Virus record (IMG/VR): IMGVR_UViG_3300007735_000794
Span: 34,069-98,068 of that record
DNA: 64,000 nucleotides
DNA from: a virus
Strand: one strand, 5' to 3'
Position numbers and translations under genes: made by a program
Notes under the pieces: model-generated
The model's database searches: none
What the model saw: the letters and a program-made list of their open reading frames with translations, nothing else
Told to the model about the DNA's origin: nothing
Shown: positions 1 through 64,000 of the stretch, piece after piece
How positions within the stretch are numbered: the stretch's first letter is position 1
Layout of the letters: each line of letters begins with the position of its first letter

Positions 1-516
1 GTCGGTGCAAAATATTATTATGATATTGAAAATGAGACTGCACTCGACATTATGTATGGGTATGATATGCAGTCATCATATAGCTTTCCAAATCAAGATC
101 CTGACGCAATTCATGAGGCTTTAGGAATGAACACAATCAAATCAAAATCATTAAGACACATACGCGAATCATTGAGCGACATGTATAAACGTGTAAGTGA
201 TGTAGAAACAAATGGATATTTTGCTAATTTCGCGCGCGAGTTTTTAGCGAAATATGATGATATGTTTAATGATTATGAACAATTTACAGAAGAAGACAAA
301 TTACAGCTACGTATATACTTGAGTGTATTTGCGCAAGAAATTAAAGATGCAGAGAGCAATTGGGACAGATTAGAACAAATAAATGCACTCATACAGATTT
401 TTATCGACGCAAATTTTAAGACGCCTGCTGCATTCGCACACATGGTCATGGGTGTTAAGCGAAAAGATTACACAGAATTTGATGATTTTGTTAATCTATC
501 GGATAAAGTTAAATGA
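1..516 (+). CDS. 5'-truncated hypothetical protein, probable member of the ~130-aa module family
   Basis: Frame is open from base 1. Contains IRES (160-171) followed by a unit with FTEEDKLQLRIYLSVF, weakly like the T-x-x-E-x-x-x-L helix of the downstream repeats. Confidence 0.7.
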   Translation, partial: VGAKYYYDIENETALDIMYGYDMQSSYSFPNQDPDAIHEALGMNTIKSKSLRHIRESLSDMYKRVSDVETNGYFANFAREFLAKYDDMFNDYEQFTEEDKLQLRIYLSVFAQEIKDAESNWDRLEQINALIQIFIDANFKTPAAFAHMVMGVKRKDYTEFDDFVNLSDKVK

Positions 517-2609
517 GCCTAAATCTTCAACAAGCGATTCGCGAGATTTTGTCAAACAAAAATCATTTGTATGAAAGTACATTAGAAGCGAAAAAAGAAA
601 TCGCAGCGTATATCAACGACTCAGTCATTTTTGACATTATGAAAAAAAATAAAGATGCAAATTACGATGATTTACTTCGCGTTACGTCATCAGAAAAAGA
701 AGATTTATTTGTTACATGCAAAATTATAGCAGCGCTTATAAAAGAGTTTTTTGAAGAAAAATCTCTTCTTGATGATGGAAATTCTATATTTGTCTTTGTT
801 GAGTCTGTATTCTACCTTACAGGTATCGAACAGAATTATTCGATATCAGCTTTTTATTATCTTATCGTAGATTTTTACGATGAATTAAAATTGGGCAAGA
901 CGCGTTTTGTTGATAGAGAAAATAAAGTAAGCGCAGTGGAATATACGTTTGATTGTTACTTTGTAATAGAGAATGCTATGCTAAACGAGTCAGAAGATCT
1001 CGATGAAAAAGAACAGCTTACGACAGCAGAGGCATTGGATTTTATTAATGATTCAATCATAGCTGTCATTGCGTCAAGAGAAGACACGCGAGCAGGCGTA
1101 GATATTGATATTGATAACGAAATAGGCGATAATGATTTTGACATTAACAAATTAATCAAAGTAACAAGCGCCGAAAAAGATGATTTATTTATAACTTGCA
1201 AAATTGCTTCACGTGTTTTCGATAAAAAGCTGTTTTTAAACAATTGTTGGGGTCTAGCTGCACTTTTTGGTAGAACACGTTACGCAACAACAGACCCGTT
1301 TATTTTGCTAATTTATGCATTTCATAAAGAAGAAGTGCACAAAAAACCATTTGTAGAAAAAACATTCAATGATTGGTTTGAAGTCGATGATGTCAACATT
1401 TTAACAGAATCGGTAGAAAATGATATTCGCGACGAAGAAGAAATAAGAACAGAAATAGAAACTATTATTAACAACTCAATAATCAGAGACTTCGGAGAAT
1501 ATTCGAATGCAATTGAATGCGGTGTAGATACTGATTTTTTAACGCAACAAGAACAAGACGAAGTATTGATTACATGTAAGATTCTAGAACGAACGTTTAA
1601 TGAACTCACAAGAATGAATGGTAAGTATTTCTGGGCTTGTGTGCATGATACGCTTAAAAATTTGGAAATTTTGAATTTAAGAAAAATACTTGACTGCATT
1701 CACTTGATACATCAGGGAAGGATTACAGAAGCCGAACACGATCTTTCATTTGATCTATTTGACAGATGTAGAAAAGAAAAATTAGATGAATCAAATGAAA
1801 TGTTAAACACTAATGCAGAAGAGCTTACGCATGAGATTGCTGAATTTATAAATTATTCTATCATTAAACAACTTTATGATGGGACAGTATACGAGATTAC
1901 GCGCCGCAAACTTACAAATGACGAAGCTAGTGAATTGTTTGTTACTTGCAAGATTCTTTCAAAATTGTATAACGATTTGTATAACTTGGAACCAAAAAAT
2001 TCTCACCGTGATTTCTGGGATGTTTCGTATTCATCGCTTGCTTGTCTTGATTCGATTGCAAATAGACGAGAAATTTGTGAAGTTATTTATAAATGTTGGA
2101 ATGGACATGAAGATTTTGCGAAAGAGTATATCAAGACGACAATTTTTGAAGTTCAAGTAGCACAAAAACTTGATGAAAGTGTAGATTACACTGAGCTTCG
2201 CAATAAATATGATGATGTAATAGACGAATGTGTAGCATTTATGAAAGACAGCGATCTTGATGTTCTCATGCACGAAATAACAAAAGGTGTAGATGAATTC
2301 CAAGAAAGATATGAAAGAATTAAGATTTCAAGAGCAAATGCATCAAAACTATACATCATATGCAAAATAATTTATTCATTTGCAAAAGACGCGTATATTC
2401 TACTTTATATGTTAGATCCCGACTTGGCAACATCTGGCGGTTGCATCAAAGGAATGATTAATGCATATGTTTATAGAGAAAAAAAGTTCTTAGGTGATTC
2501 GACGCATCAAAGAAGTCTTAGTTATGATTTGCTTTTGAATCTCATCAATAAAATAGAAAGTTATAAATCACTCGAAGAATCAGAACTTTTTGAGGTAAAA
2601 GATGAGTAA
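513..2609 (+). CDS. Five-module repeat protein, putative protease-processed internal head polyprotein
   Basis: 698 aa. Five units share (F/Y)IN(D/N/Y)S(I/V)I...T-x-x-E-x-x-(D/E)-LF(V/I)TCKI, each preceded by L-x-E-S. Leader MSLNLQQAIREIL. Confidence 0.75.
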   Translation: MSLNLQQAIREILSNKNHLYESTLEAKKEIAAYINDSVIFDIMKKNKDANYDDLLRVTSSEKEDLFVTCKIIAALIKEFFEEKSLLDDGNSIFVFVESVFYLTGIEQNYSISAFYYLIVDFYDELKLGKTRFVDRENKVSAVEYTFDCYFVIENAMLNESEDLDEKEQLTTAEALDFINDSIIAVIASREDTRAGVDIDIDNEIGDNDFDINKLIKVTSAEKDDLFITCKIASRVFDKKLFLNNCWGLAALFGRTRYATTDPFILLIYAFHKEEVHKKPFVEKTFNDWFEVDDVNILTESVENDIRDEEEIRTEIETIINNSIIRDFGEYSNAIECGVDTDFLTQQEQDEVLITCKILERTFNELTRMNGKYFWACVHDTLKNLEILNLRKILDCIHLIHQGRITEAEHDLSFDLFDRCRKEKLDESNEMLNTNAEELTHEIAEFINYSIIKQLYDGTVYEITRRKLTNDEASELFVTCKILSKLYNDLYNLEPKNSHRDFWDVSYSSLACLDSIANRREICEVIYKCWNGHEDFAKEYIKTTIFEVQVAQKLDESVDYTELRNKYDDVIDECVAFMKDSDLDVLMHEITKGVDEFQERYERIKISRANASKLYIICKIIYSFAKDAYILLYMLDPDLATSGGCIKGMINAYVYREKKFLGDSTHQRSLSYDLLLNLINKIESYKSLEESELFEVKDE

Positions 2610-4140
2610 ATATATCGAAAGCGCATCTGAACGATATTTCGATCCAATTTTTGAAGAGCTCACAGAATTCGTTGAAGAGCTTGATTTAAAATCATTTGAT
2701 AATGCGACTAAAATTACACGAAAGCAAGCAGAAGAGCTTGATTTTGCAATCAAAGTGATTGCAAAATTGACTCGTGAATTTTGGGAACATACTGTGGATA
2801 AAACTCCTGATTTATTTCCACCAATCGAGAGTTACTATTGGGCTTCTAAAACATCGTCTTATTATGCAAATTTGAGAATATTTTTTAGATTTTGCGGAAT
2901 TGCAAATTCATCAGTTTTTGCTGGTTTAGTGTCATATTATCAAATGGGATATGACCACGACATCATTAAACATACTTGGAAGATCAAGGACGATACGAAT
3001 CTTAATGAATCTCATGATAAAAATTTATTAGAACAACAATATAATGATCTTGTAGATGAGCTTGTAACATACATAAGCTATTCATCTTTGGCAGAAATTA
3101 TTCCATATGAAAATTTGCAACAAAATAAAATTACACATGAACAAGCAAATGAAATATTTTATGTTTGCAAAGTAATTGCATATTACATGAATAAGATTTC
3201 TAGCGCTTTAAAAGATAGAAATCATTTAGAAAAAGTTGAAGTAGCTTCGCGCATAAGGAACATTTTACGTCAATGCGGGATAACAGATTTGCGACTCTTG
3301 ACAATTTTTTCACGTGTTGTCGTAGCTGTCATGAATAATCAAGATGCAGATTTAAAAACTGCATTTAATAACAATATTACACAAATCATTAATGAAGCTA
3401 TACAGAAAAATAGCGGAGAATGCTGCCCAATATGTGGTGCAGAAGAAAATGTGTCGTGTGAACATTATCCAACAACGAATGAGCAAGATGAGATTTTAAG
3501 CGCTGCATTTTATGCTTATCTAGAAGACGAAACATCGACTGCTTGGGCAATAAAAATCGCAGCGTCTGTTGTTGATTTAAATTTGTATAGGCGCTATATA
3601 GATGAGCTATTCAAAGGTTACACAGAAATGACGCCAGAAAAGCGAATGCTTCATTTTGTCGCAGGTGTAATTCGTGATGCAGTTGAATTTCATGATGAAA
3701 ATGCATCATTTGCATATTCAACTTACATTAAGTTTGCAGATCGCATTATTGATTATTTGCAAAACAAAGGCACATTACATGAATTCATTTCTGAAGCGTT
3801 AATGATTGATGACATTGGTCAACATTCTGAATTTATGTTGGCACAGCGTGCATTCATAAATGAAATCAAAGAAGTCATTGAGCAACTTGATCCATTTATA
3901 TTTGCAAATGCACGTCATACTTCAAGAATCGAATTAAGAAATGATTTTGATTTTGCGTTAAAACTTATCAATGCGATGTTTATAAAATTTTGTCAAGAAA
4001 CATCAACAAAGTATGACTACAGTTTAATCTATCGTGTTATAAGTTCGACGCAACTTTATTCTAGTAATTATGATGTGATAGAAGTAGCAGACAATATAGA
4101 CGAAACGCGTCGCGGCACATTTAAATGGAATAATACATAA
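2602..4140 (+). CDS. Four-module repeat protein, paralogous to 513..2609
   Basis: 512 aa. KITRKQAEELDFAIKVIA and KITHEQANEIFYVCKVIA match the repeat core. YIES, LNES, INEA and ISEA fall at about 130-aa spacing. GAGGT SD upstream. Confidence 0.72.
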   Translation: MSKYIESASERYFDPIFEELTEFVEELDLKSFDNATKITRKQAEELDFAIKVIAKLTREFWEHTVDKTPDLFPPIESYYWASKTSSYYANLRIFFRFCGIANSSVFAGLVSYYQMGYDHDIIKHTWKIKDDTNLNESHDKNLLEQQYNDLVDELVTYISYSSLAEIIPYENLQQNKITHEQANEIFYVCKVIAYYMNKISSALKDRNHLEKVEVASRIRNILRQCGITDLRLLTIFSRVVVAVMNNQDADLKTAFNNNITQIINEAIQKNSGECCPICGAEENVSCEHYPTTNEQDEILSAAFYAYLEDETSTAWAIKIAASVVDLNLYRRYIDELFKGYTEMTPEKRMLHFVAGVIRDAVEFHDENASFAYSTYIKFADRIIDYLQNKGTLHEFISEALMIDDIGQHSEFMLAQRAFINEIKEVIEQLDPFIFANARHTSRIELRNDFDFALKLINAMFIKFCQETSTKYDYSLIYRVISSTQLYSSNYDVIEVADNIDETRRGTFKWNNT

Positions 4141-4163
4141 ATGTGCCACGAAAATTTATTTAA

Positions 4164-5114
4164 TTAACGTCTCATACCTAATTTAGCAGGTCCGCCCAAG
4201 AATTGGCCAAATGCTTGATCTTCTACATCGCGCGTTTCGCTGAGTGCATCGAAGAATCCTTGTTCGAAAACTTCGCGACTTTGTGACGTATTTTCAATTT
4301 CCATAAGTAAAGTAACAAGATTTTCGGAATTTCTTGCAGCTTCTTTTAAAACTGCGTCGTAATACTTAGAAAGCACATCGCGAATTCTTTCTGCCATTGG
4401 CGCATTTTCTTGTTGCGCTTGCGCATAATTTACTTGTGGCGTTAATCCAAGCAAATTTGCAAACCAGCCGTCCTCAGTTGCTCTAATCATATTAAGCGCA
4501 ATTTGAAAATTGCTTATGAATGCTCGAGGATCGCTCTTCATAAGTCTACCAAGCTCTGCCCATACAAGCGGCAAAATTCTCATTCCAACACTCATTGCAG
4601 GAGCAACAAACTCTTCCATCAAAACTTTTGAAACAGCTATTTTGACTTGTATTCTGTTCTTTTTTCCTGCAAGATCACGAACAGGGAAGTATTTTTGTTT
4701 TGTTTCTGGCGGCGGGTCTATTCCTGGCTCATCTTCTGGAGCATTGCCCACAACACCCTTGTGTTTTTGTTTCGTTCGATTTGCAAGCGCATCATCGAAC
4801 GCTTGATCAAAATCAAAATCATCATCTACGTCAGAGCTGTCTAATGCATTTAATATACTCTCGGGAGTTGCACCCTTAAATTGATCAAGTGTAACACCTC
4901 CCCGGGCTACCGGAGGAAGATTTACATTTTTTTGTCTTGTGCCAAGGTCGCCACCTTTTGGAAGCACTTCAACTTCTCCGCCGCCAGCGGGAGCATTAAG
5001 CAAATCTTCAAGTTCTTGCTCTTCTTTTGATAAAACTTTTGTTTTAAGCGGAGGATTATCAAAAGCTTCTTTTATAACTGCACGTATTGTTTTTCTTAGA
5101 TTTCTAATTGACAT
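4164..5114 (-). CDS. Hypothetical protein with capsid-targeting-like leader
   Basis: 316 aa. N-terminus MSIRNLRKTIRAVIKEA, then an acidic, Pro-rich linker. Confidence 0.7.
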   Translation of the reverse strand: MSIRNLRKTIRAVIKEAFDNPPLKTKVLSKEEQELEDLLNAPAGGGEVEVLPKGGDLGTRQKNVNLPPVARGGVTLDQFKGATPESILNALDSSDVDDDFDFDQAFDDALANRTKQKHKGVVGNAPEDEPGIDPPPETKQKYFPVRDLAGKKNRIQVKIAVSKVLMEEFVAPAMSVGMRILPLVWAELGRLMKSDPRAFISNFQIALNMIRATEDGWFANLLGLTPQVNYAQAQQENAPMAERIRDVLSKYYDAVLKEAARNSENLVTLLMEIENTSQSREVFEQGFFDALSETRDVEDQAFGQFLGGPAKLGMRR

Positions 5115-5121
5115 ATTGAAT

Positions 5122-5856
5122 TTAGCCTCTTAAGCGTGTATAGTCTACGCTATGTCTAGAATATTGGTTCCAAATATCGTTATCAAATTCATGACGACCG
5201 CGATCGTCGCCTGCAGCGCCCAGACGTTCTGCTTCGTAATGAATAAATGAGAACCACCAACCAAATTGTTTCATGATTGTATCAAATAAGACAGTATGCG
5301 CAAAGTCAAATTTTGATTCGTCAGTTATTCGACAGACGACATCTGTCGAATTAAAGAGCTTTTCTAATAGTGACTCATCATCGTCTTCTATAATTTCATC
5401 ACCAATTTCATTATAAAATGTAAATGGACATTTTGAAATATCATATTGAAATCCTGCTACAAGTTCAGTTGTAATAATCTCGAATGCATGCACGATCATT
5501 TTCACTAATTCTTTAGTGAGCGCCTTGCCAAGTTTTTTTGTTACGTCATCAGTACTTTCTGCATTTTTTAAGAATTCATTAGAAAGCTCTTTTGCAAATG
5601 AAATAATTATGCTTTTGATACTTGCGTCTGATTTTAATGTCTCATTTGATATTCCAAAGCTTTTTGCTAGTTGCATGTATTTTGTAGTTAGACCTGACGC
5701 ATATTTTTCTGCAATGTCATAAAATACTTCGCTTTTTGCAATTGTTGTTATGCTATTGAGAAAATTTGTAATTTCTTCATCTGACACGTCGTCGATGCCT
5801 TCGAGCATGAGGTGTCTGCGTATGAGCGATCTAAGAATTGTGTTTTTTATTTCCAT
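5122..5856 (-). CDS. Hypothetical protein with leader, paralog of 7879..8550
   Basis: 244 aa. MEIKNTILRSLIRRHLMLEGIDD, with further shared blocks. Confidence 0.7.
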   Translation of the reverse strand: MEIKNTILRSLIRRHLMLEGIDDVSDEEITNFLNSITTIAKSEVFYDIAEKYASGLTTKYMQLAKSFGISNETLKSDASIKSIIISFAKELSNEFLKNAESTDDVTKKLGKALTKELVKMIVHAFEIITTELVAGFQYDISKCPFTFYNEIGDEIIEDDDESLLEKLFNSTDVVCRITDESKFDFAHTVLFDTIMKQFGWWFSFIHYEAERLGAAGDDRGRHEFDNDIWNQYSRHSVDYTRLRG

Positions 5857-5860
5857 TATT

Positions 5861-7795
5861 TTAACCGATGATTTTTTGCCATGATTTAAGTAATTTGTTT
5901 TCTTTAAACAAATCGTTTAAATCATTATCAATTTCTTGATCATTTGCACTTTGAACATTATCATTTAGCCCTAATATGCGTTTAGACTCGTCAGGAACAA
6001 TACCGAGGAATTTGTTAACAGTGATTGCGTGTGTTAGCATTTGTCTAATTTTGCTATTTTTTGCAGATATGCCTATCGCGTCCATAAAAAGTTTAATTTT
6101 ATATGGGAGTGTTCCGTAATTAAATATCAATTCTAGCATATGAGGTAACTTTTTATTTTCTGGCGCTTTGTCTGGATTTATGATATACAAGTTCGCAATC
6201 TTAAGCGAAACGTCGCGAGGCCATGATTTAACAAATGCAGGATTGCTCAATGCTGCTTGGAATGATTCATTTGTTAAAACAAAATCCCAAAAGTTTCCGT
6301 TAAGTCCTGTTCCCATCGCGCTTGTGAATGATTTTGAACACATGTCAAGCACGATTTCAACGGGTGTATTTGGGTTTGTAGAAATATTTTTTGCGAGCGA
6401 TTGATAGTTTTTTTCTTTTGCATACTCATATGCAGCTTTAATTTCTTCAACATTGTCAGAAATTGACATATCGTATGCTTTTTGAACTTTTGCGTATGGA
6501 CTTCCTAAGCTTATCATTAATGATTTTGTTTCTTCATCTTGATTATCTACTAATTTATTCCACGAAGATAACATCTTAAATATTGCATCTCCCGATGCTT
6601 TAACATTTTGAAAAAGTAAAAACACATTTTTTGCATTTTCTGGCCAGATTTTTATATCTGAGTTATCATTGAATATCGCAGCAAGCGTATAATCATTCAA
6701 CTCTTCTTTGTCTGCATTAATTTTGATAAGTTCATTCAATACATTTGAATCTTGATTTGTAACTTGATAAGTGAGACGAGAAAGCGTCATAAATTTAGCA
6801 ATGAATGCAGCACATTCTCTAGAGAATTTTACATTTGCAGATGTTGCATCTTTATAAATTCGAATAGCTTCCTCAGTTCTTTGCTGAGCGCTGAGTGTGA
6901 CAAGCATTTCTTTCATTGCACCGAGATTATTTGCAGCCTTGATAGCATAATCTGCGGCGGGCGCAACGCCACCAATCGATTCAACTTTTTCGAAGATAAT
7001 CTTCATAATCTCAGAATAATATTGACCCAAGACGCGTTTGTGGTCTTCAGCTGTCATTCCTTTATTGTCTCTGTCAATCGTTGTTCCGCCATTACGTCCA
7101 TCTATAAGCTTGCCGTCTTTAAAACCAATTGACATATAATCAAATTTTCCGGCGGGGTCTGGATAAGGACGCGCGCCATCTTTGATAATATAGATTAATA
7201 GCTTGTCACCAGAGTTGTATGTGTAGAAAAGATTTGATTGAGATGTATAGTTTGTACACCACGTTGTGTTAGGTGCCATTGTTATCGGATCATAGCCTGC
7301 AATTTCCATACTGTCTGCCATGTTGTGAGGCAGCCAAATGTTCCAAGGACCGACTTTTCCTATCAATTCTTTTGGGCCACCCTGCGAACCTGTCAGTGCA
7401 AGCCTTTGTTTTTTCTTTGATGCCAACGCCATGATTGTAGTCATTTCATCGACTGTCATCTTTTGAAAATCTGCAGGATTATCCCACGATTTTTCTTTAT
7501 TGAGCCCAGCATAGTATGCTGCGATATCTGTCTTAAACTGTTCGTTTGTTGCCCATTTTTGGCTAAGACCTGATGCTAATCCTTTGTATGATTTAACAAT
7601 TCCAATGCAGTCCTCAATTGGATGAGTTTCTTTGATTGATTTTTCTTTTCCAAATCTCTTAATCAACCAAGAAATGCAAGGCGGATCAAGTTGCATAATC
7701 TGTGGCGCTTGAGCGCTGTATTTATCTGCCAGCTCTTTTTGGTCATCTTTAAATCCTTCAAGCAGCAATTCGGCAATAAATTGTTTTATATGCAT
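5861..7795 (-). CDS. Large phage protein with WCT (PcfJ-like) domain and leader
   Basis: 644 aa. MHIKQFIAELLLEG; TTWCTNY...NLFYTY...LLIYII; LRV-like NPNTP repeat. Confidence 0.65.
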   Translation of the reverse strand: MHIKQFIAELLLEGFKDDQKELADKYSAQAPQIMQLDPPCISWLIKRFGKEKSIKETHPIEDCIGIVKSYKGLASGLSQKWATNEQFKTDIAAYYAGLNKEKSWDNPADFQKMTVDEMTTIMALASKKKQRLALTGSQGGPKELIGKVGPWNIWLPHNMADSMEIAGYDPITMAPNTTWCTNYTSQSNLFYTYNSGDKLLIYIIKDGARPYPDPAGKFDYMSIGFKDGKLIDGRNGGTTIDRDNKGMTAEDHKRVLGQYYSEIMKIIFEKVESIGGVAPAADYAIKAANNLGAMKEMLVTLSAQQRTEEAIRIYKDATSANVKFSRECAAFIAKFMTLSRLTYQVTNQDSNVLNELIKINADKEELNDYTLAAIFNDNSDIKIWPENAKNVFLLFQNVKASGDAIFKMLSSWNKLVDNQDEETKSLMISLGSPYAKVQKAYDMSISDNVEEIKAAYEYAKEKNYQSLAKNISTNPNTPVEIVLDMCSKSFTSAMGTGLNGNFWDFVLTNESFQAALSNPAFVKSWPRDVSLKIANLYIINPDKAPENKKLPHMLELIFNYGTLPYKIKLFMDAIGISAKNSKIRQMLTHAITVNKFLGIVPDESKRILGLNDNVQSANDQEIDNDLNDLFKENKLLKSWQKIIG

Positions 7796-7826
7796 TTAAT
7801 TCTCACAAGACAGAACAAGTTATTTA

Positions 7827-7833
7827 TAACTAT
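7827..7833 (-). promoter_or_regulatory. Putative late promoter ATAGTTA
   Basis: ATANTTA motif upstream of the 7795 start, heading the minus-strand unit. Confidence 0.45.
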
Positions 7834-7878
7834 ACAAATGAGTGTCTAGAAAATAATCTTTTAGCAAAAATGTTATAG

Positions 7879-8550
7879 CTATGCTATTTTTGCTTTAATG
7901 CTTGCACACTCTTTAAAATCAAAATTATAAAACCAGCATGAGATCCTGTAGATCAACATCTCATACAGCGCTTTTTGATCATCATCAAGTGATATTATAG
8001 TTATGAGTTCGCCTCTCTCGCGAAGGTCAATAAGTTCTTCATAATCTGTAATTAGTTTTCCTGAGCCATCATGGACGAAGACGTCTTCGTCGTGCGTTTG
8101 ATAAAGCGCTTCGAATGCGAATTCACTTGGTAGCTCACTAATGACGCCGACAAGCATCTTTACTATTTCGTAGACAAAGATTTTTACGATTTTTTCGTCA
8201 TTAATAATTTCTGAGTATTCTTCGATGTCTGCCTCAGATTCTGCTAAGAGTTGCAGTATATTAAGATATAGATTATTTGCATTAAGAATTAACAGCTGCT
8301 TTATTTGATTATTCTGCTTCAGCGTAACACGATTCATTCCGCTAGGTGAATGCGCCATTTCGTAGAGGACTTTTCCAATTTTGTTGTCTATTGCGCTCTT
8401 AACAAAATCTTCATCAAACTTATCAGCATGATGAAGTTCTATGATTAGATCGACTAATTGAAGTGCTTTTTCTTTTTTATTGTCATCAAGCCCTTCTTCA
8501 ATGATCCTTCGTTTAATTAGCGATCGAAGAACAGAATTTTTAACAAACAT
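7879..8550 (-). CDS. Hypothetical protein with leader, paralog of 5122..5856
   Basis: MFVKNSVLRSLIKRRIIEEGLDD. ATG at 8550 preferred by paralog alignment; TTG at 8568 is possible. Confidence 0.7.
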   Translation of the reverse strand: MFVKNSVLRSLIKRRIIEEGLDDNKKEKALQLVDLIIELHHADKFDEDFVKSAIDNKIGKVLYEMAHSPSGMNRVTLKQNNQIKQLLILNANNLYLNILQLLAESEADIEEYSEIINDEKIVKIFVYEIVKMLVGVISELPSEFAFEALYQTHDEDVFVHDGSGKLITDYEELIDLRERGELITIISLDDDQKALYEMLIYRISCWFYNFDFKECASIKAKIA

Positions 8551-8587
8551 TAGTAACGCCACGAACAATTATTAAATATACAAACAG

Positions 8588-9097
8588 TTAGAAAAATGTT
8601 TGCCTATTTTGGGGTTCAACATAGTCAAGCTTCAAAAATTCAAATACGGCATAATCGTCATAAAAATCAGAAATACATTCTTTCTTATCGTTTAAAATTT
8701 GATTTTTTGTATAACAATATCCCATTTCGCTACACATACTTGCAATAAAAATATTGAATCCAGCCGGACCTGTGTAATTCATTGTCATTATTCCAAAATT
8801 TTCTTTTGTTGCAATAAAAATATCAATTTGAACATCATCAATTGAAACGTAGTATGCAATTTTCCCAACTTGTTTTTTCAATTGAACGTTATCAAACCAT
8901 GATTTAAAATCATCAAGATTTTTTGGCACTATAACAATATCAACATCACCGCATGTTTGTCTTTGTCTGCGATATGACCCACATATTTCTAATTTTTCAC
9001 ATTGAGCATGAAGTCCCAACACTTTTAATTCTTCAACAATTTTTTCAACTTCTTTTCTTGATATTCTTCTGCTCTCACCAAAGACTTTGCCGCTCAT
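8588..9097 (-). CDS. polX: Minimal family X DNA polymerase (palm plus C-terminal domain)
   Basis: GSYRR...GDVDIV, QIDIF, YTG and C-terminal YVEPxNR motifs in 169 aa. Confidence 0.85.
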   Translation of the reverse strand: MSGKVFGESRRISRKEVEKIVEELKVLGLHAQCEKLEICGSYRRQRQTCGDVDIVIVPKNLDDFKSWFDNVQLKKQVGKIAYYVSIDDVQIDIFIATKENFGIMTMNYTGPAGFNIFIASMCSEMGYCYTKNQILNDKKECISDFYDDYAVFEFLKLDYVEPQNRQTFF

Positions 9098-9117
9098 AAA
9101 TCACACGTAATAAACAA

Positions 9118-9144
9118 AATATAATTCGTGTCATGATATTTACA
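9118..9144 (-). promoter_or_regulatory. Putative sigma70-type promoter for polX
   Basis: TGTAAA followed 15-17 nt later by TATATT/TATTTT on the minus strand. Confidence 0.4.
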
Positions 9145-9145
9145 C

Positions 9146-9152
9146 ATATTTA
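9146..9152 (+). promoter_or_regulatory. Putative late promoter ATATTTA
   Basis: 6 nt before the ATG at 9159. Confidence 0.5.
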
Positions 9153-9158
9153 TAGAAT

Positions 9159-9962
9159 ATGACGAAAATATTGCAAGAATCAATACGATGTATACTGAAT
9201 GAAACAGTAGGCTGGTCTGATAGCTTAGAATCAATCTCTTTGAGGTTAGAAGAATTGATTGGGAAAGAATTTTCAATGTTCAAGCATTTAGAAAAAATGG
9301 GCTGGAAATTGGGAAGATTTTTACCTGACACTATACCACACGATTTTGTTTATTTGGGTAGTGGCATGTATCGTGTTGTGTTTGCACCCAAATCAGACAA
9401 AGATTTAGTTATCAAAATAGCAAAAACAGAAGACGGTTGCGCTATGAATAGTGACGATGCTCTAGTTGGGAAAAATGGATATTGGGCGAAAGCGTTCCCG
9501 AAATGTTACAACGTTGCAGATGATTATAGATGGATTATTCAAGAGCGATGTGATGTTGCAAGAAATAGAAGTTCGCATGGCTATGCTGACCTTTCTAGTT
9601 ACTTTGTAAATACATACTTTTATTATTTTTCAGATGACGATGAGTGGTCTGTGCTAATTTGTTCACTTGCTATCGGCGCTGGAATGTCATTTGATGAATT
9701 AAAGAAATCATGCAGAAATGCATATCTTACTGCTGCCAATGAAATAAATAATTCTTTCGAAGAAGACCCAGATGAAATCATTCAATCTATGAATGACGAA
9801 CTTATGAATACATCTGCAACATATAAATTGTGGTGTGGCGCGATCAAGCGATTTGGAATTGCACCAGACGATTTATATTCAAACAATCTTGGATTTTCTA
9901 GAGAAGACTGCAGACCTGTTATTATTGATTCAAGCTTTATAAATACATTAGAGAGAACATAA
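9159..9962 (+). CDS. Protein kinase-like fold protein with leader
   Basis: Gly loop YLGSGMYRVVF, VIKIAK, hinge WIIQER, catalytic loop DDLYSNN, metal-binding VIID. Confidence 0.75.
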   Translation: MTKILQESIRCILNETVGWSDSLESISLRLEELIGKEFSMFKHLEKMGWKLGRFLPDTIPHDFVYLGSGMYRVVFAPKSDKDLVIKIAKTEDGCAMNSDDALVGKNGYWAKAFPKCYNVADDYRWIIQERCDVARNRSSHGYADLSSYFVNTYFYYFSDDDEWSVLICSLAIGAGMSFDELKKSCRNAYLTAANEINNSFEEDPDEIIQSMNDELMNTSATYKLWCGAIKRFGIAPDDLYSNNLGFSREDCRPVIIDSSFINTLERT

Positions 9963-9963
9963 A

Positions 9964-10686
9964 ATGAACGAACAATTCAAAAAGTTGCTAAGAGAATTCA
10001 TAAATGAAACTGTTATAAGACGTCGCGGCGGTGAAGAAGTAAAAATAGCATCTTCTGCCGATAGGATTTCTTCGTTTTCTGGCGCTACGCGCGGCAATAT
10101 TACATCGATTGGCGACATAAAAATATCACCAAAAGAAGCAAAAAACTTGTCGTTAGAAATGAATTCGCCATTTATGCAAGGGCCCGCATTTCATGCAATT
10201 TACAATGGAGGTGTGGGAGAAGAAAATAAATTTGTAAAGATAAAATCAAAAGAGCAAAAGCGTGCATCTATTTGGGGTGAAGATGACAATGAAGAGAACG
10301 TTAAAAAAGTTCCAACTCTTGCGAATTATAGAATCGGCGAAAAGGGCTCATATGTTTATATTCCTGAGCTTTTTTTGATGGTGCATAATCCTGCTACAGT
10401 TGATCGTGCATTTGGCGTCGGTTTTGTTAAAAATATAGAAAATTTCCCAACATCAACACCGGGCTATGATGCACCGCTTGCTCAAATAGAATTTGCTGAC
10501 GATCAAAAGCCACCAGGTCATATGAATACACAAAACATGGTTGGTTTAGCATTCGTATGTAAGTTATCAGAAGCAGATGCGCTTGTTAAAGCAGAACAAT
10601 TTTCAACGATTAAGAAACGAACACTTTCAAAGGGCGCGTCAGTCAAAGATCCAATAGTTGCAGCTCAAGAAGAAGATGATGACTAA
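9964..10686 (+). CDS. Hypothetical protein with leader
   Basis: 240 aa. MNEQFKKLLREFINET. Confidence 0.7.
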   Translation: MNEQFKKLLREFINETVIRRRGGEEVKIASSADRISSFSGATRGNITSIGDIKISPKEAKNLSLEMNSPFMQGPAFHAIYNGGVGEENKFVKIKSKEQKRASIWGEDDNEENVKKVPTLANYRIGEKGSYVYIPELFLMVHNPATVDRAFGVGFVKNIENFPTSTPGYDAPLAQIEFADDQKPPGHMNTQNMVGLAFVCKLSEADALVKAEQFSTIKKRTLSKGASVKDPIVAAQEEDDD

Positions 10687-11092
10687 ATCATGTGAAACAG
10701 TTATAAGAGCATTAATACGTGAATTTAATTCGCCGGTGGGTGATTCTGTTCTTGAAATGATGTCAGATGTCGAGGGTGTTGTCGAAGGAATTAGCAAATT
10801 ATCAGACGAGCTAATTGAAATAGAACCGCAGGTAGGAATTCAATTGAAAACATTTGCAAAGAGTTTAAAATCTTCACCAAAAAAAGGGCCCAAAGAAGTC
10901 GCAATTCAAATGCAAAAAATTTTAACATTTCTAGAAGATGAATTGCATGATGAAACGCTTGGTCTTCAAATGAGAATTGCGACATTGCTTCGAAGCTCGT
11001 TACCAATGACTGGAATATTTCAATCGCCACAAGCAGGTTTAAATCCCGCATATGATCCCACAAAAGGCAGCATGTTTAACAAAGCGGGATAA
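10676..11092 (+). CDS. Hypothetical protein with leader
   Basis: ATG overlaps the previous gene. MMTKSCETVIRALIREF. Confidence 0.65.
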   Translation: MMTKSCETVIRALIREFNSPVGDSVLEMMSDVEGVVEGISKLSDELIEIEPQVGIQLKTFAKSLKSSPKKGPKEVAIQMQKILTFLEDELHDETLGLQMRIATLLRSSLPMTGIFQSPQAGLNPAYDPTKGSMFNKAG

Positions 11093-11108
11093 ATGATATA
11101 ATTGAAGC

Positions 11109-11357
11109 ATGGAAACATTTAATGTACCTGATGGTTTTTCACCTCAATTTTGTAATGCAGTGTATGGATTTTTTACTGGCAGAAGAGATAAGCACATATT
11201 TGACGAGCTAAAGACCCGTTTCGGCACTGAGCGGTATTATCTTGAGTCGATTGAAGAAATTTATAATGAAAATGGTTGGCGTCTCGATATTAAATCTCGA
11301 AAAGCATACAGAGAAATATTTAGAGGCACGCTGAGTTTTGATTCTTTTAAGTTATAG
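11109..11357 (+). CDS. Small hypothetical protein
   Basis: 82 aa. TATAAT (11097-11102) lies 6 nt before the ATG. Confidence 0.6.
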   Translation: METFNVPDGFSPQFCNAVYGFFTGRRDKHIFDELKTRFGTERYYLESIEEIYNENGWRLDIKSRKAYREIFRGTLSFDSFKL

Positions 11358-11735
11358 ATTTTTGTCATAGATAAATTTCTTGACTAAGACGCCTGCTTTA
11401 GCGTTTGCTTGATCTTCATGAAAACCTCCAATGTCTTTTATTGGTCGTGTGATTAGACCTCTGTCGTGTTGTTGCATGTGAACCATTTCGTGAGCGATAG
11501 ATCGACAAATATCAAGAACATTTCTATTATGACCCCATACACACACCTCATTTGTCTGAGGATCAAAGTATGCAGTTGTCTTTATATTGTTTTGAGCACG
11601 ATCTAATACTACTTTTATTTTAAAGTCACAACTAAGCTTTAGTTCTTCTTGCGCAAATTTACAAAAATCAGCTACTAAATTTGTATCTTCACCGGGCATA
11701 TTTAAAGCAGAGTCTACTAATAGTTTTTGTTCCAT
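11352..11735 (-). CDS. Zinc metallopeptidase (HEXXH, ImmA/IrrE-like)
   Basis: IAHEMVHMQQH followed by HEDQANAKAG. Confidence 0.75.
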   Translation of the reverse strand: MEQKLLVDSALNMPGEDTNLVADFCKFAQEELKLSCDFKIKVVLDRAQNNIKTTAYFDPQTNEVCVWGHNRNVLDICRSIAHEMVHMQQHDRGLITRPIKDIGGFHEDQANAKAGVLVKKFIYDKNL

Positions 11736-11869
11736 TTAAACCATAACATCTATGTATAAGTATTACAATTTCAATATTTAGTCTTGTAGATTTTAGTAAA
11801 TGCAGTTCTTATATATGAACTGTATAGCGTTGTCGTAAATCTTTACAAAATATAAAAATAAAAGTTTGT

Positions 11870-11899
11870 TGTAATCATGCACGGCTAGTGAGTTATAAT
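11870..11899 (+). promoter_or_regulatory. Putative sigma70-type promoter for the chaperonin-like operon
   Basis: TGTAAT-N18-TATAAT, with the -10 box inside a 17-bp palindrome. Confidence 0.55.
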
Positions 11900-11907
11900 A
11901 ACTCATT

Positions 11908-13215
11908 ATGAACTCAGCTACCATAAACGAACTAGAATTCAGATCTCAATTGAATTCTAGACTACTAAATATTAAGCAATTATCAAACTCTGGCGCTTTA
12001 ATCTTACATAAACATTTAGTAAATGACTCATTACAGAAAGTTCTTATATCATCAAAAAGAAAATCATGGTTCGACAATACTATTCTTCCAATGATTGAAT
12101 CTGCATCAATCGACGCAGAAAAATCTGCACCTGGCGCGGGATTAATTGTATTGAAGTTAATTACAAGTCAATTAACAGAAGATCTAAAAGAAATTAGCAA
12201 TTCGAATCTTGAAATAGAACTTCTAAAAGAACATACATCCTCAGCACAAAAAATATGCACGAAAGAAGAATTTGAAGAATTTAGAAAAAAGACACTTTCA
12301 AAACATGCTTATGCTTTGATGACAGAAATATTAGAAAAATACAATCTTGGTGACGATCTAGAAACAAAAAAATCTTATTTGAGAGACACAACAATTGAAA
12401 AAATTGAAGGATACACACTTGACAATATTATTTTTAATCAGCTCTTCCTCAAAAGTGGAACGTGGACAAGGTCAGATGTAAATGTGTTAATAATTGATGG
12501 TCTAATAGAATCAGTCGGAGAAATTTATCATCTTCTAGAAAAAGCAAATAAGACAAGCGAATCGTATCTTGTAATTTGTGCTGGTATTTTACAAGAACCA
12601 TTGAATGTTATCTTACAAAATTTTGCAAGAGAAACAATAGATGTAGTTGTTGGAACTATTAAATCAAGTGATCAAAGCATCAATACAATAGCAGATCTTG
12701 GCACAATTTGTATGACGTCACCCATCTCAGCAATGAAGGGAGAGACAATATCACAAGCAACGTTACATGACTTTCAAAAACTCGATAAAGTCAGTATTAC
12801 ACAAAATCGTATACAAATAAAAAATAGCAAAGCAAAAATTGCAACTACAAATTTACTTCGTGAACTTATAAAAAAGTCACAGCAAGATATTGACGTTGAT
12901 TATCTTTTGCAAAAAAGAATAAAATGTCTATCTTCGTCTAGACTTTCAATATCAATTGGGCGAGACGATGTAGATAAACAAAAAAATATCATTGAAGAAA
13001 TTGATACATTCTTACGAAGTTGCCCAATGATTTTATCAAATGGATTTTTACATAAAAATGAATTAAAGAATTTTTCTGATAACATAATCGAATTATTATT
13101 TGGTGAAACAGATGCACAACCCGTTGTCAGAATTGAAAAAGCTATTTCAATATATAAATCATTCTTTAATCAAATCAAGCAAACCGGCACAATTATCACA
13201 GAAGACAGGAGTTAA
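11908..13215 (+). CDS. Divergent GroEL/Cpn60-like chaperonin
   Basis: VLIIDGLIESVGEIYHLLEKA...YLVIC, IADLGTIC...ISQATLHDF...KVSIT and LLQKRIKCLS..LSISIG follow the GroEL apical and intermediate domains. GDGTTT is absent. Confidence 0.75.
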   Translation: MNSATINELEFRSQLNSRLLNIKQLSNSGALILHKHLVNDSLQKVLISSKRKSWFDNTILPMIESASIDAEKSAPGAGLIVLKLITSQLTEDLKEISNSNLEIELLKEHTSSAQKICTKEEFEEFRKKTLSKHAYALMTEILEKYNLGDDLETKKSYLRDTTIEKIEGYTLDNIIFNQLFLKSGTWTRSDVNVLIIDGLIESVGEIYHLLEKANKTSESYLVICAGILQEPLNVILQNFARETIDVVVGTIKSSDQSINTIADLGTICMTSPISAMKGETISQATLHDFQKLDKVSITQNRIQIKNSKAKIATTNLLRELIKKSQQDIDVDYLLQKRIKCLSSSRLSISIGRDDVDKQKNIIEEIDTFLRSCPMILSNGFLHKNELKNFSDNIIELLFGETDAQPVVRIEKAISIYKSFFNQIKQTGTIITEDRS

Positions 13216-13219
13216 AAAG

Positions 13220-13453
13220 ATGTCACTAGAGTTAAAAGTAAGCACTACATTCAAGAATTCAATCGACGTTGTTAAAGATAAAGTCATATCAAATCTCATT
13301 GAAGCAAGAGGTCAAGGAAAAATCAAGATAGAGAAAAAAGAATTCGATGCAATATGCAACATGATAATAATGTCATTTGATCAAGGCTCACTTAACTCGT
13401 TCTCTCAAATCGACACACTTGTAAAGGAAATAAGAAAAGAATATGGCAATTGA
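13220..13453 (+). CDS. Hypothetical protein
   Basis: AGGAG SD before the ATG at 13220. Confidence 0.65.
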   Translation: MSLELKVSTTFKNSIDVVKDKVISNLIEARGQGKIKIEKKEFDAICNMIIMSFDQGSLNSFSQIDTLVKEIRKEYGN

Positions 13454-13913
13454 TGGTCTAAGACATTTAATCGAATGTCATTGCATATTACCACAATTTA
13501 GAAACAGGAAAGAACCTGTTTATCATAAATTCGTAGTATTTTCAATTACAAACGATGATGTATTTCAGCAGAAGCTAGTTCAATGCAATAATTGCGGAAT
13601 CGTTCACAAAGTCATTGATTTTTGTAAATCTGAGATTGTTCATGGAATTGAAGAAAACAAATCATTGAGAACAATTGAAGATATCAAGCTGGGAATTCCA
13701 AAAACAATTTGTGAGTTTCTAACACAACAAAATGCAGATTTATCTATCTGGGAATTCGTTGAGTTTGTTCTTGAAAACAATCTTGAAAAAGATGTCGTAA
13801 TAAAGAAAGATGACTCTGGCGGAATAACACAAGTAAAAATCTTGCAAATTAAACAAGATGGTACTTTTAAAGTAAGAAATCATACAAGACAAGACATCGT
13901 GGAAATACAATGA
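13443..13913 (+). CDS. Hypothetical zinc-ribbon protein
   Basis: IECHC...CNNCG...C. Confidence 0.65.
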   Translation: MAIDGLRHLIECHCILPQFRNRKEPVYHKFVVFSITNDDVFQQKLVQCNNCGIVHKVIDFCKSEIVHGIEENKSLRTIEDIKLGIPKTICEFLTQQNADLSIWEFVEFVLENNLEKDVVIKKDDSGGITQVKILQIKQDGTFKVRNHTRQDIVEIQ

Positions 13914-14152
13914 AAGTAGGAAAATCTGAAACAGAAAAGAAAGCAGAAGAATTGCTTAAATGCAGACAAATCGTAACTGAGGTTCTTAGATTTGGTGTTT
14001 CGCAAGATCAAATTATGCAAATCATAAATCTGCTAGCATTAGAACTTGAAAATAACGCAGCTATGATTGATATAGTCGCAGCAGTAAAAGCACACAAAGT
14101 GTCAATCATTGATGAAAATACAACAGCAATTAAAACAAAACTTTTGGATTAG
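13910..14152 (+). CDS. Hypothetical protein
   Basis: 80 aa, ATGA overlap with the upstream gene. Confidence 0.65.
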   Translation: MKVGKSETEKKAEELLKCRQIVTEVLRFGVSQDQIMQIINLLALELENNAAMIDIVAAVKAHKVSIIDENTTAIKTKLLD

Positions 14153-14154
14153 CA

Positions 14155-14421
14155 ATGGCAAAAAATGAAATGCAGCAACTTTGGGAAGAGATTAACTTAA
14201 TTGTTGCAAGTATGGAAAAAGATGCAATTAAAACAGATGGAGGAAATATTCGTTCTGGCGTTGTTTTACGCAAAGGATTGCGTCTCTTAAAAGAAAGAGC
14301 TGCTAATATGCTTCGAGAATCAATAGAACGAAAAGAGCAGTTTGCAGAAAACAAACGTGTTCGTCTTAAAGCACGTCGCGATAGAGATGCTGCTAGACAA
14401 ACAAAAAAATCAATTAACTAG
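14155..14421 (+). CDS. Histone H1-like Hc1 family DNA-binding protein
   Basis: EKDAIK...GNIRSGVVLRKGLRLLK matches the Hc1 pattern GNKxAGxRxRK; basic tail. Confidence 0.65.
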   Translation: MAKNEMQQLWEEINLIVASMEKDAIKTDGGNIRSGVVLRKGLRLLKERAANMLRESIERKEQFAENKRVRLKARRDRDAARQTKKSIN

Positions 14422-14631
14422 TGAAGAAAGTTTTTCAATTATTCGTTTTTCAATTTGACAAACGCGCATGCGTGATATAGATAATATGTCACCTATTTCT
14501 TGCAGTAATAATGTGCCACGCTTAGCAGCAACAATTGTGCAATTTTGATGCTGTTTGCAATTTATCCATTGTCTGCAAGCTTTATTATTGCATTGTACCT
14601 TGTGCTCATCGTGCAATTGATAACATTTCAT
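14410..14631 (-). CDS. Stand-alone sigma70 region-4 HTH protein with Cys-rich N-terminus
   Basis: LQEIGDILSISRMRVCQIEKRIIEKL. Five Cys plus His in the N-terminal half. AGAGGT SD. Confidence 0.8.
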   Translation of the reverse strand: MKCYQLHDEHKVQCNNKACRQWINCKQHQNCTIVAAKRGTLLLQEIGDILSISRMRVCQIEKRIIEKLSSLVN

Positions 14632-14649
14632 TGTAATACCTCTAATTCA

Positions 14650-14677
14650 ATAATAGAGTTGAATGTATGATTTTACC
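14650..14677 (-). promoter_or_regulatory. Putative sigma70-type promoter for the region-4 gene
   Basis: GGTAAA-N16-TATTAT on the minus strand; overlaps an ATTCAA-N8-TTGAAT inverted repeat (14645-14664). Confidence 0.4.
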
Positions 14678-14691
14678 ACACAGAGAGTTTA

Positions 14692-15993
14692 ATGTCCTCA
14701 AATAATGATAAAAGAAAAACGTTTGTAGTAGATACTTCTGTTTTGCTATATGATAAATGTGCAATTCACTCATTTACTGGAAATGACGTTGTAATTCCAT
14801 TGATCGTTTTAGATGAGCTTGATCGAAACAAAGACAAGCCCGGTCTTGTTGGTGAAAACGCAAGATACGTCAATCGTTTTCTAGACGATCTCAGAAAAGA
14901 GAATAAATTATTTGAAACTATCAATCTGAAAAATGATCAAACTATTCGTGTAGAAATTGAATCACATCAAGTGCCACAAGGACTTGATCCAAGCTTTGGT
15001 GATAACAAGATCATTGCAACTGCGTATTATCTTACAAAATCAATGCTCAATACAAAAGTTGTTATGGTGACAAAAGATATCAACTTTAGAATTAAATGTG
15101 ATGCATTAGGAATCGAAGCTGACGATTACTACAAAGATAGAGTTATACAGAACAAAGACGCAATCTATTCGGGTATGCAAGAAATAGAAACTCAAGATGA
15201 TTTCTTGATTGACAATTTTTATAAACAAGGATTTGTTAGCACAAATCTAATTGAAAATGATTTCTATAAGAATCAATATATCTCGCTAAAGTCTGGAAGC
15301 AAATCATTGCTTGGCATAAACAATGACGGAAGAATCATCCCGCTTATCAATAAAATTGATTCTGCAGCAAAAATAAAAGCAAGAAATAAAGAACAGCTAT
15401 TCGCAATAGACCTTCTTTCACGTGAAGAAATAAAACTCGTTTCAATGACAGGAATTGCAGGATCAGGAAAAACTTTCTTAACACTCCTCGCAGGGCTTGC
15501 AGGAATTCAAGACAAAAAATATGAAAGAATCATTATCACAAGATCATTACAGACTGTCGGAAAAGATATTGGTTTTTTGCCAGGCGATATCAATGAAAAA
15601 ATGTCGCCTTGGCTCTCACCAATTTTAGATAACTTTAGACATGTATTCAAAGATCTTTCATATTTTGAAATAATGCGACAAAAAGGTCAAATTGAAATTA
15701 CGCCGCTCGCATTTATTCGTGGTAGAACATTTAACAATACATTTTTGATCGTAGACGAAGCTCAAAATTCTACAATACACGAACTAAAGACTGTAATTAC
15801 ACGCGTCGGCGAAAATTCAAAAGTCGTATTGTTGGGCGATACAGACCAAATTGATACGCCATATCTCGATAGTCTATCAAATGGTTTGACAATCGTCGTA
15901 GAAAAATTTAAAAATCACGATATTACAGGACATATCACATTAACTAAGGGCGAACGTTCACAGCTTGCAACTTTAGCATCTAAAATAATTTAG
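14692..15993 (+). CDS. phoH: PIN-PhoH (PhoH2/YlaK-like) protein
   Basis: PIN domain VVDTSVLL...ELD...DNKI...TKDINFR, Walker A GIAGSGKT, GFLPG, RGRT, DEAQN. Confidence 0.93.
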   Translation: MSSNNDKRKTFVVDTSVLLYDKCAIHSFTGNDVVIPLIVLDELDRNKDKPGLVGENARYVNRFLDDLRKENKLFETINLKNDQTIRVEIESHQVPQGLDPSFGDNKIIATAYYLTKSMLNTKVVMVTKDINFRIKCDALGIEADDYYKDRVIQNKDAIYSGMQEIETQDDFLIDNFYKQGFVSTNLIENDFYKNQYISLKSGSKSLLGINNDGRIIPLINKIDSAAKIKARNKEQLFAIDLLSREEIKLVSMTGIAGSGKTFLTLLAGLAGIQDKKYERIIITRSLQTVGKDIGFLPGDINEKMSPWLSPILDNFRHVFKDLSYFEIMRQKGQIEITPLAFIRGRTFNNTFLIVDEAQNSTIHELKTVITRVGENSKVVLLGDTDQIDTPYLDSLSNGLTIVVEKFKNHDITGHITLTKGERSQLATLASKII

Positions 15994-15998
15994 AATGA

Positions 15999-16005
15999 AT
16001 AGTTA
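15999..16005 (+). promoter_or_regulatory. Putative late promoter ATAGTTA
   Basis: ATANTTA upstream of the structural gene at 16026, overlapping a hairpin. Confidence 0.5.
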
Positions 16006-16025
16006 CTCTATATCAGAGTAGCAAA

Positions 16026-16370
16026 TTGGCAGGCATAACATATAAACGACTTGACAAAAATAGATTTGTAAAAGTCTATCCATACAATAGAACTCCGCCT
16101 AGTTATGTATATGTTTATGAACAAGCACAAGGTGGATCATCTGTGGAAGCAGGAAAAATAACATTCGCAAACTCAGACTCTGAGACATATTCTTTTACAA
16201 ATGGACCTTACACTTCAGTACCGTCCATTACTATTTCTACAGTTGATTCATTAAGTAACAGTAATACAAACATTACAATTACTGTTGCAGCAGCGAGCAC
16301 GACATCTGCAACTATTAAATCATCTGCAAAATTTTCTGGTCAAGTTCATATTCATGTTGTTCCAGTCTAA
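16026..16370 (+). CDS. Small virion protein (beta-rich fibre or lectin-like domain)
   Basis: TTG start. Ser/Thr-rich, GKITF...YSFT..YTSVPSITIS pattern. Confidence 0.55.
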   Translation: MAGITYKRLDKNRFVKVYPYNRTPPSYVYVYEQAQGGSSVEAGKITFANSDSETYSFTNGPYTSVPSITISTVDSLSNSNTNITITVAAASTTSATIKSSAKFSGQVHIHVVPV

Positions 16371-16379
16371 GAGGATAGA

Positions 16380-16928
16380 ATGTCATTAGACCAAAGATCA
16401 AATCAAATACGAACTACACAAATCATAGCAACGGGCACGAATAGCACGAACGCTTCAATTTTGATTTATGGAAATGAAGCAGCAACTAACTATGAGGGCG
16501 GAATTTCTGCATTATTAGGAACTAACATTGGAACAGACGTTTTCTTATATGTCAGCGGTTCTTCTACAAAAAAGACAGTTTTTGGTGGTGATCTTGTAGC
16601 ATCTGGAACAATACTTTTTAAAGGACAGCTCACAGGCTCTGACTTAAACATTTCAAATACACTTGTTGTTAGTGGAAATTCAACATTTGGTGACGCATCG
16701 ACAGACACAGTAAAGTTCAATGGAAAATTAATATCAGACGTCTTACCAAGCACAGATAGTGCATATGATCTTGGGTCACCAACAGCACGTTGGAAGAACA
16801 TCTACACGGGTGACTTGCATTTAAGAAACGATAGGGGTGATTGGACAATCATTGAAGAAGAAGATTTTCTTACAATCACAAATAATCGATCAGGCAAAAG
16901 ATACAAGTTTGTTGTAGAAGAAATATAG
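16380..16928 (+). CDS. Tail fibre-like protein
   Basis: VLPSTDSAYDLGSPTARWKNIYTGDLHL...GDWTIIEEE...GKRYKF, a common phage fibre C-terminal module. GAGG SD. Confidence 0.7.
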   Translation: MSLDQRSNQIRTTQIIATGTNSTNASILIYGNEAATNYEGGISALLGTNIGTDVFLYVSGSSTKKTVFGGDLVASGTILFKGQLTGSDLNISNTLVVSGNSTFGDASTDTVKFNGKLISDVLPSTDSAYDLGSPTARWKNIYTGDLHLRNDRGDWTIIEEEDFLTITNNRSGKRYKFVVEEI

Positions 16929-16961
16929 TTTATTTTTCATTTGCAATGTTAGTATTGCTGT

Positions 16962-18839
16962 ATGAAATCTATGAATATCATTTTTGTTGCCGATTTGTTT
17001 TCAAATGACTATGCTGGTGGCGCCGAATTAACGACAGACGCCTTAATAAGCTACGGTCCACAAAACATAATTAAAGTTCATTCTAAAGATGTTGATGTTA
17101 AATTTTTGCAAGATCATCAACACGATTATTGGGTTTTTTGCAACTTTTCATCTCTCAATTTCAACTTAATACCTTTGTTAATTGGTAACATAAATTACAG
17201 CGTCATCGAATACGATTATAAGTTCTGTCAATACAGGTCAATCGAAAAACACAAAGCTGCAACAGGATATGATTGCGACTGTGCAAACAAAGATATTGGT
17301 AAATATGTTTCTGCATTCTTTTATGGAGCAGACTATATTTTCTGGATGTCAAAAGGTCAAATGGATCGATACCATTCATTTTTCCCGTCATTAAAGAATC
17401 GAAAGCAAATGATTCTTTCTTCGGTATTTGACAATAACTTTTTTAATGTAATTGATGTAATGAAAAATTACAATGATAACCGAGACGGCTGGATAGTTCT
17501 CGGTTCTAATTCGTGGATTAAGGGCAAAGACAACGCAATCAAGTGGTGTGAAGAAAATAACAAAAAGTACGAAGTTATTTGGGACATTCCATATGAAGAA
17601 ACACTTGCAAAGTTGGCATCTGCTGAGGGATTTGTGTATCTACCAGCCGGCGGCGACACATGTCCTCGCATGGTAATTGAAGCAAAATTATTGGGTTGTG
17701 AAGTTGTAACAAATGAAAACGTTCAACACGAAAGCGAAAGCTGGTGGCAGAATGAACAAGAGATAACACGGGAGTACTTAGAAGAACAGCCATATGTCTT
17801 CTGGTCAATCATCGAAAAGTATTCCCAGCGTAATCTAGATATCTCTGGCTATACTACAACTTATAACTGTGTGAATCAAAATTACCCGTTTATTGAGTCT
17901 GTGACTTCGATGCTAAATTGTCTTGATGAAGTCATTGTTGTCGATGGTGGGTCAACAGACGGAACGCTTGAAAAGCTTCAACAGCTCTCAAATGAGAACA
18001 ATAAATTAAAAGTAGTGTCAAATCCACGTGACTGGAGTGATTCAAGATCCGCAGTTTTTGATGGTGATCAAAAAGCAGTCGCTAGAAGATATTGCACAGG
18101 AGATTTGTGCTGGCAAATGGATGTTGACGAAATCATTCATGAAAATGATTATCAAAAAATAAGAGAGCTTGTTAAGCATGTGCATAAAAGCAATCAAGTA
18201 ATTGCATTGCCAGTAATCGAATTCTGGGGTGCTAATAAGAAAGTAAGAATAGACATTAATCCATGGAAGTGGAGATTAAGTAGAAATTACCCGCATATTA
18301 CACATGGAATTCCAGCACAACTGCGACGTTATGACAAAGAAGGCAAATTGTATTCTGCACAAGGAACAGATGGATGTGATTATATACACGCAGATACATG
18401 TGAATTGATTCCATTTGTAAACTTTCATACACAAGAAACAGAAACTATGCGTCAAAATGCTGCATTTAGCGAAGAGTTTAGAATGAAATATGTTGATTGG
18501 TTTACGCAAGTAACAAATTCATTGCCAGGCGTTTATCATTATTCTTGGTATGATCTTGAAAGAAAAATAAAGACATACAAACATTTTTGGTCAAGGCATT
18601 GGCAAAGTTTGTTCGACATAAAACAAGAAGACACAGCACAAAACAATATGTTCTTTGATAAGCCGTGGGCAGAAGTTACAGACAAAGATATTAAAGAACT
18701 TGCAGAAAAGTTAGAAAAAGAAATGTGCGGCTGGATATTCCATAGAAAAATAAATTGGAAAACCCCCACGCCAGATGTTAAAATAAAAGAGTTAACGCAC
18801 CCAAGTGTGATGTCTAACTGGATTAAATGTGAACAATAA
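16962..18839 (+). CDS. Fused glycosyltransferase (GT-B/GT4-like plus GT-A/GT2-like)
   Basis: GGAELT, IKG and DTCPRMVIEA in the N-terminal half; VVDGGSTDGT and QMDVDE in the C-terminal half. Confidence 0.85.
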   Translation: MKSMNIIFVADLFSNDYAGGAELTTDALISYGPQNIIKVHSKDVDVKFLQDHQHDYWVFCNFSSLNFNLIPLLIGNINYSVIEYDYKFCQYRSIEKHKAATGYDCDCANKDIGKYVSAFFYGADYIFWMSKGQMDRYHSFFPSLKNRKQMILSSVFDNNFFNVIDVMKNYNDNRDGWIVLGSNSWIKGKDNAIKWCEENNKKYEVIWDIPYEETLAKLASAEGFVYLPAGGDTCPRMVIEAKLLGCEVVTNENVQHESESWWQNEQEITREYLEEQPYVFWSIIEKYSQRNLDISGYTTTYNCVNQNYPFIESVTSMLNCLDEVIVVDGGSTDGTLEKLQQLSNENNKLKVVSNPRDWSDSRSAVFDGDQKAVARRYCTGDLCWQMDVDEIIHENDYQKIRELVKHVHKSNQVIALPVIEFWGANKKVRIDINPWKWRLSRNYPHITHGIPAQLRRYDKEGKLYSAQGTDGCDYIHADTCELIPFVNFHTQETETMRQNAAFSEEFRMKYVDWFTQVTNSLPGVYHYSWYDLERKIKTYKHFWSRHWQSLFDIKQEDTAQNNMFFDKPWAEVTDKDIKELAEKLEKEMCGWIFHRKINWKTPTPDVKIKELTHPSVMSNWIKCEQ

Positions 18840-19569
18840 ATTTGTTTTTGTAACGCCTGTTTTTAATTGTCAAGATAAGATTGCTCAAACATTAATGACG
18901 ATGATGTCACAATCGTATAATGATTGGCGTGCAATCATTATAAACGATATGTCGACAGACAAAACATTACGAACAATAAAAAAGACAATTGCAAATTGTA
19001 CATTTAAAGACAAGTTTACAATCGTTGATAACAAAGAAAAAATGGGTGAAGTAAGAAATACGCTTAATGCTTCGTCAATGATAGACGACGATGAGATTGT
19101 AGTTCGTCTCGACGGTGGCGACTGGCTAACAGAGAATGACACACTTTGGCTTTTAAATCAAACTTATCAAGATTCTAAAGTAGACGTTGCATGGACATCA
19201 CATCGATGGGAGTATACTACACAAAATATTTCTGCACCACTTGTGTTGTCACATGGACAAACCGTTTATGACCATCCATGGGTTTCTAGTCACCTAAAGA
19301 CATTTAGAAATTCTGCACTAAAGAAGGTGCCGATTGCAAATTTCAAAGATGAGAATGGAAACTTTATAATGATTGCTTGCGATCAAGCAGTATTTCTACC
19401 AATGATGCACATGTCAATAATGGAAAACAGACTAGTCGGTCATATTCCTGTAATTTGCTATCACTACAGCATTAATTTGAAGGATAAAGAACTTTTTACA
19501 TCTGAAAGATCAATTAAACAAAAAAACTCTGCAGAGTGGATTAGATCACGTGGCTTTATCAAATGTTAA
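18829..19569 (+). CDS. GT2 family glycosyltransferase
   Basis: VTPVFN, IINDMSTD, LDGGDW. Confidence 0.88.
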   Translation: MNNKFVFVTPVFNCQDKIAQTLMTMMSQSYNDWRAIIINDMSTDKTLRTIKKTIANCTFKDKFTIVDNKEKMGEVRNTLNASSMIDDDEIVVRLDGGDWLTENDTLWLLNQTYQDSKVDVAWTSHRWEYTTQNISAPLVLSHGQTVYDHPWVSSHLKTFRNSALKKVPIANFKDENGNFIMIACDQAVFLPMMHMSIMENRLVGHIPVICYHYSINLKDKELFTSERSIKQKNSAEWIRSRGFIKC

Positions 19570-20453
19570 TAAACATAAATAATGTAGATTTTTCATCGAA
19601 CTCTGGCCCAAATTCATTTGCAAGCAGGCTTGCCACACAGCTCAGCGCTGCTGGTCATACAATAACAAAAGAAAAAAATGCAGACGTTCAACTTTCTTTT
19701 ATCACGATAACAGAAAATACGACGAAAAAAATATTCTTGCGTCTTGATGGCATTTATTTTAATACACAACAAGACTTTATTAGTATGAATGCGCCCATCA
19801 GAGAATCATTTAAAAATGCGTATGGTGTAATTTATCAAACACAATTTAATCACGATTTGATTGAAAAATATTTTGGTCGTCATATTAACACAGCCATTAT
19901 ACGAAATGGTACAGACTTAAAGACAATTGAAAAAATTCCCGCGATAAAACACGAAATCATAGACAAATATGAAAGTGTGTGGTCATGTGCTTCTTCTTGG
20001 CGCCCACACAAACGATTATCTGAAAATATTCGTTATTTTCAAGAACATGCAGGCAGAGATGATTGCTTAATAGTCGCTGGAAAAAATGCAAATTTCGATG
20101 GAATTAATGATAAAAGAATTTTGTATGTTGGCGACGTTAATTGGGAGACGCTGATTAGCATATATAAGCGTTCAAAATTTTTTATACATCTTGCGTGGTT
20201 AGATCATTGCCCAAATGTTGTAGTTGATGCAAGAGCAGCAGGATGTAAAATTATTTGTACAGACTCAGGTGGAACAAAAGAAATAGCAGGTTTAGACGCA
20301 AAATTAATTAATGATGAAAAATGGGATTTTGAGCCACATGATCTTTATAAACCTTCAAAATTAGACTTTTCAAAATTTAACAACAACACATATGATTCTA
20401 ATATTGATATCGTAGACGTTGCAAATAAATACATACACTTTTTAAAGAGCTAA
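19563..20453 (+). CDS. GT4 family glycosyltransferase
   Basis: SGPNSF, RPHKR, DHCPNVVVDARAAG...SGGTKEI. Confidence 0.85.
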   Translation: MLININNVDFSSNSGPNSFASRLATQLSAAGHTITKEKNADVQLSFITITENTTKKIFLRLDGIYFNTQQDFISMNAPIRESFKNAYGVIYQTQFNHDLIEKYFGRHINTAIIRNGTDLKTIEKIPAIKHEIIDKYESVWSCASSWRPHKRLSENIRYFQEHAGRDDCLIVAGKNANFDGINDKRILYVGDVNWETLISIYKRSKFFIHLAWLDHCPNVVVDARAAGCKIICTDSGGTKEIAGLDAKLINDEKWDFEPHDLYKPSKLDFSKFNNNTYDSNIDIVDVANKYIHFLKS

Positions 20454-20455
20454 AA

Positions 20456-21703
20456 ATGATTAAAAAAGCACATCACGAATCTTATGATAAATATGTTGAA
20501 AAACAAAAAGAGAAAACACTCGATCCTGACAAGCGAGAAAAATGGCTTACTGTCGAATGGCAATCTAAAATCGATGGATTCAAAAACGAATTTAAAAAAT
20601 TCGGAAACATTTTAAATCAAAATTCAAAAGTTTTGTGTATTGGTGCAAGAACAGGTCAAGAGGTCGAAGCATTCATCCAGTTAGGAATTAAAAATGTCAT
20701 GGGTATCGACCTTGTTGCATGTCCGCCTCATGTGATAGAAGGTGATATGCATAAACTCTCATTTGCAGATGAGACATTTGATATTGTGTACTCAAATATT
20801 TTTGATCATTCAACAAACCCAGCAAAATTTGTAAGTGAAATTGAAAGAGTTTTGAAAATCAATGGATTTGCATTTATGCAATTCCAACTTGGCATTGATC
20901 AAGATGAATATACAGAATACATTATTGAGAATCCATTTCATGACATCTTGACACTATTCAATGTTTCATATTGTCATCATATCAATTCAATAGAGCGAAA
21001 TTTTGCTGGAATGAATTTTGAGATTCTAACAAGAAAAGATGCTGAGCTTGTAAAGCTGTTTAATGAGGTAGGGACTGTAGAAACGTTAAAATTGCCAGAC
21101 GAATACAGACAATTGTGGGATGATATCAATCTAGACACACAAAAGCGTAAGCTTGATTCTGCATTTATTGTTGATGAGAACGAAAGGAACACAATTCTTG
21201 ATACGCTTTCAAAGCGTGCATATTATCTAACTAAAATCGCAGACACATACGGAGTAAAACAAATAGCAGAAGTTGGAACTGCTGAAGGATGGCAGTTTTA
21301 TTCATTCTGCAAATCAAATTCTGGCAACGTCTGGTCTTGTGACTTAAGAGATGTAAGATCTTCAAAATATGTAAATACATTTGAGAACGAAAAGTTCGTT
21401 GTAGGAAATAGCGATGCAATGAGAGATTCAATAAAAGAAGCAAATGAAAAAATCGATATGTTCTATATTGATGGTGGACATGATCAAGGAAATGTCGTAG
21501 CAGACGTAAAGAGCTTAATTCCTGTACAAAGCGACCAGTGCATTTGGGTATTTGATGACTTTGATACAAGATTTGGTTGCGTTAATGATATTGCTCAAAT
21601 TCTTGTAGCAAGCACGCAATTTAAAGTCTATTCTGTTGGAAAGACAGCAAGCGGTCAACCGAATCATCAAGCATTTTGCAGAGTTAAGTTCACAGATGGA
21701 TAA
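20456..21703 (+). CDS. Two-domain class I SAM methyltransferase
   Basis: VLCIGARTG...GDMH...RVLK, then AEVGTAEG...YIDGGH...VFDD. Confidence 0.82.
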   Translation: MIKKAHHESYDKYVEKQKEKTLDPDKREKWLTVEWQSKIDGFKNEFKKFGNILNQNSKVLCIGARTGQEVEAFIQLGIKNVMGIDLVACPPHVIEGDMHKLSFADETFDIVYSNIFDHSTNPAKFVSEIERVLKINGFAFMQFQLGIDQDEYTEYIIENPFHDILTLFNVSYCHHINSIERNFAGMNFEILTRKDAELVKLFNEVGTVETLKLPDEYRQLWDDINLDTQKRKLDSAFIVDENERNTILDTLSKRAYYLTKIADTYGVKQIAEVGTAEGWQFYSFCKSNSGNVWSCDLRDVRSSKYVNTFENEKFVVGNSDAMRDSIKEANEKIDMFYIDGGHDQGNVVADVKSLIPVQSDQCIWVFDDFDTRFGCVNDIAQILVASTQFKVYSVGKTASGQPNHQAFCRVKFTDG

Positions 21704-22559
21704 AGTTTTTCTTACATCTTGCATTGGTCTAGATTATGATTTATGTTTACTTGAGCATTTTATAAATCATTATCTAGACATGGGAATAAGGCATCAAAAC
21801 TTTTTGCTTGTTTTAAACACTTTCAAAGATCAAGACAATAAAATTAAAGAAAGCGAAGAAATATTGTTGAAATATGGAATAAAACCTGTAGATATTTGGC
21901 GCGGCGAATATGAAAGTGAAGAAAAATGGGCAAGAATAAATGCTGTCTTAACAAAACGAGTAACAAAAAATGACTGGGTTGTTCATCCAGATGCTGATGA
22001 ATTTCAAGTGTACCCAAAGAATCTCAATACACTCATCACAGACTTTGAAAGTTTAGGAATAAATGCAACACAAGGTTTTCTTATAGACAGAATATCTGCA
22101 GATCTAACTGTGAAAGACGTAGATAGAGATATAACAAATAAAATTTGGCATCAATACCCAGTTAATGCGAATCTTGCACCTTTGATTGGTCTAAAAGGCG
22201 TAAAGCTCATGATCTATCGTGGAAATATGCGTGCAAATAACGGCTCGGGTGAAATTAATGATTCATGCAAACATTTTGTTAATTACCCATACGGCTCGAC
22301 AGGACTTCAAAATTTTGAAATTACGAAAAGAATTATGAATATTGACAATAAAGATGAATTCATGAAGTTCGATGATAATTCTATGAATGAACTCCGATCA
22401 TTTCATAACTTCTTTACATATCACTTCAAATGGAATGGTGATGTAATGCCTAAACTTGAACAACGAATTGAAACATACAAGCGTTTAAATAGACCACAAT
22501 TGTTTCAATCAGTAAAATTTATTGAACACTATAAAAAGTACGGTAAGATATTAGTATAA
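21696..22559 (+). CDS. GT2-like (GT-A) glycosyltransferase
   Basis: HFINHY..MG, WVVHPDADEF, HFKW. Confidence 0.75.
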   Translation: MDKVFLTSCIGLDYDLCLLEHFINHYLDMGIRHQNFLLVLNTFKDQDNKIKESEEILLKYGIKPVDIWRGEYESEEKWARINAVLTKRVTKNDWVVHPDADEFQVYPKNLNTLITDFESLGINATQGFLIDRISADLTVKDVDRDITNKIWHQYPVNANLAPLIGLKGVKLMIYRGNMRANNGSGEINDSCKHFVNYPYGSTGLQNFEITKRIMNIDNKDEFMKFDDNSMNELRSFHNFFTYHFKWNGDVMPKLEQRIETYKRLNRPQLFQSVKFIEHYKKYGKILV

Positions 22560-23911
22560 TGTGTAGCTTTTTAGTAACATCAAAAAAATATAATCAAAAG
22601 CTTTTTCACTTTGCAAATGAAAAGCAACAACGCCGAGGCCCAGATTCAACTAGTATTGTTGAATTTGAGAATTATGTCTTTGTGCATAATTTGCTCTCAA
22701 TAACGGGCGAATATACTCAACAACCTTTCTTTAATAAAGAAAGGTCAAAAGTCGCAATATTCAATGGCGAAATATACAATGCAAATGAATTTGGAGATTA
22801 CCCGTCTGACGGGTATTCTTTAATTCCTGCATATGAACAACACGGCGAAAAATTTGCTGGTAAACTTGATGGTGAATTTGCATTTTGTATCATTGACAAA
22901 ACAAAAAATGAATTAATCATATCAACAGATACGTTTGGCACAAAACCTATCTGGTTTTCGATTGAAGGTGACAATTTTGCAGTCTCTTCTTACAGAAGTG
23001 CAATACAACACTTAGGGTTTAAAGAACAACACAAAATTCCACCAAACACAACAATAATTGTCTCATTGAGCGAAATGAGAGCAATCAAAAGAATAAAATT
23101 CACAGATTTTAGCTTGATTCAATATAAGAAAAATTTTGACGATTGGTGCATTGCATTTGAAAATTCAATATCAAAGCGTGCAAAAAATACAAGAGAGAAT
23201 TTGTTTATAGGACTTTCAAGTGGTTATGATTCTGGTGCTATTGCATGTGAATTAAAAAAGCAAAATATTAAATTTAATTCATATAGCATAATTGCTGCAG
23301 AAGACATAAACGTGCTAAATAGTCGCAGAGCGTTATTAGAAAACAATAAAATAATCTCGTTGAGAGCAACAGACTATGCTGCACAACAAGCATACATTTC
23401 GCAAAATGCCGAAGCATTCAAGTCACAACCAAGAAAAAACAGACCAAATGGTTATGACGTTTTTGCAGACAAAGGTGCAATAGGCACAGGAATAATTTGT
23501 AGTGAAGCTCGACAAGACAATTGCAAAATTTACTTATCTGGCCAAGGGTCTGATGAAATAATGTCTGATTATGGCTTTAAAGGTCGACCCGCACCCGGAT
23601 TTTTACATTGTACAATCGCAGGTCACTATCCAGAAGATCTTAATATGATTTTTCCATGGGAAAACTTTTATACAGGCACACAAGAAGAGTTCCTGTATAA
23701 AGATGAATCAATTGCAGGATTATACGGAATAGAATCACGTTACCCATTTTTAGATAAAGCACTTGTACAAGAATTTTTATGGCTTGACAATACACTAAAA
23801 AACGCAGAGTACAAGAGCCCACTTGATTATTACTTGACTAAAAACAATTTCCCATTTGCAAAAGGCGTACACACAAAAGTAGGCTTTAGAGCAAACTCAA
23901 ACTTGGTATAA
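22559..23911 (+). CDS. Asparagine synthase-like glutamine amidotransferase
   Basis: N-terminal Cys2, RRGPD, FNGEIYN, LSSGYDSG, SGQGSDE, RYPFLD. Confidence 0.9.
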   Translation: MCSFLVTSKKYNQKLFHFANEKQQRRGPDSTSIVEFENYVFVHNLLSITGEYTQQPFFNKERSKVAIFNGEIYNANEFGDYPSDGYSLIPAYEQHGEKFAGKLDGEFAFCIIDKTKNELIISTDTFGTKPIWFSIEGDNFAVSSYRSAIQHLGFKEQHKIPPNTTIIVSLSEMRAIKRIKFTDFSLIQYKKNFDDWCIAFENSISKRAKNTRENLFIGLSSGYDSGAIACELKKQNIKFNSYSIIAAEDINVLNSRRALLENNKIISLRATDYAAQQAYISQNAEAFKSQPRKNRPNGYDVFADKGAIGTGIICSEARQDNCKIYLSGQGSDEIMSDYGFKGRPAPGFLHCTIAGHYPEDLNMIFPWENFYTGTQEEFLYKDESIAGLYGIESRYPFLDKALVQEFLWLDNTLKNAEYKSPLDYYLTKNNFPFAKGVHTKVGFRANSNLV

Positions 23912-23912
23912 A

Positions 23913-24689
23913 ATGCAAATTCTACAATTAGTAAACTCACAGCCCACAATTGATCGCGGTGTATTATACATCGTCTTTAATGAGTCATTTGTTAAAGAAA
24001 TGTTAAACTCAGCAAAATCTGTGAAGATGTACAATCCTGATATGAAAATTTGTGTAATGTCAAATTTCGATTTTGAGTCAAACGACATTGACTTTTACAT
24101 AAAGATAAAGCCTAATCATATCAGAGCAAAAGTTGATTTTATCTGTCACTCACCATTTAAAGAAACACTGTACCTCGACTCTGACACGATCATCAATCAA
24201 AATATTGAAGACATATTTGATGTATTAAAAAAGAACGATATCGCAGGAATACATGATTTTGCAAGAAAACGGGAAAAATATGCAAAACAAATTCAAGAAT
24301 ATGACGCAATACCGTACTCTTTCTCAGAAATAAATGGTGGCGTGATGTGTTGGAAGCACAATGATGCAACAAGAAAATTTTTTAGTATGTGGCAAGCATA
24401 TTTTTATAAATATTTTCATATCACAAATGGCTGGGATCAAGTTTCGTTAAGAATTTCCTTGTGGGAAAGTGATGTTAGATTAATTCATTTGCCTATTGAA
24501 TACAATGTAAGAGGCAAAGAAAACAGAGATAAAGTCGATTTCCCACACGTCAGGCTAGAAAATGGAAAAGAACATATGCAACCGCGCATTTTTCATATGC
24601 ATGTAGATAAGAAAGTGCACAACGGTGTGTATGATGTATCATATGATGATGCAGTCGAACATTGCAAGCTTAATCACTACAAGTACTAA
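23913..24689 (+). CDS. GT8/GT77-like nucleotide-diphospho-sugar transferase
   Basis: LYLDSDT, INGGV, WDQ, LPIEYN. Confidence 0.8.
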   Translation: MQILQLVNSQPTIDRGVLYIVFNESFVKEMLNSAKSVKMYNPDMKICVMSNFDFESNDIDFYIKIKPNHIRAKVDFICHSPFKETLYLDSDTIINQNIEDIFDVLKKNDIAGIHDFARKREKYAKQIQEYDAIPYSFSEINGGVMCWKHNDATRKFFSMWQAYFYKYFHITNGWDQVSLRISLWESDVRLIHLPIEYNVRGKENRDKVDFPHVRLENGKEHMQPRIFHMHVDKKVHNGVYDVSYDDAVEHCKLNHYKY

Positions 24690-24690
24690 C

Positions 24691-25449
24691 ATGAAACAAC
24701 TTTATTTTATTGGCTCACCAAGAACTGGATCTACTCTTCTTGGTCAAATTATCAATTATCATCCTAATTGTCTTATTTCTAATGAATCAAGATTTTTACA
24801 AAAAGTAATTGAGAAAGGGCAAGACAAAATCTCAGCAACGCAAGAGATGATGATCGATGCATGTTATCAATTTAATGAAAGCTTAGAAAAAACAGACAGG
24901 TTTTCAAAAACAATAAAAACATATCAGCCGAAATGGCAGTCATTTGAGCAATTTAAAGGAAATCCACTTTTTGATAAAAAAGAAATATTGATTATTGGCG
25001 ACAAAAAAGCAGGTGGAAACATCCACGTTTACAGAAACAACAAAGAAAAATTCAATACATTTGTTGCAGAAGAAAAACCGCTATTTCTAATGATAACAAG
25101 AAATCCCGCAGAAACTGCGCTTTCATATTTAAAATCACATGGCAGTGGTTCGTATGAAGAAGCATTGCGAAAAGTGCTTATTGATACACGTGATGCATAC
25201 ATGTTTGGAATAAATTGCGGTTTGAAAATTGTTCGCTATGAAGAGCTTGTCAATTCAACAGACAATTTTTTAATTGATTTGTTTTCATTTTTATCACTTG
25301 AAACAAGTAAAGAATGGCGAAAAGCAATATCACAGATAGTGAGCCATGAGAAAGTGCAAGTTTCAAATGAAATGCTAACAACGACAAAAAACATACTCAG
25401 TAATGAGTTTCATCAAATTGAATTTTTGTTTGATGTGTTCAATGATTAA
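24691..25449 (+). CDS. Sulfotransferase
   Basis: 5'-PAPS loop GSPRTGSTLL, RNP....S, VRYEELV. Confidence 0.85.
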   Translation: MKQLYFIGSPRTGSTLLGQIINYHPNCLISNESRFLQKVIEKGQDKISATQEMMIDACYQFNESLEKTDRFSKTIKTYQPKWQSFEQFKGNPLFDKKEILIIGDKKAGGNIHVYRNNKEKFNTFVAEEKPLFLMITRNPAETALSYLKSHGSGSYEEALRKVLIDTRDAYMFGINCGLKIVRYEELVNSTDNFLIDLFSFLSLETSKEWRKAISQIVSHEKVQVSNEMLTTTKNILSNEFHQIEFLFDVFND

Positions 25450-26419
25450 AAATGCCTTATTTGTTCATTTTCCAATAGAAAATGAACAAATTGAAAGTTT
25501 GTCACTACCGCGCCACTTTGCAAAAAAAGGAATCAATACATACGTTACATTCCACAAGGGCAATCGGCATTATGATTATAAACTTGACGTAAATGGAAAT
25601 GTAATAAATGTCAACAATGCAGAAACATTTTCATTAGAGTTTGACATCTTGATTGCAAAAAGTTCATCAAAACAATCATATGACGCAAGGTATTTTAAAA
25701 ATTCAAAATACAAAATAAACATAACGCCTATGGGTATGCAGTGCAATAAAGAAGGTTATGACTATGCTTATGAAGATAATCAGCTTACAAAGCCACCAGT
25801 CCCATCAATGTTTAATAAACTTATGTCTGAATATGACATTGGAAAAAAAGAAAATATTATTATTGTTCCAGCATCTCTCGGCACAGACAAAAATCAACTT
25901 GAGCTGTTGAATCTTGTCGATGCACATCTAGTTAAAGATTGGAAAATAATATTCTGCGGCAAATCAGAATCTGTTTCGTATACGAATAAGATGAAAAATG
26001 TCGCATTGTCAAAAAATATAAATATTGAAATACACAACTTCTTAAATAAAGAAGAACTTGCAAACTTAATCTTAAAATCAAAATTGTTAGCGCTTACGAC
26101 AGACCCGAGACCAGCACAGCCATATGATCCCGGACCACGTGTTATTCCAGAGGGATTGTGTGGTGGCACACCATTCTTTATTAACGATTTGGTTCTTGTT
26201 GAAGATTCTGTAAAAAGTTTTGGAACGATATACAGACAAGGTAATGCTGCTGACATGAATGATAAATTGAAAGATGCAATGTTTACATGGAATCAAAAAT
26301 CGCTAGATGTAATAAATTTTGCTAAAGTTCATTATAACATGGAAAACGCATGCGAATGCGTGTATAGTAATGTAATACAACAAATAGAAAATGAAAGAAA
26401 ATCTAAAGTATCTTGTTGA
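25442..26419 (+). CDS. GT4-like glycosyltransferase
   Basis: KNQLELL, DPGPRVIPEGLCGGTP. Confidence 0.7.
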   Translation: MIKNALFVHFPIENEQIESLSLPRHFAKKGINTYVTFHKGNRHYDYKLDVNGNVINVNNAETFSLEFDILIAKSSSKQSYDARYFKNSKYKINITPMGMQCNKEGYDYAYEDNQLTKPPVPSMFNKLMSEYDIGKKENIIIVPASLGTDKNQLELLNLVDAHLVKDWKIIFCGKSESVSYTNKMKNVALSKNINIEIHNFLNKEELANLILKSKLLALTTDPRPAQPYDPGPRVIPEGLCGGTPFFINDLVLVEDSVKSFGTIYRQGNAADMNDKLKDAMFTWNQKSLDVINFAKVHYNMENACECVYSNVIQQIENERKSKVSC

Positions 26420-27041
26420 AGCATTTTACATTAATGAATCTTTGCTTCCTAAAAATCCCATATTTTTACATATCGGTACCTTTACAGGTAAGCTAGAAAA
26501 GCTTCTTACAAAGCTATATCCGTCTTGTTCAATTTACTCAATTGAACCTCATCCTGATAACTTTGCAAAGCTTAGAGAAAATGTCAAAGAATTGACTAAT
26601 GTTTACTTGACAAACAAAGCGATAGTGAGCACAAATGATAACAAGGTTTTGCTAGCAGGAGTTGGATCTTGCGCATCTACTTATAAAGCGACAAATGGAA
26701 TTGAAGTAGATGCTATTACATTAGAGAAATTTGTATTAGAAAACAATATTTCAAATATTGATTGCATCTTTTATAATGCAGAAGGGTCTGAGATGGAGTT
26801 TCTTCCTTATCTTGTAGAAAATAAAATGTGCAGCATGATTACACAAATTTGCTTGAATTTCCATACCCACGTTCAAGGATTTGGAATTTCATATGAAAAT
26901 GCTTTTGAAATGATGGATCGAATAAAAATTCACGATCATTATGTAATAAATGATGATAGATCGACACGTGTCGCATCAATTGCATCTGGTGGAAGATTAA
27001 GTGAACTTTATCCGTGTTTCTTATTCTACAAGAGAAAATAA
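26391..27041 (+). CDS. FkbM family methyltransferase
   Basis: HIGTFTG, SIEP...NF, ITLE...NAEGSE, NFH. Confidence 0.8.
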   Translation: MKENLKYLVEAFYINESLLPKNPIFLHIGTFTGKLEKLLTKLYPSCSIYSIEPHPDNFAKLRENVKELTNVYLTNKAIVSTNDNKVLLAGVGSCASTYKATNGIEVDAITLEKFVLENNISNIDCIFYNAEGSEMEFLPYLVENKMCSMITQICLNFHTHVQGFGISYENAFEMMDRIKIHDHYVINDDRSTRVASIASGGRLSELYPCFLFYKRK

Positions 27042-27680
27042 ATGAAAAATTTATACATATTTTTAGCGCATATTGACGATTTAGAATGTGCAACTATTGG
27101 CTATCTTTCAAAGAATTACAAATCATATGACAAAATTCACGTTGTCATTGCTACGTACTGGAAAGAAAAAGCAGGAATTTTTGAAGAAAACTTAAGGCTT
27201 CTAAATGAAAAATTTGAATCAAAAATTGTATACACAAATTTGTTAAACAAACAGCGACAAATGATGTCATCAATTGACTTTGTCAAAGATCAATTTTATA
27301 AGTTGCTTGATTTCAAAACAAGCTTTGATATTTTAACACATGATGAAAACGATGCACACACTGACCATCGTGCAGTAAGCATGATCTCAATGGGAATGGT
27401 AAAGTATGCGAATACATACGTCACTGTTTATTCTCCAAGCACTTATAACTTTCAACCCAACTTATTCATCAGCATGAACGAAGATGAATTCAAAATTAAA
27501 AAAGCATGTCTTGATAAATACAATATTTCTAATGAACAATCATATACGGGTTTAGGATATTATCTACAGAGTGATGATCATTACAATATTGGCGAAGCAT
27601 ACTTCTTAGAAAGCTATGCAAATAAACACAAAACAAAGTATGCAGAAGTATACAGAATATTAAAAATGTCTTTGGTGTAA
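27042..27680 (+). CDS. PIG-L/LmbE family N-deacetylase
   Basis: AHIDDLE and HTDH zinc motifs. Confidence 0.82.
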   Translation: MKNLYIFLAHIDDLECATIGYLSKNYKSYDKIHVVIATYWKEKAGIFEENLRLLNEKFESKIVYTNLLNKQRQMMSSIDFVKDQFYKLLDFKTSFDILTHDENDAHTDHRAVSMISMGMVKYANTYVTVYSPSTYNFQPNLFISMNEDEFKIKKACLDKYNISNEQSYTGLGYYLQSDDHYNIGEAYFLESYANKHKTKYAEVYRILKMSLV

Positions 27681-27681
27681 A

Positions 27682-28596
27682 ATGAAAAGAGAAAATGTAT
27701 TTGCATTAGCTGTTGTTGGAGGCCCGCAAACAGAAGTGTTGTATCACTGGTTTAAGCACGCAGCAGAAAATTTCAAAATTCCAGAGCAGAATATTTTGAT
27801 TGGTTTTCATGAAAATGAAATGTATCCTGAGAAGAATAAAAGATGGAAAGAAATTTTTAATGACTTAAACATTACTCCAATAAAAACAATAACATCTACG
27901 GGTTGGTCTGCAGAAGTTCAAACATCATTATTTTCAAGCTTGCATGATGTCGCAAATAGAGTCGACGGTTGGACAGTTCGGGCAGATTGTGATGAATTGC
28001 TTGAATTTCATAAAGGAAATCATGATATTCTTGAATTGATTGATGATCTTGAATCAAGAAAAGAAACGTTTATTCGTGGGATAACTTGCGATAGAATAGC
28101 AGCAGATGGTGAATTGATAGAAATTAAAAGAGACACAACACTTTTTGAACAATTTCCAATTGCATTGTATGAATACGCTAGATTAAAAACGCTTGCAAGA
28201 AAAGCACGTGGGCTGAGCAATCCAAATATTCGCGCAGATCGTCCTGAGGGATCTGGGATTGCTATTCATAAAAATAGAATTCCAATTACAAAATCAGTTC
28301 ATAACTTTGATAATCCATACGATCCGCGCCTTAAAGAATGTCACAAATATGCAATTTTGCATCATTTTAAATATGACAAAGAATTTTATGACAAGCACAA
28401 AGAATTTGGAAAAGAAGTAGGAAAAATGTACGGTCATCCAGATATCTCAGCAATAATCGAAAAATTTTATGATTTTGACACAAACAGGCTTGATATAAAG
28501 AAAATTAACGAAGAATTCACAAAACAGTCAGAACCAAAAAGATTTGAATTTAACAGTAGTTTTCCAACAAACCAACAACCACCGCGGTGGGTATAA
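27682..28596 (+). CDS. GT2-like glycosyltransferase, paralog of 21696..22559
   Basis: RADCDEL, G...DRIAADG, HHFKY. Confidence 0.72.
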   Translation: MKRENVFALAVVGGPQTEVLYHWFKHAAENFKIPEQNILIGFHENEMYPEKNKRWKEIFNDLNITPIKTITSTGWSAEVQTSLFSSLHDVANRVDGWTVRADCDELLEFHKGNHDILELIDDLESRKETFIRGITCDRIAADGELIEIKRDTTLFEQFPIALYEYARLKTLARKARGLSNPNIRADRPEGSGIAIHKNRIPITKSVHNFDNPYDPRLKECHKYAILHHFKYDKEFYDKHKEFGKEVGKMYGHPDISAIIEKFYDFDTNRLDIKKINEEFTKQSEPKRFEFNSSFPTNQQPPRWV

Positions 28597-28597
28597 A

Positions 28598-29194
28598 ATG
28601 AAAGTAACAATTCATCAACCAGAACATTTTCCGTATATCGGTTTTTTTAAAAAAATGAATGAAGCAGATTTGTTTATTGTTCTTGACAATGTGAAATTCA
28701 AAAAGAATGATTTTCAAAATAGAAATCGTTTTGTGAATAGATCGGGCAATGAAGAATGGTTTACAGTACCTGTTGAAAAAGACGCAAATTCAAAACTAAT
28801 CAATGAAGTGAAAGTATCAAAAGATCCTATCTGGCGTTCAAAGCTGATAAAACAGCATCTACATAACAAACTAAATGTATCAAGCGTTTATGAAGACAGC
28901 GAATTATTGATTGATATAAATATGAAAAGTATCGTCTGGTGTAGAGATAAATGGAAAATTACTACACCAATGATAATGGCATCATCACTTGCAGCATCGG
29001 GATCAAAATCCGAATTGCTTTTAAACATTTGCAAAGAAGTCGGTGCAACAACGTATCTATCAGGCAAAGGTGGCTTTGACTATCTTGACAAGACAATCTT
29101 TGATGAAGCAAAAATAAATGTTGAATTTTTTGACCCGAAAATTGATAATATGATGTCTTCGCTTTATAATCAAACAACAACAATCAATTATTGA
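28598..29194 (+). CDS. WbqC-like protein
   Basis: IHQPEHFPYIGFF, QNRNR, YLSG.GG..Y. Confidence 0.88.
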   Translation: MKVTIHQPEHFPYIGFFKKMNEADLFIVLDNVKFKKNDFQNRNRFVNRSGNEEWFTVPVEKDANSKLINEVKVSKDPIWRSKLIKQHLHNKLNVSSVYEDSELLIDINMKSIVWCRDKWKITTPMIMASSLAASGSKSELLLNICKEVGATTYLSGKGGFDYLDKTIFDEAKINVEFFDPKIDNMMSSLYNQTTTINY

Positions 29195-29201
29195 GAGAAA
29201 T

Positions 29202-30188
29202 ATGACATCTATCGGTGTAATTGGTCAAGGCTTCGTAGGTGGAAGTTTGACGACTGTTTTTAGTCGTAAGCATCAAACAACTGTCTACGCTTACGATAAG
29301 ACAGGTAAACTTGCGCAAGGAGCAACTGAGATATTTATGCCAGATGTAGTAAGAAAACCTGCGTCTGTTTACGAATTTGCAAAAGCGTGCGTTTTACTCA
29401 ACAAAAACGAATACGATGAAAAATTTTCAAATGTATTTTTTGTCTGTGTTCCCACGCCAATGTATGCAGACGGTTCTGCAGATATTTCAATCGTTGAAAA
29501 TGTATTAGATGATATTTCTGATGTTTCTTTTGAGACAAAAAACGACGTCATCGCAGTAATAAAATCAACTGTTCCGCCGGGTTCTACACACAAATGGAAT
29601 GAAAAATATAAAGATAAATTTCTTCATGTTATATTCAATCCAGAGTTCTTAACAGAAGCCAACGCATTGCAAGATATGGAAAATCAAGATCGTATCATTC
29701 TTGGCGGACCGAGACCGTGGATTAATGAAGTCAAGAGCATTTTTGAAAATGCATTTATTGGCGTCCCAGTAATCAAAACGGGATCGACAACGGCAGAAAT
29801 GGTAAAATACACGACAAACTGTTTTCTTGCAGTTAAAGTTTCATTTGCAAACGAGCTTGCACAAATATGTGAAGCGCTAGATGATGAAGGTCTTAACATT
29901 GACTATGACAAAGTTGTAGAATATGCAAAATTAGATAAACGATTGGGTAATTCACACTGGTCAGTTCCTGGCCCCATGGCAACACATGACGGCAGGTATG
30001 TAAAAGGTTGGGGAGGCAGTTGCTTTGTAAAAGATCTCAATGCGCTAATGTTTGAAGCAACTTCACTTGGCGTTGATACAAAAGTAATGCGCGCTGCGTG
30101 GGAAAAGAACTTAGAAGTAAGAAAACCAGAAGATAGAGACTGGGAGCACTTGCAAGGTAGAGCGGTAAGCGTTAATGTAAAATCATAA
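29202..30188 (+). CDS. UDP-glucose/GDP-mannose dehydrogenase family protein
   Basis: GQGFVG, CVPTP, KSTVPPG, NPEFL, AEMVKY, GGSCFVKD. Confidence 0.92.
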   Translation: MTSIGVIGQGFVGGSLTTVFSRKHQTTVYAYDKTGKLAQGATEIFMPDVVRKPASVYEFAKACVLLNKNEYDEKFSNVFFVCVPTPMYADGSADISIVENVLDDISDVSFETKNDVIAVIKSTVPPGSTHKWNEKYKDKFLHVIFNPEFLTEANALQDMENQDRIILGGPRPWINEVKSIFENAFIGVPVIKTGSTTAEMVKYTTNCFLAVKVSFANELAQICEALDDEGLNIDYDKVVEYAKLDKRLGNSHWSVPGPMATHDGRYVKGWGGSCFVKDLNALMFEATSLGVDTKVMRAAWEKNLEVRKPEDRDWEHLQGRAVSVNVKS

Positions 30189-30203
30189 TTTGCTCATTAT
30201 AAT
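30176..30203 (+). promoter_or_regulatory. Putative sigma70-type promoter, leaderless
   Basis: TGTAAA-N16-TATAAT, 5 nt before the ATG at 30209. Confidence 0.6.
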
Positions 30204-30208
30204 AAATA

Positions 30209-31039
30209 ATGAAAACTATAAATGAAGACAAAATTACGTTCCCGACTGGCAAACAACACATTTCTTACTCTGAAGTAAAAATATGGACAGAATGTCCATG
30301 GAAGCATAAGCTGCTTTATATTGACAAAGTTGGAACATTTGAAACAAATGAGAATCTTTCATTTGGCACAACACTTCACACTGAGTGTGAAAGCTATTTA
30401 AAAACAAAAACATTTAGTCTTGAAAGAATGCGTGGAAGCATAGACAGAGTTTGGGATACGCATAATTTACAAAACAAAGAGCAGTGGAAAAAAGAGGGCG
30501 CAGCAATTTTAGATGATATGCCAAAATTTCTTGATGAGACTTTTCCAAATTGGTCATGTATAAAAGCAGAATATCCCCTTTTCGAAGCAATAGAAAACTC
30601 TGATATAAAATTCAAAGGATTTGTTGATGGTCTAATAAAGGCTAAAAACAAAAGAGGCAATGACGTATTATGGGTAGTAGATTGGAAAACGTGTGGCCCG
30701 AGAGGGTGGGCAGCAGATAAAAAACAAGATCCCCTAGTTCAAGCACAAATTGTCTTGTATAAATCATACATTTCAGAAAAATTTTCAATAGATCCAAAAG
30801 ACATAAAATGCGGTTTTGTTTTGCTAAAGCGCGGAGTAAAGCCAGGAAAATCATGTGAGCTTGTTGAAATTTCTGCAGGTCCAAAAACATTAGAAAAATC
30901 AAATAAACTTGTATCGTCGATGATATCGGGCGTTAAATCGGGTACTTGCATAAAGAATAGAATGTCGTGCACATATTGCGAATTTAAAGAAACAAAACAC
31001 TGCCCTGGATCAAGCACATTTAAACCTTTTACTGCATGA
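30209..31039 (+). CDS. PD-(D/E)XK exonuclease, Cas4/AddB-like with Fe-S Cys
   Basis: SYS...CP, GT.LH, GFVD...VDWKT, Q..LY, CTYCEF....HC. Confidence 0.87.
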   Translation: MKTINEDKITFPTGKQHISYSEVKIWTECPWKHKLLYIDKVGTFETNENLSFGTTLHTECESYLKTKTFSLERMRGSIDRVWDTHNLQNKEQWKKEGAAILDDMPKFLDETFPNWSCIKAEYPLFEAIENSDIKFKGFVDGLIKAKNKRGNDVLWVVDWKTCGPRGWAADKKQDPLVQAQIVLYKSYISEKFSIDPKDIKCGFVLLKRGVKPGKSCELVEISAGPKTLEKSNKLVSSMISGVKSGTCIKNRMSCTYCEFKETKHCPGSSTFKPFTA

Positions 31040-31060
31040 TTATATGAGTATTATTGTAAC

Positions 31061-32308
31061 ATGCAAAAAAAGTATAAAGTTTTAGTTCTTTCTGATCACG
31101 CGCTTTCAACATCGGGCGTTGGTACACAAACATTCCATTTACTAAATGGTTTGATTAAAAAGGGTGAATGGACATTTCGCCAATTTGGCGCTGCTATAAA
31201 ACATGCAGATTATAGAACTGTCGTAGTGAATGAAGATCTTATTATAAAGCCAATTGATGGTTTTGGAAATAGAGACCTTATTAGAATTACTCTCGCTGCA
31301 GAAAAGCCAGATTTGCTTCTTATCTTTACAGATCCACGATTTTTTACGTGGTTATTTGAAATGGAAGACGAAATCCATCAAATTTGTCCAATTGCTTGGT
31401 GGCACGTATGGGATAATGGACCGTATCCAAAATTTAATGAAGTCTTTTATAGATCAACAGACTTGATAAATTGTCATTCTCACATGACCTACGACCTTAT
31501 AAAAGAGCAGTTTGCAAATAAAACAAACTTTATCCCGCATGCAATTCCTGAGAATATGTTTTTCCCAATCGATCAATCGCAAAAGACAAATCTTAAACAG
31601 ACTATTTTAGGACAATCACGTCTTGATCATTTTGTTGGAATATGGGTTAATAGAAATGCAAAGAGAAAGCGCCCAAGTGATGTTTTGATGTCATGGAAGA
31701 TTTTTTGTGACAACTTACAAAAAGAAAAAGGTCATAAAAATGCAACATTGATAATGCACACTGACCCATTAGATCAAGAAGGCCCGAATCTTTTTGAAGT
31801 TGCAGATGCATTAGGCATCGTAAATAATATTATGTTTTCTAAAGACAGACTTGAATTTAAAAACATGAACATGCTATATAACATATCAGATTTTTGTATG
31901 AACATATCATACGCAGAAGGGTTTGGTTTGAGTACGCTTGAAGCAATGAATGCAGGCACACCAATTATTGCAGCAAAAACGGGTGGCCTTACAAGACAAG
32001 TAGTCGATCATCGTGACGGGTCAGAAAATGGTGTCGCATTAGAAGTTGATTGTAAAACTCTTGTAGGCAGTCAAGTTGTGCCCTATATTTACGAAGATTA
32101 CGTTAATTGTGACAATGTCGCCCGCGGAATAATGAAGCTGTATAACATGTCAAATGAAGAAAAAATAAATCTAAAAAAGAAAGTTCGTGAATACGCGCTA
32201 TCAGAATTTAATTACCAGAAGACAATTGATGATTGGCACACAACTGCAAAAAATCTAATTGAAACTTGGCGTGATAATAGAATTAATTGGGAAATGAGGA
32301 CATTTTAA
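31061..32308 (+). CDS. GT4 family glycosyltransferase
   Basis: SGVG, NRNAKRKR, EGFGLSTLEAMNAGTP. Confidence 0.9.
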   Translation: MQKKYKVLVLSDHALSTSGVGTQTFHLLNGLIKKGEWTFRQFGAAIKHADYRTVVVNEDLIIKPIDGFGNRDLIRITLAAEKPDLLLIFTDPRFFTWLFEMEDEIHQICPIAWWHVWDNGPYPKFNEVFYRSTDLINCHSHMTYDLIKEQFANKTNFIPHAIPENMFFPIDQSQKTNLKQTILGQSRLDHFVGIWVNRNAKRKRPSDVLMSWKIFCDNLQKEKGHKNATLIMHTDPLDQEGPNLFEVADALGIVNNIMFSKDRLEFKNMNMLYNISDFCMNISYAEGFGLSTLEAMNAGTPIIAAKTGGLTRQVVDHRDGSENGVALEVDCKTLVGSQVVPYIYEDYVNCDNVARGIMKLYNMSNEEKINLKKKVREYALSEFNYQKTIDDWHTTAKNLIETWRDNRINWEMRTF

Positions 32309-33471
32309 TGAAAAGTGTAGTAATTCGCGCACCACTACTATCAGTGTCTGGGTACGGTGAGCATTCTCGTCAAGTATATAAATATTTGTGTACAAAAAAA
32401 AATATAATCTTAAAAACGCAAGTCGTTCAATGGGGTAATACTTCATGGAACATTGACAAGAATGCATGCAACGGTCTAATTGCAAAAATCATGGAAGAAT
32501 CTGCATCTGAAGACAAACGTTATGATGTTTCTGTGCAAATACAACTTCCTGATGAATGGTCAAATTCGCTGGCCGTTTTTAATATCGGAATCACAGCAGG
32601 CGTCGAAACAACAATTTGCAATCCAAAGTGGATCGAAGCAATAAATAAGATGAACCTTGTTATTGTTCCAAGTACACATGTTAAAACAACGTTTGAAAAG
32701 TCAGGCAATATTACGACGCCTATCGTAGTCATTGGTGAGTGGTATCAAGAAGAGCTAGACAAAGATCCGCTACAACATATTCTTGATCTTGAATTTGATA
32801 CAAAGGATAATTTTTTAATCGTATCACAGCTGACAGCGCTAGATGACGTCAGTGATAGAAAAAACATACTTAACACACTAAAGTGGTTTTGTGAAGCATT
32901 TTCAAATAACAAAGATGTAGGTCTCATTTTAAAGACGAACTTAGGCAGAGGAACTCATATTGATAGAGCAGGCGTTCATAATGTGATAGCGCAAGCACTT
33001 CAGAAATTTAGAAAAGGAAGTTTTCCAAGAGTTCACGTAATTCATGGTAATATGACAGATCATGAAATTGCATCTTTGTATCAACATAAATCGCTTGTCG
33101 GTTTTATCAACATTACACGTGGTGAAGGGTTTGGAATTCCAATCTTAGATGCAACAATTGCATGCTTGCCCGTTGTTACGACAGCATGGTCAGGTCACTT
33201 GGACTTTATGAATTTAGGCAAATATATACCAATTGAGTGTGATTTAATCGACATTCCAGCATCAAAAATTGATGAAAGAATATTTGTTGCAGGTGCAAAA
33301 TGGGCAAACCCGCGAGAAACAGACTTTAAGAAAAAATTAGTCAAGCTTTATGAAAATAACAAGATACCAAAAGAATGGGCAAAAGAATTATCGACAAAAT
33401 GCAAGAACAAATACTCAAGAACTGCTATAATTGATTCATATGATAAAATCTTAACAAAAGTATTAGAATAA
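32308..33471 (+). CDS. GT4 family glycosyltransferase
   Basis: SGYG, DRKN, RGEGFGIPILDA...WSGHLDF. Confidence 0.9.
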   Translation: MKSVVIRAPLLSVSGYGEHSRQVYKYLCTKKNIILKTQVVQWGNTSWNIDKNACNGLIAKIMEESASEDKRYDVSVQIQLPDEWSNSLAVFNIGITAGVETTICNPKWIEAINKMNLVIVPSTHVKTTFEKSGNITTPIVVIGEWYQEELDKDPLQHILDLEFDTKDNFLIVSQLTALDDVSDRKNILNTLKWFCEAFSNNKDVGLILKTNLGRGTHIDRAGVHNVIAQALQKFRKGSFPRVHVIHGNMTDHEIASLYQHKSLVGFINITRGEGFGIPILDATIACLPVVTTAWSGHLDFMNLGKYIPIECDLIDIPASKIDERIFVAGAKWANPRETDFKKKLVKLYENNKIPKEWAKELSTKCKNKYSRTAIIDSYDKILTKVLE

Positions 33472-33776
33472 TGATTTACTCAATAATTTTTAATGTTGTA
33501 TTGCTTATTGCATTAGTAACATCGCTTCGTAAGCTCTATTCGTTTGGATTAACAATGCTGAAAATGCAAGATACAATAGAAGAGAGCCTTGATATTTTAG
33601 ATGAAAGATACAAGAGCATCTCTTTAATTCTTCAAAAACCCGTATTCTTTGATTCTTTAGAAGTACGTCAAGTTTTAGATGATATTGATGCAGCTCGTCA
33701 AGCAATACTCTATATTGCAAACAAATTAAACATCGTTCAAGAGACTGACGTAGATGTTAAAAAAGAAAACAATTAA
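33471..33776 (+). CDS. Hypothetical membrane-anchored coiled-coil protein
   Basis: N-terminal hydrophobic helix IIFNVVLLIALV. Confidence 0.65.
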   Translation: MIYSIIFNVVLLIALVTSLRKLYSFGLTMLKMQDTIEESLDILDERYKSISLILQKPVFFDSLEVRQVLDDIDAARQAILYIANKLNIVQETDVDVKKENN

Positions 33777-34476
33777 AACAGCGACAAAGAAAGTCAATAC
33801 ATTGAAGTATTACTTTCATGAAGGTACGCAGACTTCTATCGTAAATTTTCAAACAGAAACAGATTCATCTGTCAAAAGTAACATTTATTTAAACGAAATT
33901 TTACCTGCATTTACAAAGTTAGTAGAAAATTTAATTTTCATTCACAGCAATGAAGAGTTAAAATATTCTGATGATTTTAAAAATGATTGTATTTCATTTT
34001 TATATGAAACACTGAAAAAATTTGATGCGTCAAGAGGAACAAAAGCATTTAGCTATTTCAATGTTGTAGCAAAAAATTGGATTATTGTAAAAAGTAGACA
34101 ATATCAAAAACGAACGAATAGAAATATGTCAATTGACGAGCACAGTCATTTAAGAAAAACAATAGAAACGGGTCAATGTAACATTTTTGACATTGACCCT
34201 TTGTCAAACAAAGAAACAATTCATAACGAAACTGTCAAAAATATTGATATTGTTTTGAAGAAGATAAATTCAAAACTTTCATGCGAAAATGATAAAGTTT
34301 GCATGGAAAGCATTATCAAACTATTTGAAAATATAGATAATCTAGAGAGCTTAAATAAGCGTGCAATTTTTGTTTATGTGAGAGATATGACGAATTTAAC
34401 GCCAAAGCAACTTTCATCGTCGATGTCTGCAATACGTAAACACTACAGAGACATTAGCAAAAATCAAATTTTTTAG
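33754..34476 (+). CDS. Phage sigma factor, T4 gp55-like (late)
   Basis: Region 2 DCISFLYETLKKFDASRGTKAFSYFNVVAKN. No canonical region-4 motif. Located directly ahead of the structural operon. Confidence 0.75.
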   Translation: MLKKKTIKTATKKVNTLKYYFHEGTQTSIVNFQTETDSSVKSNIYLNEILPAFTKLVENLIFIHSNEELKYSDDFKNDCISFLYETLKKFDASRGTKAFSYFNVVAKNWIIVKSRQYQKRTNRNMSIDEHSHLRKTIETGQCNIFDIDPLSNKETIHNETVKNIDIVLKKINSKLSCENDKVCMESIIKLFENIDNLESLNKRAIFVYVRDMTNLTPKQLSSSMSAIRKHYRDISKNQIF

Positions 34477-34484
34477 AGAGACAA

Positions 34485-34871
34485 ATGTCACAAAAAGATT
34501 ATCAAGACACAATAGAAAAAATCAATCTAAAAGAAAAAAAGATCAAAGCATTTGGTGATCTTCTCAATGCGATTAAAGACTTAGATTCTAAAAAGAAACT
34601 TCTATGGCTTGACATTTACAATAATGCAGTAGATGATAGAGAAAATGCTGCTGTGTTGTTTATGGATACACTTATGCAAGTAAAAGGAAATGTCGCAAAT
34701 CACAACATTCTTGGGCCTGTTGTAGCAAAATATCTTGAAAGAATGTCAAAAGCAAATGACCAGATACTAAAATTAGCAGAGCTCATTGCAAATGAGACGA
34801 CAGAGACGCCGGTTGATGACAATTCAATTTACGATAGCATTGGAAAATTTGATGATATGGCAGGAAGATGA
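34485..34871 (+). CDS. Hypothetical helical protein
   Basis: 128 aa ORF within the operon. Confidence 0.7.
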   Translation: MSQKDYQDTIEKINLKEKKIKAFGDLLNAIKDLDSKKKLLWLDIYNNAVDDRENAAVLFMDTLMQVKGNVANHNILGPVVAKYLERMSKANDQILKLAELIANETTETPVDDNSIYDSIGKFDDMAGR

Positions 34872-36025
34872 TAGACTTAATGTCAAAAGTGTATACTGCA
34901 GTTGTTGTAGAATACTTTAAGAGCCCAATAACAACTACGTCAAAACTTGCTGATGTAGTGCAAAAATATGCAGATTTAAAGATGACAATTTCATCTCCAC
35001 AAAAACTGCTTAATATGCCACGAGGCGCGATACTCGGAAAATACATTGATATGCCAGATTTTGCAGATTTGCAAATATTTTATCCATTTTTTTCTCATTT
35101 AAAAATGCCTATCAAGCCCGGCGAACAAATTTTTGTGTTAAATAATGGAAAAATTGGGTATTGGATGTCAAGAAAAGTATCAGATGTTATTGCAGAAGAT
35201 CCCAACTATACACACAATGATCGTTCAATTTTTTCTTCAACATCGATTTCGACAACACAGACCAGCCCAGGTACGAAAGTTCCTGCAAACGAATTTCCAG
35301 ATCTTGGAAATACGCTGTCATATAAAAAAATAGTAGAAAACTCTGACGCAATCAAAGAAGACTTTCAAGGCGAATCTGTCCCGAGACATAATTCATTAAG
35401 CACAGACTTTGTAATGCAAGGATCGAATAATACAATCATCGTTATGGGAAGCGCAGCAACAATAGGTGAAAAACAAAAAGACGCAGCATTTGTTGGTATA
35501 ACAGCAGGCCGTGGGTCAACACCTGCAACAGCACCGACGACAAAAATTCAAAATTCAAGAAATTACGAAGAAACAAACAAAGCAGTTGCTGCTAATGAAA
35601 ATGAAGGCGCGCTAGATCCAATAAACGATAAATCTACTATTATCTTGACAATGAAAATTGATCCTGATGTTTTGATGAATTCAAACATCGGAAATATAAC
35701 TGGCGAAGGCGCGTCAATAATTGAGAAAAGTGACAAGATAAGAATTATTGCTAGAAATGATATAAAAATAACTGTGGGTGACGATCCAAATGCAGCAGGA
35801 ATAATCATAAAGAATGGGGATATTATTCTTATACCCTCGCCCACTGGTGTTATCAAGCTTGGGAGTGAGGACGCTTCCGGCGCAATATTAGCATCACCCG
35901 CAGCAATAAATGTTGGCGGAATCATAACAGCACCTCCGCTTGTTGACACTAACGGTGGCACTATGGGCGTGCCAGGAGTTCCTGCGACAGGTGTGTTTTC
36001 TTCTAAAGTGTTAGTAAAAGTATAA
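34868..36025 (+). CDS. Putative baseplate hub or central spike (gp5/gpV-like)
   Basis: OB-fold-like PIKPGEQIFV, C-terminal beta-repeat SDKIRIIARNDIKI...IIIKNGDIIL, directly before the gp25-like gene. Confidence 0.6.
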   Translation: MIDLMSKVYTAVVVEYFKSPITTTSKLADVVQKYADLKMTISSPQKLLNMPRGAILGKYIDMPDFADLQIFYPFFSHLKMPIKPGEQIFVLNNGKIGYWMSRKVSDVIAEDPNYTHNDRSIFSSTSISTTQTSPGTKVPANEFPDLGNTLSYKKIVENSDAIKEDFQGESVPRHNSLSTDFVMQGSNNTIIVMGSAATIGEKQKDAAFVGITAGRGSTPATAPTTKIQNSRNYEETNKAVAANENEGALDPINDKSTIILTMKIDPDVLMNSNIGNITGEGASIIEKSDKIRIIARNDIKITVGDDPNAAGIIIKNGDIILIPSPTGVIKLGSEDASGAILASPAAINVGGIITAPPLVDTNGGTMGVPGVPATGVFSSKVLVKV

Positions 36026-36054
36026 CATTGAAGAATGACGACATTAAAATAGGA

Positions 36055-36061
36055 ATAGTTA
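36055..36061 (+). promoter_or_regulatory. Putative late promoter ATAGTTA
   Basis: 6 nt before the ATG at 36068. Confidence 0.55.
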
Positions 36062-36067
36062 TTTTAT

Positions 36068-36565
36068 ATGTCAAATTCAACAACATCGCAGCAGACTGCA
36101 CGCAGATTCAAGGGCGGTACTAGCGTTATAACACAAAGAATAGAAGAAGTTCCAATTGTTTCATCGCCTCCAATTGGAATAAAAACACCGCTCAGAAAAG
36201 CGACAAAACAAGGCCAGCTTTTTGATCAACATTTTGACATAGAATCAGACGTAATTGACAATTTTAAAAATATGTTAATGACAAATTACGGCGAAAGATT
36301 GATGTATCCTGATTTTGGCGCAAACTTAATATCGCTTCTAAATGAAAGAGTCTCAAGCGATGAATGGGATCAACAAGCATCACGCCTGATAACAAATACA
36401 GTCCAAAAATATATGCCTCAAATTTCTCTCGGTGGAATCACAACAAAAATAATGCAATCAAAAAATGATGGGTTTTCTCATTTAAATTTGATTGTGTTAT
36501 TTTCGATTCCAAGACTTGGAATACAAAATCGACAACTAGAAATTAACATTACAAGCGCGAGCTAA
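36068..36565 (+). CDS. Baseplate wedge subunit, gp25/GPW-like
   Basis: NFKNMLMTNYGERLMYPDFGANL...YMP. Confidence 0.9.
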   Translation: MSNSTTSQQTARRFKGGTSVITQRIEEVPIVSSPPIGIKTPLRKATKQGQLFDQHFDIESDVIDNFKNMLMTNYGERLMYPDFGANLISLLNERVSSDEWDQQASRLITNTVQKYMPQISLGGITTKIMQSKNDGFSHLNLIVLFSIPRLGIQNRQLEINITSAS

Positions 36566-36566
36566 A

Positions 36567-38417
36567 ATGACATCACACAATATTAAGAAGAATCTATTGC
36601 AAAAGAAAGATAGATCATACTTGAATAAAGACTTTAATGCATTTAAAGCAGAGCTGCTTCGTTATGCAAAAACTTATTTTCCCGACCAGATACAAGATTT
36701 TAGCGATGGTTCACTCGGCGGTATGTTTAATGATTTGACTTCGTATGTTGGCGATGTAATGTCATTTTATCTTGATCACCAGTTTAACGAATTGAATCTT
36801 GAAACTGCAGTTGAGCCAACAAATATTGAACGTCAAATAAGGCTTGCAGGCGTAAAGATAACTGGCGCTGCACCATCGATCTGCGAAGTTAACTTCTATA
36901 TCAAAGTTGAAGCAGAATTATCATCAGGCGTTTATCAACCAAAATCATCATATCTTCCAATCATCAAAACAAGAACAAAATTACAGTCTAATAACGGGAC
37001 AGTATTTGAATTGTTAGATGATATTGATTTTTCAGAAACAGATACATCAGGAAAGCTGCTAGCATCAATAAGCGTTCTAACGCAAGACGCCTCAGGAAAT
37101 CCAACAACATACTCACTTATGCGTAAAGGATTGTGCACGTCTGGTGAAACAATAGAAGAAAAAGTAGTTATTCCAAACACATTTCTACCATTTAGAACAA
37201 TAACATTAGCAAAAAGCAACGTGTCAGAAATCTTAAGCGTCGTTGACACTGATTTAAACGAGTATTATGAAGTTGCATCATTAATCAATGATGTCGTTTT
37301 TAAAAAGATAGAAAACACAACAAAAGATGCATCAACTGTGCCAGAAAAGTTAATCATTGTTCCTGCACCATATAGGTATGTTACAAAAACGACAGCGAAT
37401 ACAGCAATTACATCGCTTGTATTCGGCTCTGGAAGAGCAGATTCACTTGACGATGATATAATTCCAGATCCAAGCGAACTTGCATTGCCACTTTACGGAG
37501 ACAGAAAGACATTTAGAAGAGTTGCGATAGATCCAAATTCATTGTTACAAACAAAAAGTTTGGGTGTTTCACCCGTTAATACAACATTAACAATCAATTA
37601 CCGCGCTGGCGGTGGTCTGACACACAATGTTTCATCAAACTCGATACGATCAATCATTTCATTGAACACAAAATTCAATCAATCAGTTCCGTCGTCAAAG
37701 ATTGCGCAAATTAGAGCTTCGTTAGAAGTCAAAAATGAAAAAAGTGCACAAGGTGGAGAAAATATTCCATCGCTCAATGAGTTAAGAGCAATTGCATTAA
37801 ATTACAAAAATGCACAATCAAGAATTGTGACGAAGTCAGATCTTATTTCTCGAATCTATTCAATGCCGCCAAACTTTGGGCGTGTCTATCGAGTCGGGAC
37901 AGCGCCCAATCCAACAAATCCACTATCAACAATTTTATACATCATAAGCAGAGATATCGATGGCTATTTGACAATTTCACCTGACACATTGAAAATCAAT
38001 CTTGCAAAATACCTAAACGAATTTAGGCTCACATCAGACGCATATGACATACTTGACGCGCCCATAGTCAATTACAAATTTACGTATAGCGTTGCTTTAT
38101 CAGACAATGTTGACAAAACAACGACATTACAAACAATAAATAAAAAAATCGCTGAGTATCTCGACACAAAGAATTTTCAAATAGATCAACCCATAGTCGT
38201 AAGTGATATATTGAATATCATACTTAATCAATATGGCGTCATATCTTTAGAAAAGACAAAATTTACAAATTTATCGGGAACTGTTAGTGATAGAATATAT
38301 TCAAATACAACATATAATCTTGAAACAAACACACAAAAAGGGATAGTACGACCTCCAGTCGGCGGCATATTCGAATTAAAATATCAAGATTATGATATAA
38401 TAGGAAGTGCAGTCTAA
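36567..38417 (+). CDS. Baseplate wedge subunit, T4 gp6-like
   Basis: YLNKDF, YVGDVMSFYLD.Q, FGSG, YRAGGG..HN, AQSRIVTKSD. Confidence 0.88.
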   Translation: MTSHNIKKNLLQKKDRSYLNKDFNAFKAELLRYAKTYFPDQIQDFSDGSLGGMFNDLTSYVGDVMSFYLDHQFNELNLETAVEPTNIERQIRLAGVKITGAAPSICEVNFYIKVEAELSSGVYQPKSSYLPIIKTRTKLQSNNGTVFELLDDIDFSETDTSGKLLASISVLTQDASGNPTTYSLMRKGLCTSGETIEEKVVIPNTFLPFRTITLAKSNVSEILSVVDTDLNEYYEVASLINDVVFKKIENTTKDASTVPEKLIIVPAPYRYVTKTTANTAITSLVFGSGRADSLDDDIIPDPSELALPLYGDRKTFRRVAIDPNSLLQTKSLGVSPVNTTLTINYRAGGGLTHNVSSNSIRSIISLNTKFNQSVPSSKIAQIRASLEVKNEKSAQGGENIPSLNELRAIALNYKNAQSRIVTKSDLISRIYSMPPNFGRVYRVGTAPNPTNPLSTILYIISRDIDGYLTISPDTLKINLAKYLNEFRLTSDAYDILDAPIVNYKFTYSVALSDNVDKTTTLQTINKKIAEYLDTKNFQIDQPIVVSDILNIILNQYGVISLEKTKFTNLSGTVSDRIYSNTTYNLETNTQKGIVRPPVGGIFELKYQDYDIIGSAV

Positions 38418-39919
38418 TGTATAAAATCCTACAAGCTGATAAAGACTCTTACATTACAAACAAAATCGTAGGACGCTTGCGATCAACTGACGCGAATGTT
38501 GGGCAAGCAGGCACTATTGATATTTTTAAGCTTTATGATGAAAATGTAATTTCTGGTGAAACATACCCAATTGAATTGTCGAGAGGATTAATTCATTTTA
38601 ATCTTGACGGGATTAAAAATATGACGTCGTCAATTCTCGATATTAACAACTCATCATTTAAATGTATTTTAAAACTTCATGACGTTTATGGCGGTGAAAC
38701 AACGCCCACAAATTTTACAATCGCAGTATACCCGTTATCAAAATCATTTGATGAAGGCGGCGGAAAAGACGTTATAAAATTTGAAGATCTTGATGTCACA
38801 AACTTTGTAACTGCTTCATCGATAATAACGCCCATTACGTGGTCTGCAACAGGCGCTAACGCAGCAGGGTTACTAGGAAGCAGCGACATAGATATCATCG
38901 CATCAGGAAATCTAAACGATGGATACGGACTTGTCAATTTGTTTGTTACACAGTCATTTTCTACAGGAATAGAAGATTTAGAAGTTGATGTGACAAAAAT
39001 AATATCAGGCACACTAACAAATCAAATACCTGACTGCGGATTTAGAATTTCATTTATAGATTCACAAGAAACAGATTCAAAAACACGATTTGTCAAAAGA
39101 TTTGCGTCAAAAAATACGACAAATACATCAAAGCGACCAAAGCTAATTGTATCATTTGATGATACAATACAAGACGATCACAGACGAGTAATTTTTAACA
39201 ACACGGGTTCGTTATTTCTTAACAATTATGCAAGAGGTTATGCATCAAATATACTTTCTGGTGCTGCAGCGACTCAATTGTCAGGTGCAAATTGCATGAT
39301 TGTTAATGTATTCTCGGGAGCTTTTAATAAAACATTCTATGCATCGCAACATAGAATAGGACAAAATTATCAAACGGGTGTTTACTCATCATCGTTTGCA
39401 ATAAGCTCATTTGAAAATACATTGACAGCTTCTATCGGGACGACGGGCTCAATAAAGTTCAATGAAGTATGGAAATCTGCAGATCAGACCGTTGCATTTT
39501 ATTCTGGCACATTTATTGCTGCATTAAGTGAAATGACAGCATTCAGTCAAACACCTGAGCGATATTTTGTCACATTGACAAATATGAAGACAGAATATCA
39601 CCAGACAGACAAATATCGTTTTAGAATGTTTATTGAGAACTTTAACTCAAATGTAACATTTACAAAGCTGCCAATTGAAAACACAGGTGTAATAGTCGAT
39701 GAATGTTATTATAGAGTAAGAGACTTTGAAAGCAATGAAGTCATCATACCATTTCATACGCCGGGCACATTAACATCGAATGATTCAACATCACATTATT
39801 TTGATCTTTATATGTCGTCATTGCCGTTAGGAAGAACATATACATTTGACTTTAAGATAGTTAACAAAGGGCTCGAAATCATTATCAATGATGTCGCAGC
39901 AAAATTCAGAGTTGAATAA
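38417..39919 (+). CDS. Putative baseplate or tail structural protein
   Basis: 500 aa, Ser/Thr-rich, in the operon. ADKDSYI...SRGLIHF...RPKL. Confidence 0.6.
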   Translation: MYKILQADKDSYITNKIVGRLRSTDANVGQAGTIDIFKLYDENVISGETYPIELSRGLIHFNLDGIKNMTSSILDINNSSFKCILKLHDVYGGETTPTNFTIAVYPLSKSFDEGGGKDVIKFEDLDVTNFVTASSIITPITWSATGANAAGLLGSSDIDIIASGNLNDGYGLVNLFVTQSFSTGIEDLEVDVTKIISGTLTNQIPDCGFRISFIDSQETDSKTRFVKRFASKNTTNTSKRPKLIVSFDDTIQDDHRRVIFNNTGSLFLNNYARGYASNILSGAAATQLSGANCMIVNVFSGAFNKTFYASQHRIGQNYQTGVYSSSFAISSFENTLTASIGTTGSIKFNEVWKSADQTVAFYSGTFIAALSEMTAFSQTPERYFVTLTNMKTEYHQTDKYRFRMFIENFNSNVTFTKLPIENTGVIVDECYYRVRDFESNEVIIPFHTPGTLTSNDSTSHYFDLYMSSLPLGRTYTFDFKIVNKGLEIIINDVAAKFRVE

Positions 39920-42900
39920 TGCGATCAAAGACAGGTAAAAGACCCAGCTTCGGTTCAAGCGATAGTGCTATAACTAAGGGCGCAGTTTTCAAGAATATAA
40001 AAAACGCAGACATAAGTCATATCAATACGATTAACACGTCGTCATTTAGATATGATCCTGCAGGGACAGGAATAAAATCAACGCAAGAAATTCCAGTTGA
40101 TTATTCTGATTTTGCAAATCATGTATTCTTTAATTCAGCAAGATCAAAAGTTGATGTTGCATTTGACACAATCATAAACAACTTTCCATACGATTCAAAG
40201 CGCTCAGAAATAGAAGATTTTTTAGATGGATTGACGGGATTTGAAAGATATGTGTATGATTCATTTCCAAAAAATGTTGGATATTTGAATTTTAGCGGTA
40301 GCACACAAACATTGCCCGCAGAAGGAACTTACATCATTGTTAATGACGCAAAGTCAATTAATTTTCCGCAACTAAATAGCGTAGACTGCGGCGTCGCTGT
40401 GCTTGATCCGCTTACTTCTTCATTTTCATTTGACACATTTGTTAAGATACCTGCGCAAATAAATGATAACCAAGTTATAACACAAAGAAATTCAACAAGC
40501 GCAGCAGTTACATTAGCAATTTCATCATCAAATTCAACAACCGCATGCAATGTATTAATGCTCGTGTCATCTGCATCAGACGCATATGTTGTAGCATCTG
40601 GATCAATTCTAAAAGATTCATGGGTTCATATTACAGCGCAGATTGAAGAAGAGAATGGTGCAAAAAGAGCTGCAATATATTTGAATGGCAGCTGTTCGTA
40701 TGTATCAAGTGATAAACAAGATTTTGGTACACTTAATTTCAATGGTCAACCTCTATTAATCGGCTCTGGAACGACGCATACAATTCTTGATTATTCATTC
40801 GCGCCAAAAACAACTTACTCTGGATCAATAGATGAATTCAGATACTTTAACACACAAAGAACATTACAGCAAATAAATTCGTACGACACAAGAGAGATTT
40901 ATTCAAATAGCGGATCGTTAGTCGCTTATTTCAAATTTAATGAACCTTCTGGATCATACAGAGGAAACAATGTTGTTTTAGATAGCTCGGGAAATAAGCT
41001 ACATTCTTATATCACGTTCTTTTCTTCGTCGCTTAGAGTTACAGGTTCATCGCCGCTTGTCAATGAAGATGTTTCATTGAATCCTATTCTTTTTGCAAAT
41101 CATAGCGATATAACTACGCTGAATGAAACACTCTTAGACGACGCATCAGCATATGACAATGATAATCCAAACTTTATCATAAAATTAATCCCGCAACATT
41201 ACCTAACACAGGGAGCGCAAGCCTCAGGATTCAAAAATATTGATCAAAATATTGGAAATCCTTATACAGCAACGTCAATACCTGGGACTGGCGTCTTACA
41301 AAAGCCACAAACAATCATCTCATTTTTGTTATTATACGCAAAATTCTTCGATGAAATAAAAATGTTGCTTGATTACTTTACGCATGTAAATTACGTGGAA
41401 CTCGATGATGCTGAATCAGCAATAGATAAATTTTTGCCATTTGTTGCAGATTATTACGGTATTGATTTACCCAATTTCTTTTCAAACACGACACCAGAAC
41501 AATTTTTTTACGGCAAAAATTTATCAAACGATTACAGCATTAGCACGCAGTCGTTAAAAGAAGTTCGTTATCAAATTTGGCGTCGAATTCTTGGCAATTT
41601 TACAGAATTAGTTCAATCAAAAGGAACAAGATCGTCAATCAAAGGCGCGATTCTAGCAACTGGCATAATACCAGAAAACTTCTTTAATATTCGTGAATAC
41701 GGTGGCCCAACAACACGAAATTTGTCAACATTGCGTCAACAAACTCAAGAAACATCTCAAATGCTAGATATGTCTGGATCTAGCGCTGTTATAGTACCTG
41801 TCATAAATGGTAGATTCTTTGCACGATTCCCACATATTATTTCACCATTCTTGTCATCGTCAAGAACAGAGCCGGGATACCCAATAATCTCAGGCACTTT
41901 TATTCAAACTGGAAGCAATTACATCTCAAATTGTAAATCTGACGGATTGCTAACATCGGGATCATTCACAATTGAGAATACTGTTAAGTTTAATACAACA
42001 ACGCAGCATAGCAATACGCAAAGTATTGTTAGACTTAACACGACAGGATCACAAATGCCGTGTAGAACGATGTCTTGCATATTAAATTTAACATACAATC
42101 ATGATTCTACTGTTGAAAGTGGAAGCATAAATTTGAAAGTCAGACCTAGCAAGTCAACAGTCTCACCTATTCTTGATCTAAACCTGACGGGTGTTAATTT
42201 GTTCAATGGCGAAAAGTGGTATGTTTCTTGCGGTCGTGTAAGAAATGATTTAACTTCTTCGCTTTCTTCATCGTATTTTATTCATGCAGGTTATAACGAA
42301 GATCAAACGTCATTTACATATTTTACTACGTCATCATTTTTTAATGAAAACGTCGGCGCTTCGGGTGAGAACATGTTTGAAGCACTCGATGATGATTACA
42401 ACGCATCAGGATCATTCATAACAATCGGATCACAAAGCTATACTGTTACGGGTTCATTATTCTTAAACGTAAGCGAATCATTTACACAAACACATTTTGA
42501 CGGTTTAATGTCGCAATTTAGATTTTGGTCAAAAGCAACAAACGAAGATGAAGCAAAAGAACATATAAGAAACTTCAGATCGCTCGGCGTAATCAATCCA
42601 CAAGATAATTTCAATTTTATCAAAAATACATCGGGATCATTTGAGCGATTAAGAATCGATGCAAATATCGATCAAGCAACAACAAGCTCAGATGCGCTCG
42701 GTAACATAACAATATTCGATTTTTCACAGAACAATATGCATTTGTCAGGGTCTGGTTTTGAATTCAGTAAGAAGATATTAAAAAATGAATTGTTCGTGAT
42801 TAATAGAATTTCACCAAATTTCGATTTACTACAGACAGATGACAAAGTAAGAGTTCGTAGCTTACTTGATACAAGCAATTCAAGTACATATACAGCGCAG

Positions 42901-43368
42901 GCGCCACTTAATACTTTAGGACAAGACGTAGAAATAAATGACGATACAAGATTTTCAATAGAATATTCTGTAGTCAAAGCATTAAATGAAGACATGATTG
43001 GCATGTTTGGGAATACACAAACTCTAGACGAAGCGCTGGGTCAGCAATCATTCTTGTTTGACAGCGAGTATAATGAATTACAAAATCTATCTTACATTTA
43101 TTTTAATAGATTGACAGACAAGATTGACATTAGACGCTATTTAGAATTATTCAAGTGGTTTGACAATTCATTGACAGCGCTTTTAAATCAATTCATTCCA
43201 AGAAAAGTGAATTTTTTGGGTGTCAATTATGTAGTTGAATCGCATATGTTAGAAAGACACAAACACAGATACTTGTATGACAAGCAATATCTTGGAACGC
43301 AAAGAACAAAAGCTGATTTGACAAGCAAACATATTGACGTGCTTACAGGCAGCTTGAGGCGATTTTAA
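39919..43368 (+). CDS. Large baseplate or tail protein with LamG-like domains
   Basis: WVHIT...AIYLNG...LLIG...YSGSIDEFRYF; a second LamG-like unit FDGLMSQFRFW; SKGT...IREYGG. Confidence 0.72.
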   Translation: MRSKTGKRPSFGSSDSAITKGAVFKNIKNADISHINTINTSSFRYDPAGTGIKSTQEIPVDYSDFANHVFFNSARSKVDVAFDTIINNFPYDSKRSEIEDFLDGLTGFERYVYDSFPKNVGYLNFSGSTQTLPAEGTYIIVNDAKSINFPQLNSVDCGVAVLDPLTSSFSFDTFVKIPAQINDNQVITQRNSTSAAVTLAISSSNSTTACNVLMLVSSASDAYVVASGSILKDSWVHITAQIEEENGAKRAAIYLNGSCSYVSSDKQDFGTLNFNGQPLLIGSGTTHTILDYSFAPKTTYSGSIDEFRYFNTQRTLQQINSYDTREIYSNSGSLVAYFKFNEPSGSYRGNNVVLDSSGNKLHSYITFFSSSLRVTGSSPLVNEDVSLNPILFANHSDITTLNETLLDDASAYDNDNPNFIIKLIPQHYLTQGAQASGFKNIDQNIGNPYTATSIPGTGVLQKPQTIISFLLLYAKFFDEIKMLLDYFTHVNYVELDDAESAIDKFLPFVADYYGIDLPNFFSNTTPEQFFYGKNLSNDYSISTQSLKEVRYQIWRRILGNFTELVQSKGTRSSIKGAILATGIIPENFFNIREYGGPTTRNLSTLRQQTQETSQMLDMSGSSAVIVPVINGRFFARFPHIISPFLSSSRTEPGYPIISGTFIQTGSNYISNCKSDGLLTSGSFTIENTVKFNTTTQHSNTQSIVRLNTTGSQMPCRTMSCILNLTYNHDSTVESGSINLKVRPSKSTVSPILDLNLTGVNLFNGEKWYVSCGRVRNDLTSSLSSSYFIHAGYNEDQTSFTYFTTSSFFNENVGASGENMFEALDDDYNASGSFITIGSQSYTVTGSLFLNVSESFTQTHFDGLMSQFRFWSKATNEDEAKEHIRNFRSLGVINPQDNFNFIKNTSGSFERLRIDANIDQATTSSDALGNITIFDFSQNNMHLSGSGFEFSKKILKNELFVINRISPNFDLLQTDDKVRVRSLLDTSNSSTYTAQAPLNTLGQDVEINDDTRFSIEYSVVKALNEDMIGMFGNTQTLDEALGQQSFLFDSEYNELQNLSYIYFNRLTDKIDIRRYLELFKWFDNSLTALLNQFIPRKVNFLGVNYVVESHMLERHKHRYLYDKQYLGTQRTKADLTSKHIDVLTGSLRRF

Positions 43369-44091
43369 ATGACACCTTTCAAAGACACAAGCATTTCTCT
43401 AATTGATGGCGAAGAGCAACAAATCTTGGTCGCGCCAAAAGCTGACACTGTCGCATTTGATTCATATCGACAGGGTAGTGAAGTCACTCTCGTAAATTAT
43501 TTTATGAGATCGACGCTACCTTATATGTCATCAAAAGGTCTAAAAAATAGCACACTCAACACAAGAGTAGTTCCAGAGCTTGAAGCAAATGATCTCGGAC
43601 AAAATATCTTAACAACGCAACAAGTGCCCTTTGAAGATGCATCTGATAGATTGACTGCTGCAGAAATATTAAGCGCAAATGCAACACAAAACTATGATGA
43701 TGAAAGAAATGATGCATTCTCAAATGATGGAAAGATAACTGTTTTTTCTGATGATGGAAAAGTTGAATTGTTTTTGCTTCCTCGATCGCTAAATTCAAAA
43801 GGCTTCAAAGCATCACTAATAGAAATAAGCAGCGAAACATTCAAAAATAGCACAGTACAATCACAATTATTCTATGATTGTGTTGATCAAATAAACACAA
43901 TACCAGTGCAGGGTTATACTGTTAACAATCAAACAACTGACCCATTCAAAGAAAAAGATTTGACAAATGATTTTTATCAAAAAATAGAATATTCATATAT
44001 CGGACAAGATGAAAGAACATATTCACGTGGATGGTCATATGGCACATCAGCAGGAACAGACTCTATTGCATTTGGTGGTTTGTTAAGATGA
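43369..44091 (+). CDS. Putative structural protein
   Basis: 240 aa, ends GTDSIAFGGLLR, in the operon. Confidence 0.55.
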   Translation: MTPFKDTSISLIDGEEQQILVAPKADTVAFDSYRQGSEVTLVNYFMRSTLPYMSSKGLKNSTLNTRVVPELEANDLGQNILTTQQVPFEDASDRLTAAEILSANATQNYDDERNDAFSNDGKITVFSDDGKVELFLLPRSLNSKGFKASLIEISSETFKNSTVQSQLFYDCVDQINTIPVQGYTVNNQTTDPFKEKDLTNDFYQKIEYSYIGQDERTYSRGWSYGTSAGTDSIAFGGLLR

Positions 44092-46508
44092 AATCAAGAA
44101 TTTTAAACATATCACCAAGAACACAATTGCGCGCAGATGACGCAAAAACAGGATCGTATCCTACGATTGATAGATTTTGTGACAATAGAACGACATTTAA
44201 TAACGACAACAAAGTGTTCGATGACGGATCTACGACGCTGTTCAATACACAAACTGTTCTAATGCCGTATAACACGCCGCTAGCGAAAGCAATCACAACA
44301 AACTTCAAGACAGGGTCGATTCAGATTTCGAAGCCTATTACAAAAGGTACACAATTCTTAAAGCAATTTCAAGAAACTGTAATATCTCCATTCGATGAGT
44401 CGCGCAATCCTGCATGGCAATTAACAAGCAGAGAAATAACAGGTTTGAATGAATCTATCTGGCCTGGATTTTCATCATCTATTGCTGACAAACTAGTCAT
44501 ACCAATCGATATCACAGCAGCATCTGAAAGGAAAATTTACAAGATGTCGTCTGCAAGATCAACAAATTCGCAGTTTCCAGAAGGATCGGGATTTGTCTAC
44601 TATAACTTTCAAAGAAAAATGTGGGAAGACATAGGATTAAGGGACCCAATAACAAACACGGCGACAACATATGATTATGTTTTTAATCACGCAGGCGGCT
44701 ACATGCTTCGTGATGTCAATATAAAGAGCTATATGTGTCAATTTACACCTTCGCCATGCGTATCGATATCAACATCCTTATCGTCGACATCTTCGCTTCA
44801 ATCGCTCGGATATGATAAAATTGGTATTCCCACATCATATTTTGATGCACCAAATGCTTCAAGATACCATGCAACATCAAGTCAAACATTAAAATTGTCT
44901 AATTTTATTTCAAAGCCATTCGTATTGGAAAAAATATACGTAGAATTGCCAGTGATTGGAACAAGAACACAAGATGCACAAACGTCTGGACCGCTAAAAT
45001 CGGGTGCTGTTAAAGACATAACAAATCATGTCTTTTTTATGTATCGTCAAAATAGAACAACACCATACAAAGATACGTTAACAGACATATCGTCAAGCAT
45101 TAGATCGCTTGTAGCGAATGAATCATTTTGCTTTTTTAATTCATCATCGATCAATGGCGGAAACAACCCAATTCACTCGGCAATTCAGCGATTTGAACAT
45201 GGGCAAGACTTAAATACTGCATCAGTATCATCTGTGACGGGTAGCTTGAAATTTACATTCAGACCGCGTGTTTACAATCAGTTGATAAACGCAGTATCGA
45301 TGTATCCTGCTGAGAGTTCATTTGGAACAAATCAAAAAATGATCGGCATACAGCACTATTGGGCCGGAGGCTCAAAAGGAACGATGATAGAAAACGGAAA
45401 AGCAAACTATAGCGTTTCAAGTGATACAGACATTGTAAATTACAACACACAAGTAAAAAATGATGTAACATCATCAGAAAATCCGAGAATTCTTGCGACT
45501 GCAGTTGCAGACCCACGTCCATTTAAATCTTCGTTCTGGAAAGCAAATAATCAAGTAAAGACAAATACATTCTTTACGGGCTCTGGCACATTCAATGTTG
45601 GAGTAACAACAGACACTATAGATTATTATAGAGAAACGCCCTACATTTTGTTTCCAGATGACGAGTTGATCTTTGGACTTGACTGTGGGTTTATGACGCT
45701 TATATCGTCATCATATGATACAGCATCATTTGCAAGTACACATGCTATTCGTGGGCAAGATAATTCATTTTTGAATATAACTGGCTCGTATTTGACAATT
45801 CCCGCTACAAATGCAAGAATCTTGTTGTATGGCTCAACTATAAAAATGGGTGCAGAAAAACTCCCAATCTTAAACCAAAAATTAACGTCAAATGCAATTC
45901 ATGAAACAATCCACGAAGAAATTACAGATACATATGACACACATGAAAGAATACTAAATTCGGGCTCATATCTTGATAATTGGATGAGAGGATCGATTCT
46001 TGAAGGAAATGCAAGAAGAATAAAATGTGATGTAAGCAGTTCAGCATATCCATTTCGTAGATTCAATAGATTCGTAACAATGAGATGTTTTTCTGAGCGC
46101 GCAGTTTCATTGACATATACGCATTTTACGTCTGTCTTCAATAGAAATCATTTCGGGCATTCGAGAGATATGCTAGAGCAACGAAAAGATTCGAAATCAA
46201 TCAACTACAGTTATGTTGAGAAAGGAACAAATCAAATCAACTTTAACAAAATTACGTCAACAGTGGCAGTGTCAAGTCCCGCAGTTTGTAAATTTGTTTC
46301 ACAATCATCTGATCTTGTTATTTCTGCAAGTGATACAAGATCTTGTAATCTAAGCACAGAGTTCACATGCTCATTACCATTCTTTGATGGCATTGCAATG
46401 AACAGATCAGAAATTTCATTCAATGCAAATTCACCATTCGCGCCTCAGACTGCAGTTCTTAATAAAGCATCTTCACTTTTGTCTTCGACACAAAATAACA
46501 ATAGATAA
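44088..46508 (+). CDS. Putative structural protein
   Basis: About 806 aa, Ser/Thr-rich, ATGA overlap with the upstream gene. Confidence 0.6.
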   Translation: MKSRILNISPRTQLRADDAKTGSYPTIDRFCDNRTTFNNDNKVFDDGSTTLFNTQTVLMPYNTPLAKAITTNFKTGSIQISKPITKGTQFLKQFQETVISPFDESRNPAWQLTSREITGLNESIWPGFSSSIADKLVIPIDITAASERKIYKMSSARSTNSQFPEGSGFVYYNFQRKMWEDIGLRDPITNTATTYDYVFNHAGGYMLRDVNIKSYMCQFTPSPCVSISTSLSSTSSLQSLGYDKIGIPTSYFDAPNASRYHATSSQTLKLSNFISKPFVLEKIYVELPVIGTRTQDAQTSGPLKSGAVKDITNHVFFMYRQNRTTPYKDTLTDISSSIRSLVANESFCFFNSSSINGGNNPIHSAIQRFEHGQDLNTASVSSVTGSLKFTFRPRVYNQLINAVSMYPAESSFGTNQKMIGIQHYWAGGSKGTMIENGKANYSVSSDTDIVNYNTQVKNDVTSSENPRILATAVADPRPFKSSFWKANNQVKTNTFFTGSGTFNVGVTTDTIDYYRETPYILFPDDELIFGLDCGFMTLISSSYDTASFASTHAIRGQDNSFLNITGSYLTIPATNARILLYGSTIKMGAEKLPILNQKLTSNAIHETIHEEITDTYDTHERILNSGSYLDNWMRGSILEGNARRIKCDVSSSAYPFRRFNRFVTMRCFSERAVSLTYTHFTSVFNRNHFGHSRDMLEQRKDSKSINYSYVEKGTNQINFNKITSTVAVSSPAVCKFVSQSSDLVISASDTRSCNLSTEFTCSLPFFDGIAMNRSEISFNANSPFAPQTAVLNKASSLLSSTQNNNR

Positions 46509-46511
46509 TTA
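46505..46511 (+). promoter_or_regulatory. Putative late promoter ATAATTA
   Basis: 5 nt before the ATG at 46517. Confidence 0.5.
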
Positions 46512-46516
46512 AAGAT

Positions 46517-46783
46517 ATGCTGCTTTCACATTCAAAATTGTCTCGATTGATTCGCGAAGTTCTCACATTAAACAATGAAATGTTATCTGCGATTATTGCA
46601 AATTTGTATGAGATCGCAGGTTATCACAACACAAAAAAAGATTTACTAGAAGATAAAGATTTCATTGCGCAACTAGCACAATCATCAAAAATAGCTTCGC
46701 AAATGAGCGAAAGCGAATTTGGCAATCTTATCAACAGCACATTCGAACAATACGATCTAAAAGAGCCAAATGATGCTGAGTGA
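46517..46783 (+). CDS. Small protein with capsid-targeting-like leader
   Basis: MLLSHSKLSRLIREVL. Confidence 0.65.
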   Translation: MLLSHSKLSRLIREVLTLNNEMLSAIIANLYEIAGYHNTKKDLLEDKDFIAQLAQSSKIASQMSESEFGNLINSTFEQYDLKEPNDAE

Positions 46784-46826
46784 GCTAGCGATGATGACTA
46801 GCTTAAACGAGAAATAAGAGGGATAA

Positions 46827-47792
46827 ATGTCTGGTATATTAAACAAAAAGACAAGAATCATGGACGTCATAATGACGCAAGAAGGTAAGCGCCAACTTGC
46901 AGCAGGTGATTTTCAAGTAAAATATGCTTCATTTACAGATGGCGGAACATTTTATGACAAAACCTCAATTTCGGGCTCATATGACGAAGCACAAGATAGA
47001 TTGTATTTTGAGGCATGCAGCTATCCATTCGATTCGATAACAATAGAAGCGAATGATCACGGAAATGTTCTATCACAGAACATAAGCGTCAATAACGACG
47101 GATCAAGAATAATCGTAGCAGATGGAAAAATTCTAATTGCAAGTAGCAGCAGAAATCCCATCATTAATAACGCTGCATCAGACTCATCTTATGCGTCATT
47201 TGTCAATGAAATCATTAAAAGTACAACATCAAACTTCAAAAAACAAAGAATCATTGCATCACGAGATCCGCTTGATGACTCAGATGAGTTTTTATTGTCA
47301 ACAGGCTCAATTAGCTTAACATATGGAAATAGTGGGCCAATCGTGGGAGAAGAACTTATACCTCGTCTTGATCAAGCACCCTCGCTTTTCACACACAAAC
47401 GCTTTTCAAATTCGTTAAATTTTCAATATTTGCCACCTATTGTGAATACACGCACGGGATCAATACAGCTGGGCAAGTACACAGATATAAAAACAACTGA
47501 AAGTTACACATTTGAAGATTTGATGACTGATCTTAGCGGGTCGACTACGGGAATTAAAAAACCACACAAGACAATAAACTTTGATATAACAACTACAACG
47601 AATGATATTACAATTCAAGCATTTGAAACAAACAGCGAGTATCTTAAAAAGCTTGACGTTGTTGACTTTGGCGAATTTAAATCTAATAGCAATACATCTT
47701 CAAATTCAAGAGTTCTTTTTTTGGGAAAGGTTTTTGTAGATAAGTATAAAACGCCAACGTTTGCAAATATATTCACAATTGTTTTGGAGTAA
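46827..47792 (+). CDS. Putative baseplate or tail-collar protein
   Basis: DVIMTQEGKRQLAAGDF, shared with 54945. AGAGGG SD. Confidence 0.6.
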   Translation: MSGILNKKTRIMDVIMTQEGKRQLAAGDFQVKYASFTDGGTFYDKTSISGSYDEAQDRLYFEACSYPFDSITIEANDHGNVLSQNISVNNDGSRIIVADGKILIASSSRNPIINNAASDSSYASFVNEIIKSTTSNFKKQRIIASRDPLDDSDEFLLSTGSISLTYGNSGPIVGEELIPRLDQAPSLFTHKRFSNSLNFQYLPPIVNTRTGSIQLGKYTDIKTTESYTFEDLMTDLSGSTTGIKKPHKTINFDITTTTNDITIQAFETNSEYLKKLDVVDFGEFKSNSNTSSNSRVLFLGKVFVDKYKTPTFANIFTIVLE

Positions 47793-47794
47793 AG

Positions 47795-49735
47795 ATGCCA
47801 AAAATTCTAATTCAAAACAATCAAAAAATTGAGTTCATAAAAAACAGCGCAAGAATAATCAATCATTATGAAAATAGCAACGGGAAAATATACTTTACGT
47901 ATGAAATAAAATTCAATACATCAGAAAGCAAGCTAAATGAGCAGTTGTTCGTGGGTGCATCATTCACAAATCCAATAGAAAAGCAACAAAGCATGTTTTC
48001 AAAAAACAAAAATCAAGCAACTAAGACTGCATTAGACGAAATCAAAGACTTTGATAGCAAGCGTTTTGCGTCGCTAAATTCAAAAGAAAAGTCATACGTT
48101 ATGAAAAAATCGATTGATTCAAATGCACTAAAACAAAAAATAATTCAATTTGATATTGAGTACACAAATTCATCATATCGAAATATGTTCATATTTGTCT
48201 ACGTTCAACATGGTAATGTGCAAGAGATACTCGCTTCTATAACAATAGACACATCAGAGCTTATAAAATGGTATGAATTACCATACAGCGATTTCAATAT
48301 ACACACAGACATTGTAAAGAATCATATGCGAAGAATTATTGTGAAATCAAATGACAAGAGAATCAAAAAATTTATCATTTTTACAAACGAATATTATGGT
48401 GCAAATGATTCGCAAAAAGACACATCATTGAAAACGCAAGAAATGATTGTCAAAAATAACATTGCATCAATTGACTTATTTGAAAAATCTAGCACTGCAA
48501 AACAGTACAGAATCGTACCTGTATCGTTTTTAAATGATACAATGCTAAGTCAATATAATGCAGTAGATGTTAATCAAACTGAGCTAAATAATGCAGATTG
48601 TATCATTTACCCAATTAACGTTTCTTCTAACAATGCAATAATTTGTATTACGTCACTGCCAAAAAATTGTATAACAGCATATCTTGTAAGAAAGAATCTA
48701 ACACAAAAAGAGTTATTGTATTCAATTATAAATTTTGCAACAACAAGAAGTGCAGAAACGATTCAATTTGAAGACATGACAATCAATGCATATAATTCAT
48801 ATGATTATCGCGTCATTTTTGAGATGTATGATGGATCAAAAATGACGTCAACAGCAAACTGCGTTATAAGACCGCAGTTGTTAAACGAAATTGCAATACT
48901 CACAGTCGATCAGACAAATGAAACAATTGAGAATAATAATATTGCGAGAACATTCTCAGTAAGCGTTGAATACACACAATCATCAAGCACAAGTAAAATT
49001 GTTAATGATTTGAAAAAGTTAGGAATTGATAATTTATTTCAAAATGAAATTAAAAATCTTTCAACGCAGCTTGATCCACTAATCGGAATCTTTGTTACGA
49101 AGACAAATATCACATTGGGCACAGAAGAAAGAATTGGTATATTCGAAAAAGGTGAAATTAAATTAACAGACTCTACAAATTATGATATTGTTTATAGATT
49201 TGAGATTTGCCTGAAAACAGTTCCAGACATGATAGAAGAAATTGGTACGTCATCAGACTTTGTTAATTACAATGATAGCAATCGATTGACTGTTTCGTCA
49301 AATGTTCTTACAATGCGAGCATTTGATAATAAAGAAAACTTTACACAGAAATTTTATAGCAAAAAAATGCAAGAGACGGGTGCATTACAATACGGAAAGA
49401 CAAAGAATTCAAATACGACCGGTGTTGAATCAGGTAGAACAAATATTTTTCAAACTCTATTTTATAAAAATAGAAAAAAACAGCCTACGATTGTTTCAAC
49501 AAGAATATTAGACAAGGGAAATGGTACGATTTTATCGTGGAATGCATCAAACCTTGACAGCGTTGACAAATTTGAAATTCACAATAGCAAAGGGAGAATT
49601 GCAAATTGCATAGCAGATACTAATATTGATACGTACTACGCAACGACTAGAGAAAGCATCAATGAAAAATACTTAGTTAAAGCAGTCTTAAAATCGGGCG
49701 GAACGATCATAAAGGAATTTGAAAATGAAACCTAA
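47795..49735 (+). CDS. Putative structural protein (Ig/FN3-like beta domains)
   Basis: 646 aa. FED....YNSYDYRV and LSWN...YLVKA patterns. Confidence 0.55.
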   Translation: MPKILIQNNQKIEFIKNSARIINHYENSNGKIYFTYEIKFNTSESKLNEQLFVGASFTNPIEKQQSMFSKNKNQATKTALDEIKDFDSKRFASLNSKEKSYVMKKSIDSNALKQKIIQFDIEYTNSSYRNMFIFVYVQHGNVQEILASITIDTSELIKWYELPYSDFNIHTDIVKNHMRRIIVKSNDKRIKKFIIFTNEYYGANDSQKDTSLKTQEMIVKNNIASIDLFEKSSTAKQYRIVPVSFLNDTMLSQYNAVDVNQTELNNADCIIYPINVSSNNAIICITSLPKNCITAYLVRKNLTQKELLYSIINFATTRSAETIQFEDMTINAYNSYDYRVIFEMYDGSKMTSTANCVIRPQLLNEIAILTVDQTNETIENNNIARTFSVSVEYTQSSSTSKIVNDLKKLGIDNLFQNEIKNLSTQLDPLIGIFVTKTNITLGTEERIGIFEKGEIKLTDSTNYDIVYRFEICLKTVPDMIEEIGTSSDFVNYNDSNRLTVSSNVLTMRAFDNKENFTQKFYSKKMQETGALQYGKTKNSNTTGVESGRTNIFQTLFYKNRKKQPTIVSTRILDKGNGTILSWNASNLDSVDKFEIHNSKGRIANCIADTNIDTYYATTRESINEKYLVKAVLKSGGTIIKEFENET

Positions 49736-52700
49736 TTTGTCATTTACAACTGGCAAAGAATCAATCGCGAGTCCTGTTGACATATCGACAGGAAAAAGCT
49801 TCACTGTAAAAAGAGACTTGCGCACAAAAAGTGCATCGTCAACAGCGGCAAACGATGCATTGACAATAAACAAATCAGGATATGATGAGTTTATATCAAA
49901 AAAAGGCGTGAATTCAGCAGTGCCAACTGTATTATCAATAGTTCCGCTTAAACAGCGTGAAGTAGAAAAATCAATTATAAACATACAACACACGCTAAAC
50001 AAGACGACATTGACTGACGTTCAAAATATCATTATGAACACAACGTCTTCATTTTCACAAAATGAACTTGCAGAATTTGACGCTGGTTTTACTGATAATT
50101 TTAAGGGAACTGTTGAAAAAATATCTGCTGTTTATAAAGCTAAAGCAGACTATCTTTCATTTATTTCTAATTTAACAACGCTTGCAACATCTGATGTTGA
50201 AACATGGATTTTGCTAAACCCTGTAATAGAATCAAAAAATTCTTCTTATACAATTGATTTTTCTGTTAAAAATACAAGTGGAATCAAATCGTCTCTTACG
50301 CTTGACACGTGGCTCAAAGATGAGTTGCATGTCAATGACATCGCTGGGCGATTTAATATCACAAAAATGCTGCAAGCGCTTAGAAATAGCTACGCAATGC
50401 TAAGGATGGGCGATATTAGTTCAGTTCAGTCAACAGATTCTACATTTAAGCTTGAAAAAGTAAAAAATGATGTATACGAGCAGTCAGTCAATTTTTTGAA
50501 TTCAATATACGATAAGTCAATTACATTGTCAAATTCAAGTCTAGAACAGATGATTGATAATTCATTATCAATACTCAGCAAAGATGTAAGTTTACAATTT
50601 TCAAGTGGATTTTCAGGCGAAGGCGAAAATGTCAAAAGTCAATTCGCATCATTGCTGGGAAATGTTGCAAAGCACAACTATGAACAAGACCTCACATCAG
50701 ACAAAAACTCAGGCGTATTTTTTGATCTTTTGAATCAAAAAAGCAACAATAAATTTGTGTTAAGCATTGACAACAACCTTACATCGCAAGATTCTCTTAG
50801 CAAGTATATTAATGCAGATCAACATTATCTGATTGGACCTCTTTCGACAAATTTGAAATTGATGAATGAACGTCTTACAGAATTTCAAGGGAATTATCAA
50901 AAGATTTATGATGGTTTGAATTCATTAAAATCAAAAATGCAACTCAATAATGACGCAAGAGTATTTTTTGCATTTTTCAAAAGTCTTTCTTCATATTGCG
51001 ATAAGACTTTTATGACAGAAATTCCTGCACATGAAATGTTAAATAGCATGACACGATTTTTAATTTTTCAACAATCAATAACAAATTTTGACTTATTACG
51101 ATCAGTTTTAAGAATAATGATGTTTAGAGACAGACTGCGAAATGCGCAAGACTACGAGCAAGATGAAACGAAAGCAGACGTCTTGCGTGCAAAGTCAAAA
51201 GCACAAATAAAGGGATTGTGCAAAAAAATTGCTTTATCCCAATTTGGGCTTAAAGAAGGCGCAAAAGCAAACACATATTCGCCCGATGATTTATGCATTT
51301 CAAATGCATCAAAAATATTTACTTCAAAAATAGGCGGAACATCATCAACATTGGACGATTCGCCACAAACAATCGAATTAACTGATACACAAATTCGTGA
51401 TGCATATCAAGACTTATTTGATGCACTAATTGTTGAAGATTACACACAATTTGACATTTTTTATGATGCTGCAAAATCACTTGAAGGTACAGGTTACAGC
51501 ATTACGTCTACGCAAATGACAAATGATGACCCACTCACAGCAAAAGTAGGAATAGTCGATCAATTCATTAACTCAAATAGAGACCACAGAGCTATTACTT
51601 TCTTTATTAAAGCGATGTTGTGGTTTAAGAATTTGCAAACTATTGATGGCAATGCATCATTTTACTGTGCTAATTCATTGTCAAACAATGCTTATTCGTC
51701 GACAGATAGCGGAGCGTCTTCTGTCGTTTCTACGTTAACTGTTCAATTTAACTATGATGTAACATTTTTTGCAAGAATGCAAGCAATAATTGACACATTA
51801 ATTTCATTGCCAAATGTTATGACAAGTCAAGATCTAGAACTAGCAAGAAAAACTGCTACATTCAAGTCTGTCATTGATTCAAACAAGTCAATCAAGTCTG
51901 ATATCGAAAAAGAGGCAACTACTCTTGCAACAACACTCGGATTCACTAATTATGAGAATGTTACAATAAGCGACAAAGGCACGCTTGAATTGATCGAAAC
52001 GTTAACAGACGAAATTTGGACATTGTATGATAAAAATATCGCTGTATTGCTTGATTCAATCTTAAAACCTGTAATAAAGAAGTCACAATACGTTTATGAA
52101 ACATTTGAATATATGACAAATTACTTGTCAAAAACAATATCATTGTTAGAAATCGCATCTAGCGCTGCAAGTAGCTATATTTCATCATATGGCGAAAATA
52201 TTTCAACACTTTACACAAACAATGCTTTGTCATTATTGAAAAATATAGAAGAAAACGGGCTTAACACAACGAAAGATTTGAATCTTTACACGCGCAGCAT
52301 GTTTCAAGATGACACATACTTGAAGGGTATGTTGACATATGCTAATAACGCGCTACCAAACACCGAAGACAGTTTTGTTGTGATTGTAGGAATTCCATAT
52401 GGAATGCTTGAAAGAATGGGTTCATACAGGCAAAACATTGAAAGAAATGTAAATGTAAAATTGACATTCAGAGACATAAATCTAGGAACAAAGACAATTT
52501 ATGAATTAACAACAACTTATCCAGCGTCATCTTTTATTAATGAATATACACAGAAGTATAGCACAAATGATTATGCAAGCAATAATGCATTAATTGATGC
52601 AACAAATTTATTTTATCTTGATATCAATGAATCAATCATAATTGATGATTTCACATCAAATGAAGCAAAAACAAATGAGTTAAAATCAAAATCAGTAATT

Positions 52701-53096
52701 GAATATTTGAAAATTCTGTACGGCATTGATTTTAGTCAGCAGTCATTTGTGCAAAATGATAACGTGAATGTTGATAGCGACTATATTAATACAAAAAATT
52801 CAATTGAAAAAGTGACGACAACTCTTAAGAAGTTGAATCTCGATGATTTAATCTTGTCAAGATATACAAATGCTGTAAGTAATTCTGCAGGATTTAAAAA
52901 ATCAACATTGCAAAAACAAGCTTTACAAGGTCCTGTTTTTGATAAAATAATTGCGATTCCAATTGATGGCGATTTGTTGCGTGCTTCAAATATCGAATAC
53001 TTAAATGATATGATAACAACAATCGACATGTCATTTGGTAATGAAATTACGCAAAATACAATCGATATTCAACGCACAATAAGTGTAAGGGGTTAG
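49725..53096 (+). CDS. Large putative structural protein
   Basis: About 1123 aa ORF in the tail operon, no recognised motif. Confidence 0.55.
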   Translation: MKPNLSFTTGKESIASPVDISTGKSFTVKRDLRTKSASSTAANDALTINKSGYDEFISKKGVNSAVPTVLSIVPLKQREVEKSIINIQHTLNKTTLTDVQNIIMNTTSSFSQNELAEFDAGFTDNFKGTVEKISAVYKAKADYLSFISNLTTLATSDVETWILLNPVIESKNSSYTIDFSVKNTSGIKSSLTLDTWLKDELHVNDIAGRFNITKMLQALRNSYAMLRMGDISSVQSTDSTFKLEKVKNDVYEQSVNFLNSIYDKSITLSNSSLEQMIDNSLSILSKDVSLQFSSGFSGEGENVKSQFASLLGNVAKHNYEQDLTSDKNSGVFFDLLNQKSNNKFVLSIDNNLTSQDSLSKYINADQHYLIGPLSTNLKLMNERLTEFQGNYQKIYDGLNSLKSKMQLNNDARVFFAFFKSLSSYCDKTFMTEIPAHEMLNSMTRFLIFQQSITNFDLLRSVLRIMMFRDRLRNAQDYEQDETKADVLRAKSKAQIKGLCKKIALSQFGLKEGAKANTYSPDDLCISNASKIFTSKIGGTSSTLDDSPQTIELTDTQIRDAYQDLFDALIVEDYTQFDIFYDAAKSLEGTGYSITSTQMTNDDPLTAKVGIVDQFINSNRDHRAITFFIKAMLWFKNLQTIDGNASFYCANSLSNNAYSSTDSGASSVVSTLTVQFNYDVTFFARMQAIIDTLISLPNVMTSQDLELARKTATFKSVIDSNKSIKSDIEKEATTLATTLGFTNYENVTISDKGTLELIETLTDEIWTLYDKNIAVLLDSILKPVIKKSQYVYETFEYMTNYLSKTISLLEIASSAASSYISSYGENISTLYTNNALSLLKNIEENGLNTTKDLNLYTRSMFQDDTYLKGMLTYANNALPNTEDSFVVIVGIPYGMLERMGSYRQNIERNVNVKLTFRDINLGTKTIYELTTTYPASSFINEYTQKYSTNDYASNNALIDATNLFYLDINESIIIDDFTSNEAKTNELKSKSVIEYLKILYGIDFSQQSFVQNDNVNVDSDYINTKNSIEKVTTTLKKLNLDDLILSRYTNAVSNSAGFKKSTLQKQALQGPVFDKIIAIPIDGDLLRASNIEYLNDMITTIDMSFGNEITQNTIDIQRTISVRG

Positions 53097-53097
53097 A

Positions 53098-54894
53098 TTG
53101 TCAAATTTTACATATCCAGCACTTCCAGCCGTTGTTGCAGGTCTAAAAAATCCAGAAATAGTCGATGCAAAATTTGTATACAATTATTTTATGTCTGACG
53201 AGCGCGTTAATGAAAAATCACTAATCCAACAAGCCGATGGTGTAACTGATCAAGCGTATTTTGTCTCGAGACAAAAACAACAACCTCGATTCGTCAAATT
53301 AACATTCAAACAAGCAGCATACAACGCAGAAAATATCAATATCAACAATGTGATATCTGCGGGCGCGCAAATAATGTATGAAGATGCGCCATTTAATCAA
53401 AATACATCTGCAATAAAAGTTGCAGATACAGTTGCAGATCAAAGAGCATATTTAGTTGCTTCTGCATCAAATAGCGACCTTTTCTTCGACAACAAATCAC
53501 TATTTGATTCTACAATGCTAGATGAATCTCATATGGCTGCAATAGACACATCAAATTCAAAATCATTTATCTTTAATGCCCTAAAAAATATACAGTCAGC
53601 AGGCTATCAATACGCGAAGACAGATGCAAGTGACATTGTAAGAAGCGACTTTTTAAATGACATAAAAGGATTCTCTGCTAGCATTTCATTAAGCAATTTA
53701 TTCATTTCTGACATAGTAGAGAATATCATTTCGAATGAGACGACAATATTCGCAGATGAATTTGCATCTACAAAATCAAAAGCAAAACAGATTCAAAAAA
53801 AATCAAGAATTTCAACAAATACATTTGTACTTTCCGCAGAAGATTATGATCTTACAATTCCGTATTATGAATATGAACTTCTTGATGCTGTAAGCGTCGA
53901 ATCAACAGACGTTGTCGTCACGCATGTTGGATTTGCAATAGAAAAATACGGACAAAATATTGATGGCTCGCTAAAGATTTATGACACATTCTATCTTGAT
54001 GCAGGAAGTAATGACTTATACGACTATGAAGTGAGATATGGCGGGTTGTACACGTACGTAGTGAGATCAATTTTTCAAATAACAATATACGCTGCAGTCG
54101 TAACAAATTCAGGAACTTCTACACAAATTGCAAAAACAAAAATGTTGTTTGGAACATCAGGCAAGAACAACGATGTCTTTTGCATTGAAGAAACGCCTCC
54201 ACCTGCGCCCGATGATGTATACTTTAGACTGTTACCTACAGGTGACTTGTTTATTGGTTGGAAATTTCCATTTAACAAACAGCGTGATATTAAAAAATTT
54301 CAAGTATTCAGGCGCAAGACTTTACAAGAGTCATTTGAGCTTATAAAGCAACTTGATTTTGATGATTCAATCGTGAAATCACCTAATATCGAAAATGTTC
54401 CATCAATTTTGATAGAAAAGCATTCACAACCAACATGCTTGTTTGTTGATAAGACATTCAATGTAAATTCAAAATTTATTTATGCAATTGCAAGTATTGA
54501 TGCCCACGGATATTCATCGAACTATTCAACGCAGTACGAAGTCAATGTTAATCTCTACACAGAATCGTTGATCATCAAAGCAGTAGTTAGAAAAGATTGC
54601 CCAAAACCATATCCAAATCTTTATATCAATCAAGACTTTTTTGTTGATTTAGTAAAAGATTCTAATCATACAAAAATGTCAATTTTTCTAGATCCCGATT
54701 ATTCTGATATGTATAATAATGCAGGTAAAAAATTAGGGATTATGGCATTCAATAATAAGCGCGCATCTTATAAACTTCATATTCTTGAAACAAATCTTGC
54801 GCAAGATCAAATATTAGACATTACATTGAAAAATGAAAAACTCCCTGTTGAAATTCCGGCGAGTGAAGCAAAAGTTTACACACAAGTAAGATAA
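53098..54894 (+). CDS. Putative structural protein with FN3-like domains
   Basis: D.EVRYGGLYTY, PPPAPDD...IGW...FQVFRR...YAIASIDAHG.SS.YS. TTG start. Confidence 0.6.
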   Translation: MSNFTYPALPAVVAGLKNPEIVDAKFVYNYFMSDERVNEKSLIQQADGVTDQAYFVSRQKQQPRFVKLTFKQAAYNAENININNVISAGAQIMYEDAPFNQNTSAIKVADTVADQRAYLVASASNSDLFFDNKSLFDSTMLDESHMAAIDTSNSKSFIFNALKNIQSAGYQYAKTDASDIVRSDFLNDIKGFSASISLSNLFISDIVENIISNETTIFADEFASTKSKAKQIQKKSRISTNTFVLSAEDYDLTIPYYEYELLDAVSVESTDVVVTHVGFAIEKYGQNIDGSLKIYDTFYLDAGSNDLYDYEVRYGGLYTYVVRSIFQITIYAAVVTNSGTSTQIAKTKMLFGTSGKNNDVFCIEETPPPAPDDVYFRLLPTGDLFIGWKFPFNKQRDIKKFQVFRRKTLQESFELIKQLDFDDSIVKSPNIENVPSILIEKHSQPTCLFVDKTFNVNSKFIYAIASIDAHGYSSNYSTQYEVNVNLYTESLIIKAVVRKDCPKPYPNLYINQDFFVDLVKDSNHTKMSIFLDPDYSDMYNNAGKKLGIMAFNNKRASYKLHILETNLAQDQILDITLKNEKLPVEIPASEAKVYTQVR

Positions 54895-54919
54895 TTTTTA
54901 ACGTGATATTTTTATGCAA

Positions 54920-54926
54920 ATAATTA
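54920..54926 (+). promoter_or_regulatory. Putative late promoter ATAATTA
   Basis: Upstream of an AGAGGA SD and the ATG at 54945. Confidence 0.5.
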
Positions 54927-54944
54927 AAAAAGAGGAAGTCGACA

Positions 54945-55637
54945 ATGGCATTTCTTAGACAAGACACAGGCAACATTGTTATTGACGCAGTATTGACTGA
55001 TATCGGCCGCGCAAAACTTGCGCAAGGCAATTTTTCAATTTTTTCTTTTGCTTTTGGCGACGACGAAATCGACTACAGCGTTATTGAAAAATACGGACAA
55101 ACAGTCGGAAAAGAAAAAATTGAAAAGAATACACCGATTTTCGAAGCCTTGACGAACACGAACTTAGCAATTAAAAGTACGCTAACTTCATTGTCAAAGC
55201 CAAATCAGCTATATATGCCACAAATGACAATTAATGGTTTGTCTTCTGGCATTTTGACAATTAACGAAGGTAGCTCATCAAAAGGCGTGTCAATTAGCGT
55301 TGCAATGAGTTCAACGATTGGTGGATCAGTTCCAGCAGAATTAGTTGACAACGTGTTCATTGTTTACGTCAATCGTTTGTTCTTGTCTGTATCGGGTCAA
55401 GTTCCAATAAATTCGCAAGCGCTATCAAACAATCCTGCAATGAATACAGCACGTTATGAGATTGCATCGACTACAAGCACAACACCAATAACATTAAATG
55501 CAAAAAGTATTCCGCAAGCAACGTATAATACATACTCAGCATTTTCCGGCGGATCATACATAAAAACATTTGTAAGAGTTGTAGGAAGAAATTCAGGAAT
55601 AAGCAAAGACTTTGAAGTAAGAATCGCAGGAACCTAA
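54945..55637 (+). CDS. Putative baseplate or tail-collar protein
   Basis: IDAVLTDIGRAKLAQG...FAFGDDEIDY...TPIFEA. Confidence 0.65.
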   Translation: MAFLRQDTGNIVIDAVLTDIGRAKLAQGNFSIFSFAFGDDEIDYSVIEKYGQTVGKEKIEKNTPIFEALTNTNLAIKSTLTSLSKPNQLYMPQMTINGLSSGILTINEGSSSKGVSISVAMSSTIGGSVPAELVDNVFIVYVNRLFLSVSGQVPINSQALSNNPAMNTARYEIASTTSTTPITLNAKSIPQATYNTYSAFSGGSYIKTFVRVVGRNSGISKDFEVRIAGT

Positions 55638-55646
55638 GAGGATTAA

Positions 55647-56870
55647 ATGATCAAACTACTTTCGCCAGACGACATCAAAACAAGCACGTCATATCTTAAT
55701 CAATTAGTCGATATTCTCCCAGAAAATATTAGCGGTTCTGCGTCTCGTAGAACATATGATGTATTTGTTACATCTTCTGCTGGATCAACTATTTCTTCAA
55801 TCACTTCATCGTTATTTGAAACAGTGTACGATCAAGATTACACAACAGTTACAGCAAATGAAATTCTTGATATGACAGTAGGCTTATATGTTTCATCAAG
55901 CACTGTGACTGGCTCATCTTACGTCGGTCTTGATTCTGTGGGCAAATTGTTATTTACATCTCAGTCTGTTATGATGCGTGAAAAAGTTGGAATTTATCAA
56001 GAATACGCGCAAGTTTTGTTAGGTGACAAAGATCAACAATTCACATCACCATTTACAATTACAACAGAAGACAATACAGCAAAAATAGACGAAGCGTTGT
56101 TTATCAACTTTAAGCGATTGTTTACAAGAGACAAAATTAAACCAGAAACTTTTGCAATGCGTTTCTATACAACAGCAGCAATTGATGATACAACACCAAC
56201 ATATCCAAGCTATGCAAATCTTGCAATCACTTCACTTTCTGGTTCCAAAGTATTCTCAGATGTTGGAGCTGCAACATCCGTTCAATATTCGTATGGCGGT
56301 CAAGTCGGTAATATCGTTGATGCTGCAAGCACAACATCAAATGTCGGTCTAATTTTCTATGATCAGGGCATTGCCGTACTTGATCTTAAAAAGATAACAT
56401 CAGGATCGCAGCATATGTCGGGTACAATTAGTGCTGTAGGGACATCTACGTCTACAATCACAATGGGCAAAGTTGGTGCAGGTAACGCATCTGCGAAGTT
56501 TATTCCCGACTTTCTCGTATCAGGCTCGATTAATGACATTGTGAAACACATTGCGCAATGTAGATTCAATTCAGGCTCAGACACGGCAATCACATTCCAA
56601 AATATTACGAATATAAATTCGACGCTAGTTTTCTGCAGAGCAACTGCAGATGAGTTTAATTACTCAACAAATCCGACTGCAACAGACACAAATGGAAGAA
56701 TCGTTGTAATTGATGAAGGTCAAGAAGACACACAACGCACATTCTCGTTTATAACCTCAGTGGGTTTGTATGACACTGCAGGTGATTTGCTTGCAGTTGC
56801 AAAACTTAGCAGACCAATAGAAAAGAATGATGAAAAGGATCTCACAATTAGAGCAAGGCTTGACTTCTAG
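55647..56870 (+). CDS. Putative baseplate or tail protein
   Basis: C-terminus EFNYSTNPT...ITSVGLYD...LLAVAKLSRPIEK...RLDF. Confidence 0.65.
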   Translation: MIKLLSPDDIKTSTSYLNQLVDILPENISGSASRRTYDVFVTSSAGSTISSITSSLFETVYDQDYTTVTANEILDMTVGLYVSSSTVTGSSYVGLDSVGKLLFTSQSVMMREKVGIYQEYAQVLLGDKDQQFTSPFTITTEDNTAKIDEALFINFKRLFTRDKIKPETFAMRFYTTAAIDDTTPTYPSYANLAITSLSGSKVFSDVGAATSVQYSYGGQVGNIVDAASTTSNVGLIFYDQGIAVLDLKKITSGSQHMSGTISAVGTSTSTITMGKVGAGNASAKFIPDFLVSGSINDIVKHIAQCRFNSGSDTAITFQNITNINSTLVFCRATADEFNYSTNPTATDTNGRIVVIDEGQEDTQRTFSFITSVGLYDTAGDLLAVAKLSRPIEKNDEKDLTIRARLDF

Positions 56871-56885
56871 TCAAAGAATCGATGA

Positions 56886-59180
56886 ATGTCATTTATACCG
56901 ATAACACAACAAAATATTGAAAATGTAACGCTTGTATTGCATCCACAATATAATTTTGTTTCATCTTCTTTGGGCATCACAGGCTCGATAAATCTTGTAG
57001 CAAAACCCACAAATACAATACGTGATATCACAGAAGAAACACAGAGTGGTATAGGATGGACTCAAGGGCAAATTTTGAATATACCTATGGTGGCCTCGTC
57101 AGAAGTTAACAGAGGTACTACAGATGTATCGGGTTTAATGATAAAGTACATGCAGAACGTGCATAGTCAATCAAATCCGCTGAGAAACGACATAACATTT
57201 GCGCCCGCAAGATATTCGATGCCGTACAAGTTCAATGATGACTATTCAGGCTCACCCTATATTATGAAGAGAGTCATGACAGAAACGCTGATGCCGTTTT
57301 ACAAGCACAGTTTTAGTCATAGCGATTTTTCATGTGTAAATTATAACTCATTAAATTTCTTTTCATCGTCACATATTCCTAACAATACAGCAATAATTTA
57401 TGCAAATACATCAGACACTACATCGTATCCATACACACCACAAAGTGAATTTACAATAGATTTTTATATTAATCCTCGCTATAAATCACAAAAGAATAGT
57501 GCATATACAGCAGGGACGATTATGCATTTATCGTCAACATTTGCTGTTTCTCTTGTGACTGGTTCTAGCAAAGATGAAAATCAAAATATTGATGGATTTA
57601 GGCTGTTATTGCAATTAAGCCAAAGCGCAGATCAACCACCCACGACAATAAATATTGCTAATGTTGCATCAGGTCTTTCATATCCAAAAAACCTGACATA
57701 TATCACACAAGACAATGCGCTAAAGTGGAATAATTGGCATCATGTAACAATACGATGGGGCAGTCTTTCAAGAAGCTACGGTTCAGGAAGCATAACTGTT
57801 GATAATTTAGAAACAACATTTAATATTCCATCTTCGTCTATATCAACAAACTCTGATGCGCTCGTATTGGGAAACTATTACGCAGGACCGTCAGCGATGT
57901 ATGATTTTTTCAATACAAACGCTGCATCAAATGAAGGGATACCGCATCTCACACAATCGACAGGAACAACAGACCCACATCTTTTTAGATTTGATAATCC
58001 TTTACGTGCAGAAGTTCATGATTTAAAAATCTTCAAGCGCTATTTGTCAAATTTTGATATAAAAAGGTACGCAACAAAATCAAATAGTAAAGACAAAGAT
58101 TTGTTATTTTATGTTCCACCCACATTTAGCACAGAAACAGATAATCACATTGTTTTGACAACACCATTTAGCACAAAAACAAAAACGACGACCACTCCCT
58201 TTAACGCAGATTTGGCATATTCAGTTAACGGATTTTATGTTAATCTTGAAAATTATACAAAAGACTTCGTCACAAAACAGCACCCACGCTTATACAATTT
58301 GACTGCATCTGCAATTATTGCTGCAGGACCCAATTTATCTGCAAATGAAATTTTGTATTCAAATTATAGAACTTCAAAAAGAAATTTATCAATTTTGCCA
58401 AATGATAACGGTCTGCTTTACCCTGATTTTTCGATTCTTGAAAATGAAACTAGCAATATTTTCAAGAATGACTTGGGAAATACAGACACAAGCATTATTT
58501 CTATGAGAGCAATAGCATCATCTTCATCTGTTTTCCCCGGGTTAGCGCCTGACTATGATGAAATTTGTGGCGCAACACCTACCAACATGTCTGGCGCTTT
58601 GGGTGCTGCTTTGTCAATTGCACAAATGTTTAAAGATCAAAGCTCAAATATGGTTTCAATTTTTGATATGTCAACACTTGACTACGGAAGATCTATACAG
58701 CAAGGCACATTCACTCTAAAAGATTCGCTGTTATACGGATCATATGGTGAAATGTCATTGACATTAAAAGACAATGAAGCAGGATCGTTGTACAGAAGTG
58801 ATTGTCTAACAACGCCCGCGACGTGGAATTCTGTTGGGAACATATTTTATGCAGAAGGTTCGTCGATCATTGTCAATCCGCTTTTAGCGATGCTTGGATC
58901 AACTAATTATGAGATTGCGTACAAGGGTGAAAAGCATACAAATGTCTTCATTGTAAATGCACCAGCTCCTGCGTCATTAATAAACTCTTCTTCTAATACG
59001 ACATACGAAACATTTTCAGTAACAGATAACGCGAATGAAAGAGAAGATAGATTTGTCTATATCACTGGAATAAATTTGCACGATGAAAATTTGAATGTTA
59101 TTATGCGTTCAAATTTAGCGCAGCCGATAGCAAAGCGCGACTCAGACGAGTTTGTTTTTAGAGTGAAATACGATTTCTAA
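56886..59180 (+). CDS. Putative baseplate or tail protein with LamG-like domain
   Basis: FTIDFYINP, WHHVTIRW. C-terminus paralogous to 55647 (ITGINLHD...LAQPIAK...KYDF). Confidence 0.65.
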   Translation: MSFIPITQQNIENVTLVLHPQYNFVSSSLGITGSINLVAKPTNTIRDITEETQSGIGWTQGQILNIPMVASSEVNRGTTDVSGLMIKYMQNVHSQSNPLRNDITFAPARYSMPYKFNDDYSGSPYIMKRVMTETLMPFYKHSFSHSDFSCVNYNSLNFFSSSHIPNNTAIIYANTSDTTSYPYTPQSEFTIDFYINPRYKSQKNSAYTAGTIMHLSSTFAVSLVTGSSKDENQNIDGFRLLLQLSQSADQPPTTINIANVASGLSYPKNLTYITQDNALKWNNWHHVTIRWGSLSRSYGSGSITVDNLETTFNIPSSSISTNSDALVLGNYYAGPSAMYDFFNTNAASNEGIPHLTQSTGTTDPHLFRFDNPLRAEVHDLKIFKRYLSNFDIKRYATKSNSKDKDLLFYVPPTFSTETDNHIVLTTPFSTKTKTTTTPFNADLAYSVNGFYVNLENYTKDFVTKQHPRLYNLTASAIIAAGPNLSANEILYSNYRTSKRNLSILPNDNGLLYPDFSILENETSNIFKNDLGNTDTSIISMRAIASSSSVFPGLAPDYDEICGATPTNMSGALGAALSIAQMFKDQSSNMVSIFDMSTLDYGRSIQQGTFTLKDSLLYGSYGEMSLTLKDNEAGSLYRSDCLTTPATWNSVGNIFYAEGSSIIVNPLLAMLGSTNYEIAYKGEKHTNVFIVNAPAPASLINSSSNTTYETFSVTDNANEREDRFVYITGINLHDENLNVIMRSNLAQPIAKRDSDEFVFRVKYDF

Positions 59181-59188
59181 GAGACAAA

Positions 59189-59719
59189 ATGGGACTTTCG
59201 CTAGGACTTGATATATCAACATCATGCACGGGTTTTTGTATACTTGATGACGACTGCAAGTTGATTAAAATCGACTTTATTAGGCTTGATAATATCGACA
59301 ATTTTTTTGAAAAAAGTGACAAAGTTGAAGAAGTTTTCAATGAAATAAAAAAAGAATTTAATATCGCAAATGTGTTTATTGAACAAAACTTGCAAGCATT
59401 CCGCCCAGGACTCTCATCAGCGTCAACGATAGACACGCTTGCAAGGTTCAACGGAACAGTTACATACATTGCTTATAAAGTATTTGGTGTTAAGCCAACT
59501 GCAATTAATGTAATCGCAGCAAGATCAGCCGTTGGACTAAAGATCGATCATAAAGACAAATCAAGAACAACAAAAGAAAAAGTTTTTGCATGGGTTTTTG
59601 CATCAATTCCTGTAAATTGGCCCACAAACAAAAAAGGCGGATTTAAACCTTCATGTTTTGATATGGCAGATTCATATGTGATAACAAAAGCTGGCATTTT
59701 ATTAAATGTAAAGAGATAG
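59189..59719 (+). CDS. RuvC-like Holliday junction resolvase
   Basis: LGLDISTSCTG, VFIEQ, DMADS. Confidence 0.85.
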   Translation: MGLSLGLDISTSCTGFCILDDDCKLIKIDFIRLDNIDNFFEKSDKVEEVFNEIKKEFNIANVFIEQNLQAFRPGLSSASTIDTLARFNGTVTYIAYKVFGVKPTAINVIAARSAVGLKIDHKDKSRTTKEKVFAWVFASIPVNWPTNKKGGFKPSCFDMADSYVITKAGILLNVKR

Positions 59720-59735
59720 CTACAAAGCTTATAAT
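59707..59735 (+). promoter_or_regulatory. Putative sigma70-type promoter, leaderless
   Basis: TGTAAA-N17-TATAAT, 5 nt before the GTG at 59741. Confidence 0.6.
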
Positions 59736-59740
59736 TTAAT

Positions 59741-60706
59741 GTGTCATCTACATATACAGAAAGAATTAATTTCATTCAAAAATCACTTGGTAAGGGTCAA
59801 GTTTCACGTGATGGAAATGATATTTCTATTTCGTGCCCGCATTGCAAAGAACATCTAAAAAAGAAACTTGCAATTAATCTTGAAAATTGGAAATTTCATT
59901 GTTGGGTTTGCGATGCAAAAGGTAATTCACTTGTTCCTCTGCTACGAAAGTTTAGTTCAAATGAAAATTTAGCTTATTACAGAGCACATTTTCTAAATGA
60001 CAAAATTTTCGCTGCTGATTTAGAATTCGTCGAAGAGCAAGCAGTTAAATTGCCAGATGGATTTTTACCAATTGTTCTTGCAAATTTAAAACATCCAGAT
60101 GTAAAAGCAGCAATGCGTTATCTTTGTGCAAGAAACATCACAGAACATGAAATGTGGAAATTCAAGATTGGAATCACAGTAAGCGATGAAAAATTTGCAA
60201 GAAGAATAATTTTTCCATCACTTAACGCTGATTATGAAGAAAACTATTTTGTTGGAAGAAGCATCGATAAAAATGCAAGAATTCGATACATGAATGCAAT
60301 TAATGACAAAACTAGCATCATTTTTAATGATTATGCGATAGATTGGGATAAAAAAATATATTTGACAGAAGGTATTTTTGATTTTATTGCGCTAAAAGAG
60401 AATGGAACGTGTATGCTTGGTTCGTCCTTGAGCGAATCATCGCTTCTCTTTAAAAAGCTAGTAGCAAATGAATCAGATATTGTTCTTTGCTTAGACAATG
60501 ACATGGTAAAAAAGACAGCAAGAACAGCAGATTTATTAACTTCATATGGCTGCAAAGTCGAAGTGATGGATACATCATCAGCAAAAGACATAGCAGAAAT
60601 GACAAATGAACAGCTTGATATTGCAAAAGAAACAATCAAGGAATGGTCACCCAAAACTTCATTCTTATACAAGATTTCTACAATTAAAAGCGGATCAATG
60701 TTTTAA
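59741..60706 (+). CDS. DNA primase (zinc finger plus TOPRIM)
   Basis: CPHC...FHCWVC, RIIFP, FVGR, EGIFD, LDND, KD. Confidence 0.9.
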   Translation: MSSTYTERINFIQKSLGKGQVSRDGNDISISCPHCKEHLKKKLAINLENWKFHCWVCDAKGNSLVPLLRKFSSNENLAYYRAHFLNDKIFAADLEFVEEQAVKLPDGFLPIVLANLKHPDVKAAMRYLCARNITEHEMWKFKIGITVSDEKFARRIIFPSLNADYEENYFVGRSIDKNARIRYMNAINDKTSIIFNDYAIDWDKKIYLTEGIFDFIALKENGTCMLGSSLSESSLLFKKLVANESDIVLCLDNDMVKKTARTADLLTSYGCKVEVMDTSSAKDIAEMTNEQLDIAKETIKEWSPKTSFLYKISTIKSGSMF

Positions 60707-60969
60707 AATTCTGTTATCTCAATTATAAGATCGCCTTTTCCTTTGACTGCTCTGTGCCATGTTTTTGCAGGAATAAAATACGTTTCGCCAATTACAAGCT
60801 GCGCAGGCAATGAAGCATCAAATTGAACACACCAATCACGTCCTTCAAGGATACGAACGTGACGATTCATCTTGTCTTGATGCCATTCAAGTTCATACTG
60901 CGCAGTGTCAGCGCTAAATTTTCGAATTATTTTTCCATCTACAATTGTTTGTGTGTATGGTTTGCTCAT
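60703..60969 (-). CDS. Small cupin-fold protein
   Basis: WHQD...ILEG...FIPAKTWHR..KG. Confidence 0.75.
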   Translation of the reverse strand: MSKPYTQTIVDGKIIRKFSADTAQYELEWHQDKMNRHVRILEGRDWCVQFDASLPAQLVIGETYFIPAKTWHRAVKGKGDLIIEITEF

Positions 60970-61587
60970 TTACCACCAGCCTGGAACGTTCCTTCCAAAC
61001 ATTTTTGTTGCTCTACAAGCCCAATAACCCGCCGATGTTTTGTCTTTATTCTTTGCGCACTTATGACGTGCAGCGAATGATTTTCTACGTGCTTTGTGCT
61101 TTGGTGAATCACCCATTGCATCGGGCAAGCTTGATCCAAATGATACTTTTTTAACTTTGCCCGTCTTTGGATCTCTTACGTAAACATGAGCTCTGCCACC
61201 TGATCTTGATGCACCTTTCACGCCTAAAGTAACTTCTCTATTTTTGTATTTTGCTTCGTTTATGTCTTCATCCCACATTGGAAAGTCGAGAGGAACTGAT
61301 TCTCCATCAAATTCGCCGTAGCTTCCAATGTCTGAATTGAATAACTCTACTTCGTCTTCTGTAGCATTATAAAGACCTCGTTCATACAACTTTCTTGCTT
61401 TGTTCAAAACACCAAAAAACTCGTCAGTCCCAGGGCGATATACGTTATCGTCAAATCTAATTTGATTATCAAGATGATAAGAAACACCTTCATTAATAGC
61501 TTTTTCAAGAGTGTTTTTGCGCGGTTTATGAATTGTCTCACTTAGCGTAATCTCATGAACAAATGACTCTAATAGTTTCTTAAACAT
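60970..61587 (-). CDS. Putative internal head protein with basic C-terminal domain
   Basis: MFKKLLESFVHEITLSE. INEG and INEA sites. KVKKVSFG...RRKSFAARHKC...YWACR. Confidence 0.65.
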   Translation of the reverse strand: MFKKLLESFVHEITLSETIHKPRKNTLEKAINEGVSYHLDNQIRFDDNVYRPGTDEFFGVLNKARKLYERGLYNATEDEVELFNSDIGSYGEFDGESVPLDFPMWDEDINEAKYKNREVTLGVKGASRSGGRAHVYVRDPKTGKVKKVSFGSSLPDAMGDSPKHKARRKSFAARHKCAKNKDKTSAGYWACRATKMFGRNVPGWW

Positions 61588-61843
61588 CGACTTTCTCATA
61601 CTGAATGTAGTCATTTATAACATCAATATACTCATCGCAAATTGCGATTTTCTCTTTTATCCACTCAGGCAAAGATTCACCATCATTAATGATATCGTGC
61701 AATTGCATTGATTTTTTTGAAATAGAATGCAAATTTGATTTAACCATATCAATTGATTCGTAATCTGCTTTTTGGTCAAATGATATATGAGTTTCTAGCT
61801 CTTCTTTGATTATTTTTCTTATGTACTCATTTGTTAATTTCAT
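61580..61843 (-). CDS. Putative internal head protein
   Basis: MKLTNEYIRKIIKEELE leader; LPEWIKEKI...EYI domain. Confidence 0.7.
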   Translation of the reverse strand: MKLTNEYIRKIIKEELETHISFDQKADYESIDMVKSNLHSISKKSMQLHDIINDGESLPEWIKEKIAICDEYIDVINDYIQYEKVDV

Positions 61844-61892
61844 TTTGCACACAAATATGTTGATTATAGTATATATCGAGCATATTGTTGAA

Positions 61893-61899
61893 ATAATTA
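61893..61899 (+). promoter_or_regulatory. Putative late promoter ATAATTA
   Basis: 5 nt before the ATG at 61905. Confidence 0.5.
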
Positions 61900-61904
61900 A
61901 TCAT

Positions 61905-62168
61905 ATGCAACAAGAACAATTGCGTCAAGAAATAAGAGAAATCATTCAACTACTGAATGATGAAGCACTTTTTCATAAACGAAATGCAAAAGATGAATTT
62001 GAAACAACAAAAGAAGCATCGCCCGCTGAGCTTCGTCATTCATTGTATGAAACAATTTGTTCATTAATTGATGTTTATGATGAGCTTAGCGAAGAAAATA
62101 TGTCACCTACGATGTCAAGCAATATAAAAAAATTGTCATCAATAGTAAAAAAAATAACATCTAATTAG
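61905..62168 (+). CDS. Small protein with leader
   Basis: MQQEQLRQEIREIIQLLNDEA. Confidence 0.65.
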   Translation: MQQEQLRQEIREIIQLLNDEALFHKRNAKDEFETTKEASPAELRHSLYETICSLIDVYDELSEENMSPTMSSNIKKLSSIVKKITSN

Positions 62169-62194
62169 TAAAATTTCATTTTTCGTATTAAAAT
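62167..62194 (+). promoter_or_regulatory. Putative sigma70-type promoter, leaderless
   Basis: AGTAAA-N16-TAAAAT, 6 nt before the ATG at 62201. Confidence 0.55.
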
Positions 62195-62200
62195 ATAGAT

Positions 62201-64000
62201 ATGAAAATTGCACACTTTGCTGACGTTCACTTTAGGGGCCTTTCGCGACACGATGAGTATCGTGAAGTATTTACGTTAGCATTTGAAAAGTTAAAACAAG
62301 AAAAGCCAGATGTTATTTACATTGGTGGTGACATAGTTCATTCAAAAACGCAAGGTATCACACCTGAGCTTATTGAAATATTAACGTGGTGGTTATCTGA
62401 ACTTGCAAAGATTGCGCCAGTTGATATGATATTGGGAAATCATGACGGCTTAATCTTGAATAAGGATAGGCAAGATGCAATAACACCAATTGTGCAAGCA
62501 CTCGATAATAACAGAATCAGACTGTTCAAACAATCTGACGTGTATGAATCACCTTGCGCAGGATTTTCATGGGTTGTCTATTCACCTTTTGATGAAGACG
62601 GGTGGAAATCGCTAGATGATAAAATCAATAAATGCAACGTAAATATCGCATTTTATCACGGCGCAATTGCAGGCTCAAAATCAGACTTGGGCATGGTGCT
62701 TGCAGGTGAAAATGAAATTTCACTATTCAAAAATTCAGATTTTGCTTTGTTGGGTGACATTCATAAACGACAATTTTTAAATGATTCATCCACAATTGCA
62801 TATTGTGGATCAACAATACAACAAAATTATGGTGAAGATACTGATAAGGGATTTTTGGTATGGGACATCAAATCAAAAACAGAATTTGATGTAAAATTTG
62901 TCAAAGTAGACAATAAATACTCATTCAATACGATAAAATTCAAGAAAAACATTGAAAATACGCTAGCAGAAGCGGCGCTGTTGAGTGAAAAAGCAAGAAT
63001 AAGATATGAACTCGAAGACGACATCTCAGATGTGACAATTCACGAGCTAACAGAGCGAACACACAGACTGAAAAACTACACAGAAGTAACATTAAAGATT
63101 GACAAGTCATCGTCATCAACGCCCGCTACAAGCAAAATCGAACATGTCGCGTCAACAAACTTCAGAGACAAAGCAACTATTATTCGTGTATTAGATGAAT
63201 ATCTTTCTGATCGAAAAGCTGATGTTCGGCAAAAACAGCTTGCATTAAAGAAATTTGAAAAGTATTATGATGACTCAATTTTTGAAGATGACATAGCAAG
63301 AAGCGTGTCGTGGTCAATTAATAGTCTTGAATTCAATAATCTTTATTCGTACGGCGTCAACAATAAAATAAACTTTGACAAGCTTAATGGCATCACTGGC
63401 ATTTTTGGACAAAATCGTGTCGGAAAATCTTCAATTATTGGCACGATAGCATACGCATTATTCAATACAACAGACCGCGGTCCAATGAAAAATGCGCACA
63501 TTGTTCATATTGATGAAGAAATTGGAAACGCAAAAGTTTCATTAACTGTGAACAATGAAAAATATGACATCGTAAGAGAAACAATAAAAACTTACAATAA
63601 AAAGGGCGACATCTTTGCACCGACGACATTGTCACTTAAAAAAGTTTGTGATGATGGTGCTGTACAAAATTTAAATGATGAACAGCGAAGAGAAACAGAA
63701 AAAGAGCTTAGAAAACTGCTTGGAACAAGTGAAGATTTTTCATATACGACTCTTGCTTCGCAAGGTCAAATGAATGCATTCATTGATGAAAAATCAACAA
63801 GTAGAAAGCAGATACTAAATCGATTTCTTGATATTGATGTCTTTGACACATATCTTGAAAAAGTCAAAAAAGACATCTTGCCCTTAAAAGCAGTAATAAA
63901 ATCAACTTCAACTATTGCCTCGTTTGAAGCACAAATAATTGAGTACGCAAGCGAACTTCGTGATTTAAATAGCACGCTCGATGAAAAACAACACACGCTT
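62201..64000 (+). CDS. Mre11/SbcD nuclease - Rad50/SbcC ATPase fusion (3'-truncated)
   Basis: Translated by hand: MKIAHFADVH, GGDIVH, GNHD, FYHG, LGDIH, then in the same frame with no stop LEFNNLYSY...GQNRVGKSS...SQGQ. Confidence 0.9.
   Translation, partial: MKIAHFADVHFRGLSRHDEYREVFTLAFEKLKQEKPDVIYIGGDIVHSKTQGITPELIEILTWWLSELAKIAPVDMILGNHDGLILNKDRQDAITPIVQALDNNRIRLFKQSDVYESPCAGFSWVVYSPFDEDGWKSLDDKINKCNVNIAFYHGAIAGSKSDLGMVLAGENEISLFKNSDFALLGDIHKRQFLNDSSTIAYCGSTIQQNYGEDTDKGFLVWDIKSKTEFDVKFVKVDNKYSFNTIKFKKNIENTLAEAALLSEKARIRYELEDDISDVTIHELTERTHRLKNYTEVTLKIDKSSSSTPATSKIEHVASTNFRDKATIIRVLDEYLSDRKADVRQKQLALKKFEKYYDDSIFEDDIARSVSWSINSLEFNNLYSYGVNNKINFDKLNGITGIFGQNRVGKSSIIGTIAYALFNTTDRGPMKNAHIVHIDEEIGNAKVSLTVNNEKYDIVRETIKTYNKKGDIFAPTTLSLKKVCDDGAVQNLNDEQRRETEKELRKLLGTSEDFSYTTLASQGQMNAFIDEKSTSRKQILNRFLDIDVFDTYLEKVKKDILPLKAVIKSTSTIASFEAQIIEYASELRDLNSTLDEKQHTL

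Follow-up and report, generated by a model that had tools for sequence, protein, structure and literature searches.

Tandem acidic modules with prohead-protease-type motifs at their joints: candidate capsid-targeted polyproteins of an uncultured T4-like giant phage

Proteins that a phage packages in its head and injects in order to disarm the defences of the host are best exemplified by the internal proteins of T4. These are known as single small proteins, each with its own targeting peptide, and IPII and IPIII are basic and DNA-binding, whereas the modules described here are acidic. The T4 capsid targeting sequence (CTS) comprises 10–20 aa, of which residues 4 and 7 direct targeting and residues 8 and 10 direct processing, and T4-like phages are considered to use it for loading a variety of proteins (PMC9026906; PMC3012670; PMC5694885). 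The inner-head protein families of the phages phiKZ, 201phi2-1, and SPN3US undergo multi-site cuts after Glu by a diverged gp21 homologue of the gp175/gp245 type (PMC5694885, PMC9026906). Polyvalent proteins are multidomain proteins that are predicted to be packaged and co-delivered with the DNA and that are sometimes released by proteolysis (Iyer et al. 2017, PMC5512222).

The window, a stretch of 64,000 nucleotides (positions 34,069 to 98,068 of IMG/VR record IMGVR_UViG_3300007735_000794), comes from an uncultured freshwater T4-like giant phage, whose 98-kb record is 28% complete according to CheckV. Three ORFs on the plus strand follow each other at its start: the 3' part (171 aa, nt 1..516) of a 286-aa ORF, which as a whole lies at record 33724-34584, and the ORFs of a 698-aa protein (513..2609) and a 512-aa protein (2602..4140); all three were confirmed. 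The end of the 698-aa ORF overlaps the start of the 512-aa ORF by 8 nt, and a GAGG stands 6 nt upstream of the ATG of the latter. An independent assembly confirmed the sequence of this junction (2514-3054, 0 differences). Given the confirmed junction, the Shine-Dalgarno-like GAGG, and the stop in the frame of the 512-aa ORF directly before its ATG, a frameshift fusion of the two proteins is unlikely and simple translational coupling is the better reading. A 321-nt "skip" (3386 to 3708) is probably spurious, the high-depth contig that suggests it having only a 20-nt side. The overlapping contigs were all identical and thus offered no population variants for testing selection on the joints between modules.

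The 698-aa protein begins with M-S-L-N-L-Q-Q-A-I-R-E, a CTS-like leader (aa 1-11, 513..545) ending in I-R-E that fits the 24-member leader profile described below. A 10-aa spacer (546..575) ends in H-L-Y-E↓S, an extra joint site ahead of module 1 (arrows mark the putative cleavage position). Five modules follow: B1 (576..989; 138 aa, pI 4.5) ends in M-L-N-E↓S, B2 (990..1409; 140 aa, pI 4.4) in I-L-T-E↓S, B3 (1410..1790; 127 aa, pI 4.6) and B4 (1791..2177; 129 aa, pI 4.8) both in K-L-D-E↓S, and B5 (2178..2579; 134 aa, pI 5.1) in S-L-E-E↓S. Unit comparison and HMM underlie the assignment of the modules, and B4 is the unit taken for single-unit modelling. After the last site, only a 9-aa C-terminal tail and the stop codon remain (2580..2609).

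The motif L-x-E-S therefore stands on both sides of all five modules in an n+1 pattern, at aa 19, 157, 297, 424, 553, and 687 (nt 567, 981, 1401, 1782, 2169, and 2571), with a spacing of 127-140 aa. All six positions named in a first-pass annotation of this DNA were found, against 0.43 ± 0.64 expected; none of 20,000 shuffles reached six. Total (I/L)xE is not enriched in this protein (16 observed, 14.2 expected), and ITE↓A, an internal site at aa 404, is likewise compatible with the joint motif. The signal at the joints is the placement of the sites together with the small P1' residue, not the total frequency of (I/L)xE. Over 12 joints, P3 is L in eight and I in four, P1 is always E, and P1' is S in nine and A in three.

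As the first-pass annotation had proposed, the five units between the L-x-E-S sites are true diverged repeats, each of about 130 aa: B3 and B4 are 30% identical over 125 aa, and domain scores with the unit HMM amount to 86-148 bits. Together with C1 and C2 of the 512-aa protein, these modules are mutually ~20-33% identical and retain just three invariant columns, the P1 Glu among them. At the DNA level, the repeats are recognisable only in a 33-nt core encoding E-x-x-D-L-F-x-T-C-K-I, present in 4 copies. The description of the units as acidic helical proteins of ~15 kDa also held: they measure 13-16 kDa with pI values of 4.4-5.6, the net charge of the two proteins is -55 and -26, and the AF2 model of B4 (pLDDT 77.5) is all-alpha. 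The model forms a compact bundle and not a coiled coil, with helix 1 starting at residue 2 and the last 9 residues below pLDDT 50. In a two-module model, itself of low confidence (pLDDT 56), the joint appears as a low-confidence or disordered coil between helical bundles. A Foldseek search of PDB and BFVD with the single-unit model gave no match at E<=0.001, so that the fold match sought in this way was not obtained. The best hit of VIA wide (Z 8.4, TetR C-terminal-like) is within the noise for helical bundles, and a search of the ESM Atlas produced no lead (score 0.76). Pfam and PHROG contained no family for these proteins at E<0.01, and Pfam, PHROG, and the fold searches detected no enzymatic domain in the segments.

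The 512-aa protein starts with a vestigial leader, M-S-K-Y-I-E↓S (2602..2619), in which the targeting half is absent. The YIES at aa 4 had been listed as an (I/L)-x-E site, but P3 is Tyr. Module C1 (2620..3009; 130 aa) ends in N-L-N-E↓S and module C2 (3010..3396; 129 aa) in I-I-N-E↓A; both are supported by the HMM and by the homologue P0003 discussed below. Segment C3 (3397..3795; 133 aa) ends in F-I-S-E↓A and opens with a Cys/His cluster, C-C-P-I-C-x7-C-x-H; homology to the modules was not demonstrable for it. In segment C4 (3796..4140), ~103 aa lead up to N-I-D-E↓T, after which come 11 tail residues and the stop codon. The segment weakly resembles C1 as well as a 131-aa ORF at record 32309-32704, and a blastp match to C1 (E 2.5e-4 in an 11-sequence database) is the sole hint of its homology. 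The sites LNES134, INEA263, and ISEA396 are all present, and the first two coincide with HMM module ends, as expected of the unit boundaries that they had been taken for; the segment bounded by ISEA showed no demonstrable homology to the modules. The IDE↓T, which stands 11 residues from the C-terminus and parallels the SLEE↓S that precedes the last 9 residues of the 698-aa protein, was absent from the earlier site list.

In the 286-aa upstream ORF, the N-terminal leader M-L-L-S-K-N-Q-L-R-K-I-I-C-E↓A is accompanied by internal sites at aa 152 (IHE↓A) and aa 169 (IRE↓S, window nt 160). An IRES ahead of a similar unit had been noted here; the site is present, but the unit behind it showed no significant module homology. 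C3, C4, and this unit all failed to match the module profile, with an hhalign probability <1% and HMM scores in the range of the decoys. The number of statistically supported modules is therefore seven, five in the 698-aa and two in the 512-aa protein, and not the ~10 originally claimed. The family did not extend to other leader-bearing genes either, as no other ORF scored above decoys (HMM, 10x shuffled decoys). Module matches in the 484-kb relative and in a Microcystis phage were weak (16.5 and 13.9 bits) and fell in unrelated-looking ORFs.

An exhaustive profile search of 1.84 billion representatives identified P0003 as the only outside homologue. P0003 carries a full T4-like capsid-targeting leader, where the 512-aa protein has its vestigial one, followed by 3 modules. 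At 41% overall identity it keeps both joints, with S and A at P1' swapped: Q-L-Q-E↓A replaces N-L-N-E↓S at the C1 joint, and I-I-N-E↓S replaces I-I-N-E↓A at the C2 joint. The (L/I)-x-E sites are thus conserved at the unit boundaries of the homologue, a test that rests on two joints since there is only one such homologue, and P0003 comes without genomic context because the Logan contig that encodes it is 1,655 bp long. As a copy of the 512-aa protein (99.8% identity), P0004 added nothing. The proposed HMM search for units beyond the locus hence recovered P0003 and no further outside homologue. A word-based search with the 698-aa protein returned only itself, and no match was obtained by tblastn and blastn against 50,697 phage records, by IMG/VR scans with the 698-aa protein, its 644-aa neighbour, P0003, and P0004, or by a metagenome scan with the alignment of the 512-aa protein and P0003.

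A leader of the T4-CTS type is common to ~23 neighbouring genes at record 22.5-45.2 kb. A strict leader regex matched 18 of 33 ORFs inside this array but 5 of 90 outside. The profile of 24 leaders shows L/I at P7, R/K at P6, I/L at P3, and E at P1; at the cleavage end, P3 is I/L in 23 of 24 leaders, P1 is E in all 24, and P1' is mostly A, S, T, or G. The motif at the joints between modules, with L/I at P3, E at P1, and a small P1' residue, is the same as this terminal motif. In length, in amphipathic pattern, and in an end formed by (I/L)xE plus a small residue, the leaders match the T4 CTS, and one of them begins with M-H-I-K-Q-F-I-A-E, close to the T4 leader sequence M-K-T-Y-Q-E-F-I-A-E. A putative capsid targeting sequence was found in the 698-aa protein and in the upstream ORF, not in the 512-aa protein. 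The array spans 23 kb, is hypervariable, and is interrupted by a polX gene and other non-structural genes. The T4 late-promoter sequence TATAAATA occurs 13 times in the 98 kb, which is not above a rough base-composition estimate, and no common upstream motif was seen for the array genes.

Neither a prohead protease (PF03420) nor a major capsid gene was found in the 98-kb record, which is 28% complete, and five related IMG/VR fragments, all <40% complete, yielded neither PF03420 nor PF07068. The record does contain gp6-like and gp25-like baseplate genes and, inside the array, a gp23 N-terminal fragment (PF07068, 28.8 bits). A phmmer search of PDB sequences with the 129-aa gp23-like ORF gave no match. 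All three of the nearest large relatives encode Gp23 and a gp21-type Peptidase_S77 (PF03420, 45-120 bits). Directly upstream of the prohead protease gene of the 484-kb relative lie two ORFs whose leader is of the type seen in the array. In the relatives, the protease gene and the capsid gene are separated by a canonical gp22-like gene for a poly-Glu scaffold.

We give even odds (a probability of roughly 0.5) to the reading that the 698-aa protein and the 512-aa protein are polyproteins which are targeted to the capsid and which the prohead protease processes, an assessment drawn from computational evidence. Since every joint carries the motif of a T4-type head protease, the proteins probably enter the capsid and are divided into separate small proteins. 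The amphipathic leader of the 698-aa protein would act like the T4 CTS and dock the precursor on the prohead core. A gp21-type (Peptidase S77) prohead protease would then remove the leader, cleave each (L/I)-x-E↓(S/A) joint behind its Glu, and trim the 9-11-aa C-terminal tail, releasing five ~15-kDa acidic all-alpha bundle proteins from the 698-aa protein and up to four from the 512-aa protein. Being too large to leave, the released modules would remain in the shell, stay with the DNA, and be ejected into the host. They may be diversified binders or decoys against host factors, or structural inner-head filler. The idea of prohead-cut polyproteins, already put forward in the first-pass annotation, is thus favoured by the shared leader, the identity of joint motif and leader end, the joints kept in P0003, and the gp21-type protease of the relatives; it is weakened by the 512-aa protein, which has no proper leader, by the 98 kb, in which no protease was found, by the chance-level frequency of (I/L)xE together with the further site at aa 404, and by the acidity of the modules, which sets them apart from the basic IPII and IPIII. 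The accompanying suggestion of effectors, decoys, or DNA mimics gained nothing beyond acidity, and the fold searches gave no match. We consider it quite improbable that a 15-kDa acidic helical binder, duplicated in tandem and diverged within one or two genes with a protease site retained at each joint, gives ~nine paralogues that a single leader loads at a fixed 1:1 stoichiometry and that are injected with the DNA as a set of decoys or inhibitors of variable host proteins which act in defence or bind DNA.

The strongest competitor, unlikely in our estimate, holds that these are uncleaved multidomain repeat proteins that lose the leader at most and serve as beads-on-a-string scaffolds or multivalent binders, in or outside the virion, L-x-E-S being a structural domain-end or helix-cap motif. 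Total (I/L)xE is indeed at chance level, and the Ser, followed 2-3 positions on by an acidic residue (S-x-x-(D/E)), resembles a helix N-capping box in agreement with the start of helix 1 in the model, so that part of the motif could be structural. Each tandem duplication would copy such a motif along, but duplication alone predicts neither the H-L-Y-E↓S before module 1 nor the site ahead of the 9-aa tail. Ala, which occupies P1' in a quarter of the joints, is a poor N-cap, and the S/A swap in the homologue pair would fit a requirement for a small residue better than a helix N-cap. Furthermore, the P1 Glu is invariant though most core positions have diverged, and the same motif forms the processing end of the leader.

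The leader itself might instead be an N-terminal peptide for co-translational regulation, localisation to a compartment of the cell, or degradation control of proteins that are not virion-associated and act in the infected cell. The 98-kb fragment has no head genes adjoining the array, non-structural genes such as polX interrupt it, and a late-promoter signal is not established; nevertheless, the match to the T4 CTS in length, amphipathic pattern, and end motif and the position of such leaders upstream of the protease gene in the 484-kb relative make this improbable. Least probable of all is an expendable prohead core or scaffold for a very large capsid, like T4 gp22, gp67, and gp68, cut at many sites and expelled before DNA packaging. 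T4 gp21 does cut these three proteins into fragments that leave the head (PMC5694885), and the strong acidity, the helical character, and the leader with several protease-type sites would suit such a role. However, the relatives already possess a separate gp22-like gene, and folded ~15-kDa bundles rich in aromatic residues and Cys would be unlikely to exit through shell pores. T4 gp22-type scaffolds are coiled-coil and poly-acidic, with a gene between the protease and capsid genes. The 98-kb record does not include the head gene cluster, and compact bundles are what the models of the modules show. In addition, wider distribution would be expected of a core assembly protein than of a near-orphan with one homologue in a hypervariable array.

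Sequences of this uncultured phage come from metagenomes only, and the module family is almost an orphan. If the joints are really cut, T4-like jumbo phages would resemble RNA viruses in relying on polyproteins: each targeting peptide would bring in several cargo proteins, and tandem duplication would allow the cargo to diversify. The combination of a leader with (L/I)xE joints followed by a small residue would then provide a sequence rule for finding virion cargo in uncultured giant phages, and the new 15-kDa helical domain with its invariant Lys would be a candidate host-interaction module.

IPI, IPII, IPIII, and Alt of T4 likewise carry a short N-terminal amphipathic leader ending in (I/L)-x-E plus a small residue. 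In both cases hypervariable cargo stands behind a conserved leader, here in a T4-like lineage whose relatives encode a gp21-type protease, and the trimming of Alt at both of its ends has a counterpart in the 9-11-aa tails described here (PMC9026906, PMC3012670). The modules show no sequence or fold similarity to any internal protein or Alt (Pfam, PHROG, tblastn, fold searches), but the internal proteins are unrelated to one another, so homology to them is not required for the functional class. Unlike in T4, one leader would serve five paralogous modules with internal sites, and ~23 genes bear a leader compared to 3-4. With phiKZ, 201phi2-1, and SPN3US, the locus shares the expansion, in giant phages, of paralogue families of head-internal proteins, here putative ones. 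Families of the phiKZ type, such as PF12699, which had no match in any of the three proteins (Pfam scan, E<=0.1), are encoded gene by gene; their members bear long propeptides, and the motif is S/A/G-x-E or A-x-E. At this locus, a single ORF strings the paralogues together, and P3 is L/I. In polyvalent proteins, the domains are disparate, for the most part enzymatic, and often accompanied by a peptidase of the protein's own; here, in contrast, at least seven segments are copies of one non-enzymatic-looking helical domain, and the cuts would come in trans from the prohead protease.

The three ORFs at the left end of the window are arranged as the first-pass annotation had described them: the 3' part of an upstream ORF (286 aa, record positions 33724-34584; window positions 1-516) is followed by ORFs encoding proteins of 698 aa (80 kDa if intact; 513-2609) and 512 aa (2602-4140). 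The motif L-x-E-S occurs in the 698-aa protein at aa 19, 157, 297, 424, 553, and 687, exactly where it had been reported; 0.43 ± 0.64 occurrences are expected, and six were not attained in any of 20,000 shuffles. The general motif (I/L)xE is not enriched in this protein (16 vs. 14.2 expected), which means that the signal comes from where the sites stand and from the small residue after the Glu. The five homologous units described for the protein are genuine diverged repeats, on which blastp and a unit HMM agree: pairwise identities reach up to 30% over 125 aa, and the HMM finds five domains (86-148 bits) with their boundaries at the L-x-E-S sites. Nucleotide-level similarity among the units is limited to a 33-nt core present in four copies, showing that the duplications are old.

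The 512-aa protein contains two more clear modules, and the final residue of each is the Glu of LNE/S or INE/A (the slash marks the predicted cut). Its third and fourth segments are module-sized and end in ISE/A and IDE/T, respectively; neither matches the module profile. The same is true of the unit that follows IRE/S in the upstream ORF, which had been called similar. 'YIES' at the start of the 512-aa protein, listed as a further site, has Tyr at P3 and is thus not an (I/L)xE site. Searching the phage's own ORFs with the unit HMM recovered the modules in the 698-aa and 512-aa proteins, and nothing elsewhere scored above decoys consisting of tenfold shuffled sequences. For this reason we take seven modules as the safe count; the other units among the approximately 10 originally proposed, namely segments 3 and 4 and the upstream unit, do not match the profile. 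The description of the units as acidic and about 15 kDa holds for all segments (13-16 kDa, pI 4.4-5.6). At the start of the third segment lies a Cys/His cluster, C-C-P-I-C-x7-C-x-H (window positions 3397-3500, aa 266-300), which is absent from the other modules and may be a small zinc-binding insert. A contig of high depth from run X5 joins position 3386 to 3708 and so leaves out 321 nt (an in-frame 107 codons) from the joint between the second module and the third segment onward. With just 20 nt on one side of the junction, this is probably a spurious match, though it might represent a variant without segment 3.

The 698-aa protein begins with M-S-L-N-L-Q-Q-A-I-R-E, and the upstream ORF opens with a similar peptide. 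Leaders of the same kind, 8-19 aa long, are found on about 23 genes that are otherwise unlike one another and lie on both strands in an array at 22.5-45.2 kb of the record. Genes with such a T4-CTS-like start lie on both strands in window positions 1-11092 and at 22.5-34 kb of the record, and at window positions 60970-61614 (minus strand). Counted from the predicted cut, the leaders have L/I at P7, R/K at P6, a hydrophobic residue at P4, I/L at P3 (23 of 24), Glu at P1 (24 of 24), and mostly A/S/T/G at P1'; one of them starts M-H-I-K-Q-F-I-A-E. A strict regular expression for the leader matched 18 of 33 ORFs in the array vs. 5 of 90 outside it. A polX-like gene (8588-9097, minus strand) and a few antisense ORFs within the array lack the leader. 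In T4, the capsid targeting sequence (CTS) comprises 10-20 aa, of which residues 4 and 7 direct targeting and residues 8 and 10 (P3 and P1) govern its processing by gp21 (PMC9026906; PMC5694885), and it is the sole conserved part of diverse injected anti-defence proteins of T-even phages (PMC3012670). The array leader has this format. Asp at position 10 of the T4 CTS blocks the cut. The joints between modules carry the processing half of the leader profile without the targeting half, as would be expected of internal cleavage sites.

Four points favour reading the joints as a recognition site rather than as a repeated structural motif. The joint Glu is one of three invariant columns in the seven-module alignment, alongside a helix-1 Glu and the Lys in the T-C-K-I core. 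The 698-aa protein has a site before module 1, closing a 10-aa spacer after the leader, and its last L-x-E-S follows module 5 and leaves a 9-aa tail; likewise, IDE/T lies 11 residues from the end of the 512-aa protein. If a unit were simply duplicated, n sites would be expected; cutting out every unit requires n+1. The C-terminus of T4 Alt is also trimmed by gp21 (PMC9026906). Among 1.84 billion representatives, an exhaustive profile search turned up just one outside relative, P0003 (400 aa, E = 1.5e-21), which is 41% identical to modules 1-2 of the 512-aa protein and has a complete leader immediately ahead of its first module. In this one homologue, on which the conservation test is based, LxE is kept at both unit boundaries, with L-Q-E/A for L-N-E/S and I-N-E/S for I-N-E/A. 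P3 and P1 are thus constant across the pair and P1' swaps between Ser and Ala, which agrees better with a rule for a 'small residue' than with a helix N-cap. The pattern of n+1 sites, together with the Ser/Ala swap, weakens the alternative that this is an uncleaved repeat protein with structural joints. An AlphaFold model of a single module (pLDDT 77.5, pTM 0.75) shows six or seven helices, and its final nine residues, including the site, have pLDDT values below 50; a low-confidence two-module model (pLDDT 56) has coil at the joint.

The proteins might instead be expendable core components resembling gp22. This reading is weakened by the canonical poly-Glu scaffold gene already present in relatives, by the compact bundle predicted for the module, and by the near-orphan distribution of the family. 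A role outside the virion is a further alternative to processing in the prohead. The 512-aa protein, whose leader is reduced to a stump, may be loaded by association with the 698-aa protein, may be translationally coupled to it, or may be unpackaged; the two ORFs overlap by 8 nt, with GAGG upstream of the second start. Foldseek searches of PDB and BFVD with the module model gave no match, the best VIA score (Z 8.4) was within noise for helical bundles, and Atlas, Pfam, and PHROGs gave no informative match for the module. These results leave acidity as the sole basis for the suggestion that the modules are decoys or DNA mimics.

The window covers bases 34069-98068 of a 98,068-bp IMG/VR virus record, which CheckV rates as 28% complete, implying a phage genome of roughly 350 kb. 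Contigs with identical sequence come from one virome study, from a second metagenome study, and from metagenomes of lakes and rivers; this is therefore a real, circulating freshwater phage. The record encodes gp6-like and gp25-like baseplate wedge proteins, PIN-PhoH, a primase, a RuvC-like resolvase, an Mre11/Rad50-like fusion, and a large glycosyltransferase cluster. Between the PhoH and baseplate genes, a 16-kb run of GT2/GT4 glycosyltransferase, SAM methyltransferase, and asparagine-synthase-like amidotransferase genes (16962-33471) resembles a glycan pathway encoded by the phage. The window was found to hold no tRNA genes. By the gp6-like protein (29-32% identity), the nearest annotated relatives are Flavobacterium 'immuto' phages (160 kb), Microcystis phage Mel-JY01 (190 kb), and a 484-kb uncultured phage (LR756508.1). 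Each of the three has genes for a T4-type prohead protease (Peptidase_S77, 45-120 bits) and for a gp23-type capsid protein (263-283 bits); neither a protease gene nor a full capsid gene was found within the 98-kb, 28%-complete record. Upstream of the window, a 129-aa antisense ORF in the array (record positions 25652-26041, minus strand) ends in a match to the gp23 N-terminal region (PF07068, 28.8 bits, above cut-off), followed by a stop. It carries V-Q-P-M-x-x-P-x-x-x-x-F-Y-L-D, as do the relatives' capsid proteins, and could represent a piece of a capsid gene, a pseudogene, or a small decoy.

In LR756508.1, two ORFs (64-486 and 835-1377 of stretch L029) start with M-K-I-Q-E-Q-K-L-R-G-I-I-K-E and M-K-E-Q-K-L-R-R-I-I-R-E. 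These leaders are of the same style as those of the array, and the ORFs are located immediately upstream of a gp21-like protease of 574 aa, where T4 has its genes 67 and 68. Within one ORF, the match to the protease model falls into two parts (21-127 and 98-195 of the model, separated by about 1 kb), suggesting a large insertion. In an IMG/VR fragment whose gp6-like gene is 30% identical (L014, 234-2187), there are three tandem ORFs starting M-I-S-L-K-K-L-L-T-E-G, M-I-L-L-R-D-I-M-A-E-D, and M-I-K-L-V-D-I-L-K-E-L, indicating that runs of putative leader-bearing genes occur in distant relatives too.

The prediction that these are polyproteins cut by the prohead protease is clear and testable, and it concerns an uncultured phage. 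Full-text literature searches found no description of prohead-protease-jointed polyproteins in T4-like phages. The proteins differ from polyvalent proteins sensu Iyer et al. (PMC5512222) because their domains are copies of one non-enzymatic-looking fold. The system predicted here would work in a similar way to the internal proteins of T4 and to Alt, but shares no homology with them. It also resembles the families of processed paralogues in the heads of phiKZ and SPN3US, except that here PF12699 is absent and the paralogues are concatenated.

Follow-up and report, generated by a model that had tools for sequence, protein, structure and literature searches.

Candidate O-glycosylation sequon in the tail proteins of a giant freshwater phage and its co-occurrence with a GT4 glycosyltransferase pair

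Described systems of protein glycosylation in phages and bacteria

Virion glycosylation by phage-encoded glycosyltransferases (GTs) is described for mycobacteriophages (Freeman et al., 2023, Cell Host Microbe, via PMC12619734), in which the glycans, according to the summary given in the latter paper, sit C-terminally on the subunits of the capsid and the tail tube. As far as that summary goes, the mycobacteriophage type resembles the system proposed here in that the GTs are the phage's own, their proposed targets are structural proteins of the virion, and modification would occur in the host cytoplasm before release. It differs in the sites, which here would be a defined tripeptide inside the chain of folded proteins of the baseplate, fibres and spikes (and of the sheath in relatives), and in the enzymes, here a GT4 pair conserved in hundreds of aquatic phage contigs.

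The phage considered here is an uncultured giant freshwater phage (IMG/VR record IMGVR_UViG_3300007735_000794), of which a stretch of 64,000 nucleotides, the window, was analysed. It can be likened by description to the 'Moraphages', a large aquatic phage lineage with predicted hosts in the Bacteroidota, the points of likeness being a large aquatic T4-like phage, gp6, gp25, PhoH, primase and four core GT orthologous groups (PMC12619734). The same paper names virion glycosylation as one possible role of the 'Moraphages' GTs, but the sequon, the target proteins and the GT pair described below are all unreported there.

In Gram-positive bacteria, GtfA-GtfB is the priming complex for serine-rich repeat adhesins and starts cytoplasmic O-glycosylation at Ser/Thr flanked by small residues, after which variable further GTs extend the glycan differently between strains (PMC6973325). 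The phage pair would be comparable in these respects and also consists of two adjacent GT-B type genes, the complex here being a prediction. By contrast, GtfB lacks catalytic activity and serves as a chaperone (PMC6973325), while the catalytic E-x7-E motif is intact in both phage GTs. DUF1975 is not detected in the phage pair, for which a Pfam scan (E ≤ 0.001) returns only Glycos_transf_1-type families. The acceptors proposed here are isolated tripeptides scattered over folded domains, in place of the long disordered repeats of alternating serines, and accessory Sec export plays no part in the phage system.

The TibC/Aah heptosyltransferases and the HMW1C-type N-glycosyltransferases glycosylate folded adhesins in the cytoplasm. 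Both kinds are soluble and act on a β-rich surface protein before its export, at many short sites scattered along it. Their families (GT9-like and GT41) differ from the GT4 of the phage, as do their acceptors, which are Ser in autotransporter repeats or Asn in NxS/T, a sequon unenriched here.

The tripeptide excess and its distribution among tail proteins

The tripeptide [S/T]-G-S (hereafter [ST]GS) was singled out by a first-pass annotation of the window as frequent in some virion proteins, at sites dispersed and not in tandem. This arrangement is borne out, and the counts per protein are reproduced exactly, including the zero in the gp6-like, 47795, 49719 and 53098 proteins. Six tail and baseplate proteins together contain 38 occurrences against 5.5 expected (~7-fold), a number reached in none of 1000 shuffles of their residues, while the remaining proteins of the window contain 9 against 8.7 expected. 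Ranked by over-representation in the block 38417-59180, the 8000 tripeptides are led by SGS (21 vs. 4.35 expected) and TGS (17 vs. 3.5). Comparison with the same residues in another order, which is independent of the composition model, gives 21 SGS against 7 GSS and 1 SSG, and 17 TGS against 1-6 for each of its five permutations; in other proteins this control is flat. The 47 sites are encoded by ~40 distinct codon triplets, a diversity that argues against a DNA motif and, with the unenriched permutations, places the signal in the protein. The enrichment thus survives the observed-to-expected check that the annotation had proposed, after correction for both composition and permutation. The excess is real and beyond chance.

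In the same six proteins the [ST][AS]S variants, which the annotation had also described as numerous, are likewise in excess (38 vs. 16.9), and a hydrophobic residue directly follows the motif in 23 of its 38 occurrences, where 1.8 are expected for the four-residue pattern. The general O-glycosylation sequon of Bacteroidota, D[ST][AILVMT] (15 vs. 19 expected), the N-linked NxS/T (63 vs. 63.3) and the glycosaminoglycan consensus SGxG (2 vs. 1.4) are all unenriched there.

The features below are all encoded on the plus strand. The richest is a 1149-aa baseplate/tail protein (39919..43368), which follows gp6 in the gp7 position and carries 16 [ST]GS against a computed 1.7, in line with the 1-2 that the annotation had estimated. 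The first codons of these sites are at 40294, 40597, 40819, 40909, 40948, 41041, 41773, 41908, 41956, 42043, 42118, 42406, 42448, 42631, 42745, and 43345. Its AF2 model (pLDDT 82.8) and structure matches indicate two LamG/pentraxin-type jelly rolls together with helical domains, and residues 164-320 match Laminin_G_3. The 120 homologues of this family average 10.7 sites against 1.9 expected. Directly 3' of gp6 lies a 500-aa protein (38417..39919; 2 vs. 0.65) predicted to consist of Ig/FN3/CBM-like β-sandwiches (pLDDT 87, with β-sandwich matches); its family averages 5.4 sites per member (314 observed vs. 50 expected), in motif columns within residues 215-364.

Two orphan tail proteins follow, of 825 aa (44031..46508; 6 vs. 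1.1), for which no family was found in Pfam or PHROG, and of 321 aa (46827..47792; 4 vs. 0.5); their homologues contain 36 sites against 11.8 and 11 against 1.8, respectively. The 407-aa tail protein (55647..56870; 6 vs. 0.7) has a C-terminal domain common to fibre-like proteins of the phages immuto, Mel-JY01, RM378 and LR756508, and the set closes with a 764-aa tail protein (56886..59180; 4 vs. 0.9, p = 0.015). Membership of a 182-aa tail-spike-like fragment (16380..16928) is uncertain, its 2 sites against 0.4 being not significant alone (p = 0.06).

In more than 100 homologues the sites keep their position as [S/T]-[G/A/S]-[S/T/A]-hydrophobic. For the 1149-aa protein, whose 120 homologues extend to 40% identity, the surplus motifs fall into conserved alignment columns. 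In these, the S/T of the first position hardly varies, the middle residue is small, and the third position follows the preference S>T>A. Judged by these alignments, the sites are held by purifying selection. They are single internal tripeptides in well-folded, high-pLDDT regions, and in the predicted models occupy LamG jelly rolls, Ig/FN3-like sandwiches, a hairpin, a helix cap, and strand starts and ends, so that no single structural role fits.

The inner baseplate shows the opposite pattern. The gp25-like (36068-36565) and gp6-like (36567-38417) proteins, both assigned by PHROG to the baseplate wedge, avoid the tripeptide. The gp6-like family contains 4 [ST]GS against 36 expected (SGS 2 vs. 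19 for permutations), and its alignment has 4 motif columns against ~14.5 from permutations; the gp25-like family contains 2 against 8.3. In immuto, a phage with annotated genes, enrichment is seen in the tail spikes, the tail sheath and the proteins that follow gp6, and the motif is absent from the tube, tape measure, hub, gp6, gp25 and head completion protein. C-terminal capsid and tail-tube targets of the mycobacteriophage kind were considered and rejected for these phages, in which the sites are internal and, in immuto, the tube has none and the capsid protein 1 (0.6 expected).

The GT4 pair and its occurrence across phage genomes

GT#1 (31061..32308) and GT#2 (32287..33471) are GT4 enzymes encoded by genes that overlap by 22 nt. 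They are nearly always preceded by a gene for a PD-(D/E)XK-fold protein (30209..31039). Upstream, the accessory glycan genes (16962..30188) encode three or four GT2 and two GT4 enzymes, methyltransferases, an AsnB-like amidotransferase, a Sulfotransfer_3 protein (36.5 bits, cut-off 27), WbqC and a UDP-glucose/GDP-mannose dehydrogenase (UDPG_MGDP_dh domains, E = 4e-26 and 3e-22). According to Pfam, GT2 and GT4 domains occur in at least eight genes of 16962-33471, and they are the only GT families found in the cluster. The first-pass annotation had assigned uronic acid, deacetylase and sulfotransferase functions to this region; the first and last are recovered as the dehydrogenase and Sulfotransfer_3, but the deacetylase (PIG-L) match scores 21.7, under the Pfam cut-off of 28.2. 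The accessory genes vary among related phages, and immuto and Mel-JY01 carry aminotransferases, an epimerase and methyltransferases.

The adjacency of the pair is conserved in ~80 loci, and GT#2 is carried by more than 590 viral contigs. The E-x7-E motif is E286/E294 in GT#1 and E280/E288 in GT#2, with the first Glu invariant and the second conserved in at least 90% of members of both families. A complex between the two is predicted with a score of 0.88 (best of three controls 0.00). Of 80 solved complexes 58 attain this value, as do 2 of 110 mismatched pairs. The runs share at least 97% of contacts, partner pLDDT is at least 90, and the model docks the C-terminal tail of GT#1 (residues 408-415) onto GT#2. 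No recognisable protein-binding domain was found in either enzyme.

The motif was compared across 14 fully compared genomes as the ratio of SGS plus TGS to the permutation mean. This ratio is 1.98-3.02 in the genomes that carry GT#2 (this phage, immuto, Mel-JY01, RM378, G010 and G017), all of which have the adjacent GT4 pair, and 0.54-1.20, without excess, in those that lack it (T4, Ma-LMM01, S-PM2, HTVC008M, P-SSM2, LR756508, G006 and G007). The bias is thus absent both from P-SSM2, which has an unrelated GT set, and from T4, S-PM2, HTVC008M and Ma-LMM01, which have none. The cultured phages with both pair and excess are Flavobacterium phage immuto, Microcystis phage Mel-JY01 and Rhodothermus phage RM378; in the literature on these phages no paper reporting a virion glycan was found.

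LR756508, G006 and G007 are close relatives that retain the gene order gp25, gp6, 500-aa, gp7-like, but their homologues are motif-poor, with different residues in the motif columns, which argues that the fold does not need the motif. Ten representatives of LR756508-type homologues have 0-3 sites, whereas nearly all of 39 more distant homologues have a 3- to 8-fold excess. A generic requirement of the LamG/ConA-like fold was rejected on these counts and on the presence of the motif in Ig/FN3-like and helical contexts. The motif-poor relatives have a lower Ser/Thr content and a higher G+C, differences that the permutation ratio should cancel.

Gene-content screens (ORFs of 100 aa upward) point to the same locus. 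With this contig as reference, GT#2 is the only ORF present in all motif-rich and no motif-poor comparison genomes; with immuto as reference, the best four discriminators of 158 ORFs are GTs of a single locus. No co-varying kinase, acyltransferase, protease or chaperone appears in these screens. The correlation rests on few independent evolutionary events: the gp6 tree is compatible with a single origin of the motif-rich group, and a second event depends on RM378, which is placed on a long branch. Since the excess occurs across phages only where the GT4 pair is present, [ST]GS is probably the site at which the phage attaches its own sugar coat. The annotation had proposed a sequon read by the adjacent GT cluster. 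The sequon idea survives the comparison, in which homologues from genomes without the GT4 pair lack the bias, but the co-variation is with one adjacent pair and not with the cluster in general, and it is strictest for GT#2.

Proposed mechanism, alternatives and meaning

We lean slightly towards [ST]GS being an O-glycosylation sequon on outward-facing virion proteins, within a phage-encoded cytoplasmic system of protein O-glycosylation. The acceptor signal would be [S/T]-G-S followed by a hydrophobic residue, with A/S tolerated in the middle and T/A at the end. GT#1 and GT#2, translationally coupled, would probably act as the modelled heterodimer and put the first sugar(s) on the first Ser/Thr of the tripeptide; both the action on protein and the choice of acceptor residue are inferred. 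The sites may lie exposed, in turns and at the ends of strands, on proteins that have already folded and that belong to the fibres, the spikes and the periphery of the baseplate, or in relatives to the sheath as well. Products of the accessory genes would then extend and decorate the glycan, in a coat that may serve in shielding or adsorption. Avoidance in gp6 and gp25 would follow from the harm that a sugar at an interface would do to assembly.

An unlikely, though not negligible, reading is that [ST]GS is an inherited turn or strand-cap habit of β-rich tail proteins in one broad clade, never modified, and that the GT pair is a separate trait of that clade with another substrate. Near strand boundaries, structure by itself favours Gly and small polar residues. 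Most sites in two models lie within ~3 residues of such a boundary or in hairpins, followed by a hydrophobic residue, and this location in well-folded regions speaks against the sequon. Within families the excess stays in its columns without turnover, and a single clade could hold every motif-rich genome that has gp6. However, the motif-poor homologues fold without it, β-rich tail proteins of T4, S-PM2, P-SSM2, HTVC008M and Ma-LMM01 have no excess, and RM378, whose baseplate has no detectable homology, has both pair and excess. A turn preference also leaves unexplained the strict residue order, the unrelated folds and the avoidance in gp6 and gp25.

It is improbable that recognition of the tripeptide belongs to a chaperone of assembly or to a different modification (phosphorylation, acylation), or that the pair glycosylates DNA, the host envelope or a lipid carrier and is linked to the motif only indirectly. 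Against the sequon, the pair always lies beside the PD-(D/E)XK-fold gene, a hint that its function may be a different one, and in LR756508, where GT#1 is present without the motif, beside ThyA. GT4 acceptors are mostly non-protein, commonly lipids or sugars, and the screens covered ORFs from 100 aa. Yet the screens yielded GTs only, the absence of a thymidylate-synthase-family gene from Mel-JY01 and RM378 argues against glycosylated hydroxymethyl-pyrimidine DNA, and an acceptor in DNA or envelope would leave unexplained a selection both for and against the tripeptide in virion proteins.

A convergent proteoglycan-like chain (uronic acid, sulfated, glycosaminoglycan-type) at Ser-Gly, as the annotation had speculated, is highly improbable and unsupported: Ser followed by Gly as proposed O-linked acceptor, the Sulfotransfer_3 gene and the dehydrogenase, which adjoins the pair and its PD-(D/E)XK gene in 25 related loci, recall eukaryotic proteoglycans, but the SGxG/acidic consensus is unenriched, no xylosyltransferase-type enzyme was found in the cluster, the phage motif continues with Ser and then a hydrophobic position, and, since immuto and Mel-JY01 have other accessory genes, the glycan is not conserved.

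Under the O-glycosylation reading, the broader proposition is that widespread aquatic T4-like phages coat their outward virion surface with self-made, lineage-variable glycans, through a dedicated GT4 heterodimer for which [S/T]-G-S on folded proteins is the signal, a proposition we hold to be evenly poised. The hosts of this phage group range from Flavobacterium and Rhodothermus to Microcystis. If true, no O-glycosylation sequon would have been defined before this one in a virus of bacteria, and a short portable sequon with a two-gene writer would be a useful tool for cytoplasmic glycoengineering. It would bear on tail structure modelling, on phage adsorption, on evasion of host surface nucleases, proteases and receptors-as-decoys, and on interaction with grazers and particles. 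Sites gained in exposed and avoided in buried proteins would resemble the glycan shields of animal viruses, and, given the number of contigs with GT#2, virion glycosylation would be common in abundant marine and freshwater phages, beyond a few mycobacteriophages.

Tripeptide composition of the tail block

The tripeptide [ST]GS (SGS and TGS) is best read as a phage O-glycosylation sequon whose writer is a predicted heterodimer of GT4 glycosyltransferases, a reading that we hold with modest confidence. The block concerned opens with gp25-like (36068-36565) and gp6-like (36567-38417) genes, both of which match T4-type baseplate wedge families. The large proteins downstream of gp6, up to 59180, are almost without family matches in Pfam and PHROGs; the sole match among the motif-rich proteins is Laminin_G_3, in one of them, and the motif-rich ORFs of the cultured phage RM378 are mostly orphans too. 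Beyond 59180 lie RuvC-like resolvase, primase and SbcCD-like genes. The window makes up the final 64 kb of a viral contig that is 98 kb long. CheckV puts the completeness of relatives close to 100 kb at 20-32%, so that the phage genome would measure 300 kb or more. Since the contig also ends inside the SbcC-like gene (62201-64000), the capsid, portal, sheath and terminase should lie beyond the available sequence, and the motif scoring of this phage excludes them.

On recounting, the [ST]GS numbers given for each protein in the first-pass annotation were all reproduced exactly, and the observed excess over expectation survives both residue shuffles and comparison with permuted tripeptides, which rules out a composition artefact. 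Six proteins, named by their start (38417, 39919, 44031, 46827, 55647 and 56886), together hold 38 sites against 5.5 in shuffles, none of 1000 of which reaches 38; the remaining proteins of the window hold 9 (8.7 expected). Within the block, SGS ranks first among tripeptides and TGS second. The permutation control, which uses no composition model, gives 21 SGS against 7 GSS and 1 SSG, and 17 TGS against 1-6 across its five permutations; the other proteins show no such skew towards one order. Many different codons encode the sites, placing the signal at the protein level and ruling out a DNA-level motif. The following residue is hydrophobic at 23 of the 38 sites. The alternative sequons D[ST][AILVMT], NxS/T and SGxG were tested in the motif-rich proteins and none is enriched. 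As a separate observation, the Asn-Gly dipeptide is below expectation both in these six proteins (10 vs 17) and in the others (39 vs 52), perhaps because the pair is avoided as prone to deamidation.

Homologues of the 1149-aa protein (39919) number in the hundreds; the best 120 of them (to 40% identity) carry a mean of 10.7 sites where 1.9 are expected. The excess sits in fixed alignment columns, in which the first position is nearly always S/T; G prevails at the second, where A or S is an occasional substitute, and S at the third, ahead of T or A. Sites outside the conserved columns are scattered and sum to about the chance level. The 500-aa protein that follows gp6 (38417-39919) has 2 sites here against a family mean of 5.4, again in fixed columns, and this copy bears substitutions in several of the conserved ones.

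The main rival explanation, that the motif is a structural habit of the lineage, seems to us rather improbable. AlphaFold models the 1149-aa protein (pLDDT 82.8) as two LamG/pentraxin-type jelly rolls plus helical domains, and the 500-aa protein (pLDDT 87) as a string of Ig/FN3/CBM-like sandwiches. All motif sites fall in confidently folded regions and, judged by the secondary structure of the models, occupy strand starts, strand ends, a hairpin, mid-strand positions and a helix cap. Such varied contexts make a single fold-specific role unlikely, as far as these predicted structures can tell.

The glycosyltransferase pair

The region upstream of the block (16962-33471) is a true glycan locus, encoding several GT2 and GT4 enzymes, methyltransferases, an AsnB-like amidotransferase, a sulfotransferase, WbqC and a UDP-sugar dehydrogenase, together with a weak PIG-L match under the cut-off. 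It ends in a trio (30209-33471) formed by a PD-(D/E)XK-fold gene (30209-31039) and two GT4 genes, the first at 31061-32308 and the second at 32287-33471, which overlap by 22 nt. The trio recurs with its gene order intact in nearly all of the 80 viral loci retrieved, out of more than 590 matches, and is also present in Flavobacterium phage immuto, Microcystis phage Mel-JY01 and Rhodothermus phage RM378. One group of more distant loci has PhoH ahead of the trio and, behind it, a GT2 similar to that at 16962-18839. The nuclease-fold gene is a constant neighbour of the pair.

When the ORFs of the contig were screened, the second GT4 gene alone was shared by the three cultured motif-rich phages and found in none of six motif-poor genomes. 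When the 158 ORFs of immuto were ranked against 13 comparison genomes, the four that discriminate best are glycosyltransferases of one locus, and no kinase, protease or chaperone is found among the best. E-x7-E, the motif of retaining GT4 enzymes, is conserved in both GT4 families; a sequence search against solved structures returned only generic GT4 enzymes for the first enzyme of the pair and nothing for the second. A complex of the two is predicted with a score of 0.88 (best of 3 controls, 0.00), a mark that 58 of 80 solved complexes attained, as did 2 of 110 mismatched pairs. Contact agreement between runs is at least 97% and partner pLDDT at least 90, and the C-terminal tail of the first enzyme is placed against residues 248-256 of the second. 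The prediction supports binding between the two proteins.

A conserved pair, GtfA-GtfB, primes the cytoplasmic O-glycosylation of serine-rich repeat adhesins, and variable additional glycosyltransferases extend the glycan (PMC6973325). The phage arrangement would be similar, with a priming pair and variable extra enzymes. However, the phage pair lacks DUF1975, both of its subunits look catalytic, and its candidate acceptors are folded rather than repetitive. Literature searches on Mel-JY01, on tail-protein glycosylation and on an SGS sequon in phages found no relevant report; for the large aquatic "moraphages," which have four core glycosyltransferase families, virion glycosylation has been raised just as a possibility (PMC12619734).

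The pair might instead act on DNA carrying glycosylated hydroxymethyl-pyrimidines, but this target is unlikely because Mel-JY01 and RM378 are without a thymidylate-synthase-family gene. The proteoglycan-like coat that the first-pass annotation offered as speculation finds no support: SGxG is not enriched, the deacetylase match is weak and the accessory genes vary among relatives.

Co-variation across phage genomes

Whole genomes were scored as the sum of SGS and TGS over the mean of their permutations. Where the second GT4 gene is present the ratio is 2.24 (this contig), 2.32 (immuto), 1.98 (Mel-JY01), 3.02 (RM378), 2.51 and 2.05 (comparison contigs G010 and G017); where it is absent, 0.54 (T4), 0.87 (Ma-LMM01), 1.20 (S-PM2), 0.94 (HTVC008M), 1.02 (P-SSM2), 1.12 (LR756508), 1.02 (G006) and 1.04 (G007). 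P-SSM2 is an important comparison because it is rich in other glycosyltransferases (PMC12801897) and shows no excess. It rules out any glycosyltransferase cluster as the correlate, as does LR756508, which has the first GT4 gene and another, weak GT4. The initial proposal that the adjacent cluster reads the sequon is therefore narrowed: co-variation with the second gene of the adjacent pair stands, while that with clusters in general does not. A 597-aa ORF of the motif-poor cyanophage P-SSM2 (NC_006883, 18953-20746) holds 15 [ST]GS against 3.8 expected and is possibly a low-complexity fibre.

LR756508, G006 and G007 weigh more than P-SSM2, for they share with the window, in order, gp25, gp6, homologues of the 500-aa and a gp7-like protein, fibre-domain proteins, RuvC, primase and SbcCD. 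Both GT4 genes are missing from G006 and G007, whose completeness is rated at 100%; LR756508 keeps only the first. Ten representatives of the LR756508-type homologues carry 0-3 sites, with different residues in the motif columns (in a low-identity alignment), and nearly all of 39 more distant homologues show a 3- to 8-fold excess. The existence of motif-poor homologues in the same gene order indicates that the fold does not require the motif. In LR756508.1 (302641-307587; loci L140 and L103), the first GT4 gene is accompanied by the PD-(D/E)XK gene, thymidylate synthase and a small ORF, and an unrelated 261-aa ORF occupies the expected place of the second.

The motif-rich contig G011, in which the pair was not found, does not count either way: it is 83% complete and ends 2-5 kb before the trio position of the syntenic G010 and G017. 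G010 itself (153 kb, the IMG/VR contig behind locus L239) has the first GT4 gene split between its two ends, as in a circularly permuted genome, and is probably complete despite a CheckV value of 87%.

The number of independent evolutionary events behind the correlation is small, and the two trees used to count them are poorly resolved. The motif-poor relatives and two motif-rich groups form a polytomy in the gp6 tree, which remains compatible with a single origin of the motif-rich groups. The primase tree places RM378, on a long branch, outside an ingroup that includes the motif-poor relatives, and none of its bootstrap trees has a single change.

Enriched and depleted virion proteins

In immuto, [ST]GS is enriched in two tail spikes (26 vs 5.9 and 6 vs 1.4), in the tail sheath (7 vs 1.3) and in the proteins after gp6, and is missing from the tail tube, tape measure, hub, gp6, gp25 and head completion protein. 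With protein identities as annotated by the depositors, this distribution fits an outward-facing pattern. Three large proteins of the window's own tail block (47795-54894; 646, 1125 and 598 aa), which belong to no Pfam or PHROG family, contain zero [ST]GS and are perhaps internal components or not virion proteins at all.

In a set of 66 distinct gp6-like sequences from related loci the motif occurs 4 times against 36 expected (4 vs about 14.5 as independent alignment columns), with 2 SGS against 19 for its permutations. The gp25-like proteins hold 2 against 8.3 expected, and a neighbouring 385-aa family is neutral (32 vs 37). Excess in some proteins and deficit in others point to selection both for and against the tripeptide, according to the protein. 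Judged from these counts, such protein-dependent selection would be as expected of a recognised signal.
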